DNA of 64,000 bases from Desulfomonilia bacterium (lineage in GTDB: Bacteria; Desulfobacterota; Desulfomonilia; UBA1062): contig JBEKDT010000009.1 in the NCBI GenBank assembly GCA_050014195.1, positions 1 through 64,000 of the forward strand. Reading direction: 5' to 3'. This document shows positions 1-64,000 of the stretch, piece after piece. Position 1 is the stretch's first letter; each line of letters begins with the position of its first letter. The notes beneath the pieces are model-generated. The model saw only the letters and a program-made list of their open reading frames with translations. It had not been told where the DNA came from and searched no databases. Both the position numbers and the translations under genes were made by a program.

Positions 1-123
1 AGTCGTTGTGCATAGTGCTCTCCGCCAGTAGCGAATCTGTTTCCTGAGGAGCTGGATGCGGGAAATCCGCACGTCCAGATCTGTAGAGGGGCCGGGGGAG
101 GTAACTTCCCTGGTCTACTCGAC
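1..123 (+). mobile_element. 3' end of a canonical group II intron (end of probable intron-encoded ORF, domain V, domain VI)
   Basis: DV GAGCTGGATGCGGGAAATCCGCACGTCCAGATC (49-81; AGC triad, GAAA loop, AC bulge). DVI hairpin with bulged A ends ...CTACTCGAC at 123. Frame 2-31 reads VVVHSALRQ*, like a maturase C-terminus. Confidence 0.9.
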
Positions 124-290
124 CACGTTCTATATAAATTAACCAAGCCACAGCTTTTACAGCAATTATAGAGCTTTGGGCATTTTTTGCACGAGACATT
201 CCCAGAAAGGACTGGACTTCCTGAGCGAGCAGAGTGTTGGTGTCCATACGAGCAGCAATAAAGCCATTCTATAACGGAAGGAGACCAGTC

Positions 291-596
291 ATGGAACAGA
301 CCAAGAACAAGAAGAAAGATTTAAAGCGGAGTAAACCCACCAATAAGCGGCATGCTGATTCAGAGAAGAAAAGTCTCGATGCAAAAAGCAGGATGCGAGG
401 AGAGTCCAAGCAGGCGACGCTGATTAAGTTGCTGGCGCGTTCCGGCGGTGCCACTATCGATGAAATGGCCAAGGCGACCGGCTGGCAACGGCATAGTATC
501 CGCGGAATGATGTCCGGCGTATTGAAAAAGCGGCTGGGACTCTCCATCGCTTCTGAAAAAGAAGAGCGTGGGCGAATTTATCGCATTGCCGCCTGA
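291..596 (+). CDS. DUF3489-family small DNA-binding protein
   Basis: SKQATLIKLLARSGGATIDEMAKATGWQRHSIRG motif; GGAG RBS before ATG 291; typical partner of DUF2924 and recombinase. Confidence 0.85.
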   Translation: MEQTKNKKKDLKRSKPTNKRHADSEKKSLDAKSRMRGESKQATLIKLLARSGGATIDEMAKATGWQRHSIRGMMSGVLKKRLGLSIASEKEERGRIYRIAA

Positions 597-601
597 ACCA
601 T

Positions 602-1057
602 ATGAAACATCGTTTATTCCTCAATGCAGGGAGGCTTGCCAGTGAACTGGCAGGCCTTCCTGCCCTTGACCACAGAGCCCTCAGAGAAAAATGGCGGATC
701 CTCTATGGCACAGAGCCACCCGGAGGGGTCCGGAATAATTTCCTGATGCATGCCATTGCTCACCGTATGCAGGAACAGGCATCCGGAGGACTGGATCCTG
801 CAACCCGCCGGTTTCTGGAAAAGACTGCGGAAGACAATACATCCGGGCGGCAGACAGTGCGTATTATCAGTACCAAACCCGGAACCCGGCTGTTACGTGA
901 GTGGCATGGAGTGACTTACGAGGTGATCATACAGGAGGATGGCGTGCAGTGTAACGGCATATGCTACCGCTCGCTCTCCGAAGTGGCGCGCGCCATCACC
1001 GGCACACGGTGGTCCGGTCCTCTGTTCTTCGGGCTGAAGAAGAAGGAGGCTTCATGA
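602..1057 (+). CDS. DUF2924-family protein
   Basis: PGTRLLREWHGVTYEV...YRSLSEVARAITGTRWSGPLFFGL signature. Confidence 0.9.
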   Translation: MKHRLFLNAGRLASELAGLPALDHRALREKWRILYGTEPPGGVRNNFLMHAIAHRMQEQASGGLDPATRRFLEKTAEDNTSGRQTVRIISTKPGTRLLREWHGVTYEVIIQEDGVQCNGICYRSLSEVARAITGTRWSGPLFFGLKKKEAS

Positions 1058-2688
1058 ACACCAAGCCAACACTTCGCTGCGCTATCTATACCCGCAAATC
1101 TTCAGAAGAGGGACTTGATCAGGACTTCAATTCCCTGCATGCGCAACGGGAAGCGTGTGAGGCGTATATAGCCAGCCAGAAGCATGAGGGCTGGCGAGCT
1201 GTGAAGACGCACTATGACGATGGTGGATTCAGCGGCGGCACTATGGAGCGCCCGGCATTGAAACGAGTGCTGGAAGATATAGAGAGCGGGAAAGTAAACA
1301 TAGTGGTCGTGTATAAAGTGGACCGGTTGACCAGATCATTAGCAGACTTCGCCAAGATCATCGAGCGGTTCGATAAGCAAAGTGTTTTTTTTGTCTCGGT
1401 CACCCAGCAGTTCAATACCACGAGTTCAATGGGAAGACTCACCCTGAATGTGCTGCTCTCTTTCGCACAGTTTGAACGGGAAGTTACGAGCGAACGTATC
1501 AGAGACAAGATTGCGGCCTCCAAGAAAAAGGGGATGTGGATGGGCGGGTGTGTACCGCTCGGCTATGACCTCAAGGATCGTAAGCTACTCATCAATGCCA
1601 AGGAAGCCCGCACCCTTCAGTATATATACCGTCGTTACCTGGAGCTTGGATGTGTCCGCCTGCTGAAAGAAGATCTCGACAGACAGGATATACATTCCAA
1701 ACCCCGTGAAGACAAAGGAGGTAGTCCATTTTCACGCGGGTTACTCTATAAGATTCTCTCCAACCCGCTCTATATCGGACAGATACGCCATAAAGGAACA
1801 TGCCATCCAGGTCAGCATGAATCAATCATCGATAAGGAATTATGGAAACAGGTGCAGCAGCACCTAACTAGTAACTCGGTAGAACATAAAACACGTTCAC
1901 GTAATACCATCTCCTGTCCACTAACCAACAAATTGTTCGATGTCTCAGGTGAGCGCCTAGTATCCGCCCACGCCAATAAAAAGGGGAGGCGATACCGCTA
2001 TTATATCTCAGAAAGCCTGAGGGCAGACCCGAGAGATGCTTCACCAAACGGGTGGCGATTACCGGGACAAGAATTTGAGCAGGTGATTAGGCATGCAGCG
2101 TTAGAGATCATCCATGATGATGTTGCCGTTACTACCGCCTTACAGGAATCGGGTATCCCAAGACACCACATTCCATCTGCACTTGTTGCGGCAAAAAAGA
2201 TTCAACCCGATGCTGCAGACTTAATCGACAGATTCATCCAGCGTGTGGACTTACGGCAGGATGGGATACGCCTCACGCTCTCTTTGGTATCGCTTATGTT
2301 ACCAGAGGTGGACTCTAAGGCTATAACCATAGTCCGCGACATCCCAATGCAGATGAAGAGGAGGGGAGTGGAGATGCGGTTGATAATTGGTGGTACCGGA
2401 CCGGCCAGAGTGGACCAGACATTGCTGAAAACCATTGTTCGCGCCCATACATGGTTCAATGAGCTGGTATCCGGACGGGTACACACTATGGCTGAAATCG
2501 CATCACAGGAAGGCGTAGACAAGAGCTATGTTTCGCGGGTGATGAGTCTCGCCTTTCTTGCCCCTGACATTACTGAGAGTATCATAGCGGGGCGTCAGCC
2601 TGCCGATCTCAGTGTTGAAAGACTCACCAAACGGATTGATCTACCCCTGGACTGGACGCAACAGCGTCAGCTTCTTGGCTTTCTTTGA
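1054..2688 (+). CDS. Large serine recombinase (resolvase + recombinase + Zn-ribbon-like domains)
   Basis: RCAIYTRKSS, DDGGFSG...RPAL, VVVYKVDRLTRS motifs; ATG 1054 overlaps the upstream stop (ATGA) after GGAGG. Confidence 0.93.
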   Translation: MNTKPTLRCAIYTRKSSEEGLDQDFNSLHAQREACEAYIASQKHEGWRAVKTHYDDGGFSGGTMERPALKRVLEDIESGKVNIVVVYKVDRLTRSLADFAKIIERFDKQSVFFVSVTQQFNTTSSMGRLTLNVLLSFAQFEREVTSERIRDKIAASKKKGMWMGGCVPLGYDLKDRKLLINAKEARTLQYIYRRYLELGCVRLLKEDLDRQDIHSKPREDKGGSPFSRGLLYKILSNPLYIGQIRHKGTCHPGQHESIIDKELWKQVQQHLTSNSVEHKTRSRNTISCPLTNKLFDVSGERLVSAHANKKGRRYRYYISESLRADPRDASPNGWRLPGQEFEQVIRHAALEIIHDDVAVTTALQESGIPRHHIPSALVAAKKIQPDAADLIDRFIQRVDLRQDGIRLTLSLVSLMLPEVDSKAITIVRDIPMQMKRRGVEMRLIIGGTGPARVDQTLLKTIVRAHTWFNELVSGRVHTMAEIASQEGVDKSYVSRVMSLAFLAPDITESIIAGRQPADLSVERLTKRIDLPLDWTQQRQLLGFL

Positions 2689-2850
2689 TTCCTTAAGTTG
2701 ACCGATAAAATACCGCACAGAGAAAATAACCAATATCGTGGCCTAACCCTGCTTCATGCTGGCCTCTCCGGTCAACACCGCCAACCGAATCACGCCAACA
2801 GCGCCCCTCTGAGCACATATACCGTAGAATCTCTTCTGCAGGAAAAAAAC

Positions 2851-2882
2851 TGGTGGAGGTGGAGGGATTTGAACCCTCGACC
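2851..2882 (-). repeat. att direct repeat (duplicated 3' 32 nt of tRNA-Ala)
   Basis: TGGTGGAGGTGGAGGGATTTGAACCCTCGACC is identical at 2851-2882 and 12381-12412. Confidence 0.95.
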
Positions 2883-3004
2883 ATCAAGGCCTGGCCTTAT
2901 CTTGTGGGTAGGCTACACAGGTTTTACACATATTTGAAGTATGTCTGGTTAGATCTCAGCAGTCAGATAAATAAAGCTACTACAGATAACGTGATCGGCT
3001 ACAG

Positions 3005-4138
3005 CTATTTTATTTCGAGGTGGTGCATCCAATTATCGCTTGATACCACCTCATACCCGGCGTCGGGATACGCTTCTTTCCAATCTTTAGGGGGTTTTGA
3101 TTTTGTCTTTGGTGAGAATTTGCATTCGAATCCGGTAAGATGACCATCAAGGTCTTCCACCAGGTCGATCTCCTTCTGGTCGTATGTCCGCCAAAAGTAA
3201 AAGCCGGTAAAACGGCGGCTATTGTCCGAACACTTGATTCGCTCCATAACGAACCAGTTCTCGAACAGCTCTCCTACATCGCTTCTGAGCGCCAGGTTGT
3301 TAAAGTTTCGTATAAGTGCATTCCTGAGACCTATATCAACAAAGTAGTATCTTGAGGTTTTGGTTACTTCTTTGCGCAGGTTTCGGCTGAAGCCTCGTAT
3401 ATTGCGAAGCACAAACATCTTTTCGAGAATGTCCAGGTATCCTTCAACGGTTTTCTGGCTTATGCCAAGCCCCTTTGCCAGTTCAGAGACTGCCACTTCT
3501 TTGCCGATTTGATGGGCAAGCAGAACGAGCAGGTCCACAACCTTCTTCGGCTTCTTTACTTGTTCGAACTGAAGAAGATCACGATAAAGATAGCTGTTCA
3601 GATACTCATAGAGATACTCTTCCTTGTCCCTGTCGCCCTCCAAGGTATGCACTCTCGGGTACATACCGAAACGGAGCATCTCCTCAAGCGCTGTTGCGGG
3701 AGAAATGGTTTGATATTTTTCAGAAACTTCCTGCCAGGACAACGGGTGCAGATGATAAGTGCGGGAACGTCCGGTTAGGGGCTCGTTAACTTTATCTGCA
3801 AGATCGAATGATGCCGAACCGGATGCAATTATTATTACTTGAAGGTTATCTATAATGAGCTTTAACGTAAGCCCGATATTCTTGATCCGCTGCGCTTCAT
3901 CTATGAAGATGATCCTGGCCCCTCCGATTACCCGCCTCAGATGCTCAAGCTCGTGCTGCGAAAGGAGTGTCTGGGTATATAGGTCATCGCCGGTAAATGA
4001 GATAGCATCCGAATCCCCTTCTATGAGATACTTCACAAGTGTTGTTTTTCCAGATTGCCTGGGGCCATAGATTATGATCACCGCCCTGGGCTTGTCGTAA
4101 GCCTCCCGTATCTGCTGGGTTATAGCTCGCTTGTACAT
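3005..4138 (-). CDS. AAA_14-type ATPase with C-terminal DUF4143 (nuclease-like) domain
   Basis: Walker A GPRQSGKTT, Walker B IFIDEAQ, YYFVDIGLRN, YFWRTYDQKEIDLV..FECK. Confidence 0.9.
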   Translation of the reverse strand: MYKRAITQQIREAYDKPRAVIIIYGPRQSGKTTLVKYLIEGDSDAISFTGDDLYTQTLLSQHELEHLRRVIGGARIIFIDEAQRIKNIGLTLKLIIDNLQVIIIASGSASFDLADKVNEPLTGRSRTYHLHPLSWQEVSEKYQTISPATALEEMLRFGMYPRVHTLEGDRDKEEYLYEYLNSYLYRDLLQFEQVKKPKKVVDLLVLLAHQIGKEVAVSELAKGLGISQKTVEGYLDILEKMFVLRNIRGFSRNLRKEVTKTSRYYFVDIGLRNALIRNFNNLALRSDVGELFENWFVMERIKCSDNSRRFTGFYFWRTYDQKEIDLVEDLDGHLTGFECKFSPKTKSKPPKDWKEAYPDAGYEVVSSDNWMHHLEIK

Positions 4139-4358
4139 AGTACACCATCTATATCAATTATTATAAATTGATGCAACTCAGATATAACCAATTTATAACA
4201 TTTCATGGAACTGAGGTTAATCTATTCACTCTTGATTGTCTTTCATATCCCTGTTCTTTATTCCTTGATGAAACTGGGGCGAAGCCCAGGCGACCCAGCT
4301 GGGCAGGATATTACCCCTGCACTTCCTCATGCTCAATATCCGCTCACGTCGTAAGCAG

Positions 4359-4385
4359 GGGTTCGATTCCCATGCGCTTCCGCCA
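4359..4385 (+). other. 3' fragment of tRNA-Sec (selC-type att remnant)
   Basis: GGGTTCGATTCCCATGCGCTTCCGCCA = T-loop, acceptor 3' strand, G discriminator and CCA, typical of tRNA-Sec; no matching 5' GGAAGCG half upstream. Confidence 0.7.
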
Positions 4386-4693
4386 TTTATTGGCTTCATT
4401 ACTGGTTTCTGTACCAGTGTTTCCATACCAAATCCGTACCAAGAAACTCTATTCAGGGAACGGAACTTTGTTCGGCTTTACCATATAGGCCAAGCACAGG
4501 GTTGAGGGTACTCTATATCACTTACTCAGCACAGGTGATCTGCATAGGTAGGATTTGAATCTGTATAATACAGCACCAGGCCTTGATCTACAGGTACCTC
4601 GTTAACAATCCGCGAACGTTATTGTATTACTGAAGATCTTAACATGAGATTTATGATTGAGTTCCTAAAAACAGAACTGATGATTTATCGCGT

Positions 4694-4837
4694 GACTGTC
4701 GAAAAACTCCAGTAAGCTCTAAAACCATCAAATTTTAACCATCAAAACATAAGCCTCAGTCAGAAATCTTTCGTTGTAGGTCATTTTACGAGAACGTTTT
4801 TTTTAGCACTTTTCATGGTTTGATTTTTTCGACAGTC
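4694..4837. mobile_element. MITE / internally deleted IS remnant (13-bp terminal inverted repeats)
   Basis: GACTGTCGAAAAA (4694-4706) and TTTTTCGACAGTC (4825-4837), no ORF between; ends resemble IS1182/IS5-type IRs. Confidence 0.6.
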
Positions 4838-4857
4838 TCCGCAGAAATCTACACATA

Positions 4858-4918
4858 GGTTAACGCCGCTCTTCAGCGGGCTCGGTTTTTTGCGATCCGC
4901 TGAAAGAGCATGTTAGCG
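4858..4918 (-). other. Integron attC site (cassette 3)
   Basis: Minus strand CGCTAAC...imperfect palindrome...GTTAACC; inverse core complements cassette start GTTAGCGG at 5583. Confidence 0.88.
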
Positions 4919-4938
4919 GGTGCGAGTGATGTGTCTGC

Positions 4939-5532
4939 TTAATCAAAAAGCCATTTATTCGGATCAGTGAACATTCTACGGAAGCCGCCAGGTCTTCGCC
5001 TGGAATACTCGGTTATAGTGCTGTCCCAAAGATCACCCGGAGGGCGACACGCATCTCTCCCCAAAGACAACATTATGGCGTCCGAGAGGCAAGCTTCCAG
5101 GATGGTATGCCAATGCGAAGAGTCCATAGCTTCCCCGGTTACTGCCTTACCGTTTGCCAAGAAGCTGTCCGCAACGGAGTCATCTCTTGATCTCCCTGGA
5201 AAAGAAGGAGCAGCAATATTTCCTAGGATACGCTCGAATGAGATTCGTGCGAATCCCTTTGGAGCCAAGACTCGGTCGAAGGCAGCAAGCATAACTCCAA
5301 ATCCCATCTTACTGAGAACATCAGACTTCGGCTGTGTAACATTGTACAACTGACAAGCGACTGCCCACGCCAATGCATGTGGAACCTCATAGACAATGGG
5401 TAGCCCAAGCTCCTTGGAGCGCCTGTTCAAATCATCAAATACGAGAGGCAATTTTCGATTTGCCCGGTCAACTGCTCTGTGGGCCAAAAAATACCAGAAA
5501 GGAGACTCTGATCCGTATTCAAATTTCGCCAT
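4939..5532 (-). CDS. Integron cassette gene, hypothetical protein
   Basis: 197-aa ORF with GAGG RBS, bounded by attC sites. Confidence 0.75.
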   Translation of the reverse strand: MAKFEYGSESPFWYFLAHRAVDRANRKLPLVFDDLNRRSKELGLPIVYEVPHALAWAVACQLYNVTQPKSDVLSKMGFGVMLAAFDRVLAPKGFARISFERILGNIAAPSFPGRSRDDSVADSFLANGKAVTGEAMDSSHWHTILEACLSDAIMLSLGRDACRPPGDLWDSTITEYSRRRPGGFRRMFTDPNKWLFD

Positions 5533-5576
5533 TTTGAATCCTCATTTGCCGGATTGGTAATTAGTATGTGCTATAC

Positions 5577-5642
5577 CGCTAACGTGCGGATCAGCCGGAG
5601 CAAGGCGCGAGCCTTGCGATCGGCTGTATTAGCTGGTTGTGC
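5577..5642 (-). other. Integron attC site (cassette 2)
   Basis: Minus strand GCACAAC...CAGCCGATCGCAAGGCTCGCGCCTTGCTCCGGCTGA...GTTAGCG. Confidence 0.88.
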
Positions 5643-5644
5643 AT

Positions 5645-5923
5645 TTACTGACCTTTCTTGATAATTTTTTGGATGTATTTCTTTTTAAAAGAAAGCTCTT
5701 TGTTGACAAGCTCAAGTATATCCCCGCGGGTCAGCGGCATTTGGGAATCATAATCGAAAATTGTTTCGGCAATGCCAACAACCTCAGCATCTGTGACAGA
5801 TTTCACAATGACTTTTACCAAGTATCTAAATATATCTATCAATTTAAGATGGACTATGTCACCTCGATCAATTTCCTGCAAATCTTTCCATTTTGGATTC
5901 TCTTCCCAGCTATGATTTTTCAT
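5645..5923 (-). CDS. Integron cassette gene, small hypothetical protein
   Basis: 92-aa ORF exactly filling the space between two attC sites; AGGAG RBS. Confidence 0.75.
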   Translation of the reverse strand: MKNHSWEENPKWKDLQEIDRGDIVHLKLIDIFRYLVKVIVKSVTDAEVVGIAETIFDYDSQMPLTRGDILELVNKELSFKKKYIQKIIKKGQ

Positions 5924-5934
5924 CTCATCTCCTT

Positions 5935-5991
5935 GCCCAACGTAAGGATCACCGGCGGCTGAAAGCTGTCCGGTGGATTCTTTTGTTCGGC
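5935..5991 (-). other. Integron attC site (cassette 1)
   Basis: Minus strand GCCGAAC...CACCGGACAGCTTTCAGCCGCCGGTG...GTTGGGC; AGCCGAAC complements cassette start GTTCGGCT at 6745. Confidence 0.9.
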
Positions 5992-6726
5992 TTATGAATA
6001 ATTTTCTCGGATCTTTGTTAATGTTCGAGATAAATCTTCAAAATGATCAATTGAAATTGTTGTTTCAAAAAAATTATGTATCCTGAATGATGCATCAATG
6101 AGGAAGCCAGCAATTGAATCAAGGGTTGGTAAGAAACTTGTTATAGGCTCATCCTTGTAATATACGACTTTAAAATCATCGCCAGATACTTCAAGATGCC
6201 TGTCTACGAGAGCACCGATATTACTATGAGTGTCGTTGCTTAAGAAATTGTATATTGAACGATATTCATCTATCATTCCAGCTCTCTTAAATCTCTGAAA
6301 TATATTTAGAGGCTTATAACCCTTGTCTATTAGCTCTTTTAATGCAGTTTCATGTACTGCAATCTGAGCATCAAGTCCTTCAAATTCTGAAAAATCTTTT
6401 AAAAAAGGATTGGGGGTATTCTTTGCTTCATTTAAAAGTTTAAGCCATTGTTCATGATAACTGGCATCCATATGATACCCATAGTTAGCATTTTCATGAA
6501 GGTTTCTCAGTTCAATATACGCTTCAAAAAATGATCTAAATATTGGAGCAATTCCTGTTCTTAACTTGCTTTCTATAAGCTTAAGAATGCAACCTGTAAA
6601 TTCTATCAGAGTTCCATATAAGCCTACTAGGTGGAGGTGTCTTGGGTGGGTCTTATCGAATGTAATATGATTTGTGTGGTTAATACATTCTTCATGTAAC
6701 CGTTTAACAAACACCAATATTTCCAT
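5992..6726 (-). CDS. Integron cassette gene, DUF5677-like helical protein
   Basis: 244 aa, AT-rich; RSFFEAYI and YRSIYNFLSNDTHSN motifs resemble DUF5677/HEPN-like proteins. Confidence 0.65.
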   Translation of the reverse strand: MEILVFVKRLHEECINHTNHITFDKTHPRHLHLVGLYGTLIEFTGCILKLIESKLRTGIAPIFRSFFEAYIELRNLHENANYGYHMDASYHEQWLKLLNEAKNTPNPFLKDFSEFEGLDAQIAVHETALKELIDKGYKPLNIFQRFKRAGMIDEYRSIYNFLSNDTHSNIGALVDRHLEVSGDDFKVVYYKDEPITSFLPTLDSIAGFLIDASFRIHNFFETTISIDHFEDLSRTLTKIRENYS

Positions 6727-6738
6727 TAGATCTCCTTA

Positions 6739-6814
6739 GCCGAACAATAATTATACGGCATTTTTGCCGTATATCTACATTATTAACCGAAGCATTTTTG
6801 CCGTATATCCAGAT
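6739..6814 (-). other. attI-like recombination site heading the cassette array
   Basis: Minus strand GTT core at 6745 preceded by palindrome TATACGGCA-N4-TGCCGTATA; 18-bp direct repeat at 6758-6775 and 6792-6809. Confidence 0.7.
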
Positions 6815-7016
6815 TTTTTGTGCATGACAATAGGATGTAAATATAACGTGCCAAAGGTCACGGTCTGATATGAAGTGTCTTGCTGTGTATGTTTCATCCC
6901 AAGACGATCGTTTTTTATGCATCTCAAAACCGAGAAGAAATCGCAGTTATCTCTGCTTTATTTAAGATGTGCTTATGGCTATATTGACCTGAACTATTGT
7001 GTAAAGGGAGGAGGGT

Positions 7017-7328
7017 ATGGATATAGTTTTCATGATAGCAGTAATTTTTTGTTTAATAGCGATAAGCATTATACTTTATCAGTTATCAGGTGGATTAAAA
7101 GAGTTAATAAGATTAATGAAAGAAACTAATATGTATATACATGGTGATTCTCTTTTCCCGTCAGAAAAAGGCCTTCAGGATTTGGTAATAGAAAAAGGTC
7201 ATGCAATTAAATACGAATTGGAACTACTCCGGTATGCTGTTTATGGAGAAGGAATCCCGAGAGAACATGGAGTAAATATTCTAGAGATACTTGGAGATAT
7301 AAAGGCTGAAATCGTGAGGCGGGGTTAG
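7017..7328 (+). CDS. Hypothetical membrane-anchored protein
   Basis: N-terminal hydrophobic helix, purine-rich RBS, GC hairpin plus T-run at the stop. Confidence 0.6.
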   Translation: MDIVFMIAVIFCLIAISIILYQLSGGLKELIRLMKETNMYIHGDSLFPSEKGLQDLVIEKGHAIKYELELLRYAVYGEGIPREHGVNILEILGDIKAEIVRRG

Positions 7329-7421
7329 ATACCTGCCCTTTTTATTGATCCAACCACGGTCATTCTATACGGTCTTCTTGGGCTTTTTAGGGGGCTATAT
7401 TTTATTTCAAGTGAAGATTTA

Positions 7422-8309
7422 TCACTTTTTAGTTCCCTTGCTGACCTCTGTAATTACCAGACTACGCTTCACGATCTGCTCCTGAGTCTGGAACAGGTCG
7501 CAAAACGGAATGGGGATCGTAAACACATCATCTTTTTTGAAATCCCATAAAGTATACTCTTTGGCTAACTCTCCCGGGGGGTCAGCGCTTAATGCTTCCA
7601 TCCCGATGAGTACAATATTCCTGTCTGACAATCCGTTCCTTGCCAGATCCATTTTCACGTCCTTGAAACTGATGGCACAGAACGATCTGATGTAAATAAG
7701 GATAAGGTCTCCGTATGAACGTAGTCTGGAGACATCAAGATTACTGATCCGAAAGTCTTTTGGATGCAGAATGGCCTTCTGGAAGTCGTCGTACTGGAAG
7801 TACTCCTTCACCTGGATTAAGAATGCCAAACTCGACTTACCTGCAATGGCTCTAAAACTGTACTTCCCATCGGAAATTAAGGGTGCGTCTTGCGTTATGA
7901 AGACTGCTGTGTCGACGCCAGTGTCGCTTTCTGGGTAGCCAATTAACATTCTCTTACCCCTGATCTTGAAGCCATTGTACTCAACCAAGCGATCAAGGTA
8001 CCCGGCGTAAATCATAGTGACAAACAACTCGCGAAGTCGTTTACCGTCGATGTCCGAACTACTGTTGAGGGGTATTCTGTCGCTTTGCTTGAATTCAAAT
8101 ACCGGGTTTACAGAAAGGTCCTTGGCTGTCATTGGGATTGCCATGCCAGCATAATTCCTATATCGGTAGTTGAGCGCCGCGCGAATGAGCGCGCAATACC
8201 CCTGTGCCGGCTTCTCCTGACCGACTATGAAGTTACAATACGGTTTGAACATCAGTCGGGTGAGGCTATGACTTAAGTCTTGAAGGCGCCCGTGGTATAT
8301 CCTCTCCAA
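7422..8309 (-). CDS. Hypothetical protein (possible PD-(D/E)xK-like; DTGVDTAV...IQVKE)
   Basis: 295-aa ORF; true start uncertain; family call is weak. Confidence 0.55.
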   Translation of the reverse strand: MERIYHGRLQDLSHSLTRLMFKPYCNFIVGQEKPAQGYCALIRAALNYRYRNYAGMAIPMTAKDLSVNPVFEFKQSDRIPLNSSSDIDGKRLRELFVTMIYAGYLDRLVEYNGFKIRGKRMLIGYPESDTGVDTAVFITQDAPLISDGKYSFRAIAGKSSLAFLIQVKEYFQYDDFQKAILHPKDFRISNLDVSRLRSYGDLILIYIRSFCAISFKDVKMDLARNGLSDRNIVLIGMEALSADPPGELAKEYTLWDFKKDDVFTIPIPFCDLFQTQEQIVKRSLVITEVSKGTKK

Positions 8310-9271
8310 TTGTCACCTAGTGATCATTTTTGCTGCGAATAATTGATATACTACGCTTTTCGTACATCTAATTATTCGAAGTATAATTGCAGTATATTCT
8401 GATATTATGTGTAAGGCAATATGCTGTTAAAATGCTTAGACCATAGATCTCGGTGCCATCAGCAACGCTTCACCAATATTGAAGGTTTCTTTCGAAGATC
8501 TCTACTAGAGGATCAGAATCCACAATTTAGATCTATAATATATGCTGACTACAATATGGATACAATTGCTTATATGTTACTTATACTACATTTTATATTT
8601 TAAAACACAGGTTTTTCAATCCATTGATCTTATAGGCTAAATTGAGCAACCGCGAAATCCATTATGGGACTTGGTTTAAAACGGTGTACTCGGGATAAGA
8701 ACGTATTTTCTTCACAAGAAAAACTGATGAAATCGGTGATCAAAAAAGAATACCCCCTTGACTTCAGCGATTATGGTGAATATATTTTATTCAACACACT
8801 ACTCCACATACATTTTATGTACTGTGGTTTACCGGCCTTCGAGCCGTTCACGTGACGCCTCTTCGTGATGGCGTAGCGAGATGTTGGATGAAGATCTTGT
8901 ATTTGATTCTCATTTGAGATCGGATAACAAGACCATAGGGTTTTAACCCGCCTGAATGATTTCGAATGAATACGTATGTCTACGTGATAAGACAATTGAT
9001 GAGGGTATATCATCAATTATTGTGTCTGGATTAGTCCGTATCAATATTATCATTATCACAAATGATAAGAAAACCTGTTAAATGCCGGTAACTTTCACCT
9101 GTTAACAATCCATTCCTACCAATCATCGGTTCCGTAATAGATCGATGTATCCATATATTGCCGTAGATGAAAGAAAAAGACGCTGCTCCATCATGCCGGT
9201 AAGCCACTGGCAGAGGTGGGGTCACCTGTCGCCTATGTCCGCCAGCCACGGCCATGTAGACAGGTGGGGTG

Positions 9272-9885
9272 TCGCTGGGTGCGCCGAGAGGTGCTCGCCC
9301 AGTGGCGATGAGGGCTGGGGGTAGCTCCCCTTCTACTCAATGACACTCAGCTTAGCTGCTGGAACTGGGCGACTGGGACACAGTGTCTGTGCGCCAATAG
9401 GCACAGATGCCTGGTGGTTATCAAGTGGTGAAAATCCACTGTGGGGGATTGGAGAGATCCTTTAACCCATACCTGGCGGGGGAGATCAAGGTCGAGTACG
9501 ACCTGTATATGGGTTGCCCATATGTGGAGCAGTAATGCTCCGGATCGAAGAGCTCAACCCGTAAAGGCCCATCATCATGGTTGATGGATAAAGCACCCTA
9601 ACCGTCTGCAGGCGGGTGCGACCAGGTAAGCAGATTGAGAGCGGCAAGGCCGAATCGCGATGAAATCGTATTGGGACCGAAAACGGACTCTGTCCGCAAG
9701 TAAGGGGGAGCCTCCAGGTCCTACCCCTACTACCTATACGATGGAGCTACCGCACTCTTTCTGCGAGATAACCACCTAACCAGGCAAGGACCGGACGGCT
9801 GCCTTATGGCAGAGCGAGGTCTGAGAGCGAGACTGACCAGACTCCCGGAAGGGACACCGGAACTGCAAGGCAGTGGTACCGGTGC
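9272..9885 (+). ncRNA. Circularly permuted group II ribozyme (DV-DVI / 47-nt exon / DI-DIII), ORF-less
   Basis: 34-nt DV at 9272-9305 (CGC triad, GAGA loop). DVI with bulged A9335 and end AAT at 9341. GTGCG 5' splice motif downstream at 9389, followed by ~500 nt of GNRA-capped stems and a DIII-like ACACCGGAACTGCAAGGCAGTGGTACCGGTG. Confidence 0.78.
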
Positions 9886-10053
9886 GTAGTCACAGGGTGG
9901 CTCCTGTGATTATTGCGGTCGAAAGGTCTCACCTAGCGTTTTTTTCTTTTCGGGGTGGCTCCCCGATCCCTGCCCTGACGGGTGCGGGGATCGGGGGCTC
10001 ATCCGGCCGGGAGGCCGGTGGCTCCTAATCTCGGAAGAGAGGAGGTACTACCA

Positions 10054-10698
10054 ATGGCACAGTATAGATACATTTGCAGATCATGGCAGGGATTTGTTCA
10101 ACAGGTTGTTACATACCTGAGCAATGCATATTGGCACTATTGTATTGTGCGTATCCCTGACGAGAAGATCAAAAGGGTTACGGCCATAGATGCCAAGCTG
10201 CTATCCTTGTACAATTGTTATATGAGCAAGGATCAGAGGTATAGGCGAAAACAGAAAGGCTTTGCTAACTACCACTATATTCGGTGGAATAACCTTGCTC
10301 TGATCGTGCACACCGAGGGTTCTATTCCTGACACCATAAAAGGTACTGACCGCTTTAAAGACGCAAGGGTGGAGCACCTCATAATACCCGTCAGCAACAA
10401 CCTCTCACTAAAAGCCGTGCACTCGCAGCAAGGGTGGACTGTCTGTATGGATCGAAATACATACCGTGACATCAAATATGAGCTTTACGAGTTGATAAGA
10501 TCATCATCGAGCCAATATGAAGTCATCAGGAGATATAGAAAGCTGAACGGTATCCCTGCATGGCGTGGTGTGATCGAGCAACGCAAGCATCTGCAAAGAT
10601 ATGTGATCGCACAACTCCAAAAGCAGAAGAATATACGAATGAGAAATCTCGATCTCCTCAATAATACCAAGCGCAGGCAATATCCCGTATTCATTTGA
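10054..10698 (+). CDS. Hypothetical, highly basic protein downstream of the permuted ribozyme
   Basis: GGAGG RBS at 10041 and ATG 10054; motifs SWQGFVQQVVTYL, SKDQRYRRKQKGFANYHYIRW; no RT motif. Confidence 0.75.
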   Translation: MAQYRYICRSWQGFVQQVVTYLSNAYWHYCIVRIPDEKIKRVTAIDAKLLSLYNCYMSKDQRYRRKQKGFANYHYIRWNNLALIVHTEGSIPDTIKGTDRFKDARVEHLIIPVSNNLSLKAVHSQQGWTVCMDRNTYRDIKYELYELIRSSSSQYEVIRRYRKLNGIPAWRGVIEQRKHLQRYVIAQLQKQKNIRMRNLDLLNNTKRRQYPVFI

Positions 10699-11155
10699 AC
10701 ACAGGGTATCAGCCATTCAAGCAGAAGCGACACCTCTTTTTTGGGCGGGTAAAGAGGGTCGCCATCCTGCGAACTAACAAACTGTATCAATTCATTGGAT
10801 TAGTACATTTGCATCTACACCATGGTGAATTCCCGGTTTTTCATCATGGTGATCATGGGAATCGGGAGCAAACGGCATTGAATGCCAAGTTATCAATAAC
10901 ATGAAGGATAAACCAAACAATGTCAGAATATCTTGTAAGTATATGGCAAAAACTTATGAGGTAAAGGCCCCCGGAGAGGGTCTAGGTCTTCCCTTGGGCT
11001 GCACTAAAAATATCCCCATATCAGATTATGAAGAATACAGCGTTACCTCGAAACAAGCCTGCAAGCTAATACGAGCACTTAGCAGGAAAAAATAGCTGAT
11101 GTTGACCAGATCCATCATGCAGAACTATAATACTCCTTTTGAAGGAGGAGTATGT

Positions 11156-12301
11156 ATGAAGGGATCGATAATAACCCGGCAAAGATGTTTTATTTGTAAC
11201 AGCCAGTTAATCCATGATGAAAAACGGCATGGATGTTTCTGTAAAGAACATCCGCATGTGGCAGCAACTCAATTCGTAGTTAGGTTTCCTGGAGATATTT
11301 ATCAGAATCACAAGTCATACGAATCAGCTACTCAGACGCTCAATTATCTGAGACATGAGAAGGGGACACGAGGGCAGAAGTTTAATCCTGATGATTACAA
11401 GTCGATTAGACCAAACTCAGTTATGGGTCTCAAGATTAAATACCTCGCTCGAAAAAAGGGCTTGGCATCATATGGGAAGATTGAACACTCTTTAAATCTG
11501 GCTTCAATTCATTTCGGTCCTACAAACGTCCGAGAAATCACTGGAGCTGACATCGAGGATTATCTTTACGGTATACTGCATATCTCAGAGAAGACAAGAA
11601 AGAACCATTGCGATTATATTTGTAATTTCTGGAAATGGTGTTTATCCAGGGGAGTCATTACTCTGGCAGAAATGCCCGTATTCCCCAAGATTGATTACAA
11701 ACTCGGATATCGTAAGATCACTGATTGGGGAACACAGGGTACTGTTCTTGAGAAGGTCAGGGAGATCAGTAAGCAGAATCCAAAGGTATATCTCGCCATT
11801 GATATGCTTGCTACCTATACAAAACTCAGACCCGAAGACATCAGAAGGATAACAGAGGGAAGCCTTGATGAGAATGGTTGGTTAACCATAAACAATCCCA
11901 CAAAGCTCAAGAACAAGTTTAAATACATTCACCTTCACCCTGACCACGTTGAAGCGTGGCGATTATTGCAAAGGCAATCTCCGGCCCTTCCTGATGTTCA
12001 TTTCTTCAGGGATACCAAGACAGGAAAAGTATTCGGCAAGAACCATTTGTATAAGTGGTGGAATAGAGCATGTGCTCTTATAGGGCTCAAGGGTGTTCCT
12101 CTTTACCCCGGCACAAAGCATACAACTGCAACCGAAACAGCGAAGCTCCTGGGAACAGACAAGGCTAGGGGAGCATCAGGATTAACAAACAAGGCATTTG
12201 ATAGGTACTGCCAAGTGGAGAATGATGATTGCTATGAGGTTGTGACGGCTATTAGGAAGCAGAAAGCGGATGTGATACCCCTCAAAAGGAAAAATGAATA
12301 G
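11156..12301 (+). CDS. Tyrosine recombinase/integrase, atypical, with N-terminal Cys/His cluster
   Basis: TKLRPEDI (catalytic R), LYPGTKHTTAT, FDRYCQ (catalytic Y); adjacent to tRNA att; GGAGGAG RBS. Confidence 0.82.
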   Translation: MKGSIITRQRCFICNSQLIHDEKRHGCFCKEHPHVAATQFVVRFPGDIYQNHKSYESATQTLNYLRHEKGTRGQKFNPDDYKSIRPNSVMGLKIKYLARKKGLASYGKIEHSLNLASIHFGPTNVREITGADIEDYLYGILHISEKTRKNHCDYICNFWKWCLSRGVITLAEMPVFPKIDYKLGYRKITDWGTQGTVLEKVREISKQNPKVYLAIDMLATYTKLRPEDIRRITEGSLDENGWLTINNPTKLKNKFKYIHLHPDHVEAWRLLQRQSPALPDVHFFRDTKTGKVFGKNHLYKWWNRACALIGLKGVPLYPGTKHTTATETAKLLGTDKARGASGLTNKAFDRYCQVENDDCYEVVTAIRKQKADVIPLKRKNE

Positions 12302-12380
12302 TCAATGTTCTCTACACATGTTTTACACATACTTTTTGTGTAGTAAAATCAAATTTAAATTAATAATAACAATAAGTTAA

Positions 12381-12455
12381 TGGTGGAGGTGGAGGGATTT
12401 GAACCCTCGACCCTCGCATTGCGAACGCGATGCTCTCCCGCTGAGCTACACCCCC
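12381..12455 (-). tRNA. tRNA-Ala (CGC)
   Basis: GGGGGTGTAGCTCAGCGGGAGAGCATCGCGTTCGCAATGCGAGGGTCGAGGGTTCAAATCCCTCCACCTCCACCA cloverleaf with G3:U70. Confidence 0.96.
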
Positions 12456-12476
12456 ACGTGGATCTATCTACGTGTA

Positions 12477-15140
12477 CTAGATGGGCGGCTGTTCGTCAAC
12501 CCTGTGATTCTTCATGTTCCCGGGTTCCTCGAGCCGCTTTTTTGCAAAGGCAATGGCCTGTTTGAAGTCTTTGATCTCGCCGTTGAGCCCTTTGTCGCGG
12601 ATGAGCCTTAAGGTATCGCCCAAGAGCTTGCCCTTCTTAAACCCGACGGCCATGAGGTCCTTGCCCGTGACCGGCGGCTTGTAGGAGCGCAACGAGATAA
12701 TGTAGGAGGAGACCATCTCCCTCACTACAGTGCTCTTGGTCTTTGACATGGCAAAGAGCATTTCCTCCAAAAGAGCCTTATCTAATACCTTGACCACGGA
12801 AGACGGCGACTTCGTCCGGATCATGACGAGCTCCCGGAGGATGGCGTTTACCCTGGCCCTGGCGGTCAGGATATTCCGCACATTCTCGTCGGTAAGCCCG
12901 AGCCTCTGGCAAATGGCAATGATTTTCTTGGGCTTCATATGCTCCACCAGTGCCAGCAGATAAATGAACCACGAGCGATATTCCTCATGGGTATACAGAA
13001 GGTCGAACCATGAGATAGTCTGCTTCGCGCGGCAGAAGTCTTCCCTGACGGAGGCGTTGAACACGAGATCCGGGTGGATGGCTGTCAGTACATCCAGATC
13101 CCGCAGCCGCTCGAGACTGAGCAGGGGGTCCTCTTCCGAGAGGATCTGCCGGATCTCGTGCGAGATACGCCTGCCCGGGATATTGCTCAACAGCCCTGAC
13201 CTTACTGCCGCGTGCACGAGAGAAAGTGTTTGTTTGCCCAGTGCAAACCCATAGCGTTTCTCAAAACGCACTGCCCTTAAGATCCGTGAGGGGTCCTCCA
13301 CAAAGCTCAATGCATGCAGTACACGGATGTGCTTTTCCTTCATGTCCCTCTGGGCGCCGAAGAAGTCGATGAGCTCGCCGAAGCGCTGTGGAACCAAGCA
13401 TACGGCCATAGTATTGATGGTGAAGTCCCTCCGGTAGAGATCGAGCTTGAGGGTGGATTGTTCCACAATGGGGTACCCGCCCGGGTGTTTGTAATATTCC
13501 AGCCTGGCTGTGGCAACGTCGATATGGGTACCGTCGGCAAGGGTGATCACAGCGGTCTTATACTTCTCATGAACCGCGCAGCGCGCCCCAAGGGACTGGG
13601 AAAAGGTTTTCGCAAAGGCAATGCCGTCACCCTCCACCACCAGATCGATGTCCAGGTTGTCTATCCTCAGTAGCATGTCGCGCACGATCCCGCCCACCAG
13701 GTAGATGTTTGAGCCCAGCGAGGACGCGAGTGCGCCTGCCTGACGCAGCATCATATTCACCTGTCTCGGAAAACGCTCTTCCAGAAGTGATCCTACGTTC
13801 TTCTTCTGCATCGAACGGTAATCCACACCCTCCTCCGCGCTGGTCATTTTTTCGTGCATGACCCTCATGAGGTCGGTCCGGGTGATGACTCCAATTGCCG
13901 TGCGATCTTCAACTACGGGCAATAGACGCTGATTGCCGTCAATGATGAGCGTCCGGATCTCCGAGACCGGTGCATCAGGGCGGATAAATTTGATGTCGCG
14001 GATCATATAGTCCTTGATCTTTGCCTCTCCGAGTTCATGGCCTTGGGCCCTGCTCACTACCTGTCGTGTGACCACCCCTACTACCCGCGCATCCCTGGAT
14101 TGAACAATGACTGCATTGATATTGTATCTGTTGAGTGTATCGCTCGTTTCATCGATGGTGGCATCCATGTTCATTGCAATGACAGGGAAGGTCATGATGT
14201 CGCGCGCCGTGATCCGTGGCTTAGTCTCCTTCTTGATGAGGTTGACCAGCATGCTCTCCACGTGATCCAGGGATCGTTCTTTTATGGATGCGGCGGCAGC
14301 CGTAGGATGGCCCCCGCCGCCGAAATGCGCGGCCACTTCAGCGGCATTGATCTGCGGCACGGTGCTGCGCGCCACCAGATAGATCCGCTCTGTCATGAGC
14401 CCGAGCGCGAACATGGAATCCACCTCGAACATGCCCCGGAGCTTGTGTACGAGCATGGCAAAGTCCTCCACATAGCGATTGGACTCGGAGCGTGTGAACA
14501 GCACGTCAATGCCGCCCACGTGGAAGATGTAGGCATTCTTGATGAGCTGGTCCAGGACATCCACCTGCTCGGGGCTGAGCTCACGTGCCAATGTATGCGA
14601 TACTGACCTCAGGTCGGCCCCCCAACGGATAAGGTCCGCCAGCGCTGTAGCGTCTTCAGGCCTGGTGGAGGGGAACAGCAGTGAGCCGGTGTCCTCGAAG
14701 ATCCCCATTGCCAGGATCGTGGCCTCTTCCGGGGTCGGCATTATCCCTTTCTCCTTGAGGATCTCCACCATAAGCGCACTGTTGGAGCCATATTCCTTGC
14801 AGATCTCGGTTACACCTGCAATATCATCGCTGGAGCAGGGGTGATGATCATAGACGATCACCTCGACACCTTCTTTCCCTATAAGCCGGGCAAAGTCGCC
14901 GATGCGCGAAAGCTGTCTTGTGTCAACGATGATGAGCTTCGTTACCTTACTCACCGAGACGGCCTTCAATTTCTGAATCAAGGCAGTCACCTCAGGAGAG
15001 GCCTGCACAAGGTAGTCCCTCAGGTTCTTCTCCTGGGCGCCGGGAAACACGAGGATGGCATCCTTGTGGAGTTTTTTGGCGGCGAGCATTGAGGCAAATG
15101 CATCGAAATCCGCCTGGATGTGGGAGGTGATGACCTCCAT
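12477..15140 (-). CDS. DHH-CBS-tRNA nucleotidyltransferase (CCA/A-adding enzyme)
   Basis: YDHH, GGGGH, tandem CBS, VGGIVRD..DIDL, DLYRRDFTIN, EDPSRILRAVRF. Confidence 0.92.
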   Translation of the reverse strand: MEVITSHIQADFDAFASMLAAKKLHKDAILVFPGAQEKNLRDYLVQASPEVTALIQKLKAVSVSKVTKLIIVDTRQLSRIGDFARLIGKEGVEVIVYDHHPCSSDDIAGVTEICKEYGSNSALMVEILKEKGIMPTPEEATILAMGIFEDTGSLLFPSTRPEDATALADLIRWGADLRSVSHTLARELSPEQVDVLDQLIKNAYIFHVGGIDVLFTRSESNRYVEDFAMLVHKLRGMFEVDSMFALGLMTERIYLVARSTVPQINAAEVAAHFGGGGHPTAAAASIKERSLDHVESMLVNLIKKETKPRITARDIMTFPVIAMNMDATIDETSDTLNRYNINAVIVQSRDARVVGVVTRQVVSRAQGHELGEAKIKDYMIRDIKFIRPDAPVSEIRTLIIDGNQRLLPVVEDRTAIGVITRTDLMRVMHEKMTSAEEGVDYRSMQKKNVGSLLEERFPRQVNMMLRQAGALASSLGSNIYLVGGIVRDMLLRIDNLDIDLVVEGDGIAFAKTFSQSLGARCAVHEKYKTAVITLADGTHIDVATARLEYYKHPGGYPIVEQSTLKLDLYRRDFTINTMAVCLVPQRFGELIDFFGAQRDMKEKHIRVLHALSFVEDPSRILRAVRFEKRYGFALGKQTLSLVHAAVRSGLLSNIPGRRISHEIRQILSEEDPLLSLERLRDLDVLTAIHPDLVFNASVREDFCRAKQTISWFDLLYTHEEYRSWFIYLLALVEHMKPKKIIAICQRLGLTDENVRNILTARARVNAILRELVMIRTKSPSSVVKVLDKALLEEMLFAMSKTKSTVVREMVSSYIISLRSYKPPVTGKDLMAVGFKKGKLLGDTLRLIRDKGLNGEIKDFKQAIAFAKKRLEEPGNMKNHRVDEQPPI

Positions 15141-15143
15141 CGT

Positions 15144-16028
15144 CTACCCCCTTGGGTGGTACCGTTTATGAACCTCTTTGAGCCTGGTTGAGGATATATG
15201 GGTATAAATCTGCGTTGTGGAGATGTCCGCATGGCCGAGCATCATCTGGACAGAGCGCAGGTCAGCCCCGCCGATAAGCAGGTGGGTAGCGAACGAATGC
15301 CTGAGCATATGAGGTGATATCCGTTTCAATATACCCGCTGCGGATGCATATCTTTTGACGGCATACCAGAAGTTCTGCCTGGTCATGGCACCGCCCCTCC
15401 TTGAACAGAAGAGGATATCCGTAGGCTTCTTTACCAGATGAGGCCGTGCGTTCCCGAGATATTCACTAATACAGCGCTGCGCGCTCTCACCCATAGGCAC
15501 AAGGCGCTCTTTATCTCCCTTGCCCCTGCAGACAAGGTAGCCTACATGGAGATTGAGGTTGTGCAGTTTAAGGGTTATGAGCTCGCTCACCCGCAAACCT
15601 GTGGCATAGAGCACCTCAAGCATGGCCTTGTCCCGAATACCGATGGGTGTGGCCACATCCGGGCTTGCAATAAGTTTCTCCACCTCGTCGCGGCTCAATA
15701 CCCCGGGAAGGTATATACCACGTTTCGGGGATGAAAGGTCGCGTGTGGGGTCTGTTTCCATGATCTCCTCTTCGATGAGGAACCGGTAGAACTGTCTGAT
15801 AGAGGAGAGTCTACGGCTGATGCTGGTTGTCTTCAGACCTTTTTCCCTACAAAGGGTAGTATAATCTTCAAGGGTTGCCTGATGTACATCCAGCTCAGAG
15901 ATGCCCTTTTCATCAAGATAAGTCTTAAGATCTTCAAGATCTGATGCATAGGAGGAAACCGTATTTTCCGGAGAAGAACGCTCGGCGATAAGGTATTCCA
16001 GGAAAGAGTCGATCAGCGCATGGCTCAT
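15144..16028 (-). CDS. xerD: Site-specific tyrosine recombinase XerD
   Basis: LYATGLRVSEL, GKGDKERLVP, SPHMLRHSFATHLL, LGHADISTTQIYTH, YHPRG. Confidence 0.95.
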   Translation of the reverse strand: MSHALIDSFLEYLIAERSSPENTVSSYASDLEDLKTYLDEKGISELDVHQATLEDYTTLCREKGLKTTSISRRLSSIRQFYRFLIEEEIMETDPTRDLSSPKRGIYLPGVLSRDEVEKLIASPDVATPIGIRDKAMLEVLYATGLRVSELITLKLHNLNLHVGYLVCRGKGDKERLVPMGESAQRCISEYLGNARPHLVKKPTDILFCSRRGGAMTRQNFWYAVKRYASAAGILKRISPHMLRHSFATHLLIGGADLRSVQMMLGHADISTTQIYTHISSTRLKEVHKRYHPRG

Positions 16029-16717
16029 CTCTTGGTAATCTTGGACTCCAGTCCCAAGGCGGTGATGTCTTCGAGTTCCGGATATGCGCTCTTGCTGCTG
16101 GGGAATGCCCCTGCCAGCAACCGGAAGACTGAGCCGGATTCCTTCATGACATAGGGCACAATACCTTCACCATGCAGCTTATCCGCCACCTTGAGCGCCT
16201 CTGACTTGTCGCTGTAGACCCCGATCTCGATCGTCAAAGGTACTGACGAGCCGATGAAGGCCTCCGTATCGATGATCCCTGTGGCTTGAAGATCCTTCAT
16301 CCGTGCACTGGCCTCATTTATCGTGGAAAAGGCACCGATGTCGATACGATACCAGACGCCATTGGCCTCCAGGTCGATCTTGGTGATGAACACCCCGTTG
16401 AGCTTCTGGAACTTCTGCCTGTATTGGGTCAAGGCATCCTTTTTATTCTGCCACGAGGATATGTGGATGGTGTATGGATAAAAAGTCGACTTTTTGTATT
16501 GAGGAACCGAGAGTGAAGATGCCTTGTCAGGAGAGACCTGCACAGGGTTTTTATCCGGTGCCGCCTGAGGAGTGGATGTCTCGTCAGGAACAGCCGCAGG
16601 CTGTTTTTCCTGCTGATTCCGATCGACCTGCTTAATCACTACATTGCTCAGCCCGTAGTCTGCCCAGAGCGGGAGGGCCGCCAAACAGAACACCACGAAC
16701 AGCATGAGGCGTCTCAA
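16025..16717 (-). CDS. SPOR-domain exported protein
   Basis: Signal peptide and two SPOR-like repeats (VWYRIDIGAF, VFRLLAGAF). Confidence 0.8.
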   Translation of the reverse strand: MRRLMLFVVFCLAALPLWADYGLSNVVIKQVDRNQQEKQPAAVPDETSTPQAAPDKNPVQVSPDKASSLSVPQYKKSTFYPYTIHISSWQNKKDALTQYRQKFQKLNGVFITKIDLEANGVWYRIDIGAFSTINEASARMKDLQATGIIDTEAFIGSSVPLTIEIGVYSDKSEALKVADKLHGEGIVPYVMKESGSVFRLLAGAFPSSKSAYPELEDITALGLESKITKR

Positions 16718-18480
16718 TGTTTCCTCCTGTTATATGCGTAGGTGGTGTTCATTATATACTTGTTGATCCCCTTTGCAATACCATCAATGAGGGTGGCCTG
16801 GTATGCATCGCTCTGGAGCAGGGAAGAATCGGCATTGTTGGTAATGAAGCCAAGCTCGCACAGGATAGAGGGCATCTGTGCCCCAAGCAGGACGTAGAAC
16901 GGCGCCTGTTTCACGCCGAAGTCCTTGCCCGTATAATCAGTTGCGAGTACCGATGATATGATGCTCTTTTGAACACAATTCGCAAAACGACACGATTCGT
17001 TGATCTTGGAATTGAGCATGAGGTCGTTGATAATGAGCTGCAGGTCGCTGATGGACTTTGACGTGGTCGCATTCTCCCGGGCCGCCACCTCAATGGCCGA
17101 GGAATCGGTGGTGAGGTTCAGGAAATAGGTTTCGATGCCCTGGGCCCCGCTGTCGCCGGAGGCATTGATATGGATCGATACGAAAAGGTCGGCCCTTTTC
17201 TTATTGGCAAACGCCGTGCGCTCTTCAAGGGTGAGAAACACATCGCTGTCCCTTGTCAGGTAGACATCGAACCCTTCGAGTCTGAGCCTTCGTGCAAGGG
17301 CCTTGGCTATAACCAGCGTCAAATCCTTTTCCTGCATGCCGCCCGGCCCTTTGGCGCCAGGGTCCTTTCCCCCGTGTCCCGCATCCACGACAATCCTGGA
17401 GACTTTGAGAGAAAGCTGGGCGGCAATAGAGGGCACATCATCACTCATCTGCGATTTCGACCACTTGGGGACCTTCTTGAATCCGTTTTCAGGCCTGGCC
17501 GTGCCCTTCTTGACTTCATCCTCGACCGATGTCTTCACGGGCTCCTGTACCGGGTGGATTGAGGCCATTTTTGCTGCCGATCCATCTTTGCTTATGTCCA
17601 CTACCAGCCTTGATGGGTCATCAAGAGGGAAGGCATGATAAGAGAACTTGTGCGCAAGATCCAGAACGACCCGTACCTTTGTCTTCTGGAACTGGGAAAC
17701 CCGTATCGTAGTGAGAATACCGTCATTCACTGTTGTTTTGAACGGGATATCCGGGGATACCTTTGCATTATCCAGCTCAATCACTACACGGTGGGGTTTG
17801 CTCACTTTGGCATCGGCAGGCAATGCAAAGGTGTTAAACGAGACGTTCTTATCGAAATTAATGACAACACGGGTGTAATCCCTGTCCGACCACTGACGGA
17901 CAGTCTTGAGCTCACCAAGCCCTGATTTTGATTCATCGGTGACGCTCTTCTTCTCAATATTTAAGGAATTGATCTGTTCTCTCGCAAGCTGCACCATATT
18001 GCCGTCAGGGTACTCTTTGATAATCTTTTGATAGAGGGAATAGGCCTTCTGTTTGGTGCTTAACTTAAAATTATAGATCTGGGCTGCCTTGTAGAGGGAA
18101 TCATCTGCAAGGGGGCTTCCAGGATACTCATCCGCTACTGCCAGGTAGGTATCCACAGCCCGGTCAAGGTCTTTGGGGTTTGACGAAAAGGCATGGAGAT
18201 CTTCATAGAGCTTAGCCGCCTTATATTTTGCCTTTGGAGCGAAGCTCGAATGGGGATAGTTTTTCGCCACGTTCTGATACTTGTGGATGACCGCCATCCA
18301 GCTCACCCGGTCTTTTTTCTTGTCCGTATCCCGATGAAGCTCGATGGCAGCCGCGTTCGCACTCTGAAATGCCTCTGCCACACTGGTCGCGGCATGAAGC
18401 GAGCCTGAACAGGCGAAAAAGATCGCGGCAAGAATAAGGAAGCGCGGGGCAAACCCTCGTATTTGTTTGATGTAATCCAT
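16714..18480 (-). CDS. N-acetylmuramoyl-L-alanine amidase (TPR + AMIN + Amidase_3)
   Basis: IVVDAGHGGKDPGA, LFVSIHINA, ARENA, MPSILCELGF. Confidence 0.92.
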   Translation of the reverse strand: MDYIKQIRGFAPRFLILAAIFFACSGSLHAATSVAEAFQSANAAAIELHRDTDKKKDRVSWMAVIHKYQNVAKNYPHSSFAPKAKYKAAKLYEDLHAFSSNPKDLDRAVDTYLAVADEYPGSPLADDSLYKAAQIYNFKLSTKQKAYSLYQKIIKEYPDGNMVQLAREQINSLNIEKKSVTDESKSGLGELKTVRQWSDRDYTRVVINFDKNVSFNTFALPADAKVSKPHRVVIELDNAKVSPDIPFKTTVNDGILTTIRVSQFQKTKVRVVLDLAHKFSYHAFPLDDPSRLVVDISKDGSAAKMASIHPVQEPVKTSVEDEVKKGTARPENGFKKVPKWSKSQMSDDVPSIAAQLSLKVSRIVVDAGHGGKDPGAKGPGGMQEKDLTLVIAKALARRLRLEGFDVYLTRDSDVFLTLEERTAFANKKRADLFVSIHINASGDSGAQGIETYFLNLTTDSSAIEVAARENATTSKSISDLQLIINDLMLNSKINESCRFANCVQKSIISSVLATDYTGKDFGVKQAPFYVLLGAQMPSILCELGFITNNADSSLLQSDAYQATLIDGIAKGINKYIMNTTYAYNRRKH

Positions 18481-18571
18481 TACGTCCTTGAGCAAGTAAT
18501 CCCTTACTTTATTGGTTGTTTGCCTATAAAACACCTAATAAAGCCAGTATCGGATAAACCATAGGGAAATC

Positions 18572-19336
18572 TTAACATTTTTTTTCAATCCATGAAGAAT
18601 AAATATGGGAAAGCCCTTTGAGAATGAGGTGTTCGTCAATGATGTACGCCTTTGGGAGCACCTCTGCGACCATTCCGGAAGGCCCGCCCGTGAGAACAAC
18701 CACCGGTTTCGTGCCGTTGCGGCGGGACATCATCTCCACTACCTTTCGAATCATGCAAATATGGCCCATGACCACACCTGAGCGTACGCATGCATTGGTG
18801 GACGCCCCGATGAGTTCGCCCGGTGAGAGGTCATCAAGCCTCGGGAGCTGGGGGGCTGATGCCAGCAGCCCTTCGTAAGCGCTTGAAATACCCGGTGCAA
18901 TCATGCCGCCGATAAAGGTACCGTGAACGGTTACATAATCAATGGTGGTGGCGGTACCCATGTCTATGACAACGAGAGGCTTACGTCTTTTGCGGTACAG
19001 GTGATAGGCGGCTGCGGCGCATACAAGCCTGTCGATGCCCAAGGTCTCTTTTGTATCATAGCGGATCTTTATCCCCATGGGCGTATTTACATCCACGATC
19101 ATGGGGGGCAGGCCTGTTGATTCCTCAAATTCTTTCAGGATGATCTTTGCCGCTCCACTCCGAACGCTCACCATGACCGCAGCATCAGGCAGTGCCTTGC
19201 GGACATCCGGGAGATGGGGGAGAAAGGCCGAGTTATTCAGGCACACCTCCGTTGGCATGCGGAATACGGCCTTCAGCCCGCTGCCCTCGAAGATGCCTGT
19301 AGTAATGCTCGTGTTGCCGACATCAATGGCAAGCAT
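18572..19336 (-). CDS. coaX: Type III pantothenate kinase
   Basis: LAIDVGNT, LGIDR, VIDMGTATT, GGMIAPG. Confidence 0.95.
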   Translation of the reverse strand: MLAIDVGNTSITTGIFEGSGLKAVFRMPTEVCLNNSAFLPHLPDVRKALPDAAVMVSVRSGAAKIILKEFEESTGLPPMIVDVNTPMGIKIRYDTKETLGIDRLVCAAAAYHLYRKRRKPLVVIDMGTATTIDYVTVHGTFIGGMIAPGISSAYEGLLASAPQLPRLDDLSPGELIGASTNACVRSGVVMGHICMIRKVVEMMSRRNGTKPVVVLTGGPSGMVAEVLPKAYIIDEHLILKGLSHIYSSWIEKKC

Positions 19337-19410
19337 GGCCTCTGTCTAAACCTTATTATACAGGGGGGCAAGGATTTTTTCTCGGGTTACGCTGCCCTCT
19401 CCACCCGCCA

Positions 19411-19593
19411 ACAGGGCGGGCACAAGGCCTGCCTCTATGAGGCATTTGTCAAGGTTCGCTCTCGCTCACCCCGACCTGCAATCTACAATCGCGGCTAAAG
19501 CCACTCCTACAACATGCAACATATTATGGACATGTAGGAGCGCCTTCAGGCGCGACCCATTTTTGGATGTCGCGGCTAAAGCCGCTCCTACAA
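19411..19593. repeat. Cluster of GTAG-type REP palindromes
   Basis: TGTAGGAGCGCCTTCAGGCGCGA and inverted TCGCGGCTAAAGCCGCTCCTACA copies; another copy at ~25228-25250. Confidence 0.75.
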
Positions 19594-19666
19594 TTTCTTG
19601 TCACAAGTTGGTATTCAGCTCCTAACCTAGTCACTAGTCACTCATCACTTCTTTTCTGATCACTGG

Positions 19667-20443
19667 TCACTTGTCTATCTCCGCCACCGCCCTGATCCAT
19701 CCCGCGCTCGCCCCCTTGATCTTTATGGGAAAGCAGTAGAAGGTGAAGCCCCTTGCAGGAAGCTTGTCCAGGTTGGTGAGCTTCTCGATCTGGAAGTACC
19801 CCTTCTCGATGCCTGCAAAGTGGCCTTCCCAGATGAGCGAGGGGTCTTTGGTGCGCTCGAAGTCTTGTGCCTGGAACGACAAAGGCCTGTCCCAGCTCCA
19901 GGCATCCGTACCAACCACATGCACCCCCTGATCCACAAGCCACAGGGTGGCCTCGCGGCCGAATCCACTGCCCTTCACAAGGTATTCAGGTTTTCCCCAA
20001 TAGTGGGCGGCGCCGGTCTGGGCAAGGAAGATATCCCCTTCCTGAAGCGAGTAGCCGATGACGGAAAGCCCCTTCTTGATGTCCTCGGAGGTGATGTTAT
20101 ATCCGTCCGGCTTTGAGGAGAAATCTATCTTTACGCCGCTTCCCACAGACCATTGAAGGGGGAACTGGTCGATGGTGAGTGCAGGACTGCCTTTATCCTG
20201 GGTTGGGTGATAATGCCAGGGGGCATCCATGTGTGTACCCGCATGTGTTGACAGCTCAAGTATCTCCAAGGCCCAACCCAGGCCGTCGGGCAGATCCTTC
20301 TCCGTAATGCCCGGATAGAAGAGCTTCATGGTTTCCGCCCCGAGCCTGTGATCGAGGTAAGTGATCTTAGGGATCATCATGGGGGGGTCACTGGGCAGGC
20401 CGTTCTCAATGGCAATGGAGAGGTCGATGAAGGTCCGTGGCAT
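19667..20443 (-). CDS. Cyclase/kynurenine formamidase family metal hydrolase
   Basis: STHAGTHMDAPWH, VGTDAWSWD, IEKLTNLD. Confidence 0.9.
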   Translation of the reverse strand: MPRTFIDLSIAIENGLPSDPPMMIPKITYLDHRLGAETMKLFYPGITEKDLPDGLGWALEILELSTHAGTHMDAPWHYHPTQDKGSPALTIDQFPLQWSVGSGVKIDFSSKPDGYNITSEDIKKGLSVIGYSLQEGDIFLAQTGAAHYWGKPEYLVKGSGFGREATLWLVDQGVHVVGTDAWSWDRPLSFQAQDFERTKDPSLIWEGHFAGIEKGYFQIEKLTNLDKLPARGFTFYCFPIKIKGASAGWIRAVAEIDK

Positions 20444-20650
20444 GGCTTCTCCTTCGATGTATTTTTGATAATAAAACGATACGAAGCATTGGGATTCATT
20501 GTCAAGGAGGCTCTGCATCAGGTCCAGATAAACTCAGCAACGATTCAATCATGGTAAGAAGTTTTAAGTGTTAAGTTTAAAGCTTTATTGATACTATCCA
20601 TACTCTTAACACTTAAAACCTAAAACTCATGTTCATAATCCACCGACTCC

Positions 20651-20679
20651 TTGACAGCCGGGGTCTTCACGGTTAACCT
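20651..20679 (+). promoter_or_regulatory. sigma70-type promoter of the ybaB-recR-mtaD operon
   Basis: TTGACA-N17-TAACCT, ending 7 nt before ATG 20687. Confidence 0.6.
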
Positions 20680-20686
20680 ACGACCC

Positions 20687-21004
20687 ATGGAAGTCGATTT
20701 TTCGGAGCTCCTCAAACAGGCCAAACAGCTTCAGGAGCGTATCAAGGAGATCCAGGAACAGCTTGCGCGCAAGACCGTGACCGTAGATACCGGTGGGGGT
20801 ATGGTCACGGTGACGGTCAATGGCAGACAAGAGATTGTCTCTATCAAGATCGACCCTTTATGCGTGGATCCTCGGGATATCCCCATGCTCGAAGACCTTA
20901 TCCTGACGGCCGTAAACCAGGGCATCCGTAGATCGCGTGAGCTTGCAGCCCAGGAGCTGAAGCAGATCTCCGGAGGCGTCCCCCTGCCCATCGATCTTCT
21001 CTGA
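20687..21004 (+). CDS. ybaB: YbaB/EbfC nucleoid-associated protein
   Basis: GGGMVTVTVNG..IDP..MLEDLILTAVN; upstream of recR. Confidence 0.93.
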   Translation: MEVDFSELLKQAKQLQERIKEIQEQLARKTVTVDTGGGMVTVTVNGRQEIVSIKIDPLCVDPRDIPMLEDLILTAVNQGIRRSRELAAQELKQISGGVPLPIDLL

Positions 21005-21005
21005 T

Positions 21006-21620
21006 ATGGACCCATATCCCAAGCCCTTACGAGACCTCATAAGCCAGCTCAAGCGCCTCCCCGGCATCGGAGAAAAAACCGCGACCAGGCTTGCGCTCTT
21101 CATCCTAGCGGATAGAGGAAATCTCCCGGAGGATCTCTCAGCCACACTGAAAACGGTTCGAGAGCAGATCAGGCTTTGCCCGGTATGTTTTAACCTCACA
21201 GACCGGCAGAAATGTTCCATATGCATTAACCCTTCACGGGACCAGACGCAGATCTGCATAGTGGAGGAGCCGAGTGATGTCCTGGCCCTGGAGTCTGCAA
21301 ATACCTTTAGAGGCCTTTACCACGTGCTCCATGGACTCATCTCGCCGCTGGCAGGTATCGGACCGGAGGACATCAGGCTCTCCGAACTGATTGAGAGGCT
21401 CAAACACTCCGATGTGAGTGAAGTGATCGTGGCCACAAACCCCTCTGTGGATGGCGAGGGCACGTTCCATTACATCAGCAAGATGATCCATGATGCGGGC
21501 CTGAGTATAACGATAAGCAGGATCGCATCCGGCGTCCCCATGGGAGGGGAGCTGAAATACATGGATCAGGTGACGCTGGCAAGTGCGTTGCGCTACCGCC
21601 GGAATGTCAAGGACTTCTAA
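21006..21620 (+). CDS. recR: Recombination mediator RecR
   Basis: LPGIGEKTATRLA, C4 zinc finger, TOPRIM ICIVEE, YHVLHG. Confidence 0.96.
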   Translation: MDPYPKPLRDLISQLKRLPGIGEKTATRLALFILADRGNLPEDLSATLKTVREQIRLCPVCFNLTDRQKCSICINPSRDQTQICIVEEPSDVLALESANTFRGLYHVLHGLISPLAGIGPEDIRLSELIERLKHSDVSEVIVATNPSVDGEGTFHYISKMIHDAGLSITISRIASGVPMGGELKYMDQVTLASALRYRRNVKDF

Positions 21621-21631
21621 TCTAAGAGGAG

Positions 21632-22924
21632 ATGTACATGAGTAAGTTCGCCGTGCAAGGCGGCTATGTCATAAAATCGGCATGTGATGTCATGAGGGAT
21701 CACTTTGTCATTGTGGATAAGTCAAAAATTACTGATATCACACCCGATCTCCCCGAGGGCATCACCGAAATCCTCGGAGGCCCTCACGACATCGTCATGC
21801 CGGGGCTCATAAACACCCATACCCATGCACCCATGACTCTATTCAGGGGAATCGCCGATGACCTGCCGCTCATGACATGGCTTAAGGATTATATCTTCCC
21901 CGCAGAGGCCAAGCATGTGAACAGGGAGTTCGTTTACATCGGATCCCTCTTGGCTGCCTGGGAGATGACCCGGTCGGGTACTACGGCATTCTGCGACGGA
22001 TATTTCTATGAGGACGAGGTAGGCAGGGCCGCCAAGGAGGTGGGGATCAGGGCATGGATCGGGGAGGGTATTCTCCAGTTTCCCACGCCCTCTCTCTCAG
22101 ACCCCGAGCGCACCATCGCGCACGCCCGCAGCTTTATCCTGCGCTGGCTGGATGACGATTTGGTAAGGCCTTCTGTCTTTCCCCATGCTGCATACACCTG
22201 CACGAAACAGATCCTGAAGGATGCATATGCCCTTGCAGAAGAGTTTAACCTTCTTTATCAGATCCATCTGAGCGAAACCGTCTCTGAGGTTGAGCAGATC
22301 AGGAAGGACCACAATATGTCCCCGGTGGAGCTTTTAGACTCTATCGGCTGCCTCTCGAGCCGGACACTGGCCGCGCATTGTGTGGTCCTGAACGACCAAG
22401 AGATCGCCCTGCTGGCAAAGAGAATGGTCTCTGTTGCACACAATGCCGAGAGCAATATGAAGCTCGCATCCGGTATTGCACCTGTGCCCGCCATGATCAA
22501 GGCCGGGGTGAACGTTTCCATAGGAACCGATGGATGCGCGAGCAACAACAACCTCGACATCATCAGTGAGATCTCGACAGTCGCCAAGCTGCACAAGATC
22601 GCCTGCATGGACCCGACCGTGCTTGATGAATGCACCGCCATGACGTTAGTGACTGAAAACGGAGCAAAGGCATTACATTTTGACGGCGGCAGGATCGAGC
22701 CCGGCAGGCCTGCCGACATCGTGGTGCTCGACGGCAAGGCCCCCAACCTGGTCCCGGTGCATAACCCCGTCTCTCACATCATCTATGCCGCAACGGGCGG
22801 CAATGTGAAAGATGTCGTCATTAACGGCAAGGTTGTCGTGAAGGACTATAAATCACTAACTGTTGACGAAGAGGCGCTCATCAAGGAATGCCGCTCCATT
22901 CAGAGGCATATCAGCAATGGGTGA
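21632..22924 (+). CDS. mtaD: 5'-methylthioadenosine/S-adenosylhomocysteine deaminase-like amidohydrolase
   Basis: PGLINTHTH, FRGIADDLPLMTWL, IHLSET, ESNMKLASG, GTDGCASNNNLD. Confidence 0.85.
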   Translation: MYMSKFAVQGGYVIKSACDVMRDHFVIVDKSKITDITPDLPEGITEILGGPHDIVMPGLINTHTHAPMTLFRGIADDLPLMTWLKDYIFPAEAKHVNREFVYIGSLLAAWEMTRSGTTAFCDGYFYEDEVGRAAKEVGIRAWIGEGILQFPTPSLSDPERTIAHARSFILRWLDDDLVRPSVFPHAAYTCTKQILKDAYALAEEFNLLYQIHLSETVSEVEQIRKDHNMSPVELLDSIGCLSSRTLAAHCVVLNDQEIALLAKRMVSVAHNAESNMKLASGIAPVPAMIKAGVNVSIGTDGCASNNNLDIISEISTVAKLHKIACMDPTVLDECTAMTLVTENGAKALHFDGGRIEPGRPADIVVLDGKAPNLVPVHNPVSHIIYAATGGNVKDVVINGKVVVKDYKSLTVDEEALIKECRSIQRHISNG

Positions 22925-23026
22925 CGGAAAAGAATACCTGCCATAGGGAAGTCTTTTCCGCCCCCGCTCTGCCCGAGATCGCTTGAGTGCCTGTATTTAT
23001 CATGTTGGTAAACCCCTTGCATTGTA

Positions 23027-23054
23027 TAAAGAGCGGCAACACTTTTGCCGATAA
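23027..23054 (+). promoter_or_regulatory. sigma28 (FliA)-type promoter
   Basis: TAAA-N16-GCCGATAA directly upstream of flgL. Confidence 0.65.
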
Positions 23055-23063
23055 GGGTGATAT

Positions 23064-24173
23064 ATGAAGATAAGCAATCAAATGCTCTATTCCCAAGTCA
23101 CCGCGGGCATGGATCAGAGTTCTGAGAAGATGTACAAGCTGAACAATGAGATATCTTCCGGAAAGCGCATCAACAGCCCATCGGATGACCCGCTGGGGCT
23201 CTCAACCGTGCTGGCATACCGGTCAGAGCTGAGCGCAAATACCCAATACCAATCAAACATTTCCTACGCCAATGGGTGGGTCTCCCAGATGGATTCATCC
23301 CTCGAGAATGTGCAAGACCTACTGGATAATGCCAGTCAGATTGCCGTGCAGGAGTCCTCCTCAACGGCCACAGCAGATACGAGGGCATCGGCGGCTAATG
23401 CGCTAGAACAGATCAGGGCCGAGATCCTGAGTATTGCCAATCAGACGTATAACAATAAATACGTCTTTGGTGGTACCATGACCCAGAATGAGCCGTATTT
23501 GGATGTTGATGCAGCCAACTTGCAGGATGACGTCGCCACCATGTCGTCAACACCCCCTGCCTCTCCGGCAGATGGAGATAGATACATCGACACCGCAAAC
23601 GACGCCACAAAAGACCATATCTTGCAATATAGTTCCGCCACCTCCAGCTGGGTTGACCAGGGGGCACCCACCGAAGGTACTGCAGTAACGGTGGATGACC
23701 AGAACGAGATGTATGTCTATACCGGTGGAAAATGGAAGGCCATGTACCAGGGTAATGATTCCAGCTCTTCCGTGCAGATCAGCGCAGGGCAAAGTGCACA
23801 GATCAATATCCCGGGGAGTGATATATTCAGCAACTCCTCAGGTAACATCATGGCTAGCCTGCTGAGTCTCGAAAAGGCGCTAACTAACAATGACCAGAGT
23901 GGTATCAGCGCGCAACTAACCAATATTTCCAATGCTAGAACGGTCGTCTCGAATGCATTGGCCACGGTCGGAGGGACCGAGAACAGGCTCACTGATACAA
24001 ATACCCGCCTCACAAGTGACTCTACAAATATAACAGCAAGCGTATCTAATATTGAAGACCTGGATTATGCCCAGGGAATCACCGACCTGCAGAACCAGCA
24101 GACCATATACGAGGCGACCTTGAAGAGTGCCTCCATGATCACCGGCTTAAGTCTCGTAGACTACCTCAGTTAG
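23064..24173 (+). CDS. flgL: Flagellar hook-associated protein 3
   Basis: SSGKRINSPSDDP, YVFGG, C-terminal IEDLDYA...SLVDYL. Confidence 0.92.
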   Translation: MKISNQMLYSQVTAGMDQSSEKMYKLNNEISSGKRINSPSDDPLGLSTVLAYRSELSANTQYQSNISYANGWVSQMDSSLENVQDLLDNASQIAVQESSSTATADTRASAANALEQIRAEILSIANQTYNNKYVFGGTMTQNEPYLDVDAANLQDDVATMSSTPPASPADGDRYIDTANDATKDHILQYSSATSSWVDQGAPTEGTAVTVDDQNEMYVYTGGKWKAMYQGNDSSSSVQISAGQSAQINIPGSDIFSNSSGNIMASLLSLEKALTNNDQSGISAQLTNISNARTVVSNALATVGGTENRLTDTNTRLTSDSTNITASVSNIEDLDYAQGITDLQNQQTIYEATLKSASMITGLSLVDYLS

Positions 24174-24184
24174 GGGGATCAATC

Positions 24185-24622
24185 TTGGAAATTGAAACGC
24201 TGCGTTTCGGAAAGATAGCGATTCAGGAAGATAAGGTAATCACATTTCCCAGGGGCATCCTGGGATTTGCCAAGAATAAGCAATATATCCTGTTTCCCCA
24301 TAGCGAAAGATCACCCTTTTTCTGGCTCCAAAGCGTGGAGGACGGTGAACTGGCCTTTGTGGTCATGAATCCCCGACTCGTAAAGACCGACTACTCCGTT
24401 GATGTTGACGAGAACGTCATGAATGAACTCGATGTCAAACAAGAAGCCGAGATCGAGGTGGTCTGCATCGTCACCATCCCGCGCAATGACCCTAAGCACA
24501 TGACCATAAACCTGCTGGGTCCCATAATCATCAATACCCAGAGCCGTTGCGCCGTGCAGGTCATCTGCGACTCTCAGAGCTACTCACATCGCCACCCCGT
24601 GATCCAAGAGCAGCAGGTGTAA
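24185..24622 (+). CDS. fliW: Flagellar assembly factor FliW
   Basis: TLRFG, ITFPRGILGF, PFFWLQS, TINLLGPIIIN. Confidence 0.93.
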   Translation: MEIETLRFGKIAIQEDKVITFPRGILGFAKNKQYILFPHSERSPFFWLQSVEDGELAFVVMNPRLVKTDYSVDVDENVMNELDVKQEAEIEVVCIVTIPRNDPKHMTINLLGPIIINTQSRCAVQVICDSQSYSHRHPVIQEQQV

Positions 24623-24789
24623 CGTATTTCTTAGATTCACATCCATGGTATCATTCTTGAAAGTAAGTGGTTTTGCGACCTGATGATAATACGTACAGAA
24701 TTCAGGAGCCGGGATTCATAAAAAAATATTTCTTCATGCTGTGATCTGTGCCCTTAAAGACTTGCCCGCATATAGCGTTCAAGTGATGT

Positions 24790-25092
24790 TCACTTTACAA
24801 GTTTCTTACTCGCTTTTTCTTGAGCTTTCATTGCCTTTTTGATGAGCTTCTGCCCATCCTTGGAGGATATATCTCCTGAATCAAAAACCTGCCCGGTACC
24901 GGATGATAGTTCTTCCTTTGTTGAAGAAATACGCTCCGGCGGTTTTGTTGCCTCAGGCACAGGCCCATTCTTCTTTTGAAACAATGACAGCAATGCCATG
25001 CCGAGAGATTTCCCGAAAAAGCCGATAAAAGCGGCCGCAAAGACCAGAGCCATCCATTTGGCAAACTCAGAGGCGCTCACATGCTCGAACAT
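24790..25092 (-). CDS. Hypothetical small membrane protein
   Basis: N-terminal TM (LVFAAAFIGFFGK), Lys-rich tail. Confidence 0.6.
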   Translation of the reverse strand: MFEHVSASEFAKWMALVFAAAFIGFFGKSLGMALLSLFQKKNGPVPEATKPPERISSTKEELSSGTGQVFDSGDISSKDGQKLIKKAMKAQEKASKKLVK

Positions 25093-25350
25093 GGGTATAT
25101 CTTAACCGAGAAGTGAAGCATATGCAACGCCCCGCCTCTTCCGATGAATATTATCATGATGATATATATGCAGGGACGACCCGTCGTGTCGCTCCTGAAG
25201 GCACTCATGCAAGATGAGCCAATCATGTGTAGGAGCGGCTTCAGCCGCGACATCCTAAAAAACCACAATTCTAAAATTATTTAAAACTTATCCGTGCTCA
25301 TCCTCCCCTTTCCCTTGACTCTCCAAAGCGTAGCGAATTATACAAACAAC

Positions 25351-25869
25351 GTGGATACTGCCTACCGCAATGTCATCTCCTTTGTCGCCCGGGGAACGAA
25401 CAGCGGAAAGACGTATCTCCTTGAACATCTCATCACCGAACTGAAGAGGCGGGGCAGGAAGGTCGCAGCAGTCAAGCATGCCATGCACCAGCATTCCGTG
25501 GACCCTCAAGGCAAGGATACCTTCAAATTTGCTGCTAGAGGCGCCGATCGCATCATCCTGTTCTCACCGGATGGACTCCTGATGTACGAGCCGAAGCATC
25601 CGGAAAACGACTACCTTTACACTGTTGCTTCCCAAGATATGGATATCGTCCTGATCGAAGGGTTCAAGGCCGGGCCCTTTAGAAAGATCGAGGTATTCAA
25701 TGAAGAGATCTACACCACACCCCTGTGCGTGGAACAGCCCGGCCCCGACTACATCGCCATTATCAGCCGGGAAACCATGGACATCGGCATTCCACACTTT
25801 CGTTTTGAGGATATCGATGCAATCGCCACTTTCATTGAAGAGGGTGCGGGGTTGAAAATGAATAGGTGA
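25351..25869 (+). CDS. mobB: Molybdopterin-guanine dinucleotide biosynthesis protein B
   Basis: NSGKT, VAAVKH, GKDT, DIVLIEGFK; start uncertain (GTG 25294 or 25351). Confidence 0.88.
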   Translation: MDTAYRNVISFVARGTNSGKTYLLEHLITELKRRGRKVAAVKHAMHQHSVDPQGKDTFKFAARGADRIILFSPDGLLMYEPKHPENDYLYTVASQDMDIVLIEGFKAGPFRKIEVFNEEIYTTPLCVEQPGPDYIAIISRETMDIGIPHFRFEDIDAIATFIEEGAGLKMNR

Positions 25870-25962
25870 TAATCCGTCATGATCTATATCCCCTTTGTTT
25901 GACCACCCCTCGATCAATCATCCCTTCCATGCCCGGATAAACTGTGTTAAAGGCTCAAATCT

Positions 25963-27117
25963 ATGCTGATCGTGCAGTTAAAACCCAAAAAGGAAATGCC
26001 TGTGCTCCTCGGGCATCCATGGATATATTCCGGGGCAGTGGACAAGGTCCAGGGTGAACCGGAGATGGAGCATCTCTGCAGGGTGCTGGGCTCCAGGGGG
26101 CAGTTCATATGCCAGGGAACATATAATCCCATTTCTCAACTGGCGGTGCGTGTACTCACCCTCGGCAAAGAGCCCATTGACAAGGCCTTTTTCGAGACAA
26201 GGATAAGAAACGCCATTACGCTGCGTGAACGTATCATCCCTGCGGATACGAGCTGCTACCGCATCATCAATGCCGAGGGAGACCTTTTGCCGGGCTTGGT
26301 GGTGGACCGTTACAACGACATGCTCGTGCTGCAGGCAGTCACCCCCTTCATGGATGAGATCAAGGGAGACCTTGCAGAGATCCTGAAATCAGAGCTGCCC
26401 TCCTGCAGTATCTTCGAGCGCTCCGACTCCAAGACGCGCTCCAACGAGGGCTTCAGGCCTTCCATCGGTCCTCTCCATGGCAACATGGAGAGCCAGGATC
26501 TTGTGGTACATGAGCGGGGCATTGCCTTTGCAGTAGACATCTTCACGGGCGACCGTACGGGCTTCTATCTAGAACACAAAGAATCCAGGCACAAGATCAT
26601 GCCTTACGCCAAGGATAAGGACGTGCTCGACCTATTCTCCTACACAGGCTCTTTCTCAGTGTGCGCTCTTCATGCAGGCGCCAAATCGGTCATCTCGGTG
26701 GACTCTTCCGCCCCTGCACAGGTCCAGCTCAAGAAGAACATGGAGATCCACAAGATCAAGCCCTTTGTCTGGCGGCATATCAGAGACGATGTTTCACGGT
26801 TCCTGAATGATGAGCAGGGGAGTTTCGACCTCGTGTTCTGCGATGCCCCGGCATTCGGCAACGAGTATGAGGAGCATTCAAAGACCGTCTCCCTCGCCAT
26901 GGCCCGGCTCAGGCCGGGGGGCATCCTCTTCTATCTTGCTCCGGTCACCGGCCAGTTCAGTCCTGTGGATCTGCTCAAGGCAATCAGCCGGGCCGCCCAA
27001 GGCCTCTCCCGCACAGCGAAAGTGCTGGAACCCCTCTCCCAGTCTCCGGACTTCCCCTTTCTGCCCTCACACCCTCAGGGCATGCATCAGAGCGGGTTTG
27101 TGGTGTACGTGGAGTAA
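25963..27117 (+). CDS. RlmI-like SAM-dependent rRNA methyltransferase
   Basis: GHPWIYSG, NAEGDLLPGLVVDRY, VLDLFSYTGSF. Confidence 0.85.
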   Translation: MLIVQLKPKKEMPVLLGHPWIYSGAVDKVQGEPEMEHLCRVLGSRGQFICQGTYNPISQLAVRVLTLGKEPIDKAFFETRIRNAITLRERIIPADTSCYRIINAEGDLLPGLVVDRYNDMLVLQAVTPFMDEIKGDLAEILKSELPSCSIFERSDSKTRSNEGFRPSIGPLHGNMESQDLVVHERGIAFAVDIFTGDRTGFYLEHKESRHKIMPYAKDKDVLDLFSYTGSFSVCALHAGAKSVISVDSSAPAQVQLKKNMEIHKIKPFVWRHIRDDVSRFLNDEQGSFDLVFCDAPAFGNEYEEHSKTVSLAMARLRPGGILFYLAPVTGQFSPVDLLKAISRAAQGLSRTAKVLEPLSQSPDFPFLPSHPQGMHQSGFVVYVE

Positions 27118-27247
27118 TAGTGATATGGTCAAATAAGAGAAGATCGAGGTAAGATCCATCCCTGCGATCGGGAAAAAGGATTTCTCGTTTCGCTCGAAAT
27201 GACACCTTTTTAGGTAAAGCGACTAAGAATAAACAGCTTTTTCCAGC

Positions 27248-27589
27248 TCAGCCCATCTTGCTTTCCAGCTGCCTGCCACCGAGTACGTGGAGGTGGAGGT
27301 GCATGACGATCTGGGTGGCGTCCGTGCCGCAGTTCACTGCGATCCGGTAGCCCGACTCGTTAACACCCTTCTTTTTGGCAACCTCCTGGGCGGCCTTAAG
27401 CATGGAGAACCATATCTCTTTATCATCGAGGTCATTGAGTGTTGCATAGTGCTTCTTGGGCACTACAACGACATGAACCGGGGCCAGAGGCTGGATATCG
27501 TTGAATGCATAGACAAGCTCGTCCTCGTATACCCTGGCGGAAGGAATCTCTCCCTTGACGATCTTACAGAAGATACAATCCATCTTCAT
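27248..27589 (-). CDS. HIT-family nucleotide-binding protein
   Basis: DCIFCKI, HLHLHVLGG. Confidence 0.93.
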   Translation of the reverse strand: MKMDCIFCKIVKGEIPSARVYEDELVYAFNDIQPLAPVHVVVVPKKHYATLNDLDDKEIWFSMLKAAQEVAKKKGVNESGYRIAVNCGTDATQIVMHLHLHVLGGRQLESKMG

Positions 27590-27610
27590 CCTCCCATGGT
27601 TGAAGTATTC

Positions 27611-28336
27611 TTACCTAAAAGTATGCGACAACCGGACAGCCTCATGCACATCCACCCGGCCCTCATAGATGGCCTTGCCCACGATGGCCCCGTAGAGGAC
27701 TTCCACCTGCAGAAGTGCCTTGAGATCATCCATGGAGCTGACACCTCCCGAAGCGATAACCGGTGTCTTGACCTCGGCGGCAAGTGCTGCAGTGGCGTCG
27801 ATATTGGGGCCGGTGAGCATGCCGTCGCGGGAGATGTCGGTATACACGATGAATGCCGGACCACACTGCTCGTAATGCCTTGCCAGATCCACGGCTCTCT
27901 GCTCGGTGATCTCTTTCCATCCCTTAACGGCCACCTTGCCGCCGAGCGCGTCGATCCCGATGCCGACCCTGCCGGGAAAGGCCTTCAGTATGGCCTCTGA
28001 GGTCTCAGGGTCCTTGGCTACAACAGTGCCCAGGATCACATAGCTTACCCCGAGTTCGAAAGCCCGCCTTGCATCGTCGATCGTGCGGATGCCGCCGCCC
28101 AGCTCCACCTCCACATCCACTGCAGAGCAGATCGCCTTGATGGCTTGTACATTCATGCCTCTTCCAGCCACCGATCCGTCGAGGTCCACTACATGAATCC
28201 TTTTGGCGCCTGCATTGGCAAAGGATTTTGCAATACCGGAAGGGTCTTGGCTGTAGACCGTCACCTCTTCGAACCTGCCCTTCTTCAGCCTCACCACCTG
28301 CCCCTTGTGCAGGTCTATGGCTGGGATGATGATCAT
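27611..28336 (-). CDS. hisA: ProFAR isomerase HisA
   Basis: IIPAIDL, HVVDLDG, ELGGGIR, YTDISRDGMLTGPN. Confidence 0.96.
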   Translation of the reverse strand: MIIIPAIDLHKGQVVRLKKGRFEEVTVYSQDPSGIAKSFANAGAKRIHVVDLDGSVAGRGMNVQAIKAICSAVDVEVELGGGIRTIDDARRAFELGVSYVILGTVVAKDPETSEAILKAFPGRVGIGIDALGGKVAVKGWKEITEQRAVDLARHYEQCGPAFIVYTDISRDGMLTGPNIDATAALAAEVKTPVIASGGVSSMDDLKALLQVEVLYGAIVGKAIYEGRVDVHEAVRLSHTFR

Positions 28337-28590
28337 GCTAAAAGACCCTCAAACTCCTTGACCCACCAGCTCTTGAACAACATGGAATATCTCAGGAGAT
28401 ATATCTTGTCATCAGACGCCCTCACCTTATAGTATTCATCGGGAAAGAAGCTCGGGTCCTGATAGGCCTCGTTCCAATGATCCAGGATGACTTCGATCTC
28501 AAGACCCGTTCCCCCCAATTCGAACCAGACCGGCTGACCTGGGCGCCGATGGCTGTCAAATGTCTTCACCCGGGTATGCTGAAATCTCAT
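28333..28590 (-). CDS. Small hypothetical protein in his operon
   Basis: ATG overlaps the hisB stop; EVILDHW...YYKVRASD..YLLRY. Confidence 0.65.
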   Translation of the reverse strand: MRFQHTRVKTFDSHRRPGQPVWFELGGTGLEIEVILDHWNEAYQDPSFFPDEYYKVRASDDKIYLLRYSMLFKSWWVKEFEGLLA

Positions 28591-29165
28591 AGGTGGGCTT
28601 TTGTTGAGGGTATGTCGGTGCCCGTGACGGCGATGGCCTCCTTGAAGGCACAAGCAAAAGCCTTGAAGCAGGCCTCGGCCAGGTGATGGCCGTTCCCGCA
28701 GGCGAAGATGGTCATGTGCATGGTAATGCCTGCCCGAAAGGCCAGTGACCGGAAGAATTCGGGTATGAGCTCAAGGTCAAGGTCGCCTGCCTTGCCGTGG
28801 AAGACATCCTCGCCATGGATGACAAAGAACGGTCTCCCCGAGATATCGAGACATACCTCGACCAATGCCTCGTCCATGGGGACCTTGGCCAGACCGTACC
28901 TGGTAATCCCGCGCTTCTCGCCTAGGGCACCCTTGATCGCATTTCCCAGCACGATGCCGATGTCCTCCACGGTGTGGTGCAGGTCCACGTGCACGTCGCC
29001 CTTTGCCTCCACCTTGAGCCCGATACCGGCATGTTTGGCAAAGGCATCGAGCATATGTGACAGGAACCCTGAGGGTATGTTCAGGCTGAAACTACCCCCG
29101 TCCAGGCAGATGTTTACCGAGATCTCGGTCTCTTTGGTCTTTCTGGTGACTGTGGCCTCTCTCAT
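28587..29165 (-). CDS. hisB: Imidazoleglycerol-phosphate dehydratase
   Basis: RKTKETEI, DLHHTVEDIGI, NGHHLAEACFKA. Confidence 0.96.
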   Translation of the reverse strand: MREATVTRKTKETEISVNICLDGGSFSLNIPSGFLSHMLDAFAKHAGIGLKVEAKGDVHVDLHHTVEDIGIVLGNAIKGALGEKRGITRYGLAKVPMDEALVEVCLDISGRPFFVIHGEDVFHGKAGDLDLELIPEFFRSLAFRAGITMHMTIFACGNGHHLAEACFKAFACAFKEAIAVTGTDIPSTKAHL

Positions 29166-31837
29166 ACACCCCCCTTAACGGCATCCTTAAAGGCGGCAAT
29201 GGCTGTATCGATAGATCCCGTATCCGGGACCCCGCCCTGGGCGAACAGATCCTTGCCGCCACCCCTGCCACCCACGGCCTCCATGATCTTCTTCATGATT
29301 TTTCCTGCATTTACCTTACCGGCAAGGTCGTTCGTGACCATCACCATGAAGGTAGCCTTGCCGCTTGCGGGTGAAGCCAGGAATACCACGCCCGAGCCGA
29401 TCTTGTCTTTGATTCTATCTCCGAGCGATCTTATCTGGTCGATCTCGTCGACTTCCACATGCTTTATCACCACGGTAAAGCCGTCCAAGGCATATTCTTC
29501 TTCGCCTGCCTTGGCCGGGGTGCCGGTGGCGATACGGATATTGAGGTCCTTTATGGCGTTCTCCTGCTCCTTGATCTTGGCCTGCAGGGCACCGATGCGA
29601 TCAAAGATCTCTGAAGGCGCACACTTGAAACGCTCCGCCATACCGGAGACAAGCCCGGTAAGGGACTGGATGTGCTCCAGTGAGCGTGTGCCGGCAATGG
29701 CCTCGATTCTGCGCAGGCCCGCAGACACACTCGATTCGGACATCACCTTCACCAGGCCGATCTGGCCGGTGGATCTGCAGTGTGTGCCGCCGCAGAGCTC
29801 TACCGATACACCATCGCCCATGGTCACCACCCGCACCTCATCACCGTACTTTTCCGTGAAGAGCGCCATGGCGCCCTTGCCAAAAGCCTCATCCTTGGAG
29901 AGGATCTCCGTCTTAACGGGCAGATCTTCCAATACGAGCTGGTTCACTTTTGCCTCAACCTTTTCCAACTCATCGGAGCTCAAGGCGGCAAAGTGGGTGA
30001 AGTCGAACCTGAGCCTGCTATCGGTAACGAGAGAGCCCGACTGGTGTACATGCTCGCCCAGAACATCACGCAGGGCCTTCTGGAGCAGGTGGGTGGCGCT
30101 GTGGTGGCGCATGATGCTATTGCGCCTTGATGCATCTACTGAAAGTCTTACAGATTGCCCCTCATTGAATTCACCAGATTGTACTTCCACACGGTGTATA
30201 ATTACATCATTCTCAGTTTTTATCGTATCAACGACTTTGGCATTCCCACTTTCTGATGTCAAAGTGCCAGTATCCCCCACTTGCCCGCCAGATTCGCCAT
30301 AGAAAGGGGTAATATCTGTGATGATATTGAGATATTGGCTTTCTCCAGCATCATGTGAAGGAATCGGTTTACCCTGACCATCTACTGCTGGGATTACAAT
30401 TGGCAGGATTTCAAGGATATGTGCATCAGCCTCCATGGTATCATATCCCACAAATTTCACCATATGGTCTTTTGCAGATGAGCTAAAGGTGTCCGATAAC
30501 TCGACAATACCACCGAAAGCGGATGCCCCGCGGGCCTTTTTCCTCTGGAGTTCCATCTGGGCCTCAAAACCGGCTGTGTCGATACCGAATCCGGCCTTGC
30601 GGGCGATGTCCTCGGTGAGGTCCAGAGGGAAACCGAAGGTGTCGTAAAGGGCAAAGACCTCGAGACCGGGAAGAAGCTTCTCACCCTTTGCCTTCAGACC
30701 GGAGAGGATCTCATCCAGCAGGCTTAAGCCCCGGTCCAGGGTCTTCAGAAACCGTTCTTCCTCGTTGTCAATGACCTTGTCGATAAAATCTTTTCTGCCT
30801 ATCAGATCCGGGTAGACGTCACCCATCTCCCGGACCACCTTGAGGGCTACTTTGTGCAGAAAGGCACTGTTCATACCGAGAAGTTTGCCATGCCTGGCAG
30901 CCCTGCGGATGATCCGCCTGAGCACGTAACCGCGACCCTCGTTGGAAGGCAGAATACCATCGCCGACGAGGAAGGCGCTCGCCCGCGCATGGTCTGCAAT
31001 GACCCTGATGGAGACATCAAGATCCTCATTTGTGCCGTATTTCTTTCCCGCAAGGTCGCTGATAAAGGAGATGAGCGGGGCAAACAGGTCGGTGTCATAA
31101 TTGCTTTTTACCCCCTGGATTACCGCGGTGATACGCTCAAGCCCCATGCCCGTGTCAATGTTCGGTGCAGGCAGAGGTGTCAGGGTTCCGTCCACGTCGC
31201 GGTTGAACTGCATGAACACGAGGTTCCAGATCTCAAGGTAACGGTCGCAGTCGCACACGCCCACCTTGCAGTCGGGTCTGCGGCAGCCCACCTCAGGCCC
31301 CTGGTCGAAGAGGATCTCCGAGCATGGCCCGCAGGGTCCGGTATCGCCCATGGCCCAGAAGTTGTCCTTGTCGCCGAGCCTGAGGATCCTCTCAGGGGCG
31401 AGCCCGATGTGCTTGTGCCAGATATCATATGCCTCATCATCACTATGATGGACGCTCGCATAAAGCCTTGCCGGGTCCAGCCCCATGCGCTTCACGAGCA
31501 GGTCCCATGCAAAGTCAATGGCGCCCTGCTTGAAATAGTCTCCGAACGAGAAGTTGCCGAGCATCTCGAAGAAGGTGTGGTGGCGCGCCGTCCTGCCCAC
31601 GTTTTCCAGGTCGTTGTGTTTACCGCCTGCCCGTACGCATTTTTGGGAGGTTGTGGCCCGTGTATACGCCCTCTTCTCGGTACCCAGGAACGTGGCCTTG
31701 AACTGTACCATGCCGGCATTAGTGAAGAGCAGGCTTGGGTCGTCACCCGGTACGAGCGATGAACTCGGGACTTTTGTGTGTCCCTTTTCCTGAAAATAAT
31801 CCAAAAACATGCTGCGAATCTCAGAACCCTTCTTCAT
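29162..31837 (-). CDS. alaS: Alanine--tRNA ligase
   Basis: LLFTNAGMVQFK, HHTFFEMLGNFSFGDYFK, HSATHLL, ELCGGTH. Confidence 0.98.
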   Translation of the reverse strand: MKKGSEIRSMFLDYFQEKGHTKVPSSSLVPGDDPSLLFTNAGMVQFKATFLGTEKRAYTRATTSQKCVRAGGKHNDLENVGRTARHHTFFEMLGNFSFGDYFKQGAIDFAWDLLVKRMGLDPARLYASVHHSDDEAYDIWHKHIGLAPERILRLGDKDNFWAMGDTGPCGPCSEILFDQGPEVGCRRPDCKVGVCDCDRYLEIWNLVFMQFNRDVDGTLTPLPAPNIDTGMGLERITAVIQGVKSNYDTDLFAPLISFISDLAGKKYGTNEDLDVSIRVIADHARASAFLVGDGILPSNEGRGYVLRRIIRRAARHGKLLGMNSAFLHKVALKVVREMGDVYPDLIGRKDFIDKVIDNEEERFLKTLDRGLSLLDEILSGLKAKGEKLLPGLEVFALYDTFGFPLDLTEDIARKAGFGIDTAGFEAQMELQRKKARGASAFGGIVELSDTFSSSAKDHMVKFVGYDTMEADAHILEILPIVIPAVDGQGKPIPSHDAGESQYLNIITDITPFYGESGGQVGDTGTLTSESGNAKVVDTIKTENDVIIHRVEVQSGEFNEGQSVRLSVDASRRNSIMRHHSATHLLQKALRDVLGEHVHQSGSLVTDSRLRFDFTHFAALSSDELEKVEAKVNQLVLEDLPVKTEILSKDEAFGKGAMALFTEKYGDEVRVVTMGDGVSVELCGGTHCRSTGQIGLVKVMSESSVSAGLRRIEAIAGTRSLEHIQSLTGLVSGMAERFKCAPSEIFDRIGALQAKIKEQENAIKDLNIRIATGTPAKAGEEEYALDGFTVVIKHVEVDEIDQIRSLGDRIKDKIGSGVVFLASPASGKATFMVMVTNDLAGKVNAGKIMKKIMEAVGGRGGGKDLFAQGGVPDTGSIDTAIAAFKDAVKGGV

Positions 31838-32246
31838 GCATCCACTCCGAGTGTTTCATCCATTATAAGATCGAGAGGGAAACCCCTGCCTGCAAGGAAT
31901 CGGATAAGCTTAACCTTTGGCAGGTCATTTCTTTTCTCGATCATTTTTTTCATCCTCTTCCGTTCATCAAGCTCTGCCGGCAAGACCTTTACGGCATATG
32001 TCACGAAGACATCCGGCAAGCCGAGGCCTTCAAGAAAAACCCTGATGGCGTAATTCCCATAGCCTTTTTCCGCCATGAGCAGGGCCCTGCGCCTGGCATA
32101 CTCATAATCGTCAAGATACCCCAGCTCATTGATCCGGGCCATGACAGCCTCGATCACCTCGTCAGGGGCACCTTTGACTTTCAGTTTTTTTTTAGCTCAA
32201 AGGTGGAGACGGCCCTCCGGGAAATGACCGCTAACGCATAGCGCAC
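31834..32246 (-). pseudogene. recX: RecX regulator, frameshifted in an A9 run
   Basis: VRYALAVISRRAVSTFELKK then a frame change to LKVKGAPDEVIEAV..GYLDDYEYA...FLAGRGF; lies between pilT and alaS. Confidence 0.8.
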
Positions 32247-32250
32247 ACCC

Positions 32251-33432
32251 TCACTCGACGTCGCGATACTTGCCTTGCTGGTAGATGGTCGTCTTTGCGA
32301 GCGCATCGTTTTCCTCTTCCTTTTCCTCTTTTTCGAACTGATCCCACTTGCTGTCGGACGTGCCGCGAATACCCTTCATACGCAGTGCGAAGTCGTTGGG
32401 GTTGGTGGCGTTGCGCATGGCCTCGTGGTAACTGACCCTGCCGTCATTAACCAGAGACATGAGTGACTGGTCGAATGTCTGCATACCGTAGGACACGGTT
32501 CCGTCGGCTATGGCATCCGCGATCTCGCCGGTTCTGTTCTCATCGATAATGCACTCGCGGACCAGGGCCGTGGATACCAGTATCTCGGCCGCAGGCACCA
32601 CACCCTGGCCGTCGATCTTGGGCAGCAGCCTCTGGGATATGGCCGCCTTCAGCACGCCCGCGAGCTGGAGCCTGATCTGCAGGTGCTGGTGCGGCGGGTA
32701 CTGGGAGACGATACGCATGATGGTCTCTTTTGCATCCAGGGTGTGCAGGGTGGAAAACACGAGATGACCGGTCTCGGCTGCGGTGAGTGCGATATCTATG
32801 GTCTCACGGTCGCGCATCTCGCCTACGAGGATAACATCCGGGTCCTGCCGCAGCGCTGCGCGAAGCGCCATTGCAAATGAGTTCGTGTCCGAGCCCACCT
32901 CGCGCTGGTTGATAATTGACTTGCGATCCCGGTGGAGGAATTCGATGGGGTCCTCAATGGTAATCACATGGCAATTGCGGGTCGTGTTGATGTGGTCCAC
33001 CATGGCGGCCAATGTAGTGGATTTGCCGGAACCGGTGGTGCCGGTGACCAGGATGAGGCCCTTACGTTCAAGGCTGATACGCTTGAGCACCTCGGGGAGA
33101 TTCAGATCATCCAACTCCGGGGGATCGGTCGGCACGATCCTGAACACCATACCGTAGCTTCCCCTCTGCTTGAAGCAGTTGACCCTGAAGCGGGCCACAT
33201 GGGAAAGGCTATAGGCGAAATCTATCTCGTTGGTGGTCTCGAACTTGGCCTGCTGATACTGGTTCATGATGTTGTAGGCTATCGCATAGATGTCTTCGTT
33301 GGAGAGCTTGTTATGGTCACGCATGGGGATAAGCGCGCCGAACCTCCGAGTCACCGGCGGCAGCCCAACCTTGAGATGCACGTCGGATGCCGTGCTGTCG
33401 ACTGCATGTTTCAGTATCGGGTTAATATCCAT
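32251..33432 (-). CDS. pilT: PilT/PilU-family twitching-motility ATPase
   Basis: GTTGSGKST, TIEDPIE, ALRQDPDVILVGEMRD, TGHLVFSTLHT, GMQTFDQ. Confidence 0.92.
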   Translation of the reverse strand: MDINPILKHAVDSTASDVHLKVGLPPVTRRFGALIPMRDHNKLSNEDIYAIAYNIMNQYQQAKFETTNEIDFAYSLSHVARFRVNCFKQRGSYGMVFRIVPTDPPELDDLNLPEVLKRISLERKGLILVTGTTGSGKSTTLAAMVDHINTTRNCHVITIEDPIEFLHRDRKSIINQREVGSDTNSFAMALRAALRQDPDVILVGEMRDRETIDIALTAAETGHLVFSTLHTLDAKETIMRIVSQYPPHQHLQIRLQLAGVLKAAISQRLLPKIDGQGVVPAAEILVSTALVRECIIDENRTGEIADAIADGTVSYGMQTFDQSLMSLVNDGRVSYHEAMRNATNPNDFALRMKGIRGTSDSKWDQFEKEEKEEENDALAKTTIYQQGKYRDVE

Positions 33433-33451
33433 CTCTTTCTCCTAAGGCAGG

Positions 33452-34468
33452 CTAGCTTAGGGCATCATTAGCGACGATGTAGTTCTTTTTCACGGCTTCA
33501 GCGATCTCCTGGAAGATCTCCGGATGATCCCTGAGGAACACCTTGGCAGCCTCCCTGCCTTGGCCCAGCCGCTGTTTGTTATACGTATACCATGAGCCCG
33601 CCTTTTCAATGATGTTCTTATCGGATTGGCTTGCCACATCCAATAGCTCTCCGTAACGAGATATCCCCTCACCGAACATGATGTCGAACTCAACCTCTTT
33701 AAATGGCGGGGCCATCTTGTTCTTGACCACCTTTACGCGGGTCCGGTTTCCGATGACTTTGTCGCCGTCCTTGATGGGCCCGATGTTCTTGATCTGGAGC
33801 CTCACGCTCGCATAGAACTTCAGCGCGTTACCGCCTGTCGTGGTCTCGGGGTTTCCGTAGAGCACCCCTATCTTCTGGCGCGTCTGGTTGATGAACACGG
33901 CTGTTGTCTTGGTCTTGGAGATGGCTCCCGAGAGTTTGCGCAGGGCCTGGGACATGAGCCTGGCCTGCAGGCCCATGTGAGAATCACCCATGTCGCCCTC
34001 AATCTCGGCCCTTGGGACCAGGGCCGCGACAGAGTCGATCACCACGATATCTACGGCATTGGACCTCACCAGGGTCTCGGCAATGTCCAGGGCCTGCTCA
34101 CCCGAGTCGGGTTGGGAGACCAGGAGGTCGTCGATGTTAACCCCGAGCTTCTGGGCATAGCTCACATCCAGTGCATGCTCTGCATCGATGAATGCAGCCA
34201 CACCGCCTTGGGCCTGGGTGGATGCAATGCAATGGAGCGACAGGGTGGTCTTGCCTGAGGATTCCGAGCCGTAGATCTCCGTCACCCTCCCCCTGGGGAT
34301 GCCGCCGATGGCAAGTGCTTCAAAATCAAGCAGGAGTGACCCGGTGGAGATAACAGGCACACCCTTGCCGATGGCATCCGAGCCCATGCGCATAATGGAC
34401 CCCTTGCCGAATGACTTCTCGATCTTGGATATGGCATCTTCCAATGCCCGTTTCCTACCTTCTTCCAT
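33452..34468 (-). CDS. recA: Recombinase A
   Basis: [30 protein letters not shown]. Confidence 0.98.
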
Positions 34469-34470
34469 CT

Positions 34471-35022
34471 CTATCCTCCTTTAACTCCCAGACTACTTCT
34501 ATGGAGAACGGTGTACTGAGCGCCGCTGGGTAACAATACACTGCGATACAAAAGGACCTCTGGTGCATTGAATATTCCCGTAACAGATTCGATTGAAAGA
34601 TCTACCATAGTTGGTGCCTTTAGTCTACCCAGGGTGATGTGGCCTGAAAAGGGCCTTTTCTCCTTGGCAATGCCGTATGCGGTGCATAGCTTATCTATGT
34701 TTGCAGTCAATTGAGAAATCTCCTGCATGTCTCCTGCAAGCCCCACCCAAACTACTTTTGCACGCTTAACGTTTGGGAATGCACCGAAGCCTGCAAGCGA
34801 CAGGTTCAGAGGCGGGCATAGGGAAGCCGCTGTATCAAGCTCGGCCGAGAGCGGGGCGACGGTCTCTTCACTGATGTCTCCCAGAAACTTCAAGGTAATG
34901 TGAAGCACCTCGGGCTTCACCCACCTCACGCCGCGGTTTTTGGCCTTGAGCAGGATAATTGCCGAATCTACAGATGCCTTGATGTATTCAGGAATGGGGA
35001 TCGCGATAAATGTCCTGATCAT
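34471..35022 (-). CDS. thpR: RNA 2',3'-cyclic phosphodiesterase
   Basis: Two HxT motifs ([16 protein letters not shown]). Confidence 0.92.
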
Positions 35023-36091
35023 TAATAAGGTTTCTTAGCATAAACAACGCGATTTTGGCACTGATCATCTTATTGCCGTCCCGGTCAAAGGAGAACTGTC
35101 TCATCTGTGAGACCTGATGATTCTTTGTGCCCACACAGACCCACACCGTGCCCACAGGCTTTTCCAGGGTTCCTCCGTCTGGTCCTGCTATGCCGGTCAC
35201 GGCCATGCCGACATCCGCCCCGGTGAGCCTGAGCGCGCCATAGAGCATGGCTCGGGCTACCTGTTCGCTTACTGCGCCGTAGCGATCAAGGTCGGATTTG
35301 TCGACCCCAAGGACATGAGCCTTCATATCGTTGCTGTAGGATACGACAGAACCGATGAAGTAATCGGAACTGCCGGGCACCTGGGTGATAAGATGCCCGA
35401 GAAGCCCGCCGGTGCAGGACTCTGCAGCAGTACAGGTGAGACCCCTTGCCCTCATGAGATCGCCGAAGGTGCTTGCCAGGTCTTTGCCCTTAAGGGCATG
35501 GATGCCCAGGATAGACCGTATCTGTGCCTCCAAAGAAATAGGTACCACCAGGGCGATCTCCTTTTCCCTGGGCAGATAGCCGCATTTCTCGGCCAATGGC
35601 CCGATGCGCTCGGCGATCTCCACTTCCCGCAATCCGAAGACCGGGATCTCTTTGGTGGCGGGGATGTCACCTCCAAGCCCCTCGATCACGAGCGGGAACA
35701 TGGCAAAGGATTCTTTTGGCACCCCCGGGAGGAACACCACTCGGGTGCCGTCGAACCTGAGGTCGATACCCAGGGCGGAGCCCACGGGGTTTGCGATCTG
35801 CCCTTCAGAAGTCGGCTCTAGACGTTTTTTCAGTGCTTCAACGGCAGGTCTGGTCGTATCATCCGGGGTCAGGCCGAGCCCGCCGGTGACTACAATAAGA
35901 TCGGCCTGACCAACGAGTTCAAGAATGGTCGAGCAGAGCCTGTCCGGGGCATCAGAGATCATCCTCACCTCGGCAACCGTTATCCCTTTTGCAAAGAGCC
36001 GGGCGGCAAAGGGCTGGACAAGGGCGTCGGTACGCCTGCCGGTGATGATCTCACTCCCGGTGATGACGAATGCCGCATTCATGGGTTTCAC
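34988..36091 (-). CDS. cinA: CinA-like protein with C-terminal NMN deamidase (PncC)
   Basis: TGGLGLTPDD, AESCTGG, TGIAGPDGG..KPVGTV. Confidence 0.9.
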   Translation of the reverse strand: MKPMNAAFVITGSEIITGRRTDALVQPFAARLFAKGITVAEVRMISDAPDRLCSTILELVGQADLIVVTGGLGLTPDDTTRPAVEALKKRLEPTSEGQIANPVGSALGIDLRFDGTRVVFLPGVPKESFAMFPLVIEGLGGDIPATKEIPVFGLREVEIAERIGPLAEKCGYLPREKEIALVVPISLEAQIRSILGIHALKGKDLASTFGDLMRARGLTCTAAESCTGGLLGHLITQVPGSSDYFIGSVVSYSNDMKAHVLGVDKSDLDRYGAVSEQVARAMLYGALRLTGADVGMAVTGIAGPDGGTLEKPVGTVWVCVGTKNHQVSQMRQFSFDRDGNKMISAKIALFMLRNLINDQDIYRDPHS

Positions 36092-36543
36092 ACAATCTTC
36101 CTGGTCAGGTGCAGGACAAGAGCGGCCATTATCCCTGCAGCAATGTCGTCGGCCATGATCCCTACTCCGCCTTGCACCCGTTTGTCTATGGTCCCCACAG
36201 GCGGCGGCTTGACAATGTCAAAGAACCTGAAGAGTGCGGTGCCGATGATGATGTCTTTCAGCCGGGTAGGCCGTGAGATGAGCGTGACGAGCAGTCCGCA
36301 GACCTCATCGATCACCACCCGTGGCGGGTCTTTGCCCCATTCATGCTCCATCTTCCCGGCCGCAACAGCACCAATAATAATGAGCAGGGCGGTAATGACC
36401 AGGTAGCATGCAAAGGGAAGCCTTCGCATAACAAGATAGAGGGGCAACGCCGCTATGGTGCCGAAGGTGCCGGGCGCCTTCGGAAGATTGCCAGCGCCGA
36501 AAAAGGTAGCAATGACTTCCATGATGTGTCTAGGCCTATCCAT
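36088..36543 (-). CDS. pgpA: Phosphatidylglycerophosphatase A
   Basis: APGTFGT, DPPRVVIDEVCG, LFRFFDIVKP, GIMADD. Confidence 0.94.
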   Translation of the reverse strand: MDRPRHIMEVIATFFGAGNLPKAPGTFGTIAALPLYLVMRRLPFACYLVITALLIIIGAVAAGKMEHEWGKDPPRVVIDEVCGLLVTLISRPTRLKDIIIGTALFRFFDIVKPPPVGTIDKRVQGGVGIMADDIAAGIMAALVLHLTRKIV

Positions 36544-36548
36544 TCTTC

Positions 36549-36899
36549 TTAGTGCGGGTCCTTGATTTTTTCGATCTCGCCGATCAGCTTTTTTAACGGT
36601 CCTGCGATGAGACCATCCATTTCAGTAAGCATCCCCTGGAATCGATTTACGATTGTTTCGCCTTGAGGGGTAAGATGGGCACCTATTCTTCCGTGCCTGC
36701 CTTTTTCCATAAGGTCGATCCCGAGCCGGTTTTCAAAATCCCTCACCTTGCCCCATGCCGCCCGATAAGACATCTTGAGAATTTGGGCGGCCTTTTGGAG
36801 AGAGCCTTTGTCCCTGACCAGGACAAGCAACTGGTATATCCCTATACCAAAAACATTTTTTCCATCTTTTTCAATCCATATCTTATACCGGAAATCCAT
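36549..36899 (-). CDS. ModE-family winged-helix regulator
   Basis: YKIWIE..FGIG..GSLQKAAQILKMSYRAAW. Confidence 0.88.
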   Translation of the reverse strand: MDFRYKIWIEKDGKNVFGIGIYQLLVLVRDKGSLQKAAQILKMSYRAAWGKVRDFENRLGIDLMEKGRHGRIGAHLTPQGETIVNRFQGMLTEMDGLIAGPLKKLIGEIEKIKDPH

Positions 36900-37018
36900 A
36901 TCAGCGGAATAGCATGAAGTGCCGGAGAGTTCAATACATCCCAAGGAGACGATAGTTGTTGATTCACAAGGCCCGAATACGATATGAAGATTCTGAAAAA
37001 TAAGTCAGGGAGCTTCTC

Positions 37019-38311
37019 ATGAAGGCATGTCCGATATCGAAATTTTCTCATCACATAAGTGAGACGGTTACTGTCAAGGGATGGGTCGCCAACCGGAGAT
37101 CGAGCGGCAAGGTATCCTTTCTGATTATACGCGACGGATCCGGAGCCTGCCAGGCCATTGCAGAGAAGGAGGTCATGGGCGATTTCTACGAAGAGATCAG
37201 GAAACTGCCGTTAGAGTCCTCGGTGGTTGTCACAGGGAACGTCGTGGAAGAACCCAGGTCACCCGGCGGCTATGAGTTGCATGTTTCGGGCATGGAAATC
37301 CTGCAGAAATCGGAAGAATTCCCCATCGGCAAGAAGGAGCACGGTCCGGACTTCCTGCTGGGGATACGCCACCTGTGGCTGCGTACACCCAGGCAGGTCG
37401 CTATTATGCGGGTTCGTGACGCGCTGGTCAGGTACGTGCGAGAGTTCTTTTATAAGAACGATTTCACCCTTATCGACACCCCCATCTTCACTACCACCGT
37501 AGGTGAGGATTCATCAAATCTCTTCTCGGTGGAATACTTTGATCTGGGGAAGACCTACCTGTCGCAGACAGGACAGCTCTACCTCGAGGCAGCCATCTTC
37601 GGTCTCGGCAAGGTCTACTGTCTGGGGCCTACCTTCAGGGCCGAGCGCTCCAAGACCAGACGGCACCTCACGGAGTTCTGGATGGTAGAGGGTGAGATGG
37701 CCTTCTTCGAACATAAGGATAACCTGGAGCTCCAGGAGAACTTCGTTTCGGCCATCGTGCAGAACACCATCAGAGAAAAGGCCGATGAACTGAAAAAGCT
37801 CGAGCGCGATATCGAGCCCCTGAAGAAGGTGGAGCCGCCGTTTTTCAGGGTTACCTATGACGAGGCAATCGAGATTCTGCATAAGCATGGCTCAGACATT
37901 CAGTGGGGCTCCGACCTGGGTGGGGACGATGAGACCATCATCACGCAACTTTTTGACAAGCCCGTGTTCATCGAGTGTTATCCCAAGAAGACCAAGGCCT
38001 TCTACATGAAACAACATCCTGAAAGGTCCGAACTCGTCCTGTGCGCTGATCTGCTGGCCCCGGAAGGCTATGGTGAGATCATCGGCGGATCGCAGCGCGA
38101 AGACAACCCGGAGATACTTATGAAATCCATCCTTGATAATGGGTTGGACCCCGAGCGCTATGGGTGGTACTTCGACCTCAGAAAGTACGGCAGCGTGCCG
38201 CATTCCGGGTTCGGTCTCGGCATAGAGCGGACTCTTTCGTGGATCTGCGGGCTCAAGCATGTACGCGAGACCATCCCCTTCCCGAGGATGCTCTATAGGG
38301 CATATCCGTAA
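37019..38311 (+). CDS. asnS: Asparagine--tRNA ligase
   Basis: GWVANRR, YLSQTGQLY, FRAERSKTRRHLTEFWM, YGSVPHSGFGLGIER. Confidence 0.96.
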   Translation: MKACPISKFSHHISETVTVKGWVANRRSSGKVSFLIIRDGSGACQAIAEKEVMGDFYEEIRKLPLESSVVVTGNVVEEPRSPGGYELHVSGMEILQKSEEFPIGKKEHGPDFLLGIRHLWLRTPRQVAIMRVRDALVRYVREFFYKNDFTLIDTPIFTTTVGEDSSNLFSVEYFDLGKTYLSQTGQLYLEAAIFGLGKVYCLGPTFRAERSKTRRHLTEFWMVEGEMAFFEHKDNLELQENFVSAIVQNTIREKADELKKLERDIEPLKKVEPPFFRVTYDEAIEILHKHGSDIQWGSDLGGDDETIITQLFDKPVFIECYPKKTKAFYMKQHPERSELVLCADLLAPEGYGEIIGGSQREDNPEILMKSILDNGLDPERYGWYFDLRKYGSVPHSGFGLGIERTLSWICGLKHVRETIPFPRMLYRAYP

Positions 38312-38316
38312 ATAGA

Positions 38317-38493
38317 TTCTGTCCTTTCTTTTAGTGCTAAAAGAAAGGACCAAAGAAAACGCACCCCAAGAACCCGCCCTAAAGGGTCCGTTCGCTCGCT
38401 TGGAAAATCCGGGCAGCGGCTAACTCGCTTCGCTCGAACATGAGCCGCTTTCTTCCTGAATTTTCCTGCACTCGCTCACCGGGTTCAAGGGGA
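38317..38493 (+). repeat. ~180-bp MITE-like repeat, left copy
   Basis: Reverse-complement match to 39512-39698 (e.g. TTTTCCTGCACTCGCTCACCGGGTTCAAGGGG, GGGTCCGTTCGCTCGCTTGGAAAATCCGGG). Confidence 0.85.
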
Positions 38494-38722
38494 CCCATAA
38501 CCCCCATATGCATCACGGTAGATTTAGATTTTGTAGGGGCAGCCCTTGTGGCTGCCCTTTACTGTGTCATCCCCGCGGAAGCGGGAATCCAGTCTTTTTA
38601 TTAACTTTCTCAATCTGGATAATTTCAAGAATAGAGAGTATTAGGTTCTATGTGGCATGATAATGCACCCCTGATCCTCCAAAACACCACACAGGAAAAA
38701 GTAGCACGCATGTGCCCTGAAT

Positions 38723-38797
38723 ATCCGGATATACGGCAATTGTGCTTCGGATAACTACTTATGTGAAGCACAATTGCAGTATAGTTATTGTTAGCGC
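38723..38797 (+). other. attI-like site
   Basis: ATCCGGATATACGGCAATTGTGCTTCGG...GCAGTATAGTTATT-GTTAGCG, homologous to the 6739-6814 site. Confidence 0.68.
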
Positions 38798-38807
38798 AGG
38801 ATAAGAC

Positions 38808-39443
38808 ATGATTGACTACGGCAGATTCCCTGAATACTACAAGAACTACACGTGGTCCGGTAAGCATGTGCTGTTTGGCTATCCCCCGGACTCTTTTCCT
38901 GAGTTCAACTGGATTGCGTCTCTTGAAAAGAGGTTCCAGTGGGTGACGAAAAACTGGGCAGCTAACAGCTCGGCATCGAAATATCTCCTTCAAGAGATGA
39001 TCGAATGGGGAGGTAGCCAAAACGGCGTTCTGCAGAAATTCAACGACGCAAGTGGTGAAGTCAATTTGTTCGAGACCCTCGCCGATGTTGTTGATAACCT
39101 ATCCACCCCTGAACTGGCTATTAGTTCCGCCCTTCGCTTGCCTGGCCTTGGCTTAACCTATGCTTCAAAGCTTCTCCGGTTCATGGAACCTGCGACATAT
39201 GGTGCTCTCGATTCGAAAATCAGAGAAGCCCTCAAAGACGATGGGAAACTCCCGAAGATATACGACGGTAACCATAACAGCATGGTGTCTGGCTATGTTC
39301 GGTTCATCAATCTATTGGAGGAAATAAGCGCAGTTTTGAAGCAGAAAGGAATTACGAAGCCAGTCTGCAACCTGAGTGACAACGGTAGCTGGCGAGCGTG
39401 TGAAATCGAAATGGCGCTGTTTTGTTGGGCAGGAAATCAGTAA
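38808..39443 (+). CDS. Cassette gene, putative HhH/OGG-fold DNA glycosylase-like protein
   Basis: EWGG, LPGLGLTYASKLLRF, ALDS, EIEMALF pattern; cassette-bounded. Confidence 0.6.
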   Translation: MIDYGRFPEYYKNYTWSGKHVLFGYPPDSFPEFNWIASLEKRFQWVTKNWAANSSASKYLLQEMIEWGGSQNGVLQKFNDASGEVNLFETLADVVDNLSTPELAISSALRLPGLGLTYASKLLRFMEPATYGALDSKIREALKDDGKLPKIYDGNHNSMVSGYVRFINLLEEISAVLKQKGITKPVCNLSDNGSWRACEIEMALFCWAGNQ

Positions 39444-39446
39444 AGG

Positions 39447-39513
39447 CGCTAACAACGGCATGAAGCGGATCGTGTCCCTGGCGGGCCACTCCCTCTTATG
39501 CCGAGCGTTTTTC
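39447..39513 (+). other. Integron attC site
   Basis: GCGCTAAC (complement of cassette start GTTAGCGC) ...CGGCATGAAG...CTTATGCCG...GTT at 39507. Confidence 0.8.
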
Positions 39514-39698
39514 CCCTTGAACCCGGTGAGCGAGTGCAGGAAAATCCGGGGGAACAGCGGCGTCTGTCTGAGCGGAGTGAAACGAAGCGAGTTCAGCCGC
39601 GGCCCGGATTTTCCAAGCGAGCGAACGGACCCGAAGGGCGGGTTCACGGGGTGCCTTTTCTTTCGTCCTTTCTTTTGGCACCAAAAGAAAGGACAGAA
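39512..39698 (-). repeat. ~185-bp MITE-like repeat, right copy (inverted)
   Basis: Inverted copy of 38317-38493. Confidence 0.85.
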
Positions 39699-39770
39699 AA
39701 ATATATTCTAAAAAGAAAAAACACCACTTCATTAACCGAAGTGATGGGGGATGAGTTTGAGAAAAAAGGC

Positions 39771-39845
39771 TGGAGCGGGAAACGGGATTCGAACCCGCGA
39801 CTTTAACCTTGGCAAGGTTACACTCTACCACTGAGTTATTCCCGC
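39771..39845 (-). tRNA. tRNA-Gly (GCC)
   Basis: GCGGGAATAACTCAGTGGTAGAGTGTAACCTTGCCAAGGTTAAAGTCGCGGGTTCGAATCCCGTTTCCCGCTCCA; promoter TTGACA-N17-TATAAG at 39884-39856. Confidence 0.97.
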
Positions 39846-40092
39846 GCCATCGCCACTTATATGCAAGAGGCCTTTTTTTGTCAAGGCACATTTCCCCGGG
39901 ATAATAATATCGCATGATGGCTCTACAAGACCAGTGACAGACGATCCGTCTTTAGAGGATTCATTTGGGATCGGCCCCATGTCCATTGACAAAATTCCAA
40001 GAGACATTACTAAAAAGAGAATGGAGACATGTTCCTTTGTTTAAGGTGGCCGGTTCAACATCGGGGGAATCGTTTCAGATTTGAGGTGGAAT

Positions 40093-41007
40093 ATGGATGA
40101 AAAACAATCGAGCACAAGTGCCTCTATGGAATTTTTCCAACCTTTGATGGCCATGGTGAACCAGTTTTTATCCGGGCTTCCCGGCATGATGTCCGGCCAA
40201 AAAATGAGCGAGCGAGAGGCCAAGCCGGATAGCCACTCACGATTTTCACCGGATGCCCTGCTCTCCATTATCAAGACCTGGGGGACCTTATCTTCAGCCA
40301 TGAGTGAGCCGTCTGCAACCGGAGCTATCGCAAGCGGCATGGCCTCCCTGCCCGATATCATGTCCAGGTTCTTCCAGACAGGCATGTCGGGCTTTTTGAA
40401 GATCCATGAACAGACCGCAGACAAACTCAAGGACCTTGGAAAACGCACCGAGGCCTATAGGTTCGAAAACCTGGACCAGGACAGCATCAAGGTATGGTCC
40501 GACTTTTATGACAAGGAGATCCGCCAATACCTCAGAGTCCCCCAGCTCGGGCTGGTACGTTTCTACCAGGAGAGGTTTTACCAGACCATTGACAAGTTCA
40601 ATGTCTTTTCCACCACCTTAGCCGAATTCATGCATGTCCTCATGCTCCCCATGGAGAAGACATTCATGGTCTTGCATGATAAGATCGAGGAACAGATCAG
40701 GGAGGGCAAAACCCCTGAAGACCCTCACGAATACTACCGATTGTGGGTGAAGATCCTCGAAGGCCACTACATGACCTTGTTCAAGACTTCCGAGTACACC
40801 AAGGCCCTGTCCGATACATTGAAAACGTATGAGGAATACTTAAGCGCCCGCAACCAAATCGTTACGGATGCCATGCAGTCACTCCCCATACCCACGAACA
40901 AGGACCTCGACGACCTTTACGATGAGCTCTATCACCTCAAGAAACGGGTTAAGGATCTGGAAAAGGCGAACAAGGACCTCAAGAAGTCAGCTGCATCAGG
41001 AGGCTAA
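40093..41007 (+). CDS. phaE: Class III PHA synthase subunit PhaE
   Basis: PQLGLVRFYQE, YYRLWV, LPIPTNKDLDDLYDELYHLKKRVK; upstream of phaC. Confidence 0.88.
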   Translation: MDEKQSSTSASMEFFQPLMAMVNQFLSGLPGMMSGQKMSEREAKPDSHSRFSPDALLSIIKTWGTLSSAMSEPSATGAIASGMASLPDIMSRFFQTGMSGFLKIHEQTADKLKDLGKRTEAYRFENLDQDSIKVWSDFYDKEIRQYLRVPQLGLVRFYQERFYQTIDKFNVFSTTLAEFMHVLMLPMEKTFMVLHDKIEEQIREGKTPEDPHEYYRLWVKILEGHYMTLFKTSEYTKALSDTLKTYEEYLSARNQIVTDAMQSLPIPTNKDLDDLYDELYHLKKRVKDLEKANKDLKKSAASGG

Positions 41008-41010
41008 GTT

Positions 41011-42219
41011 ATGGAGGAAAAACCAAAGATCCCGGTCGACATAATTCTGAAGCACCTCGCGGAAGATGCTGACAAGGCCCAGGACCGTGCAAAAAAGGCC
41101 TCCGAGGTGCTGCTGGGCCCCCTGGAAACAGCGATCGCCACCACCCCATACGAGGTTATCTACCAACAGGACCGTGTCAAGCTGAAACATTACCTGCCCA
41201 TGCGCGAACCATCGAAAGAGATTACCACCCCACTGCTCGTAGTCTATGCCCTCATCAACCGGGAGACCATGCTCGATCTCCAGCCTGAACGTAGCGTAGT
41301 GAAGAACTTTCTTCAGGCCGGTATCGACCTGTACATGATCGACTGGGGATACCCCACCAGGAAGGATAAGTTGCTTACCATAGACGACCACGTGAACGGT
41401 TATATGGATGACATAGTGGATCACGTAAGGGAAAGGTGCCGGGTGGACAAGGTTAATCTCATGGGCATCTGCATGGGGGGTACCTTTTGCGTGATCTATT
41501 CGGCCCTTCACCCTGAAAAGGTCAGAAACCTCGTGACCACGGTATCACCCACCAACTTTGACACCGACCAGGGACTGCTGCACATCTGGATGAAAAACGT
41601 GGACGTAGACCTGATGGTCGATGCCTTCGGCAACATGCCTGGTGACATCATGAACTTCGGGTTCCTCCTGCTGAACCCGGCTCGCCTTATGATCGACAAG
41701 TATGTGGGTTTTATGGAGAACATGGACAACAAGACCTTTGTGGAGAACTTCATCCGCATGGAAAAGTGGATCTTTGACAGCCCGGATGTGCCGGGTGAGA
41801 CCTTCCGTCAGTTCGTGAAGGACTGCTATCAGAAGAACCTCCTCATCCAGAGCAAGCTCTTTGTGGGAGGAAAACGCGTAGACCTCAAGAAGATTACCAT
41901 GCCCCTGCTCAATATCTACGGACTCTACGACCATCTCGTGCCGCCCGGGGCTGCAGACAAGATCACCGGTGCAGTGGGAAGCACGGACAAGGAGGATCTC
42001 TGCCTTGATACAGGCCACATCGGCATATATGTGAGTTCCAAGACTCAGAGGGAATTCACACCGAAGATCATCCGGTGGCTCAAGGACAGGGACACCCCAA
42101 AAAAAGAAGCGACCGTGAAAAAACAGCCCGTCCGCAAGACGCCTAAAAAGGCTGCAAAAGGCTCGTGGATAACCAGGACAAAGAATACCACCCGTTCAAA
42201 GGAGATAACCAATGCCTGA
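41011..42219 (+). CDS. phaC: Class III PHA synthase subunit PhaC
   Basis: PLLVVYALINR, lipase box GICMGG, YDHLVP, GHIG. Confidence 0.95.
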   Translation: MEEKPKIPVDIILKHLAEDADKAQDRAKKASEVLLGPLETAIATTPYEVIYQQDRVKLKHYLPMREPSKEITTPLLVVYALINRETMLDLQPERSVVKNFLQAGIDLYMIDWGYPTRKDKLLTIDDHVNGYMDDIVDHVRERCRVDKVNLMGICMGGTFCVIYSALHPEKVRNLVTTVSPTNFDTDQGLLHIWMKNVDVDLMVDAFGNMPGDIMNFGFLLLNPARLMIDKYVGFMENMDNKTFVENFIRMEKWIFDSPDVPGETFRQFVKDCYQKNLLIQSKLFVGGKRVDLKKITMPLLNIYGLYDHLVPPGAADKITGAVGSTDKEDLCLDTGHIGIYVSSKTQREFTPKIIRWLKDRDTPKKEATVKKQPVRKTPKKAAKGSWITRTKNTTRSKEITNA

Positions 42220-43264
42220 GAAAAGTGACTACTTCAAGACCTTCTGCAAGGTGAGCAGGGCCTTCGGCACTACGCTGAAAAAGGAAAAGGTGCTTGACCT
42301 CATTGTGCAGAGCGCCATTGAAACTATGGATGGCAAGGCAGCATGCCTCTTCTTCGAAGATGATCAGAAAGAAAGCGATATCTTTGTCCCCATAGCCCAG
42401 AAAGGCCTCTCGAAGAGCTATCTCCACGCAGAGCCCAGGGAGGCCAAGCGGGCTTCGGAAGAGATCATGAAGAAGGGATATATCGCCATACACGATGCCA
42501 CCACAGACCCTCGGGTGAAGACACACGAACTCAAAAAGAAGGAAGGGATCGCATCCATCCTGGTAGTGCCGGTCGTCGTAAAGGAGAGGGTAAAAGGCGT
42601 GCTCACCCTGTATACGGGTAAGCCCCGGATCTTTTCCGATGACGAGATCCTTTTCCTCACGGCGCTTGCCGAACAAGGCGGAATGGCCATTGAGCGGGCC
42701 CGACTCGTTATGCAGATCACACGGAACATCCGTATCTTTACCAACATAGCCCAGGGGCTTAACGAGAGTCTGGATATAAAAATAATCATGGAGCGTCTGT
42801 CCGTGGACATGGCCGATGCCCTTGGTGTCAAGGCGGTTTCCGTGCGGCTCATCGATAAGGACAAGGAGGAACTCGAACTTGTGGCCAGCCACGGCCTGAG
42901 CAAGAAATATCTGAACAAAGGGCCGGTCCGGATCGAGAAGAGCGTTACCGAGGCGCTCAAGGGGAAGACCGTGGTCATCAGGGACGCCACTACCCATAAA
43001 GAGGTACAGTACAAGGATGAGAAAAGGAAGGAGGGTATCGCTTCCATCCTCACTGTGCCCATCAAGGTCAAGGATGAGGTCATCGGGGTCATGAGGTATT
43101 ATTCGGCAGAAGAAAGGGATTTCACCGAGGGTGAGGTCATGCTGGCAGAGGCAGTCGCCAGCCTTGGCGGCCTGGCCATCCAGAATGCATCCATGTACCT
43201 GATGCTGAAACAGGATATACAGTGCCTCAAGGAGGACATCTGGAGCCACCGTTCGTGGTTCTAG
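42212..43264 (+). CDS. Tandem-GAF-domain protein
   Basis: Two internal repeats KEGIASIL.VP..VK..V.GV; no output domain. Confidence 0.85.
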   Translation: MPEKSDYFKTFCKVSRAFGTTLKKEKVLDLIVQSAIETMDGKAACLFFEDDQKESDIFVPIAQKGLSKSYLHAEPREAKRASEEIMKKGYIAIHDATTDPRVKTHELKKKEGIASILVVPVVVKERVKGVLTLYTGKPRIFSDDEILFLTALAEQGGMAIERARLVMQITRNIRIFTNIAQGLNESLDIKIIMERLSVDMADALGVKAVSVRLIDKDKEELELVASHGLSKKYLNKGPVRIEKSVTEALKGKTVVIRDATTHKEVQYKDEKRKEGIASILTVPIKVKDEVIGVMRYYSAEERDFTEGEVMLAEAVASLGGLAIQNASMYLMLKQDIQCLKEDIWSHRSWF

Positions 43265-43289
43265 GCTGTTATAATAAGGAGGGCGACAC

Positions 43290-43712
43290 ATGCTTGGCAG
43301 ATCGATCAATGAAATGAAGATAGGCGATTTCGCGGAATTCTCTAAGACCGTCTCCGAGACGGACATCTACCTTTTTGCAGGCATCGTAGGCGATTTCAAC
43401 CCAGCCCATGTGAATGAGGCATACGCCAAGAACACCTTCTTCAAGACCAGAATCGCCCACGGCATGCTCGCCGCAGGCTTTGTATCCTCAGCCATCGGCA
43501 TGCAGCTGCCTGGACCGGGCACTATCTATATCAGCCAGGAGTTGAAGTTCTTAGGCCCGGTACACATCGGCGACACGGTGACCGCCCACGTGGAGGTCTC
43601 CGAGATGAATATGGAAAAGAACCGGGTGAAGCTCAAGACCTGGTGCGTGAACCAGGACGGCGTGAAGATCCTGGAAGGCGACGCCATGGCAAGCCCGCCG
43701 AAGAAGGGGTAG
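43290..43712 (+). CDS. phaJ: MaoC-family (R)-specific enoyl-CoA hydratase
   Basis: GDFNPAH, RIAHGML, LPGPGTIY. Confidence 0.88.
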   Translation: MLGRSINEMKIGDFAEFSKTVSETDIYLFAGIVGDFNPAHVNEAYAKNTFFKTRIAHGMLAAGFVSSAIGMQLPGPGTIYISQELKFLGPVHIGDTVTAHVEVSEMNMEKNRVKLKTWCVNQDGVKILEGDAMASPPKKG

Positions 43713-44009
43713 CGATCGCCGTCAGAAGTTCTTCTTTCTCTTAAGAGTGTCATTATATCTGCGCAGCACCACCTTGATGCTGCGCAGATACTCCCTGCTT
43801 TGACCATTGAAGCATCAAAGAGCACCTCTTGATTCTTGGATTATAGAAATGCTTATGATATATTTAACAACCAGTTAGAATGCGATGTCATCCATGATTC
43901 TGCATCTGAGAAAATCTATGATTTAAAACATGGGAGGATGGACGATCTTGAATTTGCCAGAAGATCAGTTCCCATAATTCAGTAATGAACGAATCCACTC
44001 ATATTCTGT

Positions 44010-44044
44010 TATACCGGAAAAAGACGGTATAGTAATTGTTCGCC
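44010..44044 (+). other. attI-like site (core palindrome only)
   Basis: TATACCG-N8-CGGTATA-GTAATT-GTTCGCC; same GTATA-N6-GTT spacing as the other two sites. Confidence 0.6.
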
Positions 44045-44161
44045 TTTACTAATACTGCTGTATTGAACTCCATTGCCCTGCAACATGACAAAAACAAAGT
44101 CAAAAATCATTATTGGTTTCTGATTGAATCTTATGCCTCATTTGCTTATGATGTCTGACAA

Positions 44162-45724
44162 ATGAATATATCTGCACTGACAACCATGGAGAAACAGAAG
44201 GCCGAGGCCGATGATCACGCCCTGCTCTCCATACCTGAAAATCTACGCATTAGCTTCTTCTCCTCTACATCCTCACCTCAACAAAAGGAACTCGGGCAGT
44301 TTCTAACGCCTCCACATGTTGCAGACCTCATGGCGACTATGTTTCAGGGTTTTTCGAGAACTGTTCGTTTACTCGACGCAGGGGCAGGCATGGGGATTCT
44401 TTCTGCTGCTTTTGTCCGCCGACAACTCCTTAGCAATACTCCGCCAAAACGAATCGAGGTTACAGCTTACGAAATGGATAAAGCCTTCATCAGTGGGCTC
44501 GAAAAGACCTGCGAAGCTTGTTGTGCTGCGTGCCAGGACAGGGGAATTGAATTCTATGCTACCATCCGGAATGCTGACTTCATTGAAGAAGGTGCAGAGA
44601 TGCTGCGTAATGATCTTTTCTCACAGATGCCACCATCCTTCGATGCTGCTATTGTCAATCCCCCATATGGAAAACTCTCCACAACGTCGGTGGCCTATCG
44701 CCGCCTACGATCTGTGGGCGCTGAAACAACTAACATGTATACTGCTTTTCTGAACTTGATCATCGGTCTGTTGAAACCTCATGGTGAACTTGTCGCCATA
44801 ACGCCTCGTAGTTTCTGCAATGGTCCTTATTTCAAGCCGTTTCGTAAACGTCTTATTTCAGAAATGTCGTTTTGCGATATCCATGTCTTTGAATCAAGGA
44901 AAACGGCCTTCAAGCATGACAGCGTCTTACAGGAAAACATTATTCTACATGCCGTTAAGTCTTTGCAGCAAACCCATACAATCCGAGTATCACAGAGCGG
45001 CGGCGGAGACGGAGACGCTGTTCAAACTTGTGTGTTTCCGGCTATCGAAATCGTATCGCCCCGGGATACCGAGGCTTTCATTCATATTCCAACCACCCCA
45101 AAGGATGTCGTCGCGCGCAATCAGATATCGCAACTTGAGGCAACACTATCGTCTCTCGGCTTGACGGTTTCGACTGGTCGAGTTGTAGATTTTCGCGCGC
45201 GGGAACATATCCGGCAAGAACCTGAGCGCTGTTTTGCTCCTCTAATCTACCCTTGCCACTTTGATGGGCTTTTTGTGTCTTGGCCTAAGGTGAACTCCCG
45301 CAAACCCAATGCGATTCTTGATAATGCTGGTACTCAAAGTCTCCTCATTCCGGCTGGTGTGTACGTCTTGACGAAGCGGTTCACATCTAAAGAAGAGCGG
45401 CGTCGGGTTGTCGCCTGTATTTATGATCCGAGTCGTGTTCAAGCAGAGCATGTTGGCCTCGAGAACCACTTAAATTACATCCATGCCAGTGGTAGGGGTA
45501 TTGACATGACCTTGGCAAAGGGTCTCTGGGCTTTTCTCAATTCGTCACCTTTGGATCTTTATTTTCGTCAATTCAACGGACACACCCAGGTCAATGCAAC
45601 TGACCTACGCAATGTGAGATTCCCTTCCGCCGAACAGCTTCGCCGAATCGGCCACCAAATTCTAGAAGAATCCATTGGCCAGGAAAAAATCGACCAACTC
45701 ATCAGCTGGGAGTTGAAATCATGA
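44162..45724 (+). CDS. Type II m6A DNA methyltransferase (BsuBI/PstI-like, gamma class)
   Basis: LGQFLTP, LLDAGAGMG, VNPPY, FNGHTQVNATDL. Confidence 0.9.
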   Translation: MNISALTTMEKQKAEADDHALLSIPENLRISFFSSTSSPQQKELGQFLTPPHVADLMATMFQGFSRTVRLLDAGAGMGILSAAFVRRQLLSNTPPKRIEVTAYEMDKAFISGLEKTCEACCAACQDRGIEFYATIRNADFIEEGAEMLRNDLFSQMPPSFDAAIVNPPYGKLSTTSVAYRRLRSVGAETTNMYTAFLNLIIGLLKPHGELVAITPRSFCNGPYFKPFRKRLISEMSFCDIHVFESRKTAFKHDSVLQENIILHAVKSLQQTHTIRVSQSGGGDGDAVQTCVFPAIEIVSPRDTEAFIHIPTTPKDVVARNQISQLEATLSSLGLTVSTGRVVDFRAREHIRQEPERCFAPLIYPCHFDGLFVSWPKVNSRKPNAILDNAGTQSLLIPAGVYVLTKRFTSKEERRRVVACIYDPSRVQAEHVGLENHLNYIHASGRGIDMTLAKGLWAFLNSSPLDLYFRQFNGHTQVNATDLRNVRFPSAEQLRRIGHQILEESIGQEKIDQLISWELKS

Positions 45725-46707
45725 GCCCACCATCCAGCAAAGGCAAGCCTCTCGGTATGCGAAAGCTAAAAGAGGCTATGGCGATACTGCGCGCTGTTGG
45801 TTTTGGCCCAAAACAAACCAACGATGTCGCTGGATATGTTCTTCTGGCGCTCCTTGACCTCGGTCCCAATGAAAGTTGGGACGCTGCCCGTAACCCGCGG
45901 CGTGGTATCACTCCGATTATTGAATTCGTAGCCGGTAAGTACCGTTTACGTTATGCCCCAAACACACGCGAGACTATCCGCGACGAAGCCGTGAAGTATT
46001 TTGTTGAAGAGGGGTTTCTCATAAAAAACCCGGACGACCTGAGCCGACCAACGACCAGCGGCAAGACCGTCTATCAGATCGAACCTACAGCACTACGCTT
46101 ATGCCAATCTTTCAAAACGGACATATGGGACTCCACCCTTAAGCACTATCTCTCGACACGAGAAAAGATAAAACGTGAATTACAGCGGGCGAGAGACATA
46201 GCGCGCATCCCAGTGCTGTTGCCGTCTGGCGAGAAGATCACACTTTCGCCCGGTGGTCAGAATCCTCTCATTAAAGCCTTTATCGAGGAGTTCTGCACCC
46301 GTTTTGTTCACAATGGTGTTGTTCTATACGTAGGGGACGCCGAAAACAAGTTCCAACACTTCAAAGTCGAATACTTCAAGAGTCTAGGTGTAGAGATAGA
46401 CTCGGCTGCCAAGATGCCTGACATTGTTGTCTATGACTCCAAGCGTCAATGGCTGGTCATCGGCGAAGCAGTGACCAGCGCGGGTGTGGTCGACGGTAAA
46501 CGACGCCGTGAACTCAAAGACCTTTTCGGTGGTTTCCACAAGGGGCTTGTATTCGTAACAGCGTTCGATACGCGTGCCGTAATGGGACGTTTTCTCAGTC
46601 AAATTTCATGGGAGACAGAAGTCTGGATCGCTGAAGATCCTGATCACGTTGTCCATTTCAACGGTGAACGCTTTCTTGGCCCGTATCCTGACACTATAAT
46701 TGGATGA
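45721..46707 (+). CDS. BsuBI/PstI-family restriction endonuclease
   Basis: YAPNTRETIRD, LSPGGQN, KMPDIV, EAVTS, ISWETEVW, HFNGERFLGPY. Confidence 0.92.
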   Translation: MSPPSSKGKPLGMRKLKEAMAILRAVGFGPKQTNDVAGYVLLALLDLGPNESWDAARNPRRGITPIIEFVAGKYRLRYAPNTRETIRDEAVKYFVEEGFLIKNPDDLSRPTTSGKTVYQIEPTALRLCQSFKTDIWDSTLKHYLSTREKIKRELQRARDIARIPVLLPSGEKITLSPGGQNPLIKAFIEEFCTRFVHNGVVLYVGDAENKFQHFKVEYFKSLGVEIDSAAKMPDIVVYDSKRQWLVIGEAVTSAGVVDGKRRRELKDLFGGFHKGLVFVTAFDTRAVMGRFLSQISWETEVWIAEDPDHVVHFNGERFLGPYPDTIIG

Positions 46708-46715
46708 TCAAAAAA

Positions 46716-46772
46716 GGCGAACAAAAGGATGCATCGGACGGCTAAAGCCGCCGGTGATCCGCAGCGTTGGCG
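46716..46772 (+). other. Integron attC site closing the R-M cassette
   Basis: AAAGGCGAAC is the exact complement of cassette start GTTCGCCTTT (44038); palindromic body; GTTGGCG end; closely similar to attC 5935-5991. Confidence 0.88.
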
Positions 46773-46909
46773 CGGCGCTTTGGTAGTTGCAGTGAAAAAG
46801 CAGGGGGGGGCTTTCATTGGTTGGAAAAAGGGTACAGATTTATTTTCTCATAGCGAATAACCATGCCATCAATACAAATGCGGGCTGCCGCCCGTATCCC
46901 TGATCCGCG

Positions 46910-47494
46910 CTACTTTACGGTCTTTGCGCTGTGGTGTGCGGGTTTCTTCGCTGCGGCCTTGGCGGGTTTGGGCTTCGCCTTTGCTGGAGCAGAAGTCTTC
47001 GGTTGTGCCGCTGCGGCTTTTGAAGGTTTTTCAAAGACCGAGGTCGCGCTCTTCATGAAATCCTGATACTGCCTGGCCTGGTCGTTGATGAGCTCCTGGA
47101 ACCCCTTGAGCCCCTCGACAGGTGAGCGGAGCTTATCGTCCAGGAGGGTCCTCAGGTGGGCAAGACCTTCCTCCAGTTCGGCTATCCTCTTTTTTAAGTC
47201 ATGATTTTCCCGGGACAGCGTGATGTATTCCTTCCTGGGTACAAGGTCCATCATAATGGCGAGTTCGCTGAAGGATTTCTGGAAATCATCAAAGGCTTTA
47301 TGCCACACATTGAGGTATCCTGGGGCCTTCTCTGTTTCAGGATCGAGGCCGTACATACGGCAGAAGAGTGCTGTGATGTCTTTGGAGTCGCCGAAATTGC
47401 CGGAATACCACTTCATGATGTCTTCGAGCTGCTGTTGTCCCTTGGCTGCGTTGATCATGATGTTGCCCCAAAATTCGAGAAACTGCTTATCCAT
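46910..47494 (-). CDS. PHA granule-associated / PhaE-like protein with Ala-Lys-Pro tail
   Basis: Coiled coil plus KPAKAAAKKP tail; coupled to the upstream hydrolase-fold gene. Confidence 0.6.
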   Translation of the reverse strand: MDKQFLEFWGNIMINAAKGQQQLEDIMKWYSGNFGDSKDITALFCRMYGLDPETEKAPGYLNVWHKAFDDFQKSFSELAIMMDLVPRKEYITLSRENHDLKKRIAELEEGLAHLRTLLDDKLRSPVEGLKGFQELINDQARQYQDFMKSATSVFEKPSKAAAAQPKTSAPAKAKPKPAKAAAKKPAHHSAKTVK

Positions 47495-49079
47495 GGGATT
47501 TCCCCTTTCCGACCTCTTCATCGAGGTCAAGCTGGAACCGTACCGGCCCTCGCATGCCATTTGCAAAGCGCTTCTGGATGGCATATTCCGTATCGGGCTG
47601 AGACCAGGTCGTGGCGATGGCGCCATGTCCCTTGGGAAACACGGTAACCTCGGCATCCACATAATCGAGAGGTGCACGGGCCGACTCTTTGTCCACAAGA
47701 TCATCGCTCTCCGCATAACAGATGAGGAACTTGATGCCTTTCTCACCGATCCGCTTGAAGTTGAGCTTACGGCCGAAGAGCTTTACCGGCAGGGTCCCGT
47801 CTGCGGCCACCGGAACCGTATATGAGTCAAAGCTCAACTTGGTGATAGCCACCGGTATATCCTTGCGGTCATAGATGAGCCAGTGGTTCAGCGCGGCAGC
47901 GGTCTTGGTGATCTTCACGTCCTTACCCGCGGGATCGTCGAACAGCATGAGGTCACGGTAAAGGGTATAGATGGGTGCCTCTCTGTCCATGCTCTTGAGC
48001 TTATACACCCAGCTCATTACCTTACCATCGACCACGGAGTTGCCGCTTGGCAGATCCTTAACGGCATAACCAAGATCACGAAAGCGGTTTGGCAGGTGAG
48101 CGAGATACTCGATTAAGGCCTTGCTCCTGGTGCCGTCCATGGGCGCCACACAGGTGATGAGCGCATCCACAAGGCCGTCCAGCTCGCCCGTTACAATGTC
48201 AAGGACCGCTATAAATCCGCCCTGGCAGAAGCCGTTCAGCGTAACAGGAAGCCCGTGTTTCTTCTTGATGATCTCGCAGAAATAGCGTGTGTCCAACGCG
48301 TCGTCTTCACCGGTCATGGTCTGGACCGCAGGGGTGGTCTCAATATCTTTGAGTACGCGCACATAGGTGGGAATACCCTGGTTGGCATACGCATGGACAT
48401 AGCTCTTGCCCTCACCGGGGAGAAAGCCGAGTATATTGACGCCAAGCACATACGGTGGGATGATCAGGATCGGCTTTGAGCGCTCTTTGACCTTGATTCC
48501 TTTCAGGGGGAGCACCCGGTAGAGAGTGAAGCGGTCCGTCTCGGCAATCTTCTTATAGCCGTCCCGGTCAAAATGGAATCCATATTCGGGCTCGATATCA
48601 TCGATGGCCTTGGGGTACTCATATACTACCTTTTCCAAGAGTTTGGCCTGGCGTTCCACGAAGGATTTTATATCCTCGCCTTCCCGCTCGAATATGGTAT
48701 TGAGCCAGGCATTGAATGCCCGGGAGAGCTCGTTCATGTGGAAATCGGTCATTGCCTTCATCGAACTATGAAAGCCTTTTTGTGCCACCTGTATGTTGAA
48801 CTGGAGTAGCTCGAGATAGTCGCGGATGCTCTCCTGGGGGGTGTGGCGCACAAGCTTATCCCGTTCCGTTACCGTGAAGGAGTTCAAAGCGATCCAGAAG
48901 GGGGTCATGAATTCATTGAGGTATTTGAATACGCCGTTAAAATATATTCCATTGGCCTTGAGCTTTTCCTGGGTGGCCCCGCCTATGGTGAGACTCAATC
49001 CCATGAGCCTTTCAATGCCTTTGAGAACTGCACCATAGCTCTCAAAACTTAAACCCGTTGCTTCCTTGATGTCTTCCAT
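47487..49079 (-). CDS. PHA synthase-like alpha/beta hydrolase
   Basis: PILIIPPYVLG, GFCQGG, SDDLV, KGHGAI (Cys-Asp-His triad). Confidence 0.75.
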   Translation of the reverse strand: MEDIKEATGLSFESYGAVLKGIERLMGLSLTIGGATQEKLKANGIYFNGVFKYLNEFMTPFWIALNSFTVTERDKLVRHTPQESIRDYLELLQFNIQVAQKGFHSSMKAMTDFHMNELSRAFNAWLNTIFEREGEDIKSFVERQAKLLEKVVYEYPKAIDDIEPEYGFHFDRDGYKKIAETDRFTLYRVLPLKGIKVKERSKPILIIPPYVLGVNILGFLPGEGKSYVHAYANQGIPTYVRVLKDIETTPAVQTMTGEDDALDTRYFCEIIKKKHGLPVTLNGFCQGGFIAVLDIVTGELDGLVDALITCVAPMDGTRSKALIEYLAHLPNRFRDLGYAVKDLPSGNSVVDGKVMSWVYKLKSMDREAPIYTLYRDLMLFDDPAGKDVKITKTAAALNHWLIYDRKDIPVAITKLSFDSYTVPVAADGTLPVKLFGRKLNFKRIGEKGIKFLICYAESDDLVDKESARAPLDYVDAEVTVFPKGHGAIATTWSQPDTEYAIQKRFANGMRGPVRFQLDLDEEVGKGKSHG

Positions 49080-49113
49080 TGTCCCCCCGGATCATTGTGG
49101 CCGCAATAACTCT

Positions 49114-49404
49114 TTACTGCTGTTTTGTCTTGGCCTGCGGCTTGTCCTGGATTGAGAAATAGTCATCCACGCGCTTGAAGTTCTCATCAACGGATTTCTT
49201 GAATTCGTCGCGGCCTTTCTTGTAGGAGGTAACCCATTCGCCCATCACCCTCTTGAAGTCCTGCGGCACCCAATTTGCCTGGCTGAAAAAGGTGCTGAGC
49301 ATCTTCTCGGTCTGGTCCTGGAGCATGACCATTGCGTTGTAGCTGTTATTAAAGGTGCTCTTGTGGAAATCGATCATTTGTTTGACAACAATTTTCTGGT
49401 CCAT
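49114..49404 (-). CDS. Phasin-like protein 3
   Basis: Paralog with KQM..FHK.TF.NS...LQDQ.EK...YKKGRD.FKK. Confidence 0.7.
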   Translation of the reverse strand: MDQKIVVKQMIDFHKSTFNNSYNAMVMLQDQTEKMLSTFFSQANWVPQDFKRVMGEWVTSYKKGRDEFKKSVDENFKRVDDYFSIQDKPQAKTKQQ

Positions 49405-49460
49405 GGCACTTCTCCTTTCCCTTGCTTTTTATCTTTTTAACCTGCCGAGCAGGTCTTTCA

Positions 49461-49733
49461 TCAGCTCTGTTTGAATCTATCGAAAAAATCTTCGACCTTG
49501 GCATACCCCTCGTCCATAGCCTTCTTGAAATCATCACGGCCTTTCTTGTACACACTCGTCCATTGGTCCAGCACCTTCCTGCCTTCGTCGTTCATCCCGG
49601 GGGTCTGTTCAACAAAGGTCTTCAAGAGCTTTTCCGCCTGATCCTGGAGCATGACCAGGGTGCCGAAGCTGTTGTCAAAGGTCGTCTTGTAAAACTGGAT
49701 AACCTGCTTTGCCATATCCTTTGGATAATTCAT
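49461..49733 (-). CDS. Phasin-like protein 2
   Basis: Same paralogous motif. Confidence 0.7.
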   Translation of the reverse strand: MNYPKDMAKQVIQFYKTTFDNSFGTLVMLQDQAEKLLKTFVEQTPGMNDEGRKVLDQWTSVYKKGRDDFKKAMDEGYAKVEDFFDRFKQS

Positions 49734-49766
49734 GGCTATCGTCTCCTTAATCATGATCGGTAAAGA

Positions 49767-50024
49767 TTATTTGGCGATGTATTCCTCAACCTTTTTATAT
49801 CCGTCCTCCACCACCTTCTTGAAGTCTTCACGCCCCTTCTTGTAGGTGCTTACCAGGGTGGTGAAGGCCTTCTTTCCCTCTGCGGGGAGCCATGGCGCCT
49901 GATCCACAAAGGAGTTCACCATCTTCTCCATCTGATCCTGCAGGGTAACGAGCATGTTGAAGCTGTTGTCGAATGAAGTCTTGTGTAATTCAACCATCTG
50001 TTTCACGAGTTCCTTGTTTTCCAT
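49767..50024 (-). CDS. Phasin-like protein 1
   Basis: Same paralogous motif; GGAGG RBS; divergent from phaR. Confidence 0.7.
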   Translation of the reverse strand: MENKELVKQMVELHKTSFDNSFNMLVTLQDQMEKMVNSFVDQAPWLPAEGKKAFTTLVSTYKKGREDFKKVVEDGYKKVEEYIAK

Positions 50025-50109
50025 AGTTACCTCCCTTGCGTAATTACTAAATTTTTCTGAAGAACTTCTCTTATAATAGTGGCAAAGAATTGTTTGTCAA
50101 GGGGGAATA

Positions 50110-50124
50110 TGTTGCAATGCAGCA
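50110..50124. promoter_or_regulatory. Putative PhaR operator
   Basis: TGTTGCAATGCAGCA (TGC-N3-GCA) beside the minus-strand TTGACA at 50095-50100; related TGTTGCGATGTGACA at 50241-50255. Confidence 0.5.
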
Positions 50125-50294
50125 AATTAATGCTGTATCAAATCCTGGTTAGATTCATATATGTTTAATTATATCCAATATATTATTAGATAGTTATTAC
50201 CAATTAAACGTGATCTCAATGGGATTTATCTTAAATATTTTGTTGCGATGTGACAATTTGTATGATAAATGTGGGTATACTGGATGGGGAAACC

Positions 50295-50768
50295 ATGGAT
50301 GAAACCATTGTCCTTAAAAAATATGCAAGCAGGCGGCTCTACAACCCTTTGAACAGCTCCTATGTCACGCTGACCCAGGTGGCGGACCTCATCAGGGCGG
50401 GTAAGGACATAAAAGTTCTTGATGCCAAGAACAATGAGGACGTCACGGCGTTCATCCTCACCCAGATCATCATGGAAGAGGCAAAGAACAAGAATGCCCT
50501 GTTGCCGGTGCCGCTCCTGCATCTCATCATCCGTTACGGCTCTACGGTCCTCCAGGAGTTCTTTGAGAAACACCTCCAGGATACGATCAATTCCTACCTC
50601 CAGTACAAACAGGCCGTTGACGATCAGTTCAGCAAGTGGCTGAACATGGGTGTGAACTATTCCGAGATGACACGCAATGCCATGAAGGACCTTTCACCAT
50701 TCCCGGGATTCCCCCCTAAGAAAAGCCCACGGCCTCCGGAGAAACCCGGCAAAAAGAAAAAGGGCTGA
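50295..50768 (+). CDS. phaR: PHA synthesis regulator
   Basis: LKKYASRRLYN..SSYVTL, EDVTAFILTQIIMEE. Confidence 0.9.
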   Translation: MDETIVLKKYASRRLYNPLNSSYVTLTQVADLIRAGKDIKVLDAKNNEDVTAFILTQIIMEEAKNKNALLPVPLLHLIIRYGSTVLQEFFEKHLQDTINSYLQYKQAVDDQFSKWLNMGVNYSEMTRNAMKDLSPFPGFPPKKSPRPPEKPGKKKKG

Positions 50769-50813
50769 TTCAGGCTTCATCCGCCCTCTTTCTATTATCG
50801 ACTCGCGGGTTCT

Positions 50814-51965
50814 TTAAGCAGCGCTCATCTGTGGAGAAGTTTCGGTGTTTACACTCCGCCTGGCCCCGTACGTAAGGGCGTTTGCGAGCCCGATCTTTTC
50901 AAGGGTGAATCTCAATGCCGGCGGCCAGTGATCCTTCAGGGCCTTTCGCCCCATGAACACGGAGATATGCCCCGCATCCTCCACGACCGTCTGGAAAATA
51001 TCCTCGAGCCTTGTTGCAACGTATGAGCTCATGTTGAAGAGCTGCGGCACCAAAGTGATATCATCCTTCTCTCCGGCAAGCATGGCGATGGGGCATGTGA
51101 TGGTATGCAGGTCTATATACGTACCAAGGACCTTCAGTTTTCCCTGGATAAGGTGGTTCTTCTTGAAGAGCTTGTCCACAGCCTGCAGATACCACCTGCC
51201 CGATATGTTCTGGGTATATTCGTACCAGGTCTGAAACTGCTTCGACCTCTCAAGATATTTATCATCTCTCACATTGACCCACAGGTTGATGAAGTCACTT
51301 ACAAACCGCTCGTAGGGGTTCATGATCTTCCAACCCATGAGCATCATGTCGCCGAGCATGTTTCCAAAGCCCATGGCGACAAGCCACTGGTAGAAATCAA
51401 TGGGCATGCCCTGGACGACATCCTGGAGCTTGCCTCCGCCCGCTGTGAAATCGATGGGCGCCGCCGCCAGCATGAGGGCCTTGACATCTTCAGGATAAAG
51501 GGATGCATAGATGGCGCAGAGCCATCCGCCCTGACACAGCCCCACGAGGATAACCGGCTCTCCGGCGCCATGCACGCACAACCTGAGCTGCAAAACGAGA
51601 TCGCTGATGGTCTCGTGCTGTCTGGTAGGTGTGCTCGGTTTCCATTCGATCACATACACCGGCAGCGTCGTTTCCTTCAGGCATGTCTGGACCAGGCTTT
51701 GTTCCTGCGCATAATCCGCTATGCTCGAATGATGACCGGCCTGAGGCGGCACAATAATCAACGGTGCCCCGGTGCGGTTCTCATCGAACCGCCTGAGTAT
51801 GACAGCCTTATCTTCATGAATAATTGTGTTCGGAGTGATGAATTCCGGTGTATGCCGGTAGGTTGCAGTCTCCATGAACTTAGCGATATCCACATACGAA
51901 TCGAACATTGTTACCTCCCTTTTCTTTGCAACTTTTCTCATAAGGTCGGGGATTTCGTTTTTCAA
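50814..51965 (-). CDS. phaZ: Intracellular PHA depolymerase-like hydrolase
   Basis: VPPQAGHHS, GLCQGG, AAPIDF, GEKDDIT, AGHISVF. Confidence 0.75.
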   Translation of the reverse strand: MKNEIPDLMRKVAKKREVTMFDSYVDIAKFMETATYRHTPEFITPNTIIHEDKAVILRRFDENRTGAPLIIVPPQAGHHSSIADYAQEQSLVQTCLKETTLPVYVIEWKPSTPTRQHETISDLVLQLRLCVHGAGEPVILVGLCQGGWLCAIYASLYPEDVKALMLAAAPIDFTAGGGKLQDVVQGMPIDFYQWLVAMGFGNMLGDMMLMGWKIMNPYERFVSDFINLWVNVRDDKYLERSKQFQTWYEYTQNISGRWYLQAVDKLFKKNHLIQGKLKVLGTYIDLHTITCPIAMLAGEKDDITLVPQLFNMSSYVATRLEDIFQTVVEDAGHISVFMGRKALKDHWPPALRFTLEKIGLANALTYGARRSVNTETSPQMSAA

Positions 51966-52133
51966 TGATGCTCATCAATTGTTGCTGCCCCAGTGAGGCG
52001 GACAACATATGAAGATTCTCTCTCTTATTCCTATCGGAGCAGTATGAAAACCCATAAGGTCAGGCATCTTGCACCCTTGATTTTTTCTGGTTATCCTTTA
52101 CGATAAGTATTCTAAAGATTTTTTGATAATGAG

Positions 52134-55013
52134 ATGAAAAAGATACGAATGATCCTTATCTTAGTCCTGTCTCTTCTTGTCCTCTATACGATTACCGGCT
52201 TTTTCATCCTGCCCCCCGTGCTCACCTCAGTGCTGTCCAAGAACCTTACCCAGGCACTTAAACGAAATGTGGCAATTGAAAAGATCCGGTTCAATCCTTA
52301 CACCCTTGTGGCTGTGGTCCAGGGATTATCCATCAAGGATCAGAACCGTAGCGATGCATTTGTCTCATTAAGATCGCTCACAGTGGACGTTCAGTGGGCC
52401 TCCTTATTCAAGCTGGCTCCCATCATACGGGAGCTGAAATTAGACACACCCTCCATCAAGGTCATAAGGTTTGAAGACGGCACCTATAATTTCTCCGACC
52501 TGATGAAAGGCGGCAAAAAAAAAGAGAAACCCCAGGAGTTCTCCATATCAAATATTCAGATTGTCGGCGGAGTCGTGGTGATGGATGACATGCCCGTCCA
52601 CAAGACCCACATTGCAAAGGACATCAACATCACCATCCCCTTTGTATCAAACATACCTTATTATACGAATGTCTTTGTCCAGCCGAGCTTCCAGGCAACC
52701 ATAAACGGCACTCCCTTCCAGCTCAAGGGTAAGACAAAGCCCTTCTCAGACTCTCTCGAAACAACCCTTGCCTTGAGCCTCAAGGACATAAACCTCCCGA
52801 ATTACCTCGCCTATGTCCCCATGAAGCTTGGATTTGATGTTGATTCAGGCTCCCTGGATCTCAATGTCTTATTCTCCTATAAGCAGTTCCGTACCAAGCA
52901 GCAGCCCACACTGAACATCTCGGCAGATCTGGCTTGCAAAGAACTTGATGTGAAGGACCAAGGCGGCAACCCTATCCTGCATATTCCGAAGATGACCACA
53001 AAGCTTGCCCCTTCACGACTCCTAAAGAAACAGATTCATGTTGAACAGATTGCTGCTTCCTCCCCTGAGCTTACCGTCAGCAGGGATAAAAAAGGCATGC
53101 TGAATCTGGTGCAGGTCCTGCAGAAGACAAAAGCCAAGCAGCCATCTCCATCCGGGAAGGATCAGACACCGGCAAATCCTCTCTTGCTGATTATCGATAG
53201 AATCGACCTTTCCGGCGGGAAGATATCATATGTCGATCTTTCGGGAAGCTCACCGGTTAAGATAACGGCTGAAGATCTGTCTGTTGCCGCCCGCGCCATC
53301 ACCACAGACAGGCAGGGCAGTGGCATAGTGGATATCTCATGTAGGCTCAATCAAACAGGACACCTCTCGCTCGGCACTTCATTCGTCATGAATCCTGTAT
53401 CAGCCGATATCAAGCTGGCCTTAGACGGATTCCAGCCCGCATGGGTCCAGCCCTATTTCATTGATCAGGTGCCTATCCTCATCAGGCAGGGGATGCTGTC
53501 TTCGCAAGGTCAGATAAAGATTGCCCTTGCACCAAAGACGCCCCCGCGGATCAATTTTATTGGGGATGTGCAGTTTTCAGACTTTGCATCAGTAACCAGG
53601 GCTCAGGCAGAGGATCTTGTCTCTTTTAAAAACATAATGCTTAAAGGCATCGACTTTTCCCTGAACCCCGGACATGTAATCATTCAGGAGATCGGGTTCA
53701 TATCTCCAGCCTCATCGTTCAACATAACTCAGGATGGTAGTAACAACTTCGCCGCAGTATTCGGACAAAAACCATCCAAGCCCTCTCCTCAACCAGCCAA
53801 GGGAAAAAAGACCCTTGAACGCATCGCAGTTGGAAAGATCACCTTCAAGAATGGCCGGTTCACCTTCTCTGACCACTCCATTGCACCCCGTTACTCTACA
53901 TCCTTGACCGGCATCTCGGGGAGCATCTCAGGCCTGTCGTCGGATGAATTCAAGAAGGCAGTTGTCAACCTAAGTGCAAAGCTCGACAACCAGGCCCCCA
54001 TTGCCATAACCGGGTCCATCAACCCATTGAAGCAGGACCTCTTCGTGGATCTGGCAGTCAAATTCACAAACATCGAGCTGAGCCAGGTCACACCCTATTC
54101 GGGTAAATACCTGGGATATGCCATTGATAAGGGGAAGCTTACTTTGGTATTGAAATACTCCATTGACAAGAAGCTGCTCCAGGCCCAAAACGATGTGCTC
54201 ATCGACCAGCTCACCTTCGGCAATTCAGTTGACAGCAAGGATGCCACAAAGCTCCCGGTGAGGCTTGCCGTGGTCCTTCTCAGAGACAACAGCGGAAAGA
54301 TAGACCTGCACCTGCCCATCAGTGGTCGCACCGATGACCCAAACTTCCATGTGGGCAAGATCATCATCGATACCATCGTCAATATCCTTTCGAAGGCTGC
54401 TACTTCTCCCTTCGCCTTGCTGGAAGCGCTCTACCCGGGATCAGCGGAGCTGAGTTTCATCGATTTCGAACCCGGCAGATCCTCTCTCAGCGAGGAGAGT
54501 AAGAAGAAACTCGATAAGGTTGTCCAGATACTCACCGATCGGACAGCCCTTAACCTGGAGCTCAGCGGATATGTGGATGCATCGAGCGACAAATCCGGGC
54601 TCAATACCTATTTGTTTGAACATGGACTTAAGGAACAGAAGCTCAAGGATATCTTGAGGGGGGGCCGGCAGGCATCTTCGGTGGATGATATTATTATCGA
54701 ACAAAAAGAGTACAGCACCTATCTCACAAAGGCCTACAAGGCCCTTGACTTCCAGGGCAAGCCTAAAAATTTCCTGGGACTTTTGAAAACACTTTCCGAC
54801 GATGAGATGAAGAATCTCATGCTCGAACACTTGAAGGTTACTGATGATGACCTCAAGGGGCTTGCCGAAGCAAGGGCCCAGAAAGCGCGCGACTATCTCG
54901 TGGAGACTGGGAAAATCGACCCAGCAAGGATCTTCCTTGTCAAGGCCAACGCCCTGGCACCAGTCAAGATCGATAAGGCCCTTAATTCACGGGTAAGCCT
55001 CTCCATCAAATAG
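52134..55013 (+). CDS. DUF748-repeat envelope protein with OmpA-like C-terminus
   Basis: N-terminal TM, FNPYTL, PYSGKYLGY, LPVRLAVVLLRD, LAEARAQ. Confidence 0.85.
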   Translation: MKKIRMILILVLSLLVLYTITGFFILPPVLTSVLSKNLTQALKRNVAIEKIRFNPYTLVAVVQGLSIKDQNRSDAFVSLRSLTVDVQWASLFKLAPIIRELKLDTPSIKVIRFEDGTYNFSDLMKGGKKKEKPQEFSISNIQIVGGVVVMDDMPVHKTHIAKDINITIPFVSNIPYYTNVFVQPSFQATINGTPFQLKGKTKPFSDSLETTLALSLKDINLPNYLAYVPMKLGFDVDSGSLDLNVLFSYKQFRTKQQPTLNISADLACKELDVKDQGGNPILHIPKMTTKLAPSRLLKKQIHVEQIAASSPELTVSRDKKGMLNLVQVLQKTKAKQPSPSGKDQTPANPLLLIIDRIDLSGGKISYVDLSGSSPVKITAEDLSVAARAITTDRQGSGIVDISCRLNQTGHLSLGTSFVMNPVSADIKLALDGFQPAWVQPYFIDQVPILIRQGMLSSQGQIKIALAPKTPPRINFIGDVQFSDFASVTRAQAEDLVSFKNIMLKGIDFSLNPGHVIIQEIGFISPASSFNITQDGSNNFAAVFGQKPSKPSPQPAKGKKTLERIAVGKITFKNGRFTFSDHSIAPRYSTSLTGISGSISGLSSDEFKKAVVNLSAKLDNQAPIAITGSINPLKQDLFVDLAVKFTNIELSQVTPYSGKYLGYAIDKGKLTLVLKYSIDKKLLQAQNDVLIDQLTFGNSVDSKDATKLPVRLAVVLLRDNSGKIDLHLPISGRTDDPNFHVGKIIIDTIVNILSKAATSPFALLEALYPGSAELSFIDFEPGRSSLSEESKKKLDKVVQILTDRTALNLELSGYVDASSDKSGLNTYLFEHGLKEQKLKDILRGGRQASSVDDIIIEQKEYSTYLTKAYKALDFQGKPKNFLGLLKTLSDDEMKNLMLEHLKVTDDDLKGLAEARAQKARDYLVETGKIDPARIFLVKANALAPVKIDKALNSRVSLSIK

Positions 55014-55225
55014 AAATAGAATAAGACATCACCCCTAACTCCGCTGAATATTTCGCTAGGTGAGCATGAGAATCATATTACCAGTTAGGATACCTGTATT
55101 ATTATCGAGCGAGCGCTCACTTTGTCATTGGAAATTCACTGTATTGTTGTGTATAATAAAAGGGTATGGCTTAAAGCCATACCCTTGGATTGCACCTTGT
55201 CACTACACTTAAAAGAGGAGGCAAT

Positions 55226-55996
55226 ATGGGCTACGAAACATTTATTCTTGAGAAACAAGGTTATGTCGCGACCATCACCTTGAACCGCCCGCCCACCAAT
55301 TCGGTGAGCTATGCCATGCTGGGAGAGCTGGACAAGGCGCTTGCCGAGGTGGCTTCCGACAAGGATGCACGCGTGCTCGTCTTCACCGGAGCCGGAGACC
55401 GGTGCTTCTCGGCCGGAATGGATGTGTCCGATGCCATGAACCACTCCGATGTCGGGGAGGTGGGAAGGGCCTTGTGGACCAAGGTAGACCTGTTTGAAAA
55501 GCCCACCATTGCGGCCATCAACGGCCATGCCCTGGGAGGAGGGTGCGAGCTGGCGCTGGCCTGCCACTTCCGGTATATGGCGGACAACCCCAAGGCCTTC
55601 ATGGGCTGCCCCGAGATCAACCTGGGCATCACACCGGGCTGGGGCGGGACCCAGAGGATGACCCGGCTCCTGGGCAGGACCAAGGCTTTAGAGCTCATGC
55701 TCAATGCAAAGCGCTTGAGCCCGAAGGAGGCTTTAGACATCGGCCTCGTGGAAAAACTCTTCGCCCCGGAACAGCTCATGCCCCAGGTCATGGAGATAGC
55801 CTCCACTCTCTCTGAGAGAGCGCCGCTGTCGGTGCGCGCCATCATCCAGGCATCCACCACGTTCATAACCAAGGGGATCGAAGAGGGGCTCAAAGTCGAG
55901 GCGGCCGGAAGCAAGATCTGCGCGGCGTCCAAGGACGCCATCGAAGGCTTCACCGCATTCATGCAGAAGAGAAAACCCGAATTCAAGGGTGAGTGA
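55226..55996 (+). CDS. Enoyl-CoA hydratase/isomerase
   Basis: FSAGMD, AAINGHALGGGCELALAC, PGWGGTQR. Confidence 0.93.
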   Translation: MGYETFILEKQGYVATITLNRPPTNSVSYAMLGELDKALAEVASDKDARVLVFTGAGDRCFSAGMDVSDAMNHSDVGEVGRALWTKVDLFEKPTIAAINGHALGGGCELALACHFRYMADNPKAFMGCPEINLGITPGWGGTQRMTRLLGRTKALELMLNAKRLSPKEALDIGLVEKLFAPEQLMPQVMEIASTLSERAPLSVRAIIQASTTFITKGIEEGLKVEAAGSKICAASKDAIEGFTAFMQKRKPEFKGE

Positions 55997-56014
55997 TTCT
56001 ATCAGGAGGATACT

Positions 56015-57154
56015 ATGGAAGTGAAAAAGTTAGCAGTCATCGGTGCCGGGGCTATGGGCAACGGCATTGCCCAGGTCGGGCTCATGGCAGGCTACACGGT
56101 GGCCATGCACGACGTGGAGCAGCGTTTCGTGGACAGGGGCGTGAATACCATCAAGGAGAGCCTTTCCAAGTTCGTGGGTAAAGGCAAGATCACTGCCGAG
56201 CAGAGCGACGACATGCTGAAACGGCTCTTGCCCACTACAGATCTCAAGGCTGCCGTGGCGGATGCGGACCTGGTCATCGAGGCCGTGTTCGAAGATCTGA
56301 GCCTCAAGAAGAAGATCTTTGCCGACCTGGACGCCTCTGCGCCGGCAAAGACCATCCTGGCGAGCAACACCTCGTCCATGAGCATCACCGAGATCGCCTC
56401 GGCCACTAAACGGCCCGGCAACGTCGTGGGCATGCACTTCTTCAACCCGGCCGTCATGCTCAAGCTCGTAGAGGTCATTTACGCAAAGCAATCGTCGGAT
56501 GAGTCCATAAAAACCACCTATGAAGTGGCCAAGAAGATGGGCAAGGTCCCGGTCATTGTGAAGAAGGACACGCCAGGCTTTATCTACAACCGGGTGAACG
56601 CGCCTACGGCCCTGTTTCTTCAGATCCTCCTGGACAAGGGAAGCCCAACGCCTGCCCAGTTCGATGCGGCATTCAAGGCCCTCATGCCCATGACCCCCTT
56701 TGAATTGTTTGATTATGTGGGCCTGGATATCGTGCTGCATACCCAGAAGTATTACTCCGAGACCCTTTCCAAGGACTATACGCCGAGAAAGGCCCTTGTT
56801 GACCTCGTGAATGCAGGGACCCTGGGTAAAAAGACCGGCAAGGGCCTGTATGATTGGTCTGCAGGCAGGCCGGCTATCGATACCTCGAATCCTACAACGG
56901 AGTATGATTTCACACACATGGTGGCCCTTCAGGTAAACGAGGCCACCAAATGCCTGGAAGAAGGGGTGACAAACGACCCCAAGGATATAGACCTTGCCAT
57001 AGCCAACGGCGGCGGCGGCATGGGCCCCTTCACCCTGGCCCAGAGCATCGGCTATGACAAGCTCATAGCGAGATGCAACGAACTGGCCGACAAGTTCGGC
57101 ATCGAGACCTTCCGGCCTACCAAGACCATGAAAGAAGGGAAGATAAAGGTATAG
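56015..57154 (+). CDS. 3-hydroxyacyl-CoA dehydrogenase
   Basis: GAGAMGNGIA, ASNTSS, GMHFFNP, PGFIYNR. Confidence 0.94.
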   Translation: MEVKKLAVIGAGAMGNGIAQVGLMAGYTVAMHDVEQRFVDRGVNTIKESLSKFVGKGKITAEQSDDMLKRLLPTTDLKAAVADADLVIEAVFEDLSLKKKIFADLDASAPAKTILASNTSSMSITEIASATKRPGNVVGMHFFNPAVMLKLVEVIYAKQSSDESIKTTYEVAKKMGKVPVIVKKDTPGFIYNRVNAPTALFLQILLDKGSPTPAQFDAAFKALMPMTPFELFDYVGLDIVLHTQKYYSETLSKDYTPRKALVDLVNAGTLGKKTGKGLYDWSAGRPAIDTSNPTTEYDFTHMVALQVNEATKCLEEGVTNDPKDIDLAIANGGGGMGPFTLAQSIGYDKLIARCNELADKFGIETFRPTKTMKEGKIKV

Positions 57155-57272
57155 ACATAAGCCCTCAGCTAAGAGAAAGAGGAGAGGGCGGCCGGAACGG
57201 CGGCCCTCTTGTTCTTTTCATCAATCTTTGAATCTCGTTGATTCTCAATATCAAATGAGTTAACCAAACATT

Positions 57273-57941
57273 ATGCGGATCCTGGTGATCGAAGATGAAA
57301 AGAAGGTCGCGGAATTCATCAGCAATGGTCTCAATGAAGAAGGCTATGCAGTCGATATAGCCCATGATGGCGACCAAGGGTACTTCCTTGCGACAACCAA
57401 TGAGTATGATGCAATCCTTCTCGACATCATGCTCCCCAAAATGGACGGCATCACACTATGCACAAACCTGAGAGGAGAAGAAAACCATACACCCATACTC
57501 ATGCTCACCGCAAAGGACGCAATCAAGGACAAGGTCAGGGGGCTTGATGCCGGTGCAGATGATTACCTGACGAAACCATTTGCGTTTGAAGAGCTCCTGG
57601 CGAGGATCCGGTCGCTGTTACGCAAGAAATACCTCCAACAGAAAACGAGGTTTCAGGTAGACGACCTCGTGCTTGACACAATCACTCATACGGCAACAAG
57701 GGCGGGCAGTGAGATCACCTTGAGCGTTAAAGAATATGCCCTGCTCGAATACCTCATGAGGAATGCAGGGAGTGTGGTGACCCGCACCATGATTGCCGAG
57801 CATGTTTGGGATATCAACTTCGACACATTTACCAATGTGATCGACGTCTATATCAGTTACCTCAGAAACAAGATTGATAGGGAACATAAAACGAAACTCA
57901 TTCACACGGTGCGGGGCAGAGGGTATGTCCTGAAGAACTGA
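57273..57941 (+). CDS. OmpR/CusR-family response regulator
   Basis: LLDIMLP, GADDYLTKPF, IHTVRGRGY. Confidence 0.94.
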   Translation: MRILVIEDEKKVAEFISNGLNEEGYAVDIAHDGDQGYFLATTNEYDAILLDIMLPKMDGITLCTNLRGEENHTPILMLTAKDAIKDKVRGLDAGADDYLTKPFAFEELLARIRSLLRKKYLQQKTRFQVDDLVLDTITHTATRAGSEITLSVKEYALLEYLMRNAGSVVTRTMIAEHVWDINFDTFTNVIDVYISYLRNKIDREHKTKLIHTVRGRGYVLKN

Positions 57942-57942
57942 T

Positions 57943-59457
57943 ATGTTCAGATCAATAAGACTCAGATTTTTCTTCTGGTACACACTCATACTTGCTGTGA
58001 CTTTCTCTGTGTTTGCCGCGGCGCTCTACTTCAATGTAAGCGCCACCCTAAAAGACCAAATGGACGATCTCTTGCTTACCAAGGCAGAGGGTATAGCCCG
58101 GTCGATCAACACGTACTGGGAAACCGAGAAGATGGATGCCCTCAGACATGGGGCGAGAAGAAATGTATTCAGCAAGATCAATAATGCAAATTTCCTCAAG
58201 ATAGCAAGACGGTGGGCTGAAGAGCGCACGAATGATCCTGACCTCATGAACATCATCGTCCAGATATACAAACCCGATGGTGAGCTGATCGCCTATTCGC
58301 AGAATGTCTTGACACACCTGAACATATCGGGAAATACCCTCCATCGTCTTGCAATCAATAAGACCGTTTACGAAGATCGTCAGGTCACAGAGACCGAGGA
58401 TAAGTACATCGATCTGCGTGTCCTCCAAATCCCTGTATTCGAAGAAGGCAAGATGGCCTACATCGTCCAGGTGGCAGGCCCCTTGAATTCCATTTGGGAA
58501 ACACTCAAAGGGCTCAAGTTCATCCTCTTTCTCCTGCTTCCTATAACGGTAGTGCTCACCAGTGTGCTTGCCGGAGAATTCCTTGCGAGTATAACGTTAA
58601 AACCTCTCAAGAACATGATCACCACAGCCCGTCAAATCACTGCAGAAAATATGAGCCTTCGCATTGCACCTCCCGAAACCCAGGATGAGATCCGGCAATT
58701 GGCAGAGACCTTCAATGATATGCTCGACAAGATACAGCAGGTATTTATTTCCCAGAAGCAATTCATCCAGGATGTTTCCCATGAGCTGAGAACCCCTTTG
58801 ACTATTATGAGGGGGGAATTGGAGGTGGCGCTCAAGAGGCAAAGGACACCGGAGGAGTATTGCTCAACGCTCATGAGCAGCCTCGAAGAGACAAAAAAGA
58901 TCGCGAAGCTGCTGGAAAATCTCCTTGCACTTGCCCGATTCGATAGAAGCTCGGCAACCTTTACGAAGGAGCCCGCGGAGATATCCGCTCTTATGAGAGA
59001 CATTCTTGACGATATGGAGATCCTCGCACATCAAAAGGGGATTGAGATCGATTTCGTAAGCCAGGACGGGGTTATCCTCCCCATTGATAAGGATAAAATC
59101 GCACGTGCGTTTATCAACATCCTCGACAATGCCATTAAATATACCCCTGGTAATGGGAGAATTTCCATCGAGGTTATACGGGAAAATAAACGAGCAATCG
59201 TCACAATTACCGATACCGGCATCGGCATTCCGGAACACGACCTTCCTCATATCTTCGACCGTTTTTATCAGGTCGATAAATCACGCAGCAGCGCAGGTTT
59301 CGGCCTGGGCTTAAGCATCGCCCGCTCGATCATTGAAGCTCATGGCGGATTCATAACGGTCGAGAGCACCCAGAAACAAGGGACAACCTTCCTCATATCG
59401 CTTCCCATGGGCGGGGCGGCCACAGATTATCATCCCCCTGCTTCAAATCACCTCTAA
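57943..59457 (+). CDS. HAMP sensor histidine kinase
   Basis: Two TMs, SHELRTPL, NAIKY, DTGIGI, GLGLSI. Confidence 0.94.
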   Translation: MFRSIRLRFFFWYTLILAVTFSVFAAALYFNVSATLKDQMDDLLLTKAEGIARSINTYWETEKMDALRHGARRNVFSKINNANFLKIARRWAEERTNDPDLMNIIVQIYKPDGELIAYSQNVLTHLNISGNTLHRLAINKTVYEDRQVTETEDKYIDLRVLQIPVFEEGKMAYIVQVAGPLNSIWETLKGLKFILFLLLPITVVLTSVLAGEFLASITLKPLKNMITTARQITAENMSLRIAPPETQDEIRQLAETFNDMLDKIQQVFISQKQFIQDVSHELRTPLTIMRGELEVALKRQRTPEEYCSTLMSSLEETKKIAKLLENLLALARFDRSSATFTKEPAEISALMRDILDDMEILAHQKGIEIDFVSQDGVILPIDKDKIARAFINILDNAIKYTPGNGRISIEVIRENKRAIVTITDTGIGIPEHDLPHIFDRFYQVDKSRSSAGFGLGLSIARSIIEAHGGFITVESTQKQGTTFLISLPMGGAATDYHPPASNHL

Positions 59458-59560
59458 ACAAAATGAGAATATTTTAATCTTCTTCTAATGATCGTTTAAT
59501 TATTCTCATTGTATAGGGAACACCATCAATACCATAAAAAATCCTTAGGAGGAAAGAATC

Positions 59561-59947
59561 ATGAAGAAAGTTATCAGTTTAATCGCAGTATTGGCACTGG
59601 TGTGCTTCACCACTATGGTCTTCGCAGCCGACGCAGCAGCACCCGCAGCAGCACCCGCAGCAGCAAAGGCAGAGCCTGCAAAGACAGAGATGGCAAAGCC
59701 CGATGTAATCAAGGGCAAGATCACCAAGATCGACAAAACAGCTAACACGATCGAGGTAAAGGGTAAGACCTTCACCGTGAAGGCAGAAGACATCGCCACC
59801 TTGAAGAAGGGTCAGATGGTAAAGATTACAGCGGCAGCCGGCAGCCTGAACGCAGACAAGATCGAGGTTATTAAGGCAAAGAAGGCAGTGAAGAAGGCAG
59901 CAGCAGCCGAGAAGAAGGCAGAAGCGACTGAGAAGAAGGCTGAATAG
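59561..59947 (+). CDS. Small exported Ala/Lys-rich protein (OB-fold-like)
   Basis: Signal peptide, GKITKID...LKKGQMVKI; AGGAGG RBS. Confidence 0.75.
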   Translation: MKKVISLIAVLALVCFTTMVFAADAAAPAAAPAAAKAEPAKTEMAKPDVIKGKITKIDKTANTIEVKGKTFTVKAEDIATLKKGQMVKITAAAGSLNADKIEVIKAKKAVKKAAAAEKKAEATEKKAE

Positions 59948-59961
59948 CAGCACTAAGAGGT

Positions 59962-60363
59962 ATGTGGAGGATGAAAAGGGTAGCGATCATACTCTGTACC
60001 ATTGGGGTTCTTTCCTTAAGTGTGCATGCGCAGGATACGCTCCTGACAGCACAGAAAGGAGGAACCCCTCCTCCTGTTTCAACGAAGGTCGTAGCTCCAT
60101 TGGAGGTGAGAGGGAAGATCGACACCATCACTCTTTCAGAACCTTCTCTGGGTATCCGGCCGGAAATCACCGTATCAGGTGAAGACGGGAAAAAATACAC
60201 CTTCCTCATCAGGACCACCACAACCATTTATGGACCGGACTGGAAAGCGATATCCATTGATAAACTGGTGAAGGGACAGCAGGTAAGGGTTCAGTATATC
60301 ACCAACAAAGATGGCTTCCTGGTGGCACAATCCATTAAGCCGGCTCATGTAAAAAAGGGGTAA
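59962..60363 (+). CDS. Exported hypothetical protein (OB-fold-like)
   Basis: Signal peptide; GKID...LVKGQQVRVQY. Confidence 0.7.
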   Translation: MWRMKRVAIILCTIGVLSLSVHAQDTLLTAQKGGTPPPVSTKVVAPLEVRGKIDTITLSEPSLGIRPEITVSGEDGKKYTFLIRTTTTIYGPDWKAISIDKLVKGQQVRVQYITNKDGFLVAQSIKPAHVKKG

Positions 60364-60457
60364 CCCCCGCTATTTTTTCCCGGATCAGCCTATCTTCAGC
60401 AACTTAGTGTTAACCTTTCTTCTTAATTAAACTGATAGGCAAGGATAGGTCTATACT

Positions 60458-60769
60458 ATGGTGAAGAAGATTATCATAAGCGTGATTATCATGCTATGTT
60501 TGAATCTATTTGTTGCGCATGATTCCTTTGCTGCTAGCCGTACGGTAATAAACTCTCATCGCGGCAGAGTATATTTTGAGATATGTCTCTTAGTCGGTGC
60601 GATCGCATCGGGCATATATTTTTTTATCAGTGATTCAAAAAGTTCAAGTCCCCAATCTGAACTTGACCTACCCAAGAATAGTGATCATCTATCAGAATCT
60701 GATATCCTGACGTATTCACAAGAGAAAATGATTTTTTCACCAGAGGGGCTTGTTATCTTTAGATGGTGA
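60458..60769 (+). CDS. Hypothetical membrane protein
   Basis: Signal peptide plus one TM. Confidence 0.5.
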   Translation: MVKKIIISVIIMLCLNLFVAHDSFAASRTVINSHRGRVYFEICLLVGAIASGIYFFISDSKSSSPQSELDLPKNSDHLSESDILTYSQEKMIFSPEGLVIFRW

Positions 60770-60803
60770 ATTTATTATCACACATTGTCCAAGTGGAATC
60801 CTC

Positions 60804-61745
60804 ATGCTATCACTTAAGCCCGTAATGCTCTTCATTTGGCAGAATATTCCCATCTTCTTAATCTGGCTCACCGGGCTTTCCATGATGGACACCGCCTTGC
60901 ACAGGGTCGTACCACCCCTGACTTTCGTTTCATGGCTTACCTTAGTCCCCCTTTTCACCTCGCTGATCCTTTTAGGCTTTGCCTTGAGAAATCACCCAAA
61001 TGGTTTTCGTCTCAAGAGATATCTTCTTTGGGTTGTGGCCCTGGCCGGTATGTATGCAATCACGATGTCCTTAAGGACCACTGCACCGCTGCCCATGGAT
61101 ACGCATAGACTCCTCTACGAGACCAGCGCCATCTTTGAATTCATCATCATCGCCCTGCATGCCCGAACCTGGCTAAAGGGATGGGGCTGGCTCTGGGTCT
61201 TTGGGTTCACGCTTTTCTTCGGTATGATCCTGGAGAATGGCGGTATCATGATGGGCTTCTTTAGGGAGGAGGGCTATCTTCTGTATCTACCGGGACTGCC
61301 CGCACCCATTGCCACCATGATTGGCTGGGTAAATATTCTCTATTGCGGCTTTTTTTCAGTAGAGAAACTATTACCCGAGATGCGGCCAATGCTGCGGGGT
61401 TTAGTATGTACCGGGATCGCTCTTTCCATGGACATCCCGTTTGATCCGGTGGCTACAAGACTTTCCTGGTGGGTGTGGAACGATGCGCTCACCATGAGTA
61501 TCTGGGGAGTGCCTATTGTCAATTATGTGGCATGGTTTTGGGCGCTGTTCCCCTATGCATGGTGTTATTACTGGGTGAGATTGGATGATGATCTGGCAGA
61601 AGGGAAGAAGTTCGCGCTTTTATCAGCGCTCATTCCTCCGATTTTAGTGGTGGAACTGGGAGGGGTGGTTATAAGCCTTGTCGCATTGGGAGATTATGGG
61701 GCGATAGAGATTATCAGGCATTTCATCAGTGGATTTATAACTTAA
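60804..61745 (+). CDS. Multi-TM protein, carotenoid-biosynthesis (DUF422/CruF-like) family
   Basis: ILENGG, MDIPFDPVA..WWVW, GVPIVNYVAWF; start uncertain. Confidence 0.6.
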   Translation: MLSLKPVMLFIWQNIPIFLIWLTGLSMMDTALHRVVPPLTFVSWLTLVPLFTSLILLGFALRNHPNGFRLKRYLLWVVALAGMYAITMSLRTTAPLPMDTHRLLYETSAIFEFIIIALHARTWLKGWGWLWVFGFTLFFGMILENGGIMMGFFREEGYLLYLPGLPAPIATMIGWVNILYCGFFSVEKLLPEMRPMLRGLVCTGIALSMDIPFDPVATRLSWWVWNDALTMSIWGVPIVNYVAWFWALFPYAWCYYWVRLDDDLAEGKKFALLSALIPPILVVELGGVVISLVALGDYGAIEIIRHFISGFIT

Positions 61746-62877
61746 CCATGTGCCGGTATAAATCTTCATAACTTCGGGTAGTCTTGTCCTGGGAATAATA
61801 TTGGCTTATCCTATCGCGGGCGCGCGAGCCCATAGCTGATCGTTCTTCAGGAGTCATATTCGCTATTATCTCCCAAGCCTTGCACAGGTCATGAGATGAT
61901 TTCCTGTTCACGAGTATACCCGTATCTCCCATCAGTAATCCCGTGTCTCCTGCATCGGTAGCCGCACAGGGAACCCCGCAGGCCATGGCTTCGCCTATGG
62001 CGTTGGGGAAACCCTCGGATATGGAAGAGGAGGTAGCGATGTCAATAGATGGGAGTATATGCGGTATATCATCCCGCTCTCCCAGGAGGTGGAATTTCCT
62101 TTGATCCGAAGCTGCTCTCAAATAATCCCTGATAAGGGGGGTTTGGATTGTAATCTCTTTGCCTGCAAGGATGAAATGGGTATCAGGATGAGACTTCAAG
62201 AAGAGTCCCGCAGCAGTAAAGAACGTAGCATGGTCTTTCATGGGATCGAACCTGCCGATGAGGCCGATTACCAATGCATCATTAGTTATGTTGAGTTCTG
62301 CCCTGATCTGAGATCGTGCATTTATATCAGGCTTGAATATTTTAGTATCAAATCCATTGGGAATGATAATCCACTTCTTGGGATGGTAGCCGAGCCCTTT
62401 ATGCACCTCCCTGCCGGCGTTGGAATTAGCTGCCACTGCGTAAGGAATACCCGATAACCTTGCGCCGGCCATTACTGCAAAACGATAGATCGGGCCGTAG
62501 AGAGAGAGATCTAAGTCGGAGCAGCGGATGTTCCAGATGGTTTTTTTCCGCTCAGGGATGGCCAGACCCAAGAGATTCGCATGGTACATCCAGCATTGAA
62601 TGATGTCCGGTCTCATGAGTCTCGCCAGGAATCGAAGCCGAGGGACAGCCCTTATATCAGGCATGCCCTTTTTCATGTTGAGGCTGTAAAGGGAAATGCC
62701 GGCCTGTTCCAGCCTGTGGCCGATAATGCCGGGCTTTGTCATGCAGACGACATGATTTTCAAAGGTGCTTTTATCCATGGTGGAGATGAGCCTGAAGAGG
62801 TTCTGCTCCGCACCTCCCACATCGAGGGTGGATATGAGGTGGAGGATCTTGATGGGCCTGTTTATTTGATTAGACAA
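61735..62877 (-). CDS. Glycosyltransferase family 4
   Basis: LDVGGAE, IIPNGFD, SEGFPNAIGEAMACG. Confidence 0.92.
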   Translation of the reverse strand: MSNQINRPIKILHLISTLDVGGAEQNLFRLISTMDKSTFENHVVCMTKPGIIGHRLEQAGISLYSLNMKKGMPDIRAVPRLRFLARLMRPDIIQCWMYHANLLGLAIPERKKTIWNIRCSDLDLSLYGPIYRFAVMAGARLSGIPYAVAANSNAGREVHKGLGYHPKKWIIIPNGFDTKIFKPDINARSQIRAELNITNDALVIGLIGRFDPMKDHATFFTAAGLFLKSHPDTHFILAGKEITIQTPLIRDYLRAASDQRKFHLLGERDDIPHILPSIDIATSSSISEGFPNAIGEAMACGVPCAATDAGDTGLLMGDTGILVNRKSSHDLCKAWEIIANMTPEERSAMGSRARDRISQYYSQDKTTRSYEDLYRHMVKL

Positions 62878-64000
62878 TGTACCTTTTCCTCCACATCATG
62901 AAAACAAGCAGCAGCCAAATGCGATCAACCGCAACGGACCCCTTTTTATCTTTGAAGGCAGCCACGGTTTTAAAGACCACATTCGAGTCGATCTCGGTCT
63001 GTTCTGCAAGGGCATCGGGGTTCAGATATTCTTCTACAAGGTCCATGAGATCATCATGAAGCCAGGTATAGACGGGTACGGCGAAGCCCTGCTTCGGACG
63101 TATAAAGAGGTTTTCCGGCAGGTACCTTGCAAGGAGTTTTCTCAAGAGGTATTTCATTCGGCCCTGTCGATATTTAAATTCCATAGGGAGGCGCAGGGCG
63201 AATTCCACAATCCGATGGTCAAGCAAGGGATCCCTTCCTTCAAGGCCGACGGACATGGTTGCCCTATCAACCTTTGTAAGGATGTCCTCGGGTAAGTAGT
63301 ATTTCATGTCCCAGAGCATCATGGAGGGCATCAAAGAAGCCCCTATGTCTTTCAGGGATGGCCGCGGGTCATTATAGAATCCGAGGAGCTCCCTGGTCTC
63401 GCGGGGCAGCCAGTAGGCGATGACATAGGGGTATACACCCTTGGCATTGCCTTGCCAGTCGACAAGCACTGCCTGGAGCTTACGCATGCGGTCCCTTATG
63501 GCCGGCCGCCTGAGTTTCGGGTATATGCTTGCCAGATCCGCCATCGCGTCGGTCCCCATGGCTTTCATGATTTTTCCCACAGACCTTGGGATGATTTTCG
63601 GCATAGGAGAGAGATATTTCTCAAGCCTACTCATGACCAGGTAGTTATGATATCCGCAGAAAAGCTCGTCTCCGCCATCGGCCGAGAGGGATACCTTCAC
63701 ATGCCTTCTGGTAATCTGTGAGACAACGGTAGTGGGAATGCCGGAGATGTCGCCGAAGGGCTCGTCATAGATCTCGGGCCACCGGGGGAGGATTGCCCTG
63801 GCATGTTCGGGAGTAACGATCTCCTCGGTGTGCTCGGTGCCCAGGTGCTCTGCTATGTCCCTTGCCCAGCCAGACTCGTCGTAGCCCTTTTCTTTAAAAC
63901 CGATGGTGAAGGTCTTGATGGCTGTTGAGGTGTGCCGGGCGAGTATGGCGGTTACTAATGATGAATCGATGCCGCCTGACAAAAAGACCCCCACGGGCAC
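62870..64000 (-). CDS. asnB: Asparagine synthase (glutamine-hydrolysing) family amidotransferase, 5'-truncated by window edge
   Basis: VFLSGGIDSS, DEPFGD, SADGGDELFCGY, KVDRATM, RPKQGF. Confidence 0.9.
   Translation of the reverse strand: MPVGVFLSGGIDSSLVTAILARHTSTAIKTFTIGFKEKGYDESGWARDIAEHLGTEHTEEIVTPEHARAILPRWPEIYDEPFGDISGIPTTVVSQITRRHVKVSLSADGGDELFCGYHNYLVMSRLEKYLSPMPKIIPRSVGKIMKAMGTDAMADLASIYPKLRRPAIRDRMRKLQAVLVDWQGNAKGVYPYVIAYWLPRETRELLGFYNDPRPSLKDIGASLMPSMMLWDMKYYLPEDILTKVDRATMSVGLEGRDPLLDHRIVEFALRLPMEFKYRQGRMKYLLRKLLARYLPENLFIRPKQGFAVPVYTWLHDDLMDLVEEYLNPDALAEQTEIDSNVVFKTVAAFKDKKGSVAVDRIWLLLVFMMWRKRYIV

Follow-up and report, generated by a model that had tools for sequence, protein, structure and literature searches.

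The window, the 64-kb stretch of DNA analysed here, contains five bona fide attC sites that are grouped as three cassette loci, and these were located where the earlier note had placed them. The attC sites were delimited by a structure alignment together with a covariance model trained on 40 attC sites from the same genome, which at E<=1 over the 64-kb window returned precisely these five (46-67 bits) and nothing else. The features discussed below are:

4858-5583, minus: cassette 1c, a 197-aa ORF (4939-5532) and its attC (4918-4858)
5577-5941, minus: cassette 1b, a 92-aa ORF (5645-5923) and its attC (5642-5577)
5935-6745, minus: cassette 1a, a DUF5677 ORF (5992-6726) and its attC (5991-5935)
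6743-6860, minus: site 1, putative orphan attI module of type A; core GTATAATTATTG followed by TT at 6743-6756
8338-8450, minus: fourth putative attI module, type A, degenerate; core GTATATCAATTATT, without GTT
38317-38491, minus: left ~190-nt foldback repeat ('REP'), inverted relative to the right copy, inner end toward the attI
38615-38792, plus: site 2, putative orphan attI module of type A; core at 38779-38792
38790-39513, plus: cassette 2, a 211-aa ORF (38808-39443) and its attC (39447-39513)
39514-39705, plus: right ~190-nt foldback repeat (fold z = -5.8)
43872-44040, plus: site 3, putative orphan attI module of type B; core at 44027-44040
44038-46772, plus: cassette 3, two ORFs and their attC (46716-46772)
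44162-45724, plus: cassette 3 methyltransferase, Eco57I/N6-type, type II
45721-46707, plus: cassette 3 restriction endonuclease, BsuBI/PstI-family

With three attC sites locus 1 is a CALIN, while loci 2 and 3, with one attC each, are SALINs. The degenerate module at 8338-8450 and the inverted ~190-nt repeats around locus 2 were absent from the earlier note; the former precedes a 295-aa ORF at 7422-8309, and the covariance model detected no attC after it in the 64-kb window.

The five attC sites align as R''-spacer-L''...L'-spacer-R' with 17 consensus pairs, compensatory changes in 9 of these, and pairing of AAC with GTT in every site. The complementarity that had been claimed between the start core of each cassette and the inverse core of its own attC was exact in four of the five cassettes (1a, 1c, 2, and 3 show no mismatch to the reverse complement of R''; cassette 1a, for example, starts with GTTCGGC, the reverse complement of GCCGAAC), and cassette 1b deviates at a single position (GTTGGGC vs GTTGTGC). 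A further claim, that the cassettes stock defence-type genes, held for locus 3 only: its type II restriction-modification pair was the one defence-family match among the window cassettes (1/5), and PADLOC returned no match for the ORFs of the other four (0/4). A family search gave no match for the 92-aa ORF of cassette 1b or the 197-aa ORF of cassette 1c, and the 211-aa ORF of cassette 2 had a weak OGG-like Pfam match under the cut-off.

Each locus opens at the core GTATA(A/G)T(A/T)ATTGTT, in which the crossover falls between the last G and TT. The GTATA-N6-GTT motif with its TATAC/GTATA inverted repeat was seen at all three sites as described in the earlier note, and the longer stretch ATC(T/C)GGATATACGGCAA...TGCTTCGG(T/A)TAA, said to be common to sites 1 and 2, was likewise reproduced. 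The upstream boxes of the type-A module comprise two direct copies and one inverted copy; at site 1 the GATATACGGCAAAAATGC box occurs in two direct copies next to a 9-bp hairpin (z = -4.1), and site 2 contains an imperfect 19-bp hairpin (z = -7.5). The site 2 module is 82% identical across 181 nt to another copy in the same genome (C15:12656-12836), and the final 46 nt of site 3 are near-identical to the attI adjoining intI in the congener G007. About half of the sites have an inverted repeat directly against the core, with inner arms that vary yet stay complementary, a hint that recognition of this attI may, as for attC, depend in part on shape.

Among 12 congener intI loci that were fetched, five (L010, L012, L016, L017, and L020) have the strict core 110-170 nt upstream of intI in divergent orientation, in L011 and L013 the spacing or the sequence varies, and an insertion interrupts L015. 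The core together with its upstream module adjoins intI in congeners G007, G008, G012, G021, and G033, which bears out the earlier attI assignment of the motif; the intI-adjacent counterpart of type A is the G008 site, that of type B the G007 site, and those of type C are found in G012 and G033. Homology among module copies stops exactly after GTT. In G012, the intI-adjacent attI (L016) and a copy on another contig (L081) match base for base over ~95 nt and part right after GTT, and five type-A copies in repeat-bracketed slots are followed by five different sequences. The comparisons thus gave the pattern of an attI, a part conserved up to G/TT on the left and variable cassettes on the right, and the position between intI and the first cassette is held by homologues in five congeners, not by the window loci themselves. 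On sequence comparison, the left boundaries of the three loci are assigned as true attI sites, not minimal GTT sites, because the core and ~80-150 nt of upstream module recur upstream of intI in congeners.

The earlier statement that no intI is adjacent to these loci stands. TIGR02249 gave no match above its 265-bit cut-off over the whole assembly, and a tblastn search (E<=10) with 11 IntI proteins from congeners found nothing within ~2 kb upstream of the three sites. The top TIGR02249 score (82.7 bits) belongs to the tyrosine recombinase at 15144-16028 in the window, which is XerD (380.9 bits vs a cut-off of 329.6); a complete integron, consisting of an intI with the IntI-specific extra domain beside attI and array, was not found at the loci. 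The sole trace of intI is a 3' pseudogene piece at C10:179410-179553 with ~38 C-terminal codons and 2 stops, which was matched by all 11 IntI queries and is fused to an attC; the junction was bridged by 0-difference contigs in 4/4 runs. The assembly is a 29-contig draft with a completeness estimate of 100%, and an intact intI may have gone unassembled or be missing from this assembly alone. Because the assembly retains just the 3' fragment, the integron system now looks frozen in this genome.

The sites themselves are dispersed. Orphan attI sites in the genome number about 22 and fall into at least three subfamilies, with 18 type-A modules (16 full and 2 partial), the fourth window copy among the 18, alongside type-B, type-C, and further strict-core sites. 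A whole-genome scan put the core motif above chance: the 14-mer GTATARTWATTGTT occurs 9 times vs 0 for a reversed-pattern control, and a looser core form 20 times vs 4-12 in 5 shuffles. At E<=0.1 at least 44 attC were detected on 14 contigs. A same-strand attC lies downstream of 7/18 type-A modules, none is detectable downstream of 9-11 of the 18, and GTT is missing from the crossover position in 9/18; some type-A copies may therefore be dead or serve in another role, for example as a promoter. When orphan-core loci were fetched from relatives, 11/20 had a same-strand attC downstream. G002 has 3 intI above the cut-off, none of which shares a contig with any of its 6 strict cores; G024, with 2 intI, likewise has 5 cores on separate contigs; and in G007 one core is 68 kb away from intI. 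Given about 22 orphan attI sites in one genome, the capture platform in this group therefore seems to be spread over many loci, not one.

The earlier picture of solo attI platforms scattered through the chromosome held as far as dispersal and the lack of adjacent intI are concerned, but not as regards residence in core DNA. Most congeners lack loci 2 and 3 at the same position, with the whole locus-2 unit absent there in 9/14, and locus 1 sits within a strain-specific island; the whole C15 unit is likewise absent at its position in 5 congeners. All three loci are insertions that vary between strains, and none is a fixed core-DNA platform.

At locus 2 the unit is bracketed by two copies of a small terminal-inverted-repeat element, the foldback repeats, which are 83% identical across 186 nt, and the GTT of the cassette 2 attC directly abuts the right copy. 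A possible 9-nt target-site duplication matches in just 8/9 bases, and the outer ends of the unit are not fixable. The same repeat-bracketed layout was found elsewhere in this genome (G000) on C15, C28, C16, and C3, and in relatives at G003:C5, G003:C17, and G004:C18. In the orthologous slots G000:C15 and G003:C39, the latter from a 94%-identical relative, the flanks are 93-95% identical, homology halts at the attI GTT (12834) and picks up at the right repeat (15761), and each genome holds three cassettes that are entirely different from those of the other. Different cassettes at one locus in relatives, a check that the earlier note had proposed, were found in this slot with the break exactly at the attI GTT. 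One chromosomal slot carries different attI types and orientations among sister genomes. The replacement of arrays at orthologous slots could reflect homologous exchange of the whole unit, not IntI acting at the orphan attI.

I consider it probable, at roughly 0.7, that the three loci are genuine CALIN/SALIN arrays which are headed by orphan copies of the clade's own attI and were loaded in trans by an integron integrase. Each orphan attI would span more or less the entire intergenic module between intI and attI (~80-150 nt) without any part of intI, and the modules would form a dispersed repeat family at these about 22 sites and in these three subfamilies, housed in strain-variable DNA and partly in slots between inverted ~190-nt foldback repeats. 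Cassettes would have been loaded via attI x attC recombination at the G/TT of the core, either by the genome's own chromosomal IntI before its destruction or by an incoming one, and entire units of attI plus cassettes have apparently been swapped or flipped inside the bracketed slots. Servicing in trans by one IntI, as proposed in the earlier note, is plausible for the genus but hypothetical for this genome; there are at least three attI subfamilies, whose members beside intI are found in different genomes.

Alternatively, as in the classical account of how CALINs arise, each locus would be what is left of a complete integron of its own, from which intI was deleted afterwards and whose attI was never used in trans. 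Decay of intI is documented in this genome by the C10 pseudogene piece. Upstream of the type-C site C6:101931 there is still a stretch similar to the intI-side promoter region of G012 and G033, and window 7064-7102 encodes, on the strand that an intI of site 1 would occupy, a weak IntI-N-terminus-like peptide (KHYTLSV..IRWIKR; E 0.075-0.2 from a tiny search space). Nevertheless, I regard this origin as unlikely here. The tblastn search over ~2 kb upstream of the three sites gave no significant intI remnant at E<=10, and the sequence of a candidate relic at site 3 is also present in G008, downstream of the same gene and with no integron there. The 18 type-A modules share a left limit that falls short of the intI start, which would require many deletions with one end point, and the ~95-120 nt between repeat and attI in the repeat-bracketed slots are too few to hold intI. 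Orphan sites are also found in genomes with an intact intI.

It is very improbable that the ~130-nt module has nothing to do with recombination and is a small mobile element, or a promoter or regulatory sequence repeated around the genome, that tends to lie upstream of accessory genes. The 9/18 type-A copies without GTT would fit such a role, as would the several copies that directly precede an ORF without attC (for example window 8338-8450) and the hexamer TATAAT/TATAGT found 4-7 nt ahead of GTT, with a 10-of-12 promoter match for site 1 in a consensus scan. However, promoter-like matches were no higher than the shuffle background and none occurred at the site 2 and 3 cores, homology between copies stops at G/TT where the following cassette bears the complement of its own R'', and the identical module type adjoins intI in congeners; serving as a promoter (Pc) would not stop the module from being an attI. 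Least probable of all is insertion of the cassettes at ordinary genomic secondary sites of the GWT consensus (attG), with an incidental likeness of the left boundaries. GWT insertion has been shown experimentally and was suggested as the source of SALINs and small CALINs (10.1101/2022.09.11.507474), and loci 2 and 3 are single-cassette SALINs. However, attG sites as described there share only GWT and weak flanking motifs, while the boundaries here combine a near-invariant 14-nt core, absent from its control, with upstream sequence that is homologous to intI-adjacent attI over 80-150 nt. As a class assignment, attG identity (GWT alone, no extended conservation) is ruled out by the core and the conserved module.

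How CALINs and SALINs arise and what they do is a live question, and insertion at genome sites is one explanation on offer. In this clade such arrays bear their own recognisable attI, which is a multi-copy element, and the cassette content of sister genomes differs exactly at the attI crossover. This yields the testable hypothesis that orphan attI sites are serviced in trans, some of them in repeat-bracketed, exchangeable slots. If so, intI-based counts of integrons per genome would underestimate the capture platform, and orphan attI would offer cassettes, including restriction-modification systems, a route into core chromosomal positions. A more tentative extension, which I regard as possible though less likely than not, is a distributed integron, in which an intI-less attI module multiplies and settles at many loci, often in repeat-bracketed slots, the repeats act as MITE-like ends or portable homology arms to move, swap, or flip units, and one or a few IntI load and unload all sites in trans; CALINs and SALINs here would then be working outposts of the integron, not debris.

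In class 1 integrons, attI1 consists of a simple site plus the direct repeats DR1 and DR2. The sites described here resemble it in the G/TT crossover at the right edge, for type A in the repeated boxes upstream and, for the congener integrons, in the position between intI and the first cassette. They differ in having no sequence similarity to it, in standing without intI, and in the variable-arm inverted repeat that abuts the core in about half of them. Extra attI copies away from the primary attI can be functional recombination partners in the Delta-attI-type gene cassettes, which as described lie inside arrays beside intI on clinical mobile integrons (PMC12901181), whereas here the copies head separate chromosomal arrays. 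Locus 3, with its compact type II restriction-modification pair in one cassette, is like the sedentary chromosomal integrons described as stores of anti-phage defence cassettes (10.1101/2024.07.02.601686), unlike which the window has recognisable defence in just one of its cassettes. The brackets recall MITE-flanked integrons and integron mobilization units (PMC3934969; review PMC3575428), for instance the 439-bp MITE pair reported around a Tn402-like integron of Acinetobacter johnsonii (PMC3934969), in that two copies of one small foldback repeat enclose integron material. In contrast to those accounts, the enclosed unit here is attI plus cassettes and lacks intI, the two brackets point their inner ends at each other in inverted orientation, one slot varies in attI type and orientation between sister genomes, and neither a target-site duplication nor a transposase could be assigned to the unit. 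The closest likeness is to CALINs and SALINs themselves (PMC4889954; 10.1101/2022.09.11.507474), with 1-3 cassettes, canonical attC, no nearby intI, several arrays per genome, and no recognisable adjacent intI pseudogene, as in the 95% of CALINs reported without one nearby (PMC4889954). According to its described search, that survey looked for attI solely as exact class 1-3 sequences (PMC4889954); unlike CALINs and SALINs as described in these sources, the arrays here are each headed by a clade-specific attI module that is itself a multi-copy dispersed repeat.

Five sites with attC anatomy were read from the sequence at the three cassette arrays of the window, namely locus 1 (cassettes 1a, 1b and 1c), locus 2 (cassette 2) and locus 3 (cassette 3):

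5991-5935, minus strand: attC site, locus 1
5642-5577, minus strand: attC site, locus 1
4918-4858, minus strand: attC site, locus 1
39447-39513, plus strand: attC site, locus 2
46716-46772, plus strand: attC site, locus 3

Folding predicted a bulged hairpin for each of them, and the 17-pair consensus from the five trimmed and aligned sites paired AAC with GTT in all five, with pairing kept through two-sided changes at 9 of the 17 pairs. A covariance model built from these sites (R1) matched 37 places genome-wide at E<=1. A second attC model of 40 sites (R2) returned exactly the same five sites at E<=1 in the 64-kb window, and across the genome at least 44 sites at E<=0.1 on 14 contigs, a lower bound because 150 of 1828 candidates were scored. 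The earlier note was right about the three cassette loci. Its further claim that each cassette start complements its own inverse core also stood, exactly in four of the five cassettes (in 1a, GTTCGGC against GCCGAAC) and with one mismatch in cassette 1b. As it had described, all three arrays open with GTATA-N6-GTT, preceded by the TATAC...GTATA inverted repeat, and a longer stretch is common to sites 1 and 2, the orphan attI heading loci 1 and 2.

Scanning the genome for the 14-mer core GTATARTWATTGTT returned nine copies and none for the reversed-pattern control, while a looser form occurred 20 times versus 4-12 times across five shuffles. An intI above the TIGR02249 cut-off was found in 16 of 61 genomes (the window's own and 60 relatives) and in 9 of 14 same-genus genomes, and 12 of those intI loci were fetched. 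The same core lay 110-170 nt upstream of intI, pointing away from it, at five of these (L010, L012, L016, L017 and L020), and two others (L011 and L013) had variants in spacing or sequence. At L015 the core region was interrupted by an inserted element, L014 and L018 had little or no upstream sequence, and no core was seen in the canonical place at L009 and L019. The resemblance to congener intI loci extended beyond the core: the last 46 nt of site 3 (type B) were nearly base-for-base the same as the intI-adjacent site of G007, the type-A module at both site 1 and site 2 matched that of G008, and a type-C site on contig C6 matched those of G012 and G033. Judged by sequence resemblance, the arrays do begin at genuine attI sites, as the earlier note had read them. 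Rfam gave no match at the modules or repeats (gathering threshold for the whole window, E<=1 for 6600-8600). A promoter in the attI core was considered and dropped, as a consensus scan matched 10 of 12 positions at site 1 only, not above shuffles.

The inverted repeat at the core was frequent among strict-core sites, not universal, with TATAC within 86 nt upstream in 22 of 41. In the 17 distinct arm pairs, 4.65 of the 8 inner positions were complementary on average, versus 0.8-2.1 when the partner was shifted by 1-4 nt. The inner arms varied from site to site (CGGCA, CTGCA, CCGAAGTCA, CAGAATT and others) with complementarity kept, and the repeat may represent repeated IntI-binding boxes or a folded form.

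The type-A module turned out to be a repeat family with 16 full and 2 partial copies of ~125-140 nt in this genome, one of them absent from the earlier note:

8338-8450: type-A copy in the window

GTT at the crossover position was kept in 9 of the 18 copies; seven copies had a same-strand attC downstream, and two more had weak attC candidates. Adding the type-B and type-C sites and further strict cores brings the genome to about 22 attI-like sites. Just upstream of the site-1 module lies a ~115-nt repeat (6843-6959) with ~30 genome copies at 70-82% identity and no Rfam match, which in G002 is contiguous with a type-A attI module.

Orphan sites were also present in relatives. The core pattern gave 30 matches in 15 of 41 family genomes sampled (the window's own included), compared with 5 for the control. 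In G002 three intI passed the cut-off, and none of its six strict cores shares a contig with them; in G024 two intI did so, with five cores located on different contigs; G007 had one core 68 kb away from its intI; and G014, G001 and G006 had the core and no intI match. Of 20 core loci fetched from relatives, 11 had a same-strand attC downstream, and several of those lacking one ended at a contig edge or carried an inserted element. One of the 20, on G008:C10, was ruled out as an orphan site because intI codons 2-78 lie upstream. L078 (G024:C42:47400-53500) has in effect tandem mini-arrays, a pair of co-oriented orphan attI cores spaced by 3.7 kb, both leading into attC-bounded cassettes of their own.

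No match to TIGR02249 exceeded the cut-off in the assembly of the window's genome, the best being the window XerD (15144-16028), and tblastn with 11 IntI proteins found nothing near the three loci, which bears out the statement that no intI adjoins any of them. A tyrosine recombinase of 353-374 aa near a degenerate type-A module (C7:130334-131836, L102; ~250 nt away and divergent) was rejected as IntI, being generic and below all NCBIfam cut-offs; a second copy, 97% identical, lies at C7:69927-71142 without a module. The only intI trace in the genome was found by tblastn:

C10:179410-179553 (L045): intI relic

This relic comprises ~38 C-terminal codons including the catalytic-tyrosine box, with two in-frame stops, and was matched by all 11 IntI queries run on that stretch. 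An attC (C10:179556-179612; relic and attC together L045:3411-3613) is joined straight onto it, and the metallophosphoesterase gene beside it is one that adjoins intI in G004 and G024 as well. It looks as if recombination or deletion from the array to a point within intI took away the 5' part of the gene together with attI. Public contigs from four of four runs bridge the junction between truncated intI and attC with 0 differences, and there was no alternative joint among those listed; contigs of this kind are also compatible with an additional intact allele. Because the assembly is a draft of 29 contigs, an intI may lie in sequence that was left unassembled. The proposal that the sites are serviced in trans by one IntI goes further than the evidence for this genome. 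At site 1, a stretch resembling intI (7064-7102, plus strand) reached no better than E 0.075-0.2 against a very small search space and is a weak hint of a relic. A 5' relic at site 3 (43725-43769), suggested by a gapped DNA alignment and the peptide VLRRYNDTLKRKKNF (E 2.5), was rejected because G008 has the sequence of 43713-43871 after the same MaoC gene and carries no integron there.

The notion of platforms in core DNA was unsupported, since all three loci are strain-variable insertions. Locus 1 sits within ~8 kb that, short repeats excepted, is not matched in any of the 14 congeners. At the edge of this island lies a 575-aa ORF (961-2688), downstream of an Rfam group II intron match at the window start (47-123, 47.8 bits); the window's first 127 bases recur unchanged at the end of contig C26. 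To the left of locus 2 an asparaginyl/aspartyl-tRNA-synthetase-like gene has its stop at 38311, and to the right a tRNA gene occupies 39774-39845; in 9 of 14 congeners, three of the 14 being uninformative, these genes are 60-300 nt apart with neither attI nor repeat. Around locus 3, a MaoC-dehydratase gene and a convergent gene stand 3.2 kb apart here, 35 nt apart in G003 (96-97% identical flanks) and at most 160 nt apart in four other congeners; in another three the gap is filled by 0.5-1.2 kb of different sequence that lacks a strict core. G008 and this genome have the first ~160 nt after MaoC in common, so the strain-specific part of locus 3 starts near 43872. Looking up the same loci in relatives, a check the earlier note had suggested, yielded empty positions, and also other cassettes at locus 2: G003 (95% identical flanks) and G002 retain the pair of flanking repeats there, enclosing a type-C attI in the opposite direction and different cassettes.

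These flanking repeats belong to a ~190-nt family forming a long foldback with a 13-bp hairpin (fold z = -5.8), of which two copies bracket locus 2:

38317-38491, minus strand: ~190-nt repeat, left of locus 2
39514-39705, plus strand: ~190-nt repeat, right of locus 2

The GTT of the locus-2 attC abuts the inner end of the right copy directly, and ~120 nt separate the inner end of the left copy from the attI module. The same layout recurs in this genome on C15, C28, C16 and C3, and in relatives on G003:C5 (three cassettes), G003:C17 (one) and G004:C18 (two), with a type-A attI in this genome and type-C in the relatives, where the repeat also occurs as single copies. The C15 unit is absent, its flanking genes 32-155 nt apart, from G002, G008, G014, G010 and G006, and in a G003 slot orthologous to the C28/C15-end slot the attI is again of the other type and points the opposite way. 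Two readings of the repeat pairs are available, MITE-like ends of a composite element or homology arms that exchange whole units; no target-site duplications or outer ends of bracketed units could be fixed, the empty-site flanks being too diverged or occupied by other repeats. At L053 (C3:203229-205770) and L051 (C28:13590-14968), bracketed type-A modules are followed by genes without detectable attC, a TIR-domain protein and a 371-aa unknown at one and an HNH-repeat protein at the other. The same sequence end, probably of an insertion sequence, was seen at contig ends C2, C17, C18, C19 and C26, and also cuts a type-A module at its core (C29:7630). On C28 and C16, again at contig ends, truncated ~190-nt copies are followed at an identical position by a different repeat.

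Signs of use were found at the crossover point itself. In G012, ~95 nt of the attI beside intI recur without change in a second copy on a different contig, and the two diverge directly after GTT. The orphan slots on C15 of this genome (G000) and on G003:C39 are orthologous, with flanks 93-95% identical; homology between the two breaks off at the attI GTT and is picked up again at the right repeat, and the three cassettes of one genome are unrelated to the three of the other. As far as sequence can tell, this is the pattern expected if IntI had acted at an orphan attI; homologous exchange replacing the entire unit is a possible alternative source. An element with a 294-aa tyrosine recombinase (Phage_integrase and SAM-like N-terminal domain) was observed at L015 (G002:C5), L074 (G002:C21) and L075 (G003:C7). 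It starts directly after the attI GTT at two orphan sites and, since it also interrupts the intI-adjacent attI of G002, may target attI.

The cargo was suggested to be of defence type, which held for one cassette of five: cassette 3 encodes a type II methyltransferase and a BsuBI/PstI-family endonuclease. None of the four cassette ORFs outside this restriction-modification pair matched PADLOC; cassette 1a encodes a DUF5677 protein, and the other three had no Pfam family above cut-off and no NCBIfam match at all. Just downstream of the locus-1 array, outside any cassette, lies an AAA_14/DUF4143 ATPase (3005-4138, minus strand) matching the PADLOC candidate family PDC-S01 at 462 bits.

Neither 'orphan attI' nor 'solo attI' appeared as a term among the literature matches listed, which is not proof of absence. 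In the available text of PMC4889954, which defines CALINs, intI pseudogenes are close to only 15 of 279 CALINs, and attI was searched only as exact class 1-3 sequences. SALINs and small CALINs are attributed to GWT genome-site insertion in the portion available of 10.1101/2022.09.11.507474, and additional attI copies within mobile-integron arrays are shown to be functional in that of PMC12901181. Integrons flanked by MITEs are likewise on record. What the present case adds is a multi-copy attI module together with exchangeable slots bracketed by repeats.
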